Assembly: GCF_029232205.1 (NCBI RefSeq)
Contig: NZ_CP107255.1
Coordinates: 120,001 to 152,000, forward strand
Source of the DNA: Candidatus Saccharimonadota bacterium
Lineage (GTDB): Archaea > Nanohalarchaeota > Nanosalinia > Nanosalinales > Nanosalinaceae
Direction: 5' to 3'
Length of the DNA: 32,000 bases
Below the pieces are notes generated by a model that searched no databases, was not told the origin of the DNA, and was given only the letters and a program-made list of their open reading frames with translations. This document shows, in pieces, positions 1-32,000 of the stretch (the stretch's first letter is position 1; the number at the start of each line of letters is the position of its first letter). The translations under genes were made by a program, and so were the position numbers.

Positions 1-79
1 ACAGTACACGGGAAGAATTGATTTTAGAGAAGTTCCTGAGAAGGTCAGAAGTTACAGAGGGTAGAAACTTTTTTCCCTC

Positions 80-505
80 TTATCTTCTTTCTCTGTACTC
101 GGTGATTAGGCCTTTAATCTTCTGGTCGTTTTTTATCTCCAGAGTGTTGCGGAAGTAGGAGTAGATTCTTCCTATACTATCTGTGTCAAGTGATTCCAAG
201 GCCTTTTCCACGGGCTTCTCATTTTCTGTTTCTTTTTCATCTTTGTAGGATTCTGGTTCCAGAATGTGTTTTACAGGGCCTTCTTGATAGGTCTCTACGT
301 AGAGTGCTTCCCATGTTGCAGGATTATTTTCGGTCTTAAGTATTGTGTCTGTGTCGGCGTGTTTCAGTACGCGGCCAACGAAATCAGGTTCCAGTTCTTC
401 GCTGAATTCTGCTATGTCGCTGCTGGTGAAGGAGCTTGTTTCCTCGTTGATGTATTCCTCTATTACTGGCATTACTTCTTCCTGGTATCGGAGTTCCCAG
501 CTCAT
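80..505 (-). CDS. hypothetical acidic protein (141 aa), 4 nt downstream of the thyX-like gene
   Basis: Intact ORF on the same strand as the upstream gene. Composition is acidic like its neighbours. No motif recognised. Confidence 0.5.
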   Translation of the reverse strand: MSWELRYQEEVMPVIEEYINEETSSFTSSDIAEFSEELEPDFVGRVLKHADTDTILKTENNPATWEALYVETYQEGPVKHILEPESYKDEKETENEKPVEKALESLDTDSIGRIYSYFRNTLEIKNDQKIKGLITEYRERR

Positions 506-509
506 GCGA

Positions 510-2210
510 TCACGTGTGCAGATCTGTTTCTCCTGGCTGAATCCTCATCAATTCTTTCACCGGGGCGTTTCTGTATACGTCCTTGATGCCTTTTCCTTCA
601 GGGTATTCTTCCAGGCCTAGCAGCCATGGATATTCTCTGGCTGCTTCTTCTGCCAGGTTGAATGCGTCTTCACGGTATGAGAAGTTTCCTTCAGGCGTTG
701 ATCGCAAGTTTACAAAGTATTGAAGCTGATCAAGGCCTATGCTCATAGTAATTGTTGTCATTGTAGCCATTGGCAGGACGTACTGCGCCTGCAGTTTGAA
801 GTCCTCTCTAATCTGTTTTTCCGCTTCGTGCGCTATCTGCATTGTCTCTTCAAAGAGTTCTCCTGCTTTCTCAGGCATTTCATCGACTACTTCTGGCCTG
901 TAGTATCCCATGTCGAGGCTGTAGATGTTTTCTCCTCTATCGTTTTTCTGGTGTCTTCTCAGATCTCTTAGAGCGCCTACATCTGTTTTTATCTCGATCG
1001 TCAGTTTCTCGATGTCATATTCTTCGTTGCGGCCTACCCATTCATCGTAGGTGTTCCGGCCCTCGACTGTTCTCTCCAGCACATCGATTTTCTCGTTGTA
1101 GCTCATCTCCTCTGACTTCTGGAAGGCCTGTTTGAAGCTGCAGGAGTTGTTTTCCTTGAGGGTGTGGGCCACTAGCTTGTTGAGAAGGTTTTCTGGCGCG
1201 GATATTATTTCAACTCCTTTTTCGATTTCCTCTCCTTCTGAATCCATTTCAAATTCGCCGTTGTACAGATTTAGTTTATCGGAGCGGTATTCGCTTTTCT
1301 CCGTGTATTTCAGTAGTGAAGGCGCTATCTGGCCTCCTGAGTCTTCCAGTTTCTCTGCTGCGTCGTTCATTTCGCTGAGAGGGCTGCTTTTCCATGATGC
1401 GATGTCAAATTCTGTGCTTCTGGCGTCAAGCGCCCAGGCAATGTTTGTCTGAATGGCCTGCGGAAGAAGAAATCTTGCGATGTCAAGGGCCTTTCCGTCG
1501 AGTTCTCTCTTGTATTTTCTCTCTAGGAAACCTTCTGATTTCTCCTGTGTTTCTTCTGATTGTTTTTCCAGCCATTCTTCGTAAGGTAGTTGTTCTCTGT
1601 AGTATTCTTTGGCTATTTCTGTGAACTCCTTGTAGTTTTCGGTCATTTTCTCGATGGTTTCTGTGTATTTTTCGGAGTGCTCGCTTTCCATGATGTCTGG
1701 ATCTTTGTAGTAGTTGTCTTTGTCGAATTCTACGTAGCGGGTGCTTTGTTCGATGAAAAATGCTAGCTGGTCTTCTGCAAGTTTTCTCGCGAATATCTGG
1801 CTGACGTCATTTGCTACGAACGGAATCCAGACAGTGTTTGCAATTGATTTGTGGCCGTATGTTCCGTAGTATTTTTCAAAGAAGCTCTGGGATTTTTCAA
1901 GGCCTGATTGAAGGCCTTTCTGCGGGTGTTCGTAGATATCTCCTTCTTTTTCGTCTGCTGTTCTTGCCAGTTTCTCCAGTCTTTCTTCGCCGCCTTCTAT
2001 TTTGTGGCCTCGGATATTTCCTTTTATTGCGTCTAGGAGGTGTTCTCTGATGTCTTTGGGGCTTCTTGAGAAAAAGCTGCCGAATGCGCCGAATATTTCC
2101 GGGCTGACGTTTTGCACGGCATAGATGTTTTCTTCTGTATGGGTTACAAAGTTTGAAAGTGCCTTTTTTTCTGTTTCAGAGAATTCTGTCAACTGTTTAA
2201 ACCCCTCCAA
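510..2210 (-). CDS. thyX: FAD-dependent thymidylate synthase ThyX-like, long tandem-domain form (566 aa)
   Basis: N-terminal 'PEIFGAFGSFFSRS' and 'GHKSIANTVW...FFIEQSTRYVEF', plus C-half 'ALRDLRRHQ' and 'NLRSTPEGNFSYREDAF', resemble the ~530 aa Chlamydia-type duplicated ThyX (from memory). The gene is adjacent to glyA and close to tmk. TTG is the only in-frame start after the upstream stop. Confidence 0.6.
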   Translation of the reverse strand: MEGFKQLTEFSETEKKALSNFVTHTEENIYAVQNVSPEIFGAFGSFFSRSPKDIREHLLDAIKGNIRGHKIEGGEERLEKLARTADEKEGDIYEHPQKGLQSGLEKSQSFFEKYYGTYGHKSIANTVWIPFVANDVSQIFARKLAEDQLAFFIEQSTRYVEFDKDNYYKDPDIMESEHSEKYTETIEKMTENYKEFTEIAKEYYREQLPYEEWLEKQSEETQEKSEGFLERKYKRELDGKALDIARFLLPQAIQTNIAWALDARSTEFDIASWKSSPLSEMNDAAEKLEDSGGQIAPSLLKYTEKSEYRSDKLNLYNGEFEMDSEGEEIEKGVEIISAPENLLNKLVAHTLKENNSCSFKQAFQKSEEMSYNEKIDVLERTVEGRNTYDEWVGRNEEYDIEKLTIEIKTDVGALRDLRRHQKNDRGENIYSLDMGYYRPEVVDEMPEKAGELFEETMQIAHEAEKQIREDFKLQAQYVLPMATMTTITMSIGLDQLQYFVNLRSTPEGNFSYREDAFNLAEEAAREYPWLLGLEEYPEGKGIKDVYRNAPVKELMRIQPGETDLHT

Positions 2211-2305
2211 AAAAGGGTTCGATCTGAGTTATTTTATATTTTGAGAACCATATTTGAGAAGTAAAAAATAGATAAATTGAGGCCTGAGCATGGCGAACTG
2301 TGTCG

Positions 2306-3568
2306 CTAGAACTCTACATCTGAATCCTCGTAGAGAGGGAACTCTGCCAGAAGCTCTGAGACTCTGTCCTCCACTTCTGACCTTATATCTTCGCTTTCAG
2401 GATTCTTCACTACTTCGCCGATCATTTTTCCGATCTCCTTGAGTTCTTCCTCTTCCATTCCTCTTGTTGTCAGTGCTGGGGTACCAATTCTGATACCAGA
2501 GGTTACCATTGGTGGTTCTGGATCGTAAGGTACTGCGTTTTTGTTGACAACTATTCCTGCTTCTTCAAGGGCCTCTTCTGCTTCTTTTCCTGTTGTTTCT
2601 TCGTCTGTCAGGTCGACGAGTACTAGATGATTGTCTGTTCCGCCTGAAACCATTTGAAGGCCTTTTTCTCTGAGGCCTTCTGCCAGGGCTTTGGTATTTT
2701 TCTTTATCTGTGCGGCGTAGTCTTTGAACTCTGGTTTCATTGCTTCTTTGAAGCATACTGCTTTTCCTGCGATCTGATGCATTAGTGGGCCTCCCTGGCT
2801 GTATGGGAATACCGCTGAATCTACTTCATCTGCGTATTCTCGTTTGCAGAGGATCATGCCGCCTCTTGCGCCCCGGATTGATTTGTGGGTGGTTGTTGTG
2901 ACAATGTCACATTCTGGGAACGGCGAAGGATGTTCTCCTGCTGCTACAAGACCTGATATGTGGGCTATATCGCACATGAGCAGTGCGTCGACTTCGTCGG
3001 CAACTTCTCTGAACATTTCAAAGTCTATTTCTCTGGGATATGCGGAGTAGCCGCAGACTATCAGGTCAGGGTTGTGCTCCTTTGCGGCTTTCATTACATC
3101 TTCTTTCTCGAATCTTTCGGTTTCCTGGTTGATGCCGTATGTTTCGAAGTCGAAAAGGTCTCCTGAGAAGTTTACTCCGTGGCCGTGTGTTAGGTGGCCT
3201 CCATGGCTAAGTACTGGACCTAGTATTTTGTCTCCTGCGTCTAGCTGTGAGAAGTATGCTGCAAAGTTGGCCTGGCTTCCTGAGTGTGGCTGTACGTTGG
3301 CATGGTCGGCGTTGAAGATTTCACATGCTCTTTCACGGGCCAGGTTTTCGATCTTGTCGTGGTGTTCGCAGCCGGCGTAGTATCTTTTTCCTGGAAGGCC
3401 TTCTGCGTATTTGTTGGTGAGAACTGATCCCTGGGCCTGTAGAATCTGTTTTGGTACAAAGTTTTCCGAGGCAATCATTTCGAGTGATTCGCTTTCCTGC
3501 CTCTCTACCTCATTTTTCAGGGCTTTGTAGACTTCTGGGTCGGCCTCGGAAATATCCTTGTGTTCCAT
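2306..3568 (-). CDS. glyA: serine hydroxymethyltransferase
   Basis: 420 aa with '[15 protein letters not shown]', '[10 protein letters not shown]' and the PLP-lysine motif '[14 protein letters not shown]'. Confidence 0.95.
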
Positions 3569-3658
3569 GTAACTGGTTCTTTCATGAAGTCATAATTGTC
3601 TTTCGATCAGTCCGTATCTCTGGCAGAAAAAGAAGAGAAGTGAGGGTTGGGAGGGCCT

Positions 3659-4303
3659 TTATCGGTCGGCCAGCATTTCTATTACTATCTGAAGGATCTG
3701 TACGAATACTCCCATGAATGCGACGTAGATTCCTATTCCGTTGAGGTATACGTTGGAAGGCCTCTGTTTCATGTCCCAGATCTCGTAGACTAGGTATGTC
3801 AGGAATCCTGCGAGGGCGAGTGCGAATGCTACTATGATCAGGCCTCTGCTGAATGTTCCTATGAAAGATATTCCAAGTACTCCCATGAAGAGGTAGTTTG
3901 AGTATCTCTGCCATGAGGAGAAGTCGTGTTCTGTTAGATATACTAGCAGGCCGCTTATTACTGTGATTGCTGTGGTTATAATTGCTGTTGCTGCTAGTGC
4001 GATCATCTGTGTTCTTGGCCCGATCATGCCGAGTATTCCTGCTCCGAAGATCCCGTATGTTATTTGCAGGATTGCTGTGCCGAGCCAGGCCTGCTTTGTT
4101 TGGTTGTTGCGTATTCCTTTTTTGGCCAGGTATACTCCTCCGGTTAGTAGTGCTCCGTAGAATATTACTCCGAGTATGAATGTGCTGAATACGATGTTTG
4201 AGATTGTTGATAACGGTGTGAATGCGAAGACCCACATTACTGCGATGTTTATCAGTATTAGGCCTGCGCTGAGTCCTATGCTTTTCAGTTCTTCTGTTTT
4301 CAT
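3659..4303 (-). CDS. Bax inhibitor-1/YccA (TMBIM) family membrane protein
   Basis: 214 aa with about 7 predicted TM helices. Length and hydrophobic pattern are typical of the BI-1/YccA family, with a charged C-terminal tail. Family call is by pattern only. Confidence 0.5.
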   Translation of the reverse strand: MKTEELKSIGLSAGLILINIAVMWVFAFTPLSTISNIVFSTFILGVIFYGALLTGGVYLAKKGIRNNQTKQAWLGTAILQITYGIFGAGILGMIGPRTQMIALAATAIITTAITVISGLLVYLTEHDFSSWQRYSNYLFMGVLGISFIGTFSRGLIIVAFALALAGFLTYLVYEIWDMKQRPSNVYLNGIGIYVAFMGVFVQILQIVIEMLADR

Positions 4304-4380
4304 ATTGTGTTTGGAGTGGTTGAAGGGTTTAAACCTGGTGGATGGTTAGTTACTAAAAACTCTCAGCAGAATTTTTCGCT

Positions 4381-5115
4381 GTGACAGAGAACGATTTCTC
4401 CGGTACTTTTGTCGTTGTTGAGGGGGCTGATGCCTCCGGTAAGCAAACTCAGGTAGGCCGTATTGCTGAATGGCTGAGGTTTGAAGGCCGCAGCAGTATT
4501 GATCCGGCGGTTGAGCAGGATATTCTTGACAGGATGCCGGGGAAGTATCCGGATCCAACTATGGACAAGGTTGAGGATAGTGTTATGGATGGTGTCTGGA
4601 GGCTTTCTTTCCCTACGTATGGTCAGACGCCTGGAGGCCGTGTTGTTGGCTCCTATCTTGATGGAGATCTCGGTAACAGGGATGATGTATCTCTAGAAGA
4701 TATTATAGATATTTTTGCAGCCGATAGGAAACAGTTCAAGGAGCTTATCCGCGAGTACCTGGAAGAGGGCGGTATTATTGTATGTGATCGTTATAGAGAG
4801 GCCAATCTAATTCATCAGCTCGTTGATTTTGAAGGTGAGGAGTGGGAGAGAAAGCTGGAGTATATTAAAGGTATAGATGCTGATCTGCCGGATGCGGATG
4901 TTGTTTTCTACCTTGATATTTCTCCTGAGGCCGCTAGGGAGAGGATGAGTGATAAGGATAAAGATATTCACGAGCAGGACTTTGAGTATATGAAGAAGTC
5001 GAATCTTAATGGTCAGAAGCTTGCTGAAAGAGAGGGCTGGCGCGTTATCGATGGTGAAAGAGGTAAAGACGAGGTTGAAGCTGATTTGAGAAAAATTATT
5101 GAAGAATTCCTCTAG
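4381..5115 (+). CDS. tmk: thymidylate kinase (dTMP kinase)
   Basis: GTG start. P-loop 'VVVEGADASGKQTQ' and 'CDRYREANLIHQ' (the DRY region of Tmk). There is an insertion after the P-loop relative to typical Tmk. Confidence 0.8.
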   Translation: MTENDFSGTFVVVEGADASGKQTQVGRIAEWLRFEGRSSIDPAVEQDILDRMPGKYPDPTMDKVEDSVMDGVWRLSFPTYGQTPGGRVVGSYLDGDLGNRDDVSLEDIIDIFAADRKQFKELIREYLEEGGIIVCDRYREANLIHQLVDFEGEEWERKLEYIKGIDADLPDADVVFYLDISPEAARERMSDKDKDIHEQDFEYMKKSNLNGQKLAEREGWRVIDGERGKDEVEADLRKIIEEFL

Positions 5116-5176
5116 GACTTCGAGATTCTGGAACCGTAAAGGTTATTAGACGTCCGGAACTTCAATTAGTGTATAG

Positions 5177-5752
5177 ATGGCAGAAGAAGAGGATTCGGTC
5201 GAGGAAACTAACTCCGGAGTGAAAAAGAACGGCAACTGGAAGGAAATTGCCGAGTTCGGAGAGGAGGTTGAAGGCATACTTGAGGAGTCAGGATCTGACT
5301 CAGAGTCTATAGAGAAGTTCGGTGACTGGAGGCCTAAAGTTGAGGAATCTGAGAGCGATGTCAAGAGGAAGACTGTTGACGAAGCAGTTTTGAAGGAGAG
5401 AGAAATTGAAAGAGACAGTGAAGGAGTAAAGAAAGATCTTAAACAGGCCTCTGACAAGATGGCGGAAGCTGGAAAGAAAGCTGTCAAGAAAGAAGTTCCG
5501 GAAAAAGAAATAATTGAAGCCTCTTCTGAAGCAGCAAAACCTCTTTTCTCCAGAATTGCAGGCCTTCTGAGAAAGATTGAGTCTGTAATTTACTCCTGGA
5601 TAACTCTCAGGTTTAATCCTTACTACCTGGATACTGAGGATTTCTCCGTTGATATTACTGATAAGAGGGATGGCGAGTTCGAGATGGATGTTGCTGTTCT
5701 TGAAGAGGAGAAGCGTGAAGGCCTCAAGGAAAAGTTCAGAGATGATGAGTGA
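5177..5752 (+). CDS. hypothetical highly acidic protein (191 aa), translationally coupled to the PiT-like gene
   Basis: Intact ORF whose stop overlaps the next gene's start (GTGATG). No recognisable motif. Confidence 0.5.
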   Translation: MAEEEDSVEETNSGVKKNGNWKEIAEFGEEVEGILEESGSDSESIEKFGDWRPKVEESESDVKRKTVDEAVLKEREIERDSEGVKKDLKQASDKMAEAGKKAVKKEVPEKEIIEASSEAAKPLFSRIAGLLRKIESVIYSWITLRFNPYYLDTEDFSVDITDKRDGEFEMDVAVLEEEKREGLKEKFRDDE

Positions 5753-6687
5753 TGCAGGAGCTACTTTATGTTTCGGCGCTTGCAGCAGCAGTTTTCATGG
5801 GTATTTCTATAGGAGCTTCGACTGTTGCCTCGGCTTTCGGCCCGGTAAACAGTGCGCGTTCAGCTAATATTTTACGTTCAGCTCTTTTTGCAGGTTTCTT
5901 CGCCTTTCTGGGAGCTGTTACTCAGGGAGCAAATGTTACTGAAACTGTAGGATCAGGAATTATTGGCGGAGAGATTCAAACTATTCAGGCGGCCTTGATT
6001 CTTTTCGTAGCGGCAGGCCTTGTTATTGTCAGCGTTATGGGAGATTATCCTATGCCTACAGCATTTACGGTTGTAGGAGCGGTTATAGGTTCGGGCCTGG
6101 CGTTCGGAAATCCGCTACAGTATTCTGGAATAACAAAGGTACTGGGATACTGGCTGATTATTCCTTTCCTATCTCTAGGCCTCAGCTACAGCATTGCTAA
6201 AATACTGAGAAAATACGTGTCCAAAGAGGACTCAGAGGGAAAGCTTCGAATCCTTCTTCTGGTTACAGGAAGCTACGTAGCTTACTCGGCGGGAGCATCA
6301 GCAGTAGGACTTGCAGTAGGCCCTCTCACAGGATTAATTTCTTCTACAGGAGCTCTGCTCTTGATGGGAGGCCTGGCTATCTTGATGGGTGCCTGGCTGT
6401 ACTCTCCAAGAATTATCCGGGCAATTTCCTTTGATTATTCGAATATTGGGCCTCGTAGAAGTGTTGCAGCTCTTGGAACAGCAGCAATACTGGCCCAGAT
6501 AGGAATATTTTTCGGAGTTCCGATATCATTCAATGAAGCTGTTATTGCATCGGTCATTGGATCTGGGCTTGTAGAAGGAAAGGCCAACGCCGATATGGAG
6601 AAGATTGGAAGAACTGCTGCAGCATGGGTAGCAGCTTTCTTCCTTGCAATGATTTTAACTGCAGGAATAGGTCTTTTGATTGCCTAA
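5749..6687 (+). CDS. PiT (PHO4)-family-like inorganic ion transporter, divergent signature
   Basis: 312 aa polytopic membrane protein. It has two internal copies of a PiT-like signature, 'IGASTVASAFGPV' and 'AGASAVGLAVGPL' (canonical GANDVANxFGT/P), plus 'GVPISFNEAVIASVIGSGL'. Confidence 0.55.
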   Translation: MMQELLYVSALAAAVFMGISIGASTVASAFGPVNSARSANILRSALFAGFFAFLGAVTQGANVTETVGSGIIGGEIQTIQAALILFVAAGLVIVSVMGDYPMPTAFTVVGAVIGSGLAFGNPLQYSGITKVLGYWLIIPFLSLGLSYSIAKILRKYVSKEDSEGKLRILLLVTGSYVAYSAGASAVGLAVGPLTGLISSTGALLLMGGLAILMGAWLYSPRIIRAISFDYSNIGPRRSVAALGTAAILAQIGIFFGVPISFNEAVIASVIGSGLVEGKANADMEKIGRTAAAWVAAFFLAMILTAGIGLLIA

Positions 6688-8582
6688 TTTTTGATGTCTG
6701 ACTGGCCTGGCGGTAGTGATCTTATGATGTAGTCGAGGTCGAGTTCTTTGTCTTTTCCGAGGCCTGACTGTATTTTCTTGGCGATCTCTGATTTCTTGGT
6801 GTGGCCTGGTTCGAGGTTGATGTATTCTTCGCAGTGTTCGGAGATTGCGGTTTCTGGGCCGCACATTGGTACCCAGGTGTCTTCTATCTGGTATGCTCCT
6901 ACTGAGGCCTCTACTGACATGTTTCTCATGTATTCTCTGTCCCCTCGGATTACGAATGCTCCTTTTCCGAGATACTCTCCTGACTCAGGGTTTTCTGTTA
7001 CCTGTTCGGGATCTACGTAGTATACATCGTCTGCACCTATACCGGCTTTCCATGTCTTTGAAAACGTGACAGCGGCTTTCGCAGCTTCTTCACGAGTGGC
7101 CTCGCCGCAGTCCTGCCCATCTTTTACTACGACACTGGGTGCGCCGTCAAAGTCGGCGTGGAAGTACAGGTCGTTGTCTTCCATGTGTTTTTTGACCAGC
7201 ATTTCGTTGGTCTGAGCGTCTCTACCTGCGATCACGAGGTAGTCTTCTGAGGATCGGAACCATCTGTATTTCTCGAACCATTTCTTGGATCTTTTCTGCG
7301 ACTTATCCTCCATTTCTTCCTCATAGTCGAACTCATCCTCGCTGAGATCATCAATTTTCTCCTGAGTCTTCTCCAGGGCCTTTTCCACGCTCTCCATTTT
7401 TGATTCGGAGTCCTTGGCTTTATCGTAGTATGAAGAGGCCGTGGCTTCCAGATTCTGGCCGGGTCTTAATTTGATACTGTATCCGTCGACGCTGGCTGAG
7501 AAAAATTCTTCTCTCTCATTCAGAGAGTTAACATGCTCTGATAGCTCTGTTTCGGCCTCTTTCAGCTTTTCTTCAGTCTCCTTCCAGCCGTTTTCTTCAA
7601 TGGATTGTTCGAGGCTTTCTTTTATTTTCTGAAGAAGCTGGTAGTTCTCATAGATTATCTCTGCTTTCTCACGGTTCTGTTTCGATGATTTCTGGAGGCC
7701 CTGGAGCTTTCTTTCCTGTTGTTCTTTCTGTGCTTCTAGTCCCTGTAGTTTTTCCTGGAAGGCCTCTTTCTTCTCTTTCTCTTTTTCCTGTCGTGTTCTT
7801 CTGTAGTAGTATTCGTCCAGCGCTTCCGAGAATGTCTCCATGTCCTCTCTGTCCAGATCTTCGTATTTTTCTAGAGGAAAGGGTGCTGCTCGTTCTGGCA
7901 GGTCCTCGGTGTACAGTACGGGTTTCAGGTCTTCCTGGCCTATTATTCTGTCTATTTGCTGTCTGAGCTCTTCCTTTTCCTCTTCCTCAAGGTCGCCGAC
8001 TTCTGTGTCTTTTTCTATTTCTGCTCTCTGACAGATTTCTTCTGCGTACGTTCCTCCGAAGCTAAGTTTAGCTGCAATTTCCCGTACTATTTCCTCTTCT
8101 TCGTCCATAAGTGAGAAGTAGTCGTCTACTTCTCGTGGGTCTGCTGTTGGTTCTGGATATACGTATTCTTCTCCAACCCTGATTGATCTGTCAGCCCATT
8201 CCTGTTCTCTGAGAGCTCCTATTATCTTTCCTTCTTTCAGGAGGATGAAGTTTCCTTTTCCAAACATTTCTGCAATGAATTTTTTGTCTCCAGATTCTAT
8301 TTCCAGTATTCTGTCGAATCCTCTCTGCTTTATTGAGTCTACTCGACCCAGGTGTTTTCTGAGTTCCATACAGAAGCCTGGAGGCCTTTCTGGGTTCTCT
8401 CGTTTGTATTTGGAGATAAAGCATCTGTCTGTTCCGATTACCAGTCTTTTCTTGTCTTCTCCTGGCACGTATACCTCTATTGTTAGTTCCTGCCCTCTCT
8501 GGTATACTTTCTGAACGAATCCTTCCTCCAGGTTGTTCAGTTCTTCCATGAGTATTGAGAGGTCTAGACTGGTTAGCTCCAT
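6684..8582 (-). CDS. NFACT-family ribosome quality control protein (RqcH/Rqc2/FbpA homologue)
   Basis: 632 aa with N-terminal NFACT-N 'MELTSLDLSILMEELNNLEEGFVQKVYQ', a central E/K-rich coiled coil, and C-terminal NFACT-R/DUF814 'LYFHADFDGAPSVVVK'. Confidence 0.85.
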   Translation of the reverse strand: MELTSLDLSILMEELNNLEEGFVQKVYQRGQELTIEVYVPGEDKKRLVIGTDRCFISKYKRENPERPPGFCMELRKHLGRVDSIKQRGFDRILEIESGDKKFIAEMFGKGNFILLKEGKIIGALREQEWADRSIRVGEEYVYPEPTADPREVDDYFSLMDEEEEIVREIAAKLSFGGTYAEEICQRAEIEKDTEVGDLEEEEKEELRQQIDRIIGQEDLKPVLYTEDLPERAAPFPLEKYEDLDREDMETFSEALDEYYYRRTRQEKEKEKKEAFQEKLQGLEAQKEQQERKLQGLQKSSKQNREKAEIIYENYQLLQKIKESLEQSIEENGWKETEEKLKEAETELSEHVNSLNEREEFFSASVDGYSIKLRPGQNLEATASSYYDKAKDSESKMESVEKALEKTQEKIDDLSEDEFDYEEEMEDKSQKRSKKWFEKYRWFRSSEDYLVIAGRDAQTNEMLVKKHMEDNDLYFHADFDGAPSVVVKDGQDCGEATREEAAKAAVTFSKTWKAGIGADDVYYVDPEQVTENPESGEYLGKGAFVIRGDREYMRNMSVEASVGAYQIEDTWVPMCGPETAISEHCEEYINLEPGHTKKSEIAKKIQSGLGKDKELDLDYIIRSLPPGQSDIKN

Positions 8583-8796
8583 AGAACTGGGTTTTGTTCC
8601 GAATTGTTAAATTAACAGGAATCTTGCTCTGTTGAGGTTATTCGATCATCTTCAACACAGCAGGGTTTATATTTGGGCTTTCACAAAATGCACTTGAACA
8701 CCACATGTCGGGGGCGGAGGGTATTCTATCCCACTACATGTTGTATTTGGTGTTTTGTGCCAGATTTAGCTATACTTCGTTAAGAGGCAGGAAAAA

Positions 8797-9129
8797 ATGA
8801 ATTCCCAGAGGAGCTTGGAGAAAAGCGGCAGTCAGGAAAGACGAAAAACCATTCAGGAAATATTCGATCAGGCCTTGGATAACTCAGCTGCAGAACTTAA
8901 ATCCCGGAGGCTTGCTGCCGAGGTAGATGAAAGTCTTGAAGAGAAGGCCTCTCAGAAGGAGATTTTTCAGGCCTGTCTTGAGGCCTCAAGATCTTATATA
9001 GGCGCTGATCCGGGTATGAGAGAGGTTGCGGCGGATATTTTCCTTCAGAAGGTGGATCTCGATGAAGAAGAAAGGTTCTTCGAAATGTATGTTGAGGAGT
9101 GTTCGCACGCAGGCCCTAGAAGCCGGTAG
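8797..9129 (+). CDS. hypothetical protein (110 aa)
   Basis: Intact ORF with a TATA-like 'TTTAGCTATAC' about 25 nt upstream of the ATG. No motif recognised. Confidence 0.45.
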   Translation: MNSQRSLEKSGSQERRKTIQEIFDQALDNSAAELKSRRLAAEVDESLEEKASQKEIFQACLEASRSYIGADPGMREVAADIFLQKVDLDEEERFFEMYVEECSHAGPRSR

Positions 9130-9149
9130 CTGCCGTTTTTCCCTTTTTT

Positions 9150-9668
9150 TTATTCCTCTATTTCCATGTCCTGGTCGAGGCCTTCTTTGAATTCGTCTAC
9201 TGATTCGATGTCGAAGTAGTCGAGGAAGAAGTCTGATACGTCTAGTATTGCTGTGCGGCCGTCTTTTTCTTTTTCTACAAAGTCTCTGTTAACCAGTTCT
9301 TTTACGTGCTGATAGGCCCGGTTTCCTCTGATTTCTACAAGATCTGCTTGTTCAAGGGGTGCGTTGTAGGCTATGAGGCTGAGTGTTCTTAGCTGGCCTT
9401 CGTTGAGGTCCTGGTGTGGGGCCAGGTGGGATACGTGTTCCAGGTGGTCTTTTTTGACCTTGAGTTCGTATCCTGCGTCGGTTTCAATTAGTTCGAATCC
9501 GCGATGGTCGTTTTCCAGTTCTTCTCTGAATTCCTGGATCAGCATGTCTACGTATCCCATGCTTCCGAGGTTTAGTACGTCGGCTATTTCTTTGCTGTCG
9601 ATTGGCTCCTCTGAGAGGTATAGTGCGGCCTCCAGTCGTGCCTTTTTTTCTTCCACTGTCTTTTTCAC
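9150..9668 (-). CDS. scpB: segregation and condensation protein B
   Basis: 172 aa with 'LEAALYLSEEPIDSKEIADVL' and 'LRTLSLIAYNAPLEQADLVEIRG', the ScpB winged-helix pattern. It lies directly downstream of scpA and smc. Confidence 0.8.
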   Translation of the reverse strand: MKKTVEEKKARLEAALYLSEEPIDSKEIADVLNLGSMGYVDMLIQEFREELENDHRGFELIETDAGYELKVKKDHLEHVSHLAPHQDLNEGQLRTLSLIAYNAPLEQADLVEIRGNRAYQHVKELVNRDFVEKEKDGRTAILDVSDFFLDYFDIESVDEFKEGLDQDMEIEE

Positions 9669-9671
9669 CTT

Positions 9672-10415
9672 CTAGTTTGTAACATAGTTTTCGTCCTCTC
9701 TAGGTTTTTCTGCTTCCGGCCTGACTTTAAGGTCGTCGAAGAATTCCTCCTGTATAACGTCTACTTTTCTGTCATTTTCAAGGTGGAGGATATGCTTGAA
9801 CTTCTCTATTTTTTCTTCAGTATCGTTTGATTCAACAATTTTCTCGAACTCGACCTCTTCCTTGGTTTCCTCCGAGATCATTCCTTTTATCGTGTTGAAA
9901 AGCGAGTCAATTTTGTCTGTCAGGTCTTCCTCATCCATCTCGAAGACATCTTCCATTTCCGCCCTTTCGTTCTGCCTTTCCTGCCTTCTCTCCTTGATTT
10001 CAAGTGCTGAACGCAGAGAGTCCTTCAGTTCATCGAGCTGAACCCTTCTCTTCGGTTTAGCCTTTACTGGCATGTCAAGTTCAGGTCCCATTTCGAGGTC
10101 GGGGTTACGGCCCTGGTCTTCTTCTATCATTTCTTCGTCTTCAAAGGCCATTGGGTCTTCCATCATGTCTTCTTCCTGTTCTTCTCCGTCGTCAAAGTAG
10201 ACTGCGGTTGCTTTCATCTTTAGAAGTGCTGCACATACTCTGATAGCGCGTGCAGGAACCTGTAGATCATATTCCTGCAGCTGGTCGATGTATTCCTTGT
10301 ACCTGTCGGTAAGAACGCATATATCTACCTCTTCAGCAGGCATGTCTGCCGTCAAGGCCTCAAGTGTTTCTTCCCAGGGCTGTTCTGCAAGTATCTGAAT
10401 ATCGTACTGATCCAT
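9672..10415 (-). CDS. scpA: segregation and condensation protein A (kleisin)
   Basis: 247 aa. The N-terminal 'DICVLTDRYKEYIDQL...VPARAIRVCAALLKMKA' is ScpA-like, followed by an acidic linker. Position is between smc and scpB. Confidence 0.75.
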   Translation of the reverse strand: MDQYDIQILAEQPWEETLEALTADMPAEEVDICVLTDRYKEYIDQLQEYDLQVPARAIRVCAALLKMKATAVYFDDGEEQEEDMMEDPMAFEDEEMIEEDQGRNPDLEMGPELDMPVKAKPKRRVQLDELKDSLRSALEIKERRQERQNERAEMEDVFEMDEEDLTDKIDSLFNTIKGMISEETKEEVEFEKIVESNDTEEKIEKFKHILHLENDRKVDVIQEEFFDDLKVRPEAEKPREDENYVTN

Positions 10416-10487
10416 TGTTCCAACTCTTGCTGGCCCCTCTCCCCATCGAAAAATGAGGTATAGAACTTTTTAACTGATTGCCCTTTT

Positions 10488-13031
10488 TCAGGCATCTAGC
10501 TCGATACTTCTCATCTTTGTTACGCCATCACGCATTGATACTCCATAGGCCCTTTCTGCGTGTCTTACTGTGATGTCGTTGTGGCTGATGACTATGAACT
10601 GGTTGTCTTCTGCGTAGTCTTTCAGGAGTTCTGAGAGTTTTCTGGAGTTGTCTTTGTCGAGGGCTGCATCGATCTCGTCCATGATGTAGAAAGGACTTTC
10701 CTCGTATTCCAGGATCGCGAAGATGAATGAGATTGCGGTCATGGTCTTCTCGCCTCCTGAGAGCGATGAGATAATGTGAGGGTCTTTTCCTGGTGGTGCG
10801 ACCTTGAACTGTAGGCCTTTGTTGATGTCGTCGTCTTCCAGCACAAGTTTTCCTTCGCCGCCCTCGAAAAGTTTCTCGAATATTCGCGTGAAGCTGGCCT
10901 GGATGTCTTCCAGAGTGTCCATGAATCTTTCTCTTTTCTCTGACTCGATTTCCTCTATCCAGTCCTCAATCTCCAGCTTTTCCTGTCTGATCTCCGAGAC
11001 TTTCTCCTTGAATTCTTCGAATTCCTCTTTTTTCTCTTTGTATTCGTCGATCGCACGCATGTTAACCGGGCCCATCCCGTTCTGTTTTCTGACAATCTTC
11101 TTCTTTTTCTTCTTCAGGTCTTCCGGGGAGGCCTCCAGTGAGAGCTCGTCATCATCGTATTCGAAGTCTTCAAGATCTTCTTTTACATTTTCAAGCTCTG
11201 CTTTCAGGTTGGCCTTTTTCTGGCCTACGCTGTCGACTTTGCTTTTCAGTTTCTGTACTTCTGAGTATTTCTCCTGTCTTTCATCCCGTAGCTCCTGAAG
11301 ATCGTCTCGTAGCTGCTTTTTCTCTTCTCGTAGTTCTTCATCGGTTTCCTGTTCCTCTTCTTTTCTTTCCTTCATGTTTTTGAGCTCGGCAATGTCTTTC
11401 TGCAGGTCTTTAATCTCGTCTTCGAGTTCCTCTTTTTCTTTCTCTTTTTTCTTTGGATCAAGTCTGCTGGAGGAGGAGCTGCTGGAGCTGGATCGGCTTC
11501 TTTTCTTTTTACCTCCTGTCATGGCTCCTCCACGGCTCATAATGTCTCCGTCAAGAGTTACGACTCTTACACCGTTAATATCTTTTACTGAGTCGAGGTC
11601 TTCTGCAATTAGAGTATCTGAGAATACGTTGCTGATAGCCTTGTCGAATTTTGAGTTGTTGTCAACTAGTTCGGATGCGTATCCGATTACTCCTTTTCTT
11701 TTCTTGGCCATCTGGGATTTTGCGGACTTGGATCTGTCCTTGATCTTGTCCAGCGGGAGGAATCTTGCTCTTCCGATGTTTTCTCTTTTCAGGTAGTTGA
11801 TCATGTCGACGGAGGTCTGTTTGTCCTCTACAACCACGTCGTTCATGTGGCCTCCTGCTGCTGTCTGGATTGCCGTGGCAAATCTGTCTTCGTATGAGAT
11901 CAGGTCCTGGAACATGCCGTTTACAGAATCGTTGTCCAGATTCAGTACTGCATCAACGGCCTTTGAACCTGTGCTGCGGCTGCTTTTCATTCGCTTCAGT
12001 TCTTTGATTGTTTCCTCCAGGTCCTTGATCTTATCTCTCTTGTTCTCGATCTTGCCTTCCTTTTTCTCAATTCTGTTCTGGAGGTGCTGGATGTCGTTGT
12101 CTCCTCCCTGACTCTCCTCTATCTCCTCTATTCTATCCTGTTTCTCGTCGATTTCCTCGTCAATCTCTTCAAGGTCTTCTTCAAGCTGTTCAATTTTCTC
12201 CTTCTTCTCCGAGGTATCTGTATTGATATTTGCAAGCTGGTTGGAGAGAGCTCTTTTTCTTACTTCAAGTATGGAGGCCTCAAGCTTGTCTTTTCTCTCA
12301 TCCAGTTCTCTATATTTTATTGCGGCATCTTTCTGGTCTTCCAGGTTGTCAAGGTACTGTTTTTTCTCGTCAAGAAGTATTTCCTGTTCCTGAAGTTTTT
12401 GCTCTACTTCCTCGAGCTCTTCCATGGCCTCGTCTTTCTTGTCGTCGAACTCCTTTACTCCTGAGAGCTCATCTATTATTTCTCTACGGGCCTTTGGGCT
12501 TTGTTCCACGATCTCTGTGATCTGGCCCTGTCTTACAAAGTGGTATCCATCTGGGTCGATTCCTGCTTTTCTTGATATTTCATCTATCTTGCTTCTTTTG
12601 CAGTTTGTGCCCTGGAACTTGTACATTGAGGATCCGGCCCTCGTGATTTTCCGGCCTACAGTTACTTCTTCAGGACTTTCCTCTTCTTCGTCTTCGATGT
12701 ATTCGTCGAATACTCCGGAAGAATTGTCCAGGTATACTGTTACATGTGCGTAGTCTGCCGCTGTTCTACTGTCGCCGCCGTTGAATATGAGTTGTTCAAG
12801 TTTTTCGGCTCGCAGCTGTGAAGATCTTTTTCCGAATACAAAACTTATTGCGTCCAGAATGTTGGATTTTCCGTTTCCGTTCTCTCCTACTACGGCTGTA
12901 AGGCCTTTGTAGAATGGTATGGAGGTTTTTCTCTGGAAGCTCTTGAATCCTTTACAGGTGACCTTGTTGATCTTTGTCTGGGCCTTCCTGCCTTCATCTT
13001 CTTTCTGCACGGTTTCTGTTTCTGCGGCCAT
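10488..13031 (-). CDS. smc: SMC chromosome segregation ATPase, unusually short (847 aa)
   Basis: Walker A 'VVGENGNGKSNILDAISFVFG'. Hinge 'ATAIQTAAGGHMNDVVVE...GRARFLPLDKI...VVTLDGDIMSRGGAMTGG'. Signature and Walker B 'LSGGEKTMTAISFIFAILEYEESPFYIMDEIDAALD'. Confidence 0.95.
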   Translation of the reverse strand: MAAETETVQKEDEGRKAQTKINKVTCKGFKSFQRKTSIPFYKGLTAVVGENGNGKSNILDAISFVFGKRSSQLRAEKLEQLIFNGGDSRTAADYAHVTVYLDNSSGVFDEYIEDEEEESPEEVTVGRKITRAGSSMYKFQGTNCKRSKIDEISRKAGIDPDGYHFVRQGQITEIVEQSPKARREIIDELSGVKEFDDKKDEAMEELEEVEQKLQEQEILLDEKKQYLDNLEDQKDAAIKYRELDERKDKLEASILEVRKRALSNQLANINTDTSEKKEKIEQLEEDLEEIDEEIDEKQDRIEEIEESQGGDNDIQHLQNRIEKKEGKIENKRDKIKDLEETIKELKRMKSSRSTGSKAVDAVLNLDNDSVNGMFQDLISYEDRFATAIQTAAGGHMNDVVVEDKQTSVDMINYLKRENIGRARFLPLDKIKDRSKSAKSQMAKKRKGVIGYASELVDNNSKFDKAISNVFSDTLIAEDLDSVKDINGVRVVTLDGDIMSRGGAMTGGKKKRSRSSSSSSSSSRLDPKKKEKEKEELEDEIKDLQKDIAELKNMKERKEEEQETDEELREEKKQLRDDLQELRDERQEKYSEVQKLKSKVDSVGQKKANLKAELENVKEDLEDFEYDDDELSLEASPEDLKKKKKKIVRKQNGMGPVNMRAIDEYKEKKEEFEEFKEKVSEIRQEKLEIEDWIEEIESEKRERFMDTLEDIQASFTRIFEKLFEGGEGKLVLEDDDINKGLQFKVAPPGKDPHIISSLSGGEKTMTAISFIFAILEYEESPFYIMDEIDAALDKDNSRKLSELLKDYAEDNQFIVISHNDITVRHAERAYGVSMRDGVTKMRSIELDA

Positions 13032-13109
13032 AATACTACATTTTTTTGCGGTTTACTTGATTAAAAAGTGAGGTGTAGTAAGGCCCTTGGGTAGTTCGGG
13101 ATTGTGTTG

Positions 13110-13961
13110 CTATCTGAACACGTGGAAATCTATTACCTGTGTCTGGTTCACTTCGGCTTCTGCAAGAGTAACTGTGTTATTTTCTCTGTTTGTCCACTTG
13201 AAAATCAGATGCCGCCTCTCTGTTCCGTTGTTGAATGTGATGTTGGTTACATTAAAACTGTCTCCAGACTTGATCTGCCAGCGAAACAAACCGGTTTCAT
13301 TATCTGAAAGCAGTAAGGAGCTGTTTTGAACAGATTCATTCTTTGCAAGGCCAATTTCAGTACTCCTTGCTGTTCGCAGTTCTAATTTTCTGGTATTGAA
13401 AGTGCTGAACCTTCCCTCAGTAATGTTTACTTCTAAGTTATTCCGCTCCCGATCATAGTCTGTAACTGCAATCCTCAGATCCGGTCGATCCCTGCAGAGA
13501 TGTTCTTCAAGCTTCTGCTTCCTCTCGGAGCTAGAGTTATCCAGCCTACTGCACATCGCCTGTTCCGAGTCACTTGAGCATGTGGTGTAGTACCAGGGGC
13601 TTGGTTTTGGGCCACAGCCGCCGTAGACGTAGGCCTTGCATTGACCTGTCACAGGGTTTTCTGCTGAGTGTGCGCTCCAGGCTAGACAGCTCTGTGAGGT
13701 GTAGAGAAATGTGAATGCGGTCAGGCCTGAGATCAGAAGAACTAGTATCATGGCTCCGGCCTTGATCCATCCTGTTTCGATGAATCTGTAGGCTGAAGCA
13801 ATAAGTACGGTTATCAGAGATAGGCCTGCGAATCTTGATGCAAAAATGGTTATGCCTATACTGTTGAAGGATACCAGAAAAGAGAGTGCGATTCCTGTCC
13901 CCAGGATGGCTAGAAATGTTCTGTCCTCGCGGGCTTCTTCAAAATGCTCTCTAACTTTCAC
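13110..13961 (-). CDS. membrane-anchored Cys-rich, N-glycosylation-sequon-rich surface protein (283 aa)
   Basis: Three N-terminal TM helices are followed by a 6-Cys segment ('GQCKAYVYGGCG...'). A C-terminal region carries about 10 N-x-S/T sequons (NSS, NIT, NES, NSS, NET, NVT, NIT, NGT, NNT, NQT). Confidence 0.6.
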   Translation of the reverse strand: MKVREHFEEAREDRTFLAILGTGIALSFLVSFNSIGITIFASRFAGLSLITVLIASAYRFIETGWIKAGAMILVLLISGLTAFTFLYTSQSCLAWSAHSAENPVTGQCKAYVYGGCGPKPSPWYYTTCSSDSEQAMCSRLDNSSSERKQKLEEHLCRDRPDLRIAVTDYDRERNNLEVNITEGRFSTFNTRKLELRTARSTEIGLAKNESVQNSSLLLSDNETGLFRWQIKSGDSFNVTNITFNNGTERRHLIFKWTNRENNTVTLAEAEVNQTQVIDFHVFR

Positions 13962-14043
13962 AGAGAATTATTTCTGTTTCGGCCTCTATAAAAGTTGGAT
14001 ATGTCTCTAAAATATGATAGAATAAATGAGAAAAGGTGATTTT

Positions 14044-15354
14044 TTATGGAGTTAGTCTCTCCGGTGTTCTTGGGAATAGTATTGCTTCTTTGACGTTGTC
14101 GAGGTCTGCGACCTGTTTGACAAGTCTGTCGATTCCGAGGCCGTATCCTCCGTGTGGCGGCATTCCGAACTTGAAGCTTTCGAGGTAGAAGCTGATGTCT
14201 TCTGGGTCGATACCTTCTTCTTCGATTGCGGCCATCAGTCTTTCCATGTCGTGTTCTCTCTGTCCTCCTGATGCTAGTTCAAGGCCTTTGTAGATGAAGT
14301 CGAATCTTCTGGAGCTGTATTTGTCTCCTTCACGGGCTTCCATGTAGTAGAATTTTTCTCCTGGGTAGCCGATGACGAAGAATGCTGGATGGCCTTTTTC
14401 TTCGAAGTGTTCGCCTAGAAGTTTTTCTCCTTTGGTGTCAAGGTCTTCTGGGTCTTCTGGTTCGTGGTCGTATTCTTCTTTGAGGATTTCTCGGGCCTCT
14501 TCGAAGCTGATTCTTGGGAAGTCTTCTTCAGGTACTGTCAGGTCGACTCCCAGTGTTTCCAGTTCGGCTGCGGCTTTTTTCTCTACTTTCTGCAGTGTGT
14601 GTTGGAGTGATTCTTCGAGTACGTCCATTACGTCGTCTTGGCTGTCGATAAATGCGAGTTCGACGTCGAACATGGAGATTTCTGATACGTGGCGGCTTGT
14701 TGCGAATTCTTCTGCTCTGAATGCTGTTCCTGTTTCATATACTTTGTCGAATCCTGCTGCCATCAGCATTTGCTTGTATAGCTGCGGGCTCTGGCTTAGG
14801 AAGGCTTCTTCTCCGTAGTAGACTACTGGGAAGAGTTCGGCTCCTCCTTCTGCACCCATTTTTGCGATTGTAGGTGTCTGAATGTTGATGTAGTCGTTGT
14901 TGTCGAACCAGTTCTCCATTGCGTCTAGTAGGTGTGATCTCAGTGAGAAGATTGCGTGTTTCTCAGGTCTTCTGAGATCCATGAATCTGTTGTCCATTCT
15001 TGTGGACATTTCTGATTCTACTTCGCTGGAGATGTCCATTGGAAGAGGTGATTCTGCTTCTCCGATTATTTTGAGTTCTTCAGGGTGGAGTTCTCTGTCT
15101 CCAGGAGCCTGATCATTTGACTGTACTACACCTTTGGCCCAGATAACGTCTTCTTTTCCGATATTCTGCGCATTCTCGAAGAGTTCCTCGTTTTCGTCTT
15201 CTTTGAATGTTAGCTGGATCTGGCCTTTTCTGTCTCGCAGGATTACGAATGTGATTCCTCCGAGATCTCGAATCTCGTGAGCCCATCCGGATACAGCGAC
15301 TGTCTCGCCGTCCTGATCGGCTGTAACTTCGTTGGTGTAGGTTCTTTCAATCAT
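14044..15354 (-). CDS. aspS: aspartyl-tRNA synthetase, archaeal type
   Basis: 436 aa with OB-fold 'GWAHEIRDLGGITFVILRDRKGQIQL' and class II motifs 'FRAEEFATSRHVSE', 'GGQREHD' and 'PPHGGYGLGIDRLV'. Confidence 0.95.
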   Translation of the reverse strand: MIERTYTNEVTADQDGETVAVSGWAHEIRDLGGITFVILRDRKGQIQLTFKEDENEELFENAQNIGKEDVIWAKGVVQSNDQAPGDRELHPEELKIIGEAESPLPMDISSEVESEMSTRMDNRFMDLRRPEKHAIFSLRSHLLDAMENWFDNNDYINIQTPTIAKMGAEGGAELFPVVYYGEEAFLSQSPQLYKQMLMAAGFDKVYETGTAFRAEEFATSRHVSEISMFDVELAFIDSQDDVMDVLEESLQHTLQKVEKKAAAELETLGVDLTVPEEDFPRISFEEAREILKEEYDHEPEDPEDLDTKGEKLLGEHFEEKGHPAFFVIGYPGEKFYYMEAREGDKYSSRRFDFIYKGLELASGGQREHDMERLMAAIEEEGIDPEDISFYLESFKFGMPPHGGYGLGIDRLVKQVADLDNVKEAILFPRTPERLTP

Positions 15355-15391
15355 TTTATATCAACAGTAGAGAGTTTCCGAGATGAATTTT

Positions 15392-15970
15392 TTATGCGCT
15401 TCCCATTGTAAAAAGCAGAGATGCAAGGATCACAGTGAAAGAAACAGTGAAGCCCAGAAAAGTCTCCAGAGGGGTATGTCTACCAAGCTTTATCCTGGAC
15501 CAGGCCACCAGCCCTGAGAAAATGAGGAACAGAATTCCATATCCTGGTGAAAGGCCTGTGAATACTGCTGTTAGTACGCCCATGCCGGTGAGGTGGAGGC
15601 TGATCTTTACCTTGCTGTTAATGAGGTAGTTTATGATTCCTACTGCGATTATTCCAGGGTAGAGGCCTGCTATTATTTCTGGGCCGTTGAAGTGGTGTGT
15701 TGCTACTGCAGTAATTGTTAGTAGGAGTATTGAGAGGATGTAGAACATGTCTCTATCGGCCTTCGTGTTCATGTTAAGTTCTCTGTATTTTGGCATGGCC
15801 AGCACCCCATAGATTACTGCTGTCAGTATTGAGATTGGAAGTACTGCGAAGTAGAATATTTCTTTTAGAGGAAGACCAAACATGTAAAGGGCCAGTATGG
15901 CGCCTGGTATTTCGATTATTGCCGGGTGGAAGATCTGTGAAAGTCTGTATGCTACCTGTTCTTTCTCCAT
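15392..15970 (-). CDS. polytopic membrane protein, possible divergent PAP2-superfamily phosphatase
   Basis: 192 aa with about 6 TM helices. 'SRIKLGRHTPLE' fits the PAP2 C3 motif SRx5Hx3[DE]. The other PAP2 motifs are not clear. Confidence 0.3.
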   Translation of the reverse strand: MEKEQVAYRLSQIFHPAIIEIPGAILALYMFGLPLKEIFYFAVLPISILTAVIYGVLAMPKYRELNMNTKADRDMFYILSILLLTITAVATHHFNGPEIIAGLYPGIIAVGIINYLINSKVKISLHLTGMGVLTAVFTGLSPGYGILFLIFSGLVAWSRIKLGRHTPLETFLGFTVSFTVILASLLFTMGSA

Positions 15971-16029
15971 TCTCTGTTGAAGTTTTAGTTGAGACAGGCC
16001 TTATTAAGTTCACTTTTTGATTTTGATGT

Positions 16030-16110
16030 ACTGCGATGATGAGGACTTTTTCGACATCGTCTGATCCTCGAAAAGAGGAGTGATGACTCTTGAACACCTC
16101 TGAGCACTGT
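16030..16110 (+). ncRNA. candidate box C/D sRNA
   Basis: C box ATGATGA at 16036-16042 and D' CTGA at 16061-16064. A hairpin TCCTC-GAAAA-GAGGA lies at 16065-16079. C' (G)TGATGA is at 16080-16086 and D CTGA at 16100-16103. The guides are 18 nt and 13 nt. A TATA-like TTATTAAG at 16001-16008 sits about 28 nt upstream, and a T5 run at 16110-16114 follows immediately. Ends are approximate. Confidence 0.55.
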
Positions 16111-16192
16111 TTTTCAGGTTCTTAAGGCCTTTTTCTCTGTTTTCCTGGTGGAGGCAGTATTTTTAATAAGCAGCTAAATCCAGTTACTCTAT

Positions 16193-16609
16193 ATGGACTC
16201 GGAACAGGATCAGCTTTACGTCAAACTAGATGGATACAGAGAACTTCTTAATGACCTAGACTCCGTGGAGAAGACTATTACTAATATTGAGGAGGCCATG
16301 GAAGTTCTGAGACAGGTAAGAAGCGTAAAGCAGACAGCTATTGATACAGTTAATGAGAATATTGAGCACTTGAATAATGAACTGGGAGAGGTAGCTGGCC
16401 AGATGCCTGAGCTTGAGGACAACGTGCCGGCTGACGAACTCGATGATCGTCAGAGCGCTGGAGGCCAGCAAGTAGTACAGCAGCAGAGCAATGACTTCGG
16501 CCAGGAGCAGAGCTTTTCCGAGGATCAAGGCCCTGAATTAGATAACTCTATTGACGAGCTTCGTGATGAACTGGATGATCTTCAGAACGAGCTTTCAGGC
16601 CTGAAATAA
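16193..16609 (+). CDS. hypothetical acidic coiled-coil protein (138 aa)
   Basis: Intact ORF with a TATA-like 'GTATTTTTAATAAG' about 27 nt upstream of the ATG. The sequence shows a heptad-like pattern. No family recognised. Confidence 0.5.
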   Translation: MDSEQDQLYVKLDGYRELLNDLDSVEKTITNIEEAMEVLRQVRSVKQTAIDTVNENIEHLNNELGEVAGQMPELEDNVPADELDDRQSAGGQQVVQQQSNDFGQEQSFSEDQGPELDNSIDELRDELDDLQNELSGLK

Positions 16610-16682
16610 ATAACAAATTTTTCTCTCATATCTTTCTATAGAATTTTTGTCGTTGTAGTTTTCTGTTAGAGGTAATAGTTTT

Positions 16683-16765
16683 TGCCGGGGACAAGATTTG
16701 AACTTGCGAACCCCTGCGGGAATGGATCTTGAGTCCATCGCCTTTGGCCACTTGGCTACCCCGGC
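16683..16765 (-). tRNA. tRNA-Leu (anticodon CAA)
   Basis: The reverse complement reads GCCGGGG-TA-GCCAAGTGGCCAAAGGCG-ATGGA-CTCAAGA-TCCAT-TCCCGCAGGGGTT-CGCAAGTTCAAATCTTGT-CCCCGGC-A. This gives a full cloverleaf with a long variable arm. There is no intron and no encoded CCA. Confidence 0.92.
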
Positions 16766-16824
16766 AAGTTGTAGAACTGGTTGTAGAAGAAAATTTGCTG
16801 TAGAAACTTTTTGAATATATTTTT

Positions 16825-17181
16825 CTATGAGAATCTGATGCTCTGTCTTTCGCCAACGCTTTCTGGGCTTGGGCTTACAATGTTGTATGCCGGATCTCTG
16901 ATCTCTGCAAATCTTCCGCATTCCGGACATTTGGTGTATCCGTCGTGATCTTCCTCTGCTTTCTCCGTGAATCCGCAGCCGCAAGTTACGACAGGATCGA
17001 TGTTCTCAACTTCTAGATCGATTCTTTCAAGAATTGTGCCCTGTGTAAAGTATCCGAAAAGTGTTTCAAACTGTTCAGGGCTGCAGACGCTACTGTTAAC
17101 TTCGATATGGGCCTCTCCGTTCGTGGAGGTTCGAGATAATTCCTGCATTACGTTAATTAGTATGTTTCCAAGCTTCTGCAT
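16825..17181 (-). CDS. HypA-like zinc-ribbon protein (118 aa)
   Basis: Length and layout resemble HypA/HybF: an N-terminal alpha/beta part, '...TQGTILERIDLEVENIDPVVTCGCGF...KCPECG', and a Zn-ribbon. The N-terminus is MQK rather than the Ni-binding MHE. Confidence 0.4.
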   Translation of the reverse strand: MQKLGNILINVMQELSRTSTNGEAHIEVNSSVCSPEQFETLFGYFTQGTILERIDLEVENIDPVVTCGCGFTEKAEEDHDGYTKCPECGRFAEIRDPAYNIVSPSPESVGERQSIRFS

Positions 17182-17458
17182 TTCTTTCTTTTACACCTTT
17201 CAGGCATCGATTAACCCCCTTCTCCCCACGTATCTATACAATCCTCAACAACCTTATTTAAATTAACGACTGATCGGCCCGAAAAAAGGGACTGTTCACG
17301 AGAACCTTAAACAACTCAGAGACGGTTTTTAAAATCTGAAAAAAGCTCTGAACTTTGCAAGTATTCTTTATTAGCGAAAAAAGCCTGGAAAATACGATCT
17401 AGTTGATTTTAACTTTACTACATCTGTAAAAACATCTTTAGACAGAAATCAGGATTTT

Positions 17459-17533
17459 TAGCGGGGCGTGGATTTGAACCACGGACCTCCGGGTTATGAG
17501 CCCGACGAGCACTCCTGGCTGCTCCACCCCGCT
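17459..17533 (-). tRNA. initiator tRNA-Met (anticodon CAT)
   Basis: The reverse complement reads AGCGGGGTGGAGCAGCCAGGAGTGCTCGTCGGGCTCATAACCCGGAGGTCCGTGGTTCAAATCCACGCCCCGCTA. It has the A1:U72 pair and three G:C pairs closing the anticodon stem, both typical of archaeal initiator tRNA. No CCA is encoded. Confidence 0.92.
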
Positions 17534-17600
17534 TTTCCGGTTAGTATAAACTTTTCAGATTGACAATCTTTTAAACCATAACCTTCCGAAGTTTTAATCT

Positions 17601-18263
17601 ATGGCCAAGGTTCTAGGAATCGACGAGGCAGGAAGAGGCCCAGTAATAGGCTCAATGTTTGTAGGAGGGTTTCTGATAGAGGAAAATGATATTGAGAAAA
17701 TTGAAGAGCTAGGAGTAAAGGATTCGAAAAAGCTCTCTGAGAAGAAAAGAGAATCAATCAGAGATCAACTTGAAGAGTATGGAGAGGCCTTCCTGAAAGA
17801 GGTTACTGCTGAGGAAATAGATGAGCTTAGAGGAGTAATGTCGTTAAATGAGATAGAAGTCAAGGCCTTTACTGATGTTATTGGAAGGACTGAGGCTGAT
17901 AAGGTGATTGTTGATCTGCCGGAGCCGAATGCTGAGAGGTTTATCAACAAGTTGAAGGATCAGCTTCCTGATCGTTTTGGAGGTGTGGAGTTTGTTGCAG
18001 AGCACGGTGCTGACGATACTTTTCCGGTTGTCTCCGCGGCCTCTATTGTTGCAAAGTCTGCGAGAGAGACCCACATCGAGGAATTGAAGCAGAAGTATGG
18101 CTATGATTTTGCGTCCGGTTATCCGCATGATTCTCCTACTACAGAGTTTCTGGAGAAGTATGTCGAGGAGAAAGGAGAGCTTCCTCCGGAGACCAGGAAA
18201 TCCTGGAGTACTGCTGAGAGAATTTTGAAGGAGGCCTCACAGAAAGGCCTTGGAGACTTTTGA
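17601..18263 (+). CDS. rnhB: ribonuclease HII
   Basis: 220 aa with 'VLGIDEAGRGPVIGSMFVGG' (catalytic DEAGRG), 'VKDSKKLS' and 'ADDTFPVVSAASIVAK'. Confidence 0.95.
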   Translation: MAKVLGIDEAGRGPVIGSMFVGGFLIEENDIEKIEELGVKDSKKLSEKKRESIRDQLEEYGEAFLKEVTAEEIDELRGVMSLNEIEVKAFTDVIGRTEADKVIVDLPEPNAERFINKLKDQLPDRFGGVEFVAEHGADDTFPVVSAASIVAKSARETHIEELKQKYGYDFASGYPHDSPTTEFLEKYVEEKGELPPETRKSWSTAERILKEASQKGLGDF

Positions 18264-18362
18264 TGAGGTAGAACTGTCCACCTGCTTCGTTTGGCAGTGG
18301 CAGGAAGGCCTCGGTGATTTCTGATAACAAGTCTAAAAATTTCCGGGTATTAATTCTATTTT

Positions 18363-18905
18363 ATGATTACCGCAAAAATTACTGACAGTTCTGTCAAGGT
18401 ATGGGATGAAGAAGATGCCGAGGAAGTTCACAGCGAGAAATACTATGGGAAGCTGATGGATGATGGCCGTCTGGAGCTTTCTTTTTCCGAGGCCTTTCAT
18501 CTTTTTGAGAGAGATGAGATCGAGATTGAGGATGAGTCAGGTGAAGGCCTTGAAAGAGAGGAGGTTTTCCAGAAGTTCTGTGATATCGATGAGGAGTTCG
18601 ATCAGAAGTATACTGTTTACTCCGATCTCCGTGAGAGAGGTTATATTGTGAAGAGCGGTTTCAAGTTCGGATCTCATTTCAGAGTTTATCCGCGAGGTGT
18701 TAATCCTTATGCAGAAGGTGAGAAGAGGGATAGGCAGCACACAAAGTATCTTGTTCATGCTGTTCCCGAGAATCATACAATGAGTTTCCAGGAGATGTCT
18801 CGTGCAGCTAGACTTGCTCAGAATGTCCGGGCGACAATGCTCTGGGGAGTAGTTGACTCAGAGAACGACGTCACTTACTACGAAGTTGAAAGAACAACTC
18901 TCTAG
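18363..18905 (+). CDS. endA: tRNA-splicing endonuclease, short (alpha4-type length) subunit
   Basis: 180 aa. 'YSDLRERGYIVKSGFKFGSHFRVYPRG...HTKYLVHAVPEN...ARLAQNVRATMLWGVVD...VTYYEV' aligns along its length with M. jannaschii EndA (sequence recalled from memory). Confidence 0.85.
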   Translation: MITAKITDSSVKVWDEEDAEEVHSEKYYGKLMDDGRLELSFSEAFHLFERDEIEIEDESGEGLEREEVFQKFCDIDEEFDQKYTVYSDLRERGYIVKSGFKFGSHFRVYPRGVNPYAEGEKRDRQHTKYLVHAVPENHTMSFQEMSRAARLAQNVRATMLWGVVDSENDVTYYEVERTTL

Positions 18906-19855
18906 AATCTTGCAACTTCAAAAAAACTGTTCTTTCTACCATATCTCTCTTTCAGTTTCTTGCCGTACCACAGGCCTACTAGCAGTCCGGTGAGGTGGGC
19001 TGAGCTTGCGAAGAAACCGATTACTGGCAGGGTTACGCCTCCAAGTTTGAACAGGAGATTGATTGCTTCCAGGCCTCCAAATGCAAGTACTGCTGTTCTA
19101 ATCTTCATAGGGATAAAGAAGTACAGCAGAACTTCGGCTTCTGGGTAGAGCATTGCGACAATTCCAAGGAATGCAATGACTGCTCCTGAAGCTCCTACAG
19201 CAGGACTCAGGGTAGGCATGCCTCCAACTGTAGGCCCGTACATGTAGTACAGAATATTTCTGAACAGTACGAATCCTATGCTTGCTGCCAGGCCTGATAT
19301 TACGTAGATTTTCAGTGTTTCTCTGGAACCGATTGTTTTCTCTACCACTGATCCGAAAAAGTAGAACGTCACCATGTTCGCGAACAGGTGGAAGAAGCCT
19401 GAGTGCAATAGCATCACTGTCAGCAATGTCCATGGCTGTTTAATCAGCGTGCTGTTAAGCATCTGCTGGCCTGTAGCTGCGTTGATTGCATCGACAGCAG
19501 CCTGAGATAGCGCTGGTGAAAGCTGCATAAAGTTGACGTAGGCTGTCGAGGCCTGAAGTAAAAATGATAGTACTGTTACTGCAATTATTCCGTAAGTGGC
19601 ATTGTTTTTGATCGTTCTGACTGCATCTCTTGCCAGCGATGATTTAGGTCTCTTAGGCTGGCCTTTGTGGGTTTCCTGTTTCAGTTTCTTTTCCTCAAAC
19701 CATTTACGAGTCTCTTCCTTCTCCTGCTTAACTCCTTTCTCAAGGCCTTCACAGTCGTGGTTCTCAGGAAGACGGTGCTCTGAACAGAACTTATCATTAC
19801 AGTAGCGACATGTAAATGTCATCGCTTTCTTTCCACATTTCGAGCACTCGCCCAT
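18902..19855 (-). CDS. AN1-type zinc finger fused to a rhomboid family intramembrane serine protease
   Basis: AN1 pattern 'CSKCGKKAMTFTCRYCNDKFCSEHRLPENHDC'. Rhomboid motifs are 'HSGFFHLFANM' (HxxxN), 'GASGAVIAFLG' (GxSG) and 'SSAHLTGLLVG' (catalytic His). Confidence 0.85.
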   Translation of the reverse strand: MGECSKCGKKAMTFTCRYCNDKFCSEHRLPENHDCEGLEKGVKQEKEETRKWFEEKKLKQETHKGQPKRPKSSLARDAVRTIKNNATYGIIAVTVLSFLLQASTAYVNFMQLSPALSQAAVDAINAATGQQMLNSTLIKQPWTLLTVMLLHSGFFHLFANMVTFYFFGSVVEKTIGSRETLKIYVISGLAASIGFVLFRNILYYMYGPTVGGMPTLSPAVGASGAVIAFLGIVAMLYPEAEVLLYFFIPMKIRTAVLAFGGLEAINLLFKLGGVTLPVIGFFASSAHLTGLLVGLWYGKKLKERYGRKNSFFEVARF

Positions 19856-19883
19856 GAAAAGGCCTTACTCAAGTATCTTTTTA

Positions 19884-20144
19884 TCAATCTTCATCGCTCA
19901 ACGACTCAACTATTCCGCTCATATCGCCGTTAAAACTTTCATGCCAGCTCTCAGCGTAACCTTCTGGATCAAAACAAGGATTTCTTCTGTCATAGGCCTC
20001 ATCGTATGCTTCTGCATAAGAGGCCGCATTTTCAAAGCTCTCAAAGTATTCTTCAACATCTTCAGCTACTTCTAAAACATTTTCACGGTATCTTCCTTCA
20101 ACAAGCCCGTTTTCGATATCCTCCACTACATCCTTAATAGACAT
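19884..20144 (-). CDS. hypothetical small acidic protein (86 aa)
   Basis: Intact ORF downstream of glyS on the same strand. No motif recognised. Confidence 0.4.
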   Translation of the reverse strand: MSIKDVVEDIENGLVEGRYRENVLEVAEDVEEYFESFENAASYAEAYDEAYDRRNPCFDPEGYAESWHESFNGDMSGIVESLSDED

Positions 20145-20165
20145 GTGTAACCAACCACATCAATT

Positions 20166-20181
20166 TTTAGGCCGGCCTAAA
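20166..20181. promoter_or_regulatory. 16-nt perfect palindrome TTTAGGCCGGCCTAAA in the promoter position of the 86-aa gene
   Basis: Read directly from the sequence. It lies 22-37 nt upstream of the ATG at 20144 (minus strand), between A/T-rich tracts where a BRE/TATA would be expected. Confidence 0.3.
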
Positions 20182-20229
20182 CTTAAAAAAGAGATTGGAG
20201 CAGGGTATCGAATTTATGATAAGGCTGAA

Positions 20230-20254
20230 GAAAAAAGGAGGCCTGAAGGCCTCT
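20230..20254 (-). terminator. hairpin plus T6 tract at the glyS 3' end
   Basis: On the minus strand, GAGGCC-TTCA-GGCCTC (20238-20253) is built from two AGGCCT copies and overlaps the TAG stop. It is followed directly by CC-TTTTTT. Confidence 0.45.
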
Positions 20255-21962
20255 AGAGGTATTCTGCTAGTTTGCTGATCTCTACACGTTCCTGTTCTGT
20301 GGAGTCTCTGTCTCTGACTGTTACTGTTTCTGGGTCTTCCTCAAGTGTCTCATAGTCGACTGTTACACAGACAGGTGTACCTACTTCATCCTGTCTTCTG
20401 TAACGCTTACCGATGTTTCCGGTATCGTCATACTTGACTGAGAATCCCTGATCTCTCAGCATGTCAGCTACGTCTCTGGCCTTCTCTCCCAGGCCTTCCT
20501 TATCCATAAGAGGGAAGACTGCAACTTCTGTCGGGGCAACAGACTCGGAAAGATGCAGCACAGTCCTCTTCTCATCGTCTACTTCGTCCTCATCGAATGC
20601 GTGGGCCAGAACGGTGTAGACAATTCTGTCAATACCGAATGAAGGCTCCACTACCTGAGGAAGGATGTGCTCTCCGTTCTCGGTAACTTTCTCAACAGAG
20701 AAGTTGCACTTGTCCGAAGGAACAGCATATTCCTCGCCGTCAACCTCTACAAGAACCTTGTCGGCCTCAAAGGCCTCAGGCTCTTCTTCAGCAAGGGCTT
20801 CCAGTTTCTCCTTAATTTTTCCGGCTTTATCGCCGAACTCTGGGCCTAAATAGCCCATGTCTGGACTGACAGTGTTTTTCTCTACTGTCTTCGGCTCGTC
20901 GTACTCTTTGAAGATGGTGTAGTCGTCACGACTGTACTGGTTGTGCTTTTTCAGGTCGTAGCAGCCTCTGTAAGCGAAACCGGTGATCTCAATCCAGTCA
21001 CCATCAACATGAGATTCAGCATCCCAGCAATCAGAGGCGTAGTGGGACAGCTCATCGTTCTGATGCTGTCTGAAACGGAAACGCTCCATATCGATGCCGA
21101 TAGACTCGTACCACTGCTTTGCGATACCGAGATAGTATGCAATCCAGTCGGACTCAACTACCTCATCGTCAACAGCTTCTTTGACTGTCATCTTGACAGC
21201 TTTGCCGTCTTCCTTGTCCTGCTCCTTGCGAGAGTAAAGCTTCAGCTCTACATCCTCGACATCCTCTATCGGAGGCCTATCTTCGTCAGGATCAATAAAG
21301 TGCTCAAGCTCTGCCTGAGTCAACTCTCTAACCCTTACAAGGCCTTTTCTCGGCGAAATCTCGTTCCTGTAGGCCTTACCTATCTGGGTAATACCGAATG
21401 GAAGCTGATTCCGTGCGTACTCCTTCAGTCTTGGAAACTCGACGAAGATACCTTGAGCTGTCTCTGGCCTGAGGTAGCCTGGCTGGCCGCTTCCAGGACC
21501 GATAGAGGTTTCAAACATCAAGTTGAAGTCTTCAACCTTTACTCCTGTCAGCTCCTCGCCGCAGCTCGGGCAGACAAGGTTATGTTCCTTGATCAGCTCT
21601 TCAATTTTCTTATTGGAGAAGGCCTCTGCCTCGTCGATTTCAGTATTGTCTTCTACCAGATGATCTGCTCTACTGGAGGTTCCACATTCTGGACACTCGA
21701 TTATCATGTCGTCGAAAGTATCCAGGTGGCCTGATGCCTCGAAAACTGCCTCGGGCATGATTGTCGGGGCCTCGATCTCTCTGTGGCCCAGGCTCTGTGA
21801 GAAAGTTTCTCTCCAGCTGTTCTCAACGTTTCTTTTGATTTCTGCTCCTTCTGGGCCGAAGGTTTGGAAACCTGCAGCACCGCCGTATGCCTCTGAACTC
21901 TGGAAGAAGAAACCTCTCCTCTTCGATAGCTCAGAAAGCTTTTCCGTAAGGGACTTGCTCAT
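20253..21962 (-). CDS. glyS: glycyl-tRNA synthetase (archaeal/eukaryal alpha2 type)
   Basis: 569 aa with 'RGFFFQSSEAYGGAAGFQTFGPEG', 'YLRPETAQGIFV', 'FGITQIGKAYRNEISPR' and 'VEPSFGIDRIVY'. Confidence 0.95.
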   Translation of the reverse strand: MSKSLTEKLSELSKRRGFFFQSSEAYGGAAGFQTFGPEGAEIKRNVENSWRETFSQSLGHREIEAPTIMPEAVFEASGHLDTFDDMIIECPECGTSSRADHLVEDNTEIDEAEAFSNKKIEELIKEHNLVCPSCGEELTGVKVEDFNLMFETSIGPGSGQPGYLRPETAQGIFVEFPRLKEYARNQLPFGITQIGKAYRNEISPRKGLVRVRELTQAELEHFIDPDEDRPPIEDVEDVELKLYSRKEQDKEDGKAVKMTVKEAVDDEVVESDWIAYYLGIAKQWYESIGIDMERFRFRQHQNDELSHYASDCWDAESHVDGDWIEITGFAYRGCYDLKKHNQYSRDDYTIFKEYDEPKTVEKNTVSPDMGYLGPEFGDKAGKIKEKLEALAEEEPEAFEADKVLVEVDGEEYAVPSDKCNFSVEKVTENGEHILPQVVEPSFGIDRIVYTVLAHAFDEDEVDDEKRTVLHLSESVAPTEVAVFPLMDKEGLGEKARDVADMLRDQGFSVKYDDTGNIGKRYRRQDEVGTPVCVTVDYETLEEDPETVTVRDRDSTEQERVEISKLAEYL

Positions 21963-21984
21963 GCAGAAACACCTGAACTGGAAA

Positions 21985-21992
21985 TTTTTATA
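21985..21992 (-). promoter_or_regulatory. TATA box of glyS (leaderless spacing)
   Basis: The minus strand reads GCTATAAAAATTTCC, with the TATA centre about 26 nt upstream of the glyS ATG at 21962. Confidence 0.4.
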
Positions 21993-22053
21993 GCAGAAGC
22001 TAAGATTTTAGAATTGTCGTAAATGCTATCGTGTGGCTGCCGTAAACGGCAGT

Positions 22054-22070
22054 CCAAAACGTCCACCTTT
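22054..22070 (-). repeat. copy A of the GGTGGACGTTTT(T)GG motif (inverted orientation)
   Basis: The minus strand reads GAAAGGTGGACGTTTTGGACTGCCG. The first 16 nt are identical to copy B. It is followed by a hairpin (22035-22054 on the plus strand: GGCTGCCG-TAAA-CGGCAGTC). Confidence 0.7.
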
Positions 22071-22157
22071 CATTGTATCTAAACCTTCTGACCAGATTCT
22101 TAAATACTGCTTGGAAACCTTAAAAACGATCGAAGTATTACATCGTAATACGGCGCT

Positions 22158-23318
22158 ATGAACTCTATAGAAGACATCGATGTAAAGGGCCAGAAACTAC
22201 TTCTCAGAACAGATCTAAACCTTCCTGTAGAGGACGGAGAACCTCAGAAAACAGTAAGATTCAGGAGATATCTGAAAACAATTGAAGAACTATCTGACAG
22301 AGGAGCGAAAACAGTGATTATGGCCCATCAGGGAAGGCCTGGAAGAAACGACTTCCTATCTCTTGAAGAACACGCCGAAATACTCTCAGAATCAATGGAT
22401 AAAGAAGTAGAATTTATTCCAGGTTTCTTCGGATCAGAACTATCCAATACTGTCGAAGAAATGCAGGAAGGAGATGTAGCGCTTATAGAAAATGTAAGAT
22501 TTCTTTCAGAAGAACTCAGAAATGCATCTCCGGAACAACACGCTCAGGACATATTTGTGAACAAGATGGCTCCAGAATTTGATATCTACGTAGATGATGC
22601 ATTCTCAGCAGCACACAGATCTCACGGATCTATGGTGGGATTCACAGAAAAACTTGATTCATACGCAGGTCCTGTCATGAAAAACGAACTGGAAAGCTGC
22701 GGAAAAGTCCGAGACGAATTTGAAAATGGCCTGCTGGTGCTTGGAGGAGAAAAACCTTCGGACCTGATAGGCATCATGGAGGAAATGATCGAATCAGTCG
22801 ACAAAGTACTGATGGGAGGAGTACCTGGAGAACTAGCACTGATGATACAGGGCCACGAACTCGGAGAAAAAGCAGAATGGATTCAAGAACACGGCTTCGA
22901 CTCCAAAAAAGACGAACTCAAGGAAATGCTCGAAAACTACAACGAAAAAATAATCCTGCCAGAAGACGTCACAACAGAATCAGGAAACTACAAAGTAGGA
23001 GAAGTACCAGACGAAATGACCTGGGACATCGGCCCAGAAACAGCAGAAAACTTCGCAGAAGAAATCAGAAATGCAGAATCTGTGGTAATGAAAGGCCCTA
23101 TGGGCGCATTCGAAGAACATCCGGAAGGAACCAGAAAAGTAGTAGAGGCAATGGCAAAATCGGAGGCCTATACGGTGCTTGGAGGAGGCCACACTTCCTC
23201 ACTAGTCCAGAGATTTGGATACGAGCTTGAAGATTTCTCACATGTATCAATTGCTGGAGGAGCTTTCGTAAGATATCTGAGTGGCGAGAAACTAGCTGCC
23301 GTAGAGGCCCTGAAATAG
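22158..23318 (+). CDS. pgk: phosphoglycerate kinase
   Basis: 386 aa with 'LLLRTDLNLPV', 'MAHQGRPG', 'LIENVRFLSEE', 'DAFSAAHRSH' and 'GGGHTSS'. Confidence 0.95.
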   Translation: MNSIEDIDVKGQKLLLRTDLNLPVEDGEPQKTVRFRRYLKTIEELSDRGAKTVIMAHQGRPGRNDFLSLEEHAEILSESMDKEVEFIPGFFGSELSNTVEEMQEGDVALIENVRFLSEELRNASPEQHAQDIFVNKMAPEFDIYVDDAFSAAHRSHGSMVGFTEKLDSYAGPVMKNELESCGKVRDEFENGLLVLGGEKPSDLIGIMEEMIESVDKVLMGGVPGELALMIQGHELGEKAEWIQEHGFDSKKDELKEMLENYNEKIILPEDVTTESGNYKVGEVPDEMTWDIGPETAENFAEEIRNAESVVMKGPMGAFEEHPEGTRKVVEAMAKSEAYTVLGGGHTSSLVQRFGYELEDFSHVSIAGGAFVRYLSGEKLAAVEALK

Positions 23319-23360
23319 TCAGAAAATATTTTTTAATCCTTCTTCCAAATTAAATGCCGT

Positions 23361-24122
23361 ATGAAAGTAGTGAAGAAAGGAGAAGGACAACCAGAATATA
23401 CTGTCCTAGGATCAATACACGGTGACGAGCCCGCAGGAAAGAAAGCTATCGAAAAATTTCTCTCAGAAGAAAGAGAGTTCAAAAAACCGGTACAGTTCAT
23501 AATAGGGAATGAAAAAGCGCTTGAAGCGGATGAAAGATATCTTGAGGCCGATTTAAACAGATCTTTTCCTGGAGACAGCAGCTCAGAACTTCACGAGGAA
23601 AAGCTGGCCTCTAAAATTCTCGAAAAAGTAAAAGGCACCGAGCTACTAGATATACACACTACAAGATCCTATCCTGTGCCTTTCGCAACATGTTCTACTC
23701 TAGAAGAAGAGAAGGTTCTTGATCTGGTTAGATCTACGGGAGTCAAGGAGGCCGCATACTTCTCGAAGGATCAAGGAAATATTACAGAGCATGTGGATGG
23801 TGTTGTGGTTGAAACAGGATACCAGAAAACAGAACAGGCCGCAGAAAATGCCCTAGGAGTAATCAAAAACTTTCTGATCTGCCAGGAAGCAATAGAAGGA
23901 AAGGGCCGCAGATGCAACCCTGAATTCTTCGAAGTAACTGATAGAGTTGATGGAGACTGGAACTTCAAAGCCGAGAACTTCAAGAAGGTAGAGGAAGGCG
24001 AGGCCTACGCTGAAAAGAAAGGTGCAGAACTGGAGGCCACAGAAGAGTTCTACCCGGTACTCATGTCAACAAACGGGTATAATGGCACACTAGGATACAG
24101 AGCCCAGAAGAAAGAAATTTAA
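23361..24122 (+). CDS. succinylglutamate desuccinylase/aspartoacylase (AstE/AspA, M14-like) family zinc hydrolase
   Basis: 253 aa with 'VLGSIHGDEPAGKKAI', 'ADLNRSFPG' and 'LLDIHTT', typical of the AstE/AspA deacylase family. Confidence 0.7.
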   Translation: MKVVKKGEGQPEYTVLGSIHGDEPAGKKAIEKFLSEEREFKKPVQFIIGNEKALEADERYLEADLNRSFPGDSSSELHEEKLASKILEKVKGTELLDIHTTRSYPVPFATCSTLEEEKVLDLVRSTGVKEAAYFSKDQGNITEHVDGVVVETGYQKTEQAAENALGVIKNFLICQEAIEGKGRRCNPEFFEVTDRVDGDWNFKAENFKKVEEGEAYAEKKGAELEATEEFYPVLMSTNGYNGTLGYRAQKKEI

Positions 24123-24152
24123 TACTGGGCCTCAACTTTTTCTTATGGCTCA

Positions 24153-24171
24153 GAAAGGTGGACGTTTTTGG
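24153..24171 (+). repeat. copy B of the GGTGGACGTTTT(T)GG motif
   Basis: GAAAGGTGGACGTTTTTGG lies 31 nt after the M14-like gene stop. It forms an inverted pair with copy A and a direct repeat with copy C. Confidence 0.7.
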
Positions 24172-24424
24172 CCTACCGCAAAATAATTCTCTGAGCCCTA
24201 GCTACATGCAAATCTCTTCTATCAAAAATATCTCCTGGCAAAAATATTTCCATAACGCAAAACTATTCTAGCAACTCCTAAGGATGTTTATCTAGCTCTA
24301 GCTGTGCTTATTTCAAATCTTAACGCTCTTTAACTTATTTAAAGCTTCTCTGCTCTTTTTTGCTTACGTGATTTGACTTATGGAATCAGAAGAAAACTAT
24401 TCGACATCGGAAGCCCGAGAACAG

Positions 24425-24439
24425 GGTGGACGTTTTTGG
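24425..24439 (+). repeat. copy C of the GGTGGACGTTTT(T)GG motif, overlapping the GTG start of the next CDS
   Basis: GGTGGACGTTTTTGG is 15/15 identical to copy B. The predicted GTG start at 24426 lies inside it. Confidence 0.7.
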
Positions 24440-25154
24440 AAACCTTGAGATAGAGGTACATCAAAACCCGGAAGAATTTCTAGACGGCAACCCTGAAGCC
24501 GAAGAACAACTTGTAAACGTAGCACAAAACGCATTCTCCAAGGAAGGCGTGCCGACAGACGACGACGCCCGCGCACACCTAAGAGTGCCGACCCTGGTCA
24601 CAGCAAAGGACGAAGACGACAACTACGTAGCATTCTCCGGCCTATCCAGAATGGATGACACAGTATACGAGGTAGGTCTCGCAGTAGACCAAAGTCTACA
24701 GGGCAAATGCGTTGGTAGCACGTTGCTCAGTAAAGGAGTGATGGAGGAGGCCGAAGGCGATGAAATATTCGGCTACAGAACTCAGAACCCGAACATGTAC
24801 GCCTGCGCAGACAACTGCTTCGAAGTATACCCACAGCCAGAGGATCATGAAGAGATGATGGAAGAAGTACAGGCCCTGGGAGAAGCAATAGACGACGAAA
24901 AAGAGATGGAAGGCCCAGTCATGAAAGAAGCTTACGCAGATATCTACGATGGGGGCATGTACTCTGAAGTACCGGAAAACAGTGACTTCCAGGAATTTAT
25001 GTATGGAGAAGAAGGCCTCAACATGTCATTCGAAAACGGAGATGCACTCGTAGTAGCAGGAGAAGTATCGGAATCAGAGGCCGCACACAGCCTCGCAAGA
25101 GCAGCAAGAAAATCCGACTACGAATTCACAGAAAGAGGTGAGAGAATCGCATGA
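24426..25154 (+). CDS. GNAT-like acetyltransferase-domain protein with acidic C-terminal extension (242 aa)
   Basis: 'VYEVGLAVDQSLQGKCVGSTLLSKGVMEEA' fits GNAT motif A (Q/R-x-x-G-x-G/A). GTG is the only canonical start after the upstream stop at 24369. The 3' end overlaps the M20 gene start by 4 nt. Confidence 0.4.
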   Translation: MDVFGNLEIEVHQNPEEFLDGNPEAEEQLVNVAQNAFSKEGVPTDDDARAHLRVPTLVTAKDEDDNYVAFSGLSRMDDTVYEVGLAVDQSLQGKCVGSTLLSKGVMEEAEGDEIFGYRTQNPNMYACADNCFEVYPQPEDHEEMMEEVQALGEAIDDEKEMEGPVMKEAYADIYDGGMYSEVPENSDFQEFMYGEEGLNMSFENGDALVVAGEVSESEAAHSLARAARKSDYEFTERGERIA

Positions 25155-26200
25155 AACCCGAAGAACTAACTCAGGAACTCGTAAAACTTCGAACAGTCGA
25201 AGGAAACACTGAAGAAGTAGAGAAAGGCCTTCAAATAGTAGAAAGAGAACTACTAGGCAGCTTCGAAGTACAGAGATTTGAGAAAGAGGGAGAAAAATCG
25301 CTGCTGGCCACAAGAGGAGAACCAGAAATTCTCCTTCACGGCCATATAGATGTAGTAGAAGCTGAAGAATCTCTATTCAATCCTGAGGAGAGAGAAGGTA
25401 AAATTTACGGCAGAGGAACTGCTGACATGAAGGCCGGAATCGCATGCATGATAAAAACACTACAGGAGGCCGAGGTCTCAAACATAGGCCTATTGATAAC
25501 TTCAGATGAGGAAAGAGGAGGATTCAATGGAACAGGTCACGTCTTGGAAGAGACAGGAATCGAACCAGAACTAGCTATCTCAGCGGAGCCAGATGATTCC
25601 GGCCACTTCCCTTCAATAGTCACAAAACAGAAAGGAGTGCTTCAACTAGAACTCAAGGCCTCAGGGAAGAATGCACACGCCTCAAAACCTGAAAAAGGAG
25701 TTAACGCAGCAGAAAAACTACTTCAGGGATATAGCAAGTTTAAGGAAAACTTTGATCACAGCGCAGAGTTCCCAACGACGATCAGCCTGGGAAATATGTC
25801 GGCAGAAGGCCCGGTAAACCAGATCCCAGATGAAGCAGTTATGCAGGTCGATATCAGGTACTCAAAACAGTATCCTGCAGAGGAAATCTTGGGAGATCTG
25901 GAACAAATTCAAGGCCTTGAATACGAAGTGCTTGCGAAAGCACCGATGCTGGAAACTTCAAATGAAAACAGGCTAGTAAAGGCCCTGAAAAAGGAATCTG
26001 AGAAAGTCGCTGGAGAGACACAGTTCCGTAAGGAGAACTTCGCCAGCGATATGAGGTTTTTCACTGAGAAAGGAGTTCCTGCGGTCTGTTTCGGCCCTGA
26101 AGGATACAATCTTCACGCTGAAGATGAGTATGTTGAAGTTGAAAGCATGGAAATTTACTGTGAAATCTTGAAAAACTTTCTACAATCAGAGTTGAAGTAA
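25151..26200 (+). CDS. M20 family metallopeptidase/deacylase (ArgE/DapE/LysK-like)
   Basis: 349 aa with 'LLHGHIDVV', 'GRGTADMKAG', 'ITSDEERGG' and 'SAEPD'. Confidence 0.8.
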   Translation: MKPEELTQELVKLRTVEGNTEEVEKGLQIVERELLGSFEVQRFEKEGEKSLLATRGEPEILLHGHIDVVEAEESLFNPEEREGKIYGRGTADMKAGIACMIKTLQEAEVSNIGLLITSDEERGGFNGTGHVLEETGIEPELAISAEPDDSGHFPSIVTKQKGVLQLELKASGKNAHASKPEKGVNAAEKLLQGYSKFKENFDHSAEFPTTISLGNMSAEGPVNQIPDEAVMQVDIRYSKQYPAEEILGDLEQIQGLEYEVLAKAPMLETSNENRLVKALKKESEKVAGETQFRKENFASDMRFFTEKGVPAVCFGPEGYNLHAEDEYVEVESMEIYCEILKNFLQSELK

Positions 26201-26214
26201 GAGGACGATCAAAA

Positions 26215-27330
26215 ATGCCAGATATTGACCCATGGGGCGACGTAGAAGTCGGAAACTACTCCGAAAAAATGGATAAATTCGGAATTGAACCAATCGAAGA
26301 AGTAGCGGACAGAATGCCAGACCACAGATTCATCCGCAGAGGAATAATATTCGGCCACAGAGGCCTTGACGAATTCCTGGATGCTAGAGAGGAAGGAGAT
26401 GAATTCGCAATGATGACCGGAATCATGCCGTCAGGAGTATTCCACTTCGGCCACAAATGCGTCGTCGACCAGATCAAAATGTACCAGGAAATGGGCGCAC
26501 AGGTCACAATAGCAGCAGCAGACATAGAAGCATACAACACAAGAGAAATGAGTCTGGAAGAGGCCCGAAAACTCGTCGTAGAGGAATACCTGAAAAATTA
26601 TGTGGCTCTCGGAATCGATCTGGAAGATGTAGACTTCTACTTCCAGTCCAAGGCCGGAAATAATCACCTGGCAAGAGCTGCAACATTCGGCCGCTACCTC
26701 ACACAGAACGAAATGGAGGCCACGTACGGTTCTGCAAACCCTGGAAAAATGTCCGCAGCACAGGTACAGTACGCAGACATCCTCAGGCCACAGTTCCCGG
26801 AAAACGGAGGCCCAAAGCCAACAGTTGTGCCTGTAGGAGTCGATCAAGATCCTCACATAAGATTAACCAGGGATGTGGCAAGAAAGTACCGTGATCAGGA
26901 CTTCCAGAAACCTGCTTCAACCTACAATAAATTCATGAGAGGCCTGCAGGGAGGAAAAATGTCCTCCTCCAAACCAAAAAGCTACATCGCACTGACAGAT
27001 GATATTGAAGATGCCAAGAGTAAGATCGACCAGGCCAAGACAGGAGGACAGGACTCACTGGAAGAACACAGAGAAAAAGGCGCCGACGTCGAAGAAGACA
27101 TGGTCTTCGAACTACTGGCCTTCCACCTCATCAAAGACGACGAAGAACTCGCAAGAATCAGAGATGAGTACGAATCAGGAGAAATGCTGTCCGGAGAACT
27201 CAAACAGATCGCAAAAGACAAACTAGAGGACTTCCTGAAAGAACACCAGAGAAAAAGAGAGGAGGCAGCTCCACAGGTTGAACAGTACATAGAGGAGAAC
27301 TTCGAGTTCGATATCAACCCGGAGGCCTGA
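26215..27330 (+). CDS. trpS: tryptophanyl-tRNA synthetase (archaeal type)
   Basis: 371 aa. The N-terminal 'DPWG...YSEKMDKFGIEPI...RRGIIFGHRGLDEFL' is archaeal TrpRS-like. The HIGH motif appears as 'PSGVFHFGH' and KMSKS as 'KMSSSKP'. Confidence 0.85.
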   Translation: MPDIDPWGDVEVGNYSEKMDKFGIEPIEEVADRMPDHRFIRRGIIFGHRGLDEFLDAREEGDEFAMMTGIMPSGVFHFGHKCVVDQIKMYQEMGAQVTIAAADIEAYNTREMSLEEARKLVVEEYLKNYVALGIDLEDVDFYFQSKAGNNHLARAATFGRYLTQNEMEATYGSANPGKMSAAQVQYADILRPQFPENGGPKPTVVPVGVDQDPHIRLTRDVARKYRDQDFQKPASTYNKFMRGLQGGKMSSSKPKSYIALTDDIEDAKSKIDQAKTGGQDSLEEHREKGADVEEDMVFELLAFHLIKDDEELARIRDEYESGEMLSGELKQIAKDKLEDFLKEHQRKREEAAPQVEQYIEENFEFDINPEA

Positions 27331-27363
27331 ACAGTTAAAGGCCTCTAAAACTACATTTCTCTT

Positions 27364-28116
27364 ATGTTGCCGGAGCTTATTCTGAGAGAGGAAAAACAGG
27401 GAAGCCTCAAATACGTAACGCTCCTAGGCCTTCTCTCAGGGCTCACAGGCTACGGAATAGCAAAATTCATTTTTCCCGGCCAGACCGACGTTCTCTCAGT
27501 AGTATTCGCCTCAATTCCGCTCGTATTTCCGTTGACGAAAGTTTTCCTGGAAGACGAGGAAAATGGGAGGCCGCATACTGACGAGGTAGAATTCTACGGA
27601 ACACTATTCCTCGGCCAGTTCATAGCTTTTCTAACACTGGGGCTTCTCAGGCCTGAAGATTTCTCAATGCAGACTGCAGTATTCAGCGAACAGATGACAC
27701 AGCTAGGCCTTACAGGAAACGCAATACTGCCTGACGTCTTCTTCGTCGTAATCTCCAACAATCTAGTACTTTACCTGTCAATTTTCGCAGTAGCAGCAGT
27801 CATAGGTTCTGCAGGAGCATTCATACTCACATGGAATGCCTCGGCCCTTGGAATATTCATGGCACACCTGATCGCAGAGCTCAGAGGATTCTCAGAAATA
27901 CTGCTGGGCGCAGGAAAAACACCCTCTCCAGTAGCATACGTACCACATGCCACACTGGAAATGGCAGGATTCGCAGTAGCAGGAATCTGCGGAAGCCTTG
28001 TATCAGCCGCAGTATACAGAGAACACTTCGACACAGACACCTGGAAAGACCTCACCAAACTGTTTGTCGGCGGCCTACTTCTCATACTGGTCGCAGCACT
28101 TCTCGAATCAGCCTGA
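27364..28116 (+). CDS. SpoIIM/DUF95-family integral membrane protein
   Basis: 250 aa with about 6 TM helices. 'ISNNLVLYLSIFAVAAVIGSAGAFILTWNASALGIF' matches the characteristic NN...G...NG-like core of the SpoIIM family. Confidence 0.5.
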   Translation: MLPELILREEKQGSLKYVTLLGLLSGLTGYGIAKFIFPGQTDVLSVVFASIPLVFPLTKVFLEDEENGRPHTDEVEFYGTLFLGQFIAFLTLGLLRPEDFSMQTAVFSEQMTQLGLTGNAILPDVFFVVISNNLVLYLSIFAVAAVIGSAGAFILTWNASALGIFMAHLIAELRGFSEILLGAGKTPSPVAYVPHATLEMAGFAVAGICGSLVSAAVYREHFDTDTWKDLTKLFVGGLLLILVAALLESA

Positions 28117-28154
28117 ATAAATCTATTTAAGATTCGACTCAGTAAAACCCGACT

Positions 28155-29558
28155 GTGAAACTCTCAAGCCAGGCCATAGACATACTTGAACAGTTGAAAA
28201 AACACGGACGAAGAACTGTAGAGGAACTGGAAAATGAAGGATTCGACCAGTCAATGGTAAACCGTGCTGCAATAGAACTACAGGACAAAGGCCTAGCAGA
28301 AGTAGAGGAAGAAGAAACAGTAACACGCTACCTAACGGAGACAGGAAAAAAAGTAGCAGCAGAAGGCTCACCAGAACACAAACTAATTGAAAGAGTAGAA
28401 GAAGGAGACAAATCGCTCTCCAAACTCCAGGACCTCAACCTCGACGTTGCACTGGGAAAGGCCCGACAGAAAAACTGGATAGAAATACAAGGAGGCTCAG
28501 TAGCCCTCACAGATAAAGGGAAAAACGCACTGGAAGAAGACGACCTCAAGAAAAGACTAAATGAGGAGGACTTCATGCAGGTCCACGAAGACAGAGGCCT
28601 TGTAGAAGCAGAAATAGAAGTAACAAGAATACTGGTCCTAACAGAAAAAGGAGAAGACCTGGAACTTGAAAAAGTCGAAGAAGACTTCAACGTAGAGGCC
28701 CAGGTACAGACACCAAGGATAGGTAAAAAACACTTCTACAAGGAAATCCTCGACTTCGCACAGGAAAAATTCGTGGAAATGGGATTCCAGGAAATGACAG
28801 GAGACTTCATAGTGCCCAGCTTCCTAAACTTCGACGCACTGTACACCGCACAGGACCACCCAGCCAGAGACCTCCACGACACATTCTTCATGAAAACACC
28901 TGAGAAATCCGACCTTTCAGAGTACGGAGACAAAGTGCAGCACGTTAAAGAAACACACGAAGACGGCTGGACAACAGGATCCAAGGGCTGGGGCTATGAC
29001 TGGAGCGAACAAGAGGCCTCAAGAAACGTACTCAGAACACATACAACCGCAGTCAGCGCAAGAAGACTGCACGAAATCGATATTAACGAAGAGGAACTGC
29101 CTAAAAAGCTGTTCTGCATAGGCAGAAACTTCAGGAACGAAACAGTAGACAGAACACACCTCCCAGGATTCATACAGCTAGACGGAATCGTGGTAGGCAA
29201 AAACCTGAACTACAGAAACCTCAAAGGATACCTCAGCGAATTCTTCGAAAAAATGGGGTACGAAGAGTTCCGACTAATCCCATCATACTACCCATACACA
29301 GAAATGAGCACAGAAGTACAGGTATACGACGAGGAAGAAGACGAATGGCTCGGAATGGGAGGCGCAGGCCTCTTCAGACCAGAAGTAGTCAAACCAATGC
29401 TAGGATTCGAAGCAACAGTACTAGCATGGGGACTAGGCCTAGGAAGAGTAGCAATGAAAGCAGCAGAAATTGAAGACATCAGAGAACTTTACAGAAATGA
29501 CATAGAAATACTTGAGGAAACTCCAAAATGGAGGCCTCACAACGGAGGAGAACAATAA
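28155..29558 (+). CDS. pheS: phenylalanyl-tRNA synthetase alpha subunit
   Basis: 467 aa, GTG start. N-terminal winged-helix repeats are followed by class II motifs 'HPARDLHDTFF', 'LRTHTTAVSAR', 'GRNFRNETVDRTHLPGFIQLDG' and 'GAGLFRPEV'. Confidence 0.95.
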   Translation: MKLSSQAIDILEQLKKHGRRTVEELENEGFDQSMVNRAAIELQDKGLAEVEEEETVTRYLTETGKKVAAEGSPEHKLIERVEEGDKSLSKLQDLNLDVALGKARQKNWIEIQGGSVALTDKGKNALEEDDLKKRLNEEDFMQVHEDRGLVEAEIEVTRILVLTEKGEDLELEKVEEDFNVEAQVQTPRIGKKHFYKEILDFAQEKFVEMGFQEMTGDFIVPSFLNFDALYTAQDHPARDLHDTFFMKTPEKSDLSEYGDKVQHVKETHEDGWTTGSKGWGYDWSEQEASRNVLRTHTTAVSARRLHEIDINEEELPKKLFCIGRNFRNETVDRTHLPGFIQLDGIVVGKNLNYRNLKGYLSEFFEKMGYEEFRLIPSYYPYTEMSTEVQVYDEEEDEWLGMGGAGLFRPEVVKPMLGFEATVLAWGLGLGRVAMKAAEIEDIRELYRNDIEILEETPKWRPHNGGEQ

Positions 29559-31205
29559 ATGGCCAACTTGGAGATAGACAAAAGAGAATTCGACCAACTT
29601 GTAGGAGAAAGCATCGACAACCAGAAAATGATAGAAGAAGGCTCAATGCTGGGCGCACACTGGCACCGTATCGAAGGAAACGTATGCGAAGTAGAAACAT
29701 ACCCAAACAGGCCAGACCTACTATCTGTAGAAGGCCTTGCCAGAGCATACAGAGGATTCTTCGACATTGATACAGGAAGAGAAAAATATGACATACAGAA
29801 AGGAGATCTCAAGGTAGAAGTCGATGAATCAGTAGAAGATGTCCGGCCTCACATCGGGGGTGCAGTAGTCAGAGGTCTCGAACTCTCAAAAAAGAAGATT
29901 AACGGCCTGATCCAGCTACAGGAAAAAATGCACGAAACAATGGGCCGCAGAAGAGACAAACTGGCGATAGGCCTGCATGACCTCTCCACAGTAGAAGCGC
30001 CGTTCACATACAAAGCTGTAGAACCGGAAAAAGTCTCATTCAAACCGCTGGAATACGATAAACACATGCAGCTTGGAGAAATTCTGGATGAACACGAAAA
30101 AGGCCAGAAATACGCATGGATTCTGGAAGACGAGGACAGATACCCGATAATTGAGGATTCTGAAGGAAAAGTGCTCAGCTTCCCGCCAATAATCAACAAC
30201 CAGCTGACAGAAGTAGACTCCGAAACAACCGATATCTTCATCGACGTCACAGGAAAACACAGAGAAACAGTGATGAAGGCCCTCAACATCCTCACAACTG
30301 CACTTTCTGAAAGAGGAGGCCAGATAGAATCAGTAACAGTCGACGGAGAAAAAATGCCGGATTTAACGCCTGAAGAAATGGAGCTTGATATCGAATACTT
30401 CAGAGACATCTCAGGCCTTGATCTAGAACCAGAAGAAATTGTCAAAAGACTGGAAATGATGAAGCACGAGGCCAAAAAGAAGGGAGACAAGATCAAAGTC
30501 AAGATTCCGGCCTACAGGAACGATATAATCCACCAGTACGACCTGATCGAGGAAGTTGTGATCGCACACCGGTACGACAATATAGAACCAGAAGTCCCAG
30601 AAGTAGATCAAATGGCCTCAGTAAAACCTATTCAGGACTTCGCAGATAGAATAAGAGATGTAATGACAGGTGCCGGCGCTCTTGAAGCAAATACTTTCTA
30701 CCTCTCCAGCAAGGAAAAAATCTTTGAAATGATGGAGATAGAGGAAAATGAAGTAGCAGAAGTAGCCAACGCATCAGGAGAGGAACAGGAGGTAGTCAGA
30801 AACTGGCTTCTGCCATCACTGTTCCAGACACTGCACGATAACAGGCATCACAGCTATCCACAGACATTCTTCGAAGTATCCGATGTAGTAGAGCTCGACA
30901 ACTCCAGAGTAGGAGCATCCAACAAAAAGAAGATGGCCTACATAGTAACAGGCAATGAAAAAGATTACACGGACGCAAGAGCAATCCTCCAGGTACTGGA
31001 AAGAGATCTAGGCCTTGAATTCGATGTACAGGAAAAATACCGGAGCTGCTTCAAAGAATCAAGATCAGCAGCAGTCTACTTCAAAGACAAGAGGGTAGGA
31101 ATAATCGGAGAGTTCTCAGAAGAAGTTATTGAAAACTGGGAGCTCAGCTATCCTGCAGCAGGCCTTGAACTGGACGTGGAAAAGATCCTTGAACTGAAAG
31201 AGTAA
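29559..31205 (+). CDS. pheT: phenylalanyl-tRNA synthetase beta subunit (archaeal type)
   Basis: 548 aa. The start abuts the pheS stop. It has the B3/B4-domain pattern and 'YRNDIIHQYDLIEEVVIAHRYDNI', typical of archaeal PheT. Confidence 0.9.
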   Translation: MANLEIDKREFDQLVGESIDNQKMIEEGSMLGAHWHRIEGNVCEVETYPNRPDLLSVEGLARAYRGFFDIDTGREKYDIQKGDLKVEVDESVEDVRPHIGGAVVRGLELSKKKINGLIQLQEKMHETMGRRRDKLAIGLHDLSTVEAPFTYKAVEPEKVSFKPLEYDKHMQLGEILDEHEKGQKYAWILEDEDRYPIIEDSEGKVLSFPPIINNQLTEVDSETTDIFIDVTGKHRETVMKALNILTTALSERGGQIESVTVDGEKMPDLTPEEMELDIEYFRDISGLDLEPEEIVKRLEMMKHEAKKKGDKIKVKIPAYRNDIIHQYDLIEEVVIAHRYDNIEPEVPEVDQMASVKPIQDFADRIRDVMTGAGALEANTFYLSSKEKIFEMMEIEENEVAEVANASGEEQEVVRNWLLPSLFQTLHDNRHHSYPQTFFEVSDVVELDNSRVGASNKKKMAYIVTGNEKDYTDARAILQVLERDLGLEFDVQEKYRSCFKESRSAAVYFKDKRVGIIGEFSEEVIENWELSYPAAGLELDVEKILELKE

Positions 31206-31332
31206 AGAAAAAAGAATTTTTGAAGGGTGGATGATGAACCCTGCGGGACCAAACTCTGCCGAGTTTGATCAGCTGAAGGCACAAAAAGTGCCTTTCGGAA
31301 GGGTTTGATTTTTGAGTGCTGACGCCCTGAAA

Positions 31333-31614
31333 TTATTCCTCATCGTTTTCTGAATTGGAATTGTCGTCAGGTTCCTCATGCGGACTCTCATCCTCTTCCT
31401 CTACTGCCACACTGTTTCTATCCTGTACTTCGCTCTCTGTAGGAATAATCAGCCAGGCCACAAGGTAAAGCAGAGGGCTCACTCCGGTAATAATCAGTAG
31501 CAACGTAATTAGGCGTACTACTGAAGGGTCAAAGCCGTAGACCTCAGCAATTCCTCCGCAAATACCGCCAAGGATTCTGTCAGTCTCCGACCGGTAAAGT
31601 CTGTTTTCTGCCAT
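31333..31614 (-). CDS. PspC domain-containing small membrane protein
   Basis: 93 aa. 'LYRSETDRILGGICGGIAEVYGFDPSVVRLITLLLIITG' is the PspC domain plus a TM helix, followed by an acidic tail. Confidence 0.75.
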   Translation of the reverse strand: MAENRLYRSETDRILGGICGGIAEVYGFDPSVVRLITLLLIITGVSPLLYLVAWLIIPTESEVQDRNSVAVEEEDESPHEEPDDNSNSENDEE

Positions 31615-31647
31615 TTTATTTCACACTACAAAGATTATATTCAAGGG

Positions 31648-32000
31648 TTAAATCTGTTCTTCTTCCTCATCAGTTGAGACACGACCTCCCTGCCACTGCC
31701 CCTCGTAATCGCGTACAAGGCCGCCAATAGCTTGTTTAAATACTATCTCGGCAACGCGAGCGCCTTCCTGAATCTCAAAGGTCTGATTGGAAACATTCTT
31801 CAAACCAAAAATCAGAGGCCCCTCATAACCTGGATTCGTATTCGTCCCTTTGAAGTACAGACCGCTTCTCTGCAGAGTACTTCTTGGATAGACATCAGGC
31901 ATCAAATGGGCCTCGGTCCCTCCAACCTCTACAGCATCGCTCGGAACCTCAACAGTCTCACGAGTCTTAATCAAGTAGTAATCGCCAGGCTCAAGAACAA
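31648..32000 (-). CDS. dcd: dCTP deaminase/dUTPase family protein, 5'-truncated by the window edge
   Basis: The frame stays open to nt 32000 ('..LEPGDYYLIKTRETVEVP'), so the TTG at 31974 in the track is probably internal. 'NPGYEGPLIFGLKNVSNQTFEIQEGARVAEIVF' and the C-terminal 'YEGQWQGG' are Dcd/Dut-like. Confidence 0.8.
   Translation of the reverse strand, partial: VLEPGDYYLIKTRETVEVPSDAVEVGGTEAHLMPDVYPRSTLQRSGLYFKGTNTNPGYEGPLIFGLKNVSNQTFEIQEGARVAEIVFKQAIGGLVRDYEGQWQGGRVSTDEEEEQI

Follow-up and report, generated by a model that had tools for sequence, protein, structure and literature searches.

Why would a genome accumulate a restriction-type palindrome? The window, a stretch of 32,000 nt from the 1.05 Mb genome of the cultured DPANN archaeon Candidatus Nanohalovita haloferacivicina BNXNv, raises this question for the hexamer AGGCCT. 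Ca. Nanohalovita, a tiny salt-loving archaeal symbiont, offers a small cultivable system for asking it: AGGCCT fills most of the places open to it in this organism, whereas close relatives show no preference for it or have eliminated GGCC, its core.

We counted 93 copies of AGGCCT and 271 of GGCC in the 32,000 nt, and 34% of all GGCC carry A...T flanks (Table 1). These values agree with the preliminary description of the window, where about 93 and about 270 copies and a share of about one third had been estimated by hand. The G+C content given there as about 42% is revised to 45.6%. The expected number of AGGCCT, earlier put at 5–8, is 6.4 under an order-0 and 8.5 under an order-1 model, and that of GGCC is 70–87 instead of about 60. 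Compared to the order-1 expectation, the AGGCCT count has a Poisson probability of ~5e-62. The copies are evenly spread, with 9–16 per 4-kb bin and Poisson-like gaps. Nor is the enrichment confined to the window, as the same density is found in non-syntenic flanks of related genomes. The hyper-abundance of AGGCCT is confirmed. With a maximal-order Markov model, 88 copies are expected compared to the 93 observed, and the closeness of the two shows that AGGCC, GGCCT and GGCC carry much of the signal; this result describes the anatomy of the signal and refutes nothing.

Table 1. Copies of AGGCCT in the window and their surroundings (positions are those of the window).
Feature	Position	Strand	Remarks
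AGGCCT, dispersed copies	1–32000	none	n=93, 2.9 per kb; 85 in genes, 8 outside; GGCC background n=271
Non-coding copy between thyX and glyA	2280–2285	none	
Densest local cluster, three copies in 42 nt	8945–8986	none	Inside small ORF 8797–9129
Two non-coding copies (15996–16001 and 16125–16130)	15996–16130		Spacer from hypothetical ORF 15392–15970 (which adjoins AspRS) to coiled-coil ORF 16193–16609
Copy pair AGGCCTgaAGGCCT directly downstream of glyS	20239–20252	−	6-bp transcript hairpin, then U-run
Copy pair over stop codon of class-I (Trp/Tyr-type) tRNA synthetase gene	27323–27344	+	8-bp hairpin, 10-nt loop
Copy in pheS (Arg-Gly-Leu)	28595–28600	+	Common to six enriched genomes at orthologous position (alignment position 566)
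Phase 1 example xAG GCC Txx, pheS	29014–29019	+	28 window copies in phase 1
Phase 0 example AGG CCT (Arg-Pro), pheS	29532–29537	+	7 window copies in phase 0
Phase 2 example xxA GGC CTx (X-Gly-Leu), pheT	29732–29737	+	50 window copies in phase 2

As a null model for the coding sequence, we shuffled synonymous codons 1000 times while preserving each protein sequence and the codon usage of each gene. The genes contain 85 copies of AGGCCT compared to 18.7±3.8 in the shuffles (maximum 31 in 1000; z≈16–17). Among all 4096 hexamers, AGGCCT ranks first under this null (z≈16), and all runners-up overlap AGGCC or GGCCT. A shuffle preserving codons and dipeptides had been named beforehand as a possible refutation of the claim that neither codon nor amino-acid choice explains the motif; with about 18 copies against 85, the claim survives. 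Furthermore, the motif occurs in all three codon phases (7, 28 and 50 copies) and in non-coding DNA (8 copies), as previously described, and the coordinates and phases quoted for single copies (pheT 29732; pheS 29014 and 29532; spacers 2280, 16125, 20239, 20247 and 27339) were all verified. Each phase count is about 4–5 times its own shuffle mean, the odds ratios are similar across the three phases (about 9–14), and the 8 non-coding copies compare to 0.4 expected from non-coding composition.

The motif also occupies a large part of the positions that the proteins permit. AGG CCT encodes 7 of the 22 Arg-Pro dipeptides in the window, where codon usage predicts 1.1. It is present in 27 of 51 permissive tripeptides of the type (K/E/Q)-Ala-(T-starting codon) and in 49 of 70 permissive X-Gly-Leu tripeptides, compared to 3.9 and 10 expected. 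In the phase 1 context, the Ala codon is GCC in 90% of cases (background 17–24%). The Gly codon is GGC in 77% of cases ahead of a C-starting codon and in 21% otherwise, whereas this context effect is flat (16–29%) in non-enriched relatives of similar codon usage. Between 32 and 70% of the protein-permissive positions are occupied here, compared to 0–13% in non-enriched relatives, and the deciding synonymous base fits the motif in 83–88% of cases in enriched genomes (background 18–20%). An amino-acid change was required for 12 of the 25 sites examined. Positions that can be converted to an A/T-flanked GGCC without a protein change, or with a conservative one, have mostly been converted. Since the excess survives the shuffle and is similar in the three phases, in non-coding DNA and for both half-sites, we conclude that the pressure acts on DNA and not on translation.

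The preliminary description treated the hexamer as the enriched unit. Its enrichment stands, but the hexamer is not indivisible: a core of GGCC with a flank on either side, each independent of the other, describes the enriched unit better. The core is obligatory, and the A and T flanks each give an independent boost of ~3.6-fold; this independence holds throughout the enriched genomes (observed/expected 1.0–1.17). One-mismatch variants are enriched 2.3–3.6 times at the outer positions and near 1 in the core; for HIP1, Elhai (PMC4390886) likewise reported one-base deviations mainly at the outer positions. AGGCC half-sites are balanced between the strands (58 vs 65), and with one free Ala third position both orientations are boosted about equally (0.74 vs 0.88). 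We found no longer consensus around AGGCCT: nothing is conserved outside the hexamer, and the flanks are diverse and without indels. A C...G extension is present on 36 of 687 sites (5%), while the commonest extension is A...T (16%). The obligatory core, the independent and equal flanks and the absence of a strand, phase or position preference would fit a symmetric protein that reads double-stranded AGG/CCT.

When comparing related genomes, we find a patchy distribution across lineages: 17 related sequences are enriched 9–46-fold, ten are neutral and three are purged of GGCC. The enriched genomes include BNXNv, VS9-1, M3_22 and SG9, the neutral ones Nanohalococcus, Nanohalobium and SW_7_43_1, and the purged ones JALDAJ01 and MAG_AT22. 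The density of AGGCCT among relatives reaches 4.7–6.7 per kb, and enriched lineages are likewise scattered over the trees of PheST and AspRS. In the purged lineages, GGCC is nearly eliminated (L009 and L142 pooled, 6 vs 79; L156, 8 vs 75), which is a classic restriction footprint. The replacement base in these lineages is mostly T (18/28), suggesting that C-to-T change at GGCC is frequent in the phylum.

The comparison of orthologues that had been proposed shows that motif sites were gained at synonymous positions. Gly-Leu is written A GGC CT in 6/6 enriched taxa and A GGA/T/G CT in non-enriched ones; for instance, non-enriched genomes have AGGACT, AGGTCT or AGGGCT at the position orthologous to the pheS copy at 28595, with the peptide unchanged. 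BNXNv and M3_22 are both enriched 12–15-fold despite sharing only 40% identity at four-fold degenerate sites, and no enrichment of core decay products of the motif was seen. This suggests that the process is active and not a relic. Sites are shared between genomes mostly as independent saturation predicts (15 vs 13.7; 15 vs 12.1), and motif copies are conserved at 2–3.7 times the frequency of phase-matched control hexamers. In addition, a pheS–pheT tract of 2.6 kb is 93–96% identical to the VS9-1 lineage, compared to 55–75% in the neighbouring DNA, from which we conclude that enriched lineages exchange DNA. Taken together, there is a genuine DNA-level fixation bias toward a StuI-type palindrome across the whole sampled BNXNv genome, and in certain lineages only. 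AGGCCT belongs with the highly iterated palindromes of the HIP1 type: the central reading of the preliminary description, a HIP1-like palindrome that a small archaeal genome carries on both strands, in every codon phase and in its spacers, passed all tests that were run. We found no prior report of such a palindrome in archaea in the literature.

As the driver of this bias, we tentatively infer a symmetric AGGCCT-reading DNA-modification enzyme that is coupled to biased repair or recombination (probability about 0.35). A symmetric, probably dimeric, protein would read the double-stranded site and act at each copy, and each act would slightly favour the retention or creation of AGGCCT. The protein may be a StuI/HaeIII-like methyltransferase or another DNA methyltransferase activity of the strain, whose mark would bias mismatch correction or recombinational repair toward the marked, motif-bearing strand. 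The motif would then accumulate as molecular drive, and individual copies need not be useful. Such a biased-repair 'ratchet' is to our knowledge without an experimental demonstration so far, HIP1 included, and the repair repertoires of DPANN genomes are reduced; both points count against the modification-enzyme reading. Its simplest version, VSP-type T:G correction, is unsupported, as T does occur among the non-motif bases that remain at the inner C (35 T, 16 A, 11 G) and transversions and flank changes are driven as well. The ratchet corresponds to the proposal for cyanobacterial HIPs outlined by Elhai (PMC4390886), whereas Xu et al. argued for selection and not for a ratchet in the case of HIP1 (PMC5861425). 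The GGCC purge in sister lineages and the patchy enriched state suggest that the phylum harbours circulating enzymes with this specificity, and mobile restriction-modification and methyltransferase genes are likewise patchy (PMC10609329).

A search for an AGGCCT or GGCC methyltransferase had also been proposed. With phmmer (using the verified M.HaeIII) and a motif regex, we found no DNA methyltransferase in the ~0.54 Mb of nanohaloarchaeal sequence searched, that is, the window and 30 loci from two genomic neighbourhoods. For BNXNv itself, the only restriction-modification system in the published annotation is a type III Mod/Res pair, with four generic SAM-dependent methyltransferases listed besides (PMC10266531), which counts against the modification-enzyme reading. 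The same holds for Ca. Nanohalococcus occultus, which is not enriched (1.1-fold in genome CP180231.1) even though its type strain, SVXNc, has a gene for a DNA cytosine methyltransferase; the sampled genome may be of another strain.

Other explanations have to be weighed against this reading. The probability of an artefact of codon usage, dipeptide or base composition, or of dispersed copies of a mobile repeat, is negligible. The Markov result, with much of the signal in sub-words, speaks for it; it is refuted by the shuffles, the enriched non-coding DNA, the context dependence of the Gly codon and the diverse flanks that lack an extended consensus and indels. Very improbable, too, is a signal at the RNA level, by which the self-complementary AGGCCU, which each copy yields from either transcribed strand, would pair and thereby structure or stabilise mRNAs in the high-salt cytoplasm. 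The window is nearly all transcribed (in the revised gene model, 29,129 of its 32,000 nt, or 91%, are coding), and close pairs can fold well, such as the pair at the tRNA synthetase stop codon (−14.0 kcal/mol, z=−3.0) and the pair after glyS (−10.9 kcal/mol, z=−2.6), whose predicted hairpin and U-run look like a terminator. The folding of the densest cluster is unexceptional (z=−1.1). Copies had been described as often closely paired into hairpins, but such pairs occur at chance frequency (7 gaps of ≤30 nt vs 7.7 at random). AGGCC and GGCCT, although different words in RNA, are boosted about equally in matched codon context and without strand skew, and the purge of GGCC is typical of DNA restriction. 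It is hardly probable that VSP-type repair alone, in which a cytosine-5 methyltransferase and a T:G endonuclease or glycosylase restore AGGTCT or AGGCTT to AGGCCT, left this footprint. Candidates are Vsr or, in archaea, Mig.MthI, the partner of the GGCC methylase M.MthTI; the motif contains the target of this known archaeal pair, and purged lineages replace mostly with T. Yet T neighbours are the commonest residual variants (35/62 at the inner C, 11/23 at the outer C), the six classes of core neighbour are all mildly and similarly reduced, GGA to GGC transversions and A/T flanks are fixed beyond the reach of T:G repair, and known VSP footprints are far weaker. As the sole cause it is largely refuted, since T neighbours are not depleted and transversions and flanks are driven.

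Two further explanations assign a function to the motif; the preliminary description had listed a methylation site, a signal in repair, recombination or uptake and a nucleoid-protein site as candidates. AGGCCT could be a genome-wide 'self' tag for a system of DNA uptake, recombination or protection, analogous to uptake sequences or Chi, that accumulates because DNA of relatives is preferentially taken up or recombined when it bears the motif, perhaps in a methylation-dependent manner; we consider this possible, if doubtful. A 6-bp palindrome distinguishes host DNA poorly, known uptake sequences are asymmetric and 9–12 bp long, and we know of no competence machinery in these organisms. Position-independent, uniform saturation suits a drive on site density, and the pheS–pheT tract documents DNA exchange among enriched lineages; however, the tract ends 45–55 nt from the nearest AGGCCT copies and not on them, and a single event is too few for a link. 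Recent work proposes such a role for HIP1: methylated HIP1 makes transformation more efficient, and the abundance of HIP1 is correlated with genes of type IV secretion (bioRxiv 10.64898/2026.06.24.733823). In the host-dependent nanohaloarchaea, a VirB4/TraG-like ATPase domain is part of giant surface proteins, whereas DNA uptake, competence and ComEC are unmentioned in the BNXNv paper (PMC10266531). Ordinary selection on each copy, with AGGCCT required by the chromosome architecture or by an abundant protein of chromatin or the nucleoid, corresponds to the reading of HIP1 by Xu et al. and is unlikely here. The symmetric recognition anatomy and the conservation above control hexamers, in the same test as used by these authors (PMC5861425), are consistent with it. 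However, once the amino-acid context is considered, sharing is near independent saturation, so that no particular positions need a function; the spacing is Poisson-like, and close relatives manage without the motif or delete its core. A saturation of 50–90% with amino-acid changes would moreover imply a per-site advantage that is hard to fit to a density-type function in a symbiont with a small population.

Among known systems, the VSP footprint (CCWGG in E. coli) and M.MthTI/Mig.MthI resemble AGGCCT in that a methylated palindrome is over-represented by biased repair, and the archaeal case targets GGCC. The VSP effect is much weaker and predicts depletion of T neighbours and fixation from T to C only, both of which fail for AGGCCT. 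USS/DUS and Chi are likewise genome-wide 'self' words that enter genes, alter proteins and can spread by molecular drive; they are 8–12 bp long, asymmetric, often strand-skewed and tied to uptake or RecBCD machinery, whereas AGGCCT is a 6-bp palindrome without skew. Restriction-site avoidance (Gelfand & Koonin 1997; Rusinov et al. 2015, PMC4687349) concerns the same sequence class and matches the loss of GGCC in L009, L142 and L156, but has the opposite sign in the window and 16 related sequences. The alternate HIPs, such as GGCGCC and GCCGGC, are lineage-specific and hexamer-scale, accumulate alongside a methyltransferase of overlapping specificity and have an inner core that is the enzyme's site, with outer positions filled later (Elhai 2015, PMC4390886); such a methyltransferase link is unsupported by the published annotation of BNXNv. 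The ratchet, as outlined in the same source, needs no function of individual copies, as in the reading preferred here, and predicts saturation near one site per kb, whereas here only coding constraints limit the density. The HIP-like palindrome CAGGCCTG of Synechococcus sp. PCC 6312 contains AGGCCT, and its observed/expected ratio of 14.7 is near the fold-enrichment of the window (Xu, Lawrence & Durand 2018); it is, however, an octamer that one cyanobacterium carries at only 0.37 copies per kb; its conservation has never been assessed, and its C...G extension is not favoured here. The closest likeness is to HIP1 (GCGATCGC) of cyanobacteria, a short G+C-rich restriction-type palindrome over-represented 15–300-fold (PMC5861425), which is dispersed, spread by substitution and not by insertion, located in spacers as well as in every codon phase of genes, more conserved between genomes than control motifs, patchy in its phylogenetic distribution and debated in its function. 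HIP1 differs in being a bacterial octamer with about 0.2–1 copies per kb, compared to 2.9 for the hexamer here, in its cognate methyltransferases DmtA and DmtC, with none identified for AGGCCT here, and in its known periodicity of 10–90 kb (the window spans 32 kb). In contrast to HIP1, AGGCCT nearly saturates the permissive coding positions, while sister lineages purge its core.

When counting exactly, we find 93 copies of AGGCCT and 271 of GGCC in the window (G+C 45.6%), in agreement with the roughly 93 and 270 obtained by hand in the preliminary description. For AGGCCT, 6.4 copies are expected from base composition, 8.5 under an order-1 Markov model, 27 at order 2, 53.5 at order 3 and 88 at maximal order; for GGCC the expectation is 70–87. 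The hexamer is thus 14.6-fold over-represented relative to base composition, which we count as reaching the threshold of ~15-fold for highly iterated palindromes (HIPs), and ~15-fold relative to low-order models. As the maximal-order expectation is 88, the sub-words AGGCC, GGCCT and GGCC carry much of the signal. None of the other palindromic hexamers in the window comes near AGGCCT in excess, and a number of classic palindromes of the restriction type are missing or very rare.

To obtain a codon-aware null, we permuted synonymous codons within each gene in 1000 shuffles, keeping the protein sequence and the codon usage. The genes contain 85 copies, compared to 18.7±3.8 in the shuffles (maximum 31), and AGGCCT ranks first of 4096 hexamers (z≈16), with runners-up that all overlap AGGCC or GGCCT. 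The preliminary description had claimed that codon or amino-acid choice does not explain the motif and had named a codon shuffle as a possible refutation; the shuffle does not refute it, and a codon or dipeptide artefact is ruled out. Equally borne out is the claim that the motif occurs in all codon phases and in spacers: coding copies are found as AGG/CCT (7), xAG/GCC/Txx (28) and xxA/GGC/CTx (50), each 4–5 times its null, and 8 copies lie outside genes where 0.4 are expected. Coding copies are split evenly by gene strand (43 and 42). We conclude that the AGGCCT finding is real and robust, and give next to no weight to an artefact.

The copies are evenly spread, with 9–16 per 4 kb, and the gaps between them are Poisson-like (CV 0.89). 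The remark that copies are often closely paired did not hold up, as the number of pairs within 30 nt is not above chance (7 vs 7.7 expected). An excess of hairpins or close pairs is thereby ruled out, though single pairs do fold; the run of U after the hairpin at the end of glyS suggests that AGGCCT may have been co-opted there as a terminator-like structure. These pairs are included in the following table.

Features of the window and their positions
Feature	Position	Strand	Observation
thyX-like gene	510-2210	-	unusually long (566 aa); two Thy1 stretches; below NCBIfam cutoff
ORF	3582-4235		probably not a gene; wrong frame of the Bax1-I family gene
Bax1-I family membrane protein gene	3659-4303
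SMC	10488-13031	-	short (847 aa); adjoins ScpA and ScpB
283-aa ORF	13110-13961	-	between SMC and AspRS
ORF	16595-16984		probably not a gene; overlaps tRNA-Leu
tRNA-Leu	16682-16766
AGGCCT pair, glyS 3' end	20215-20262	-	stable hairpin, -10.9 kcal/mol, then UUUUUU; terminator-like
AGGCCT pair, class-I tRNA synthetase gene 3' end	27315-27365	+	stable hairpin, -14.0 kcal/mol
Recombination or HGT tract, mid-pheS to pheT stop	28640-31213		corresponds to ~9090-11655 of the VS9-1 locus (L002)

The anatomy of the motif points to GGCC as its core. One-mismatch variants that keep GGCC are 2.3–3.6-fold enriched, compared to 0.4–1.3, near 1, for variants that break it. The A and T flanks act independently, with 88.0 copies carrying both flanks expected and 93 observed, and either one raises the odds ~3.6-fold in the window. 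Beyond the hexamer the base composition is flat, save for a weak A/T or R/Y preference at the adjacent position. AGGCC half-sites are not skewed between the strands (58 vs 65). Since both orientations are boosted about equally, the pattern is consistent with double-stranded DNA, not an RNA word, being recognised, and we consider a role at the RNA level very improbable. The bias is also visible in codon choice: in the window, glycine is encoded by GGC in 77% of cases before CTx and 76% before C[ACG]x, compared to 21% elsewhere. Alanine is encoded by GCC in 90% of cases between xAG and T, in 74–88% with one flank and in 31% with neither; where the preceding base is not G, the proportion is only 17–24%. 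In codon alignments, orthologous AGGCCT positions differ by point substitutions only, with no indels at the sites. A mobile repeat of the REP or MITE type, which would have a conserved unit of more than 20 bp and lie mostly between genes, was rejected, as there is no extended consensus, the flanks are diverse and 91% of the copies are genic.

Positions where the protein permits the motif are filled far beyond the prediction from codon usage: 7 of 22 Arg-Pro positions (1.1 predicted), 27 of 51 [K/E/Q]-Ala-[T...] positions (3.9 predicted) and 49 of 70 [..A]-Gly-Leu positions (10 predicted). The odds boost is ~9–14 and alike in the three phases. Many window copies are common to orthologues in codon alignments, with 15 of 25 shared with VS9-1, 15 of 29 with M3_22 and 5 of 11 with SG9; phase-matched control hexamers are conserved at 13–27% and four-fold degenerate sites have an identity of 0.37–0.49. 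At positions permissive in both genomes, however, the number of shared sites comes close to what multiplying the two saturation levels predicts (15 vs 13.7 and 15 vs 12.1). The pressure thus looks uniform over all possible sites and not tied to particular positions, and position-specific conservation is mostly accounted for by independent saturation; a modest association is left over (0.72 vs 0.38, pooled across clades).

Across the enriched genomes, the deciding base is C in 312 of 374 A/GGN/CT contexts and in 175 of 198 AG/GCN/T contexts, and it is A in 73 of 86 four-fold xxN/GGC/CT contexts. A driver consisting solely of T:G-specific (VSP) repair appears very improbable: T is the commonest base among the exceptions, which argues against such repair, the core neighbours are all similarly and mildly reduced, and transversions and flank positions are driven as well. 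The motif is also unlikely to be the relic of a lost driver, as there is no excess of core decay products and it is retained in two lineages whose synonymous divergence is saturated. Furthermore, no non-enriched orthologue has a permissive peptide at 12 of 25 motif positions in PGK, PheS and PheT, which indicates that the pressure changes proteins; the changes include LGI to LGL, KP to RP, AGF to AGL and RDL to RGL.

The window belongs to Candidatus Nanohalovita haloferacivicina BNXNv, to which six of its proteins are identical (accessions between WEL23003 and WEL23030), with a chromosome of 1,046,959 bp. We compared the window to 14 GTDB genomes around pheT, 17 metagenome contigs around AspRS and four further genomes. 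The preliminary description had allowed that the enrichment might be confined to the window; this is refuted, as the motif is just as dense in flanking DNA of relatives that lacks synteny to it. The related sequences fall into different states. Among the named genomes, BNXNv, VS9-1 (NZ_CP180230.1), M3_22 (CP046106.1) and SG9 (CP012986.1) are enriched, and Ca. Nanohalococcus occultus (CP180231.1), Ca. Nanohalobium constans (CP040089.1) and SW_7_43_1 (PXPE01000001.1) are neutral.

AGGCCT and GGCC in related nanohaloarchaeal sequences, observed vs expected
State	Sequences	AGGCCT	GGCC
Enriched (9-46-fold)	17 (255 kb)	858 vs 46.6 (18.4-fold)	1656 vs 617
Weak (3.5-fold)	2	24 vs 6.8	107 vs 92.4
Neutral	10	33 vs 29.1	328 vs 422.3
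Purged	L009 and L142	0 vs 6.5	6 vs 79.2
Purged	L156	0 vs 4.7	8 vs 74.7

Taken singly, GGCC occurs 5 times where 51 are expected in MAG_AT22 (L009, JACOQA010000003.1), once where 28 are expected in the SL_4KL_010_BRINE contig (L142) and 8 times where 75 are expected in JALDAJ010000001.1 (L156), that is, at 0.04–0.11 of expectation. In MAG_AT22, GGC is used before a C-starting codon in only 1 of 57 cases and the replacement is mainly GGTC; in the purged genomes generally, the inner C is mostly replaced by T. This loss is a classic restriction-avoidance footprint on the very core with which the window is saturated. A search for an alternate palindrome of comparable strength in the sister lineages returned none, only mild excesses of CCGG and AGCT and ordinary avoidance footprints. 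In the locus of Ca. Nanohalococcus occultus, AGGCCT is not enriched (1.1-fold) and GDGCHC occurs twice where 38 are expected, matching the published methylated restriction-modification site of this organism. CTAG is depleted in all nanohaloarchaeal loci (0.06–0.8 of expectation), ACGT is nearly absent from locus L149 (1 vs 21.7) and CGCG is depleted in L007 (4 vs 18.4).

In trees of PheS+PheT and of AspRS, the enriched genomes split into two or more groups with neutral and purged lineages in between; as these are neighbour-joining trees of one or two genes and pheT itself has undergone exchange, their branching order serves as a rough guide only. Along the tract in pheS–pheT, identity to Ca. 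Nanosalina VS9-1 rises from 55–65% to 93–96% across ~2.6 kb, and the PheT protein is 95% identical to that of VS9-1 vs 81% for M3_22, although M3_22 is the closer of the two elsewhere. Neither end of the tract falls on a motif copy, the nearest AGGCCT being 45–55 nt away. The enriched genomes also differ in their flanks: the boost per flank is 3.0–3.6 in the group of BNXNv, M3_22 and contig L136 and 6.4–10.6 in the others, and the fraction of GGCC carrying both A and T is 27–34% in that group vs 46–73% in the others, the latter counted for loci that have 30 or more GGCC. These looser flanks hint at a driver that differs in specificity or strength. In the two weakly enriched sequences (L007, L014), GGC before C-starting codons is raised (0.43–0.44 vs 0.18) and GCC after G-ending codons is not, a phase-specific pattern unlike the symmetric one of strongly enriched genomes. 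A dispersed AGGCCT excess was also observed in the IMG/VR viral contigs L017 (13 copies in 3.6 kb at 36% G+C), L102 (22 in 10.8 kb), L095, L104 and L045, which were picked by a triple-AGGCCT pattern and are thus a biased selection; no protein similarity of these contigs to nanohaloarchaea was found.

In the window, 32 genes were called (91% coding in the revised gene model), and all have housekeeping functions. They include thyX-like, glyA, dTMP kinase, RqcH, ScpA/ScpB/SMC, AspRS, RNase HII, EndA, rhomboid protease, GlyRS, PGK, a class-I tRNA synthetase and PheS/PheT. Among the 32, we found no methyltransferase, no dedicated repair gene and no gene confined to enriched genomes. The 283-aa ORF matches nothing in Pfam or NCBIfam, and tblastn gave no match for it in the metagenome loci centred on AspRS (L136–L151, among them the 92%-identical L136); its normal motif density (3 copies) suggests that it is not recently imported DNA. 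Scanning ~0.54 Mb of loci by regular expressions and phmmer revealed no m5C or N4/N6 methyltransferase, and a regular-expression match in locus L148 was rejected as a HEPN-like partner of a nucleotidyltransferase. An M.HaeIII query, verified against PDB entry 3UBT, returned only bacterial relatives (>73% identical) from 5.8 billion proteins, and this large search gives no information on the point.

Taken together, a strong, symmetric and position-independent bias at the DNA level targets GGCC, with independent contributions of the outer positions. It operates in several lineages, and in sister lineages a restriction-type pressure acts against GGCC. Judged from the sequences, the pattern is a candidate signature of a sequence-specific enzyme acting on double-stranded DNA. 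An avoidance footprint of a resident type II restriction-modification system was rejected, as it has the opposite sign to the over-representation in the window. Our tentative preference is for a drive coupled to DNA modification by a putative enzyme, to which we assign a probability of about 0.35. The closest model is the ratchet of Elhai (PMC4390886), in which a methyltransferase and methyl-directed mismatch repair together would favour HIPs. We do not go higher because Reva et al. (PMC10266531) list for BNXNv only a type III Mod/Res system, with BNXNv_0801 as the Mod, next to four generic SAM-dependent methyltransferases, and because the type strain of Ca. Nanohalococcus occultus encodes a DNA cytosine methyltransferase, though the sampled locus of this species is not AGGCCT-enriched.

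A role of AGGCCT in uptake, recombination or self-tagging, as is now proposed for HIP1, seems unlikely, though it comes next to the modification-coupled drive. Known DNA uptake sequences (USS/DUS) are asymmetric, at least 9 bp long, occur at ~1/kb and are served by dedicated uptake machinery, whereas the motif is a 6-bp palindrome with neither extension nor skew and does not belong to this class. We are more doubtful still about a specific version, in which AGGCCT, or AGGCC on either strand, would serve as a tag for an as yet unrecognised archaeal system separating symbiont from host DNA during cytoplasmic contact with the haloarchaeal host. Such a tag would resemble USS, Chi or the proposed role of HIP1 in function and might be read via the type III Mod, the only reported DNA methyltransferase of the strain, and the GGCC-purging sisters would be under a matching restriction pressure. 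Direct selection on the motif for a role in chromatin or chromosome architecture appears improbable.

The origin and function of HIPs have been debated for 30 years, almost only in cyanobacteria; the phenomenon is now seen in another domain and in 1-Mb genomes. BNXNv is already in culture with its host Haloferax and thus offers a tractable case. As contrasting complete genomes exist as well, the cause of the enrichment is now directly testable: saturated, neutral and purged states at similar phylogenetic depth make it possible to screen cleanly, by phyletic pattern, for the gene or genes responsible and to test directly for methylation, biased repair and exchange of DNA. Both codon choice and protein sequence are remodelled by the pressure, the former as with glycine GGC before C-starting codons, the latter by amino-acid changes (I, M or F to L; K to R; D or E to G). 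It can mislead studies of codon usage, dN/dS or convergence within the phylum. AGGCCT density also offers a sharp marker by which nanohaloarchaeal contigs can be binned.

By phenomenological criteria, AGGCCT is a highly iterated palindrome. It shows the enrichment, the codon-aware excess, the presence in all phases and spacers and the spread by substitution that characterize the class. Conservation in the sense of Xu et al. 2018 is found, though it is largely accounted for by independent saturation, and outer positions deviate as in Elhai 2015 (flank variants 2.3–3.6, core 0.4–1.3). The class also has a cognate DNA methyltransferase encoded in the genomes that carry the palindrome; in the ~0.54 Mb of loci scanned here none was found, and the paper on BNXNv names only the type III Mod. 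The 10–90 kb periodicity of the class is to be read against a window of only 32 kb, inside which spacing is Poisson-like. In the searchable literature, no previous account turned up of an excess of AGGCCT or GGCC in Nanohaloarchaea or any other archaea. The nearest relative of the motif is CAGGCCTG in Synechococcus PCC 6312, which occurs at 0.37 per kb (O/E 14.7). Compared to CAGGCCTG, the motif described here is a hexamer, occurs in Archaea (DPANN), reaches 3–7 copies per kb with permissive positions nearly saturated, and has a core, GGCC, that is purged in sister lineages.
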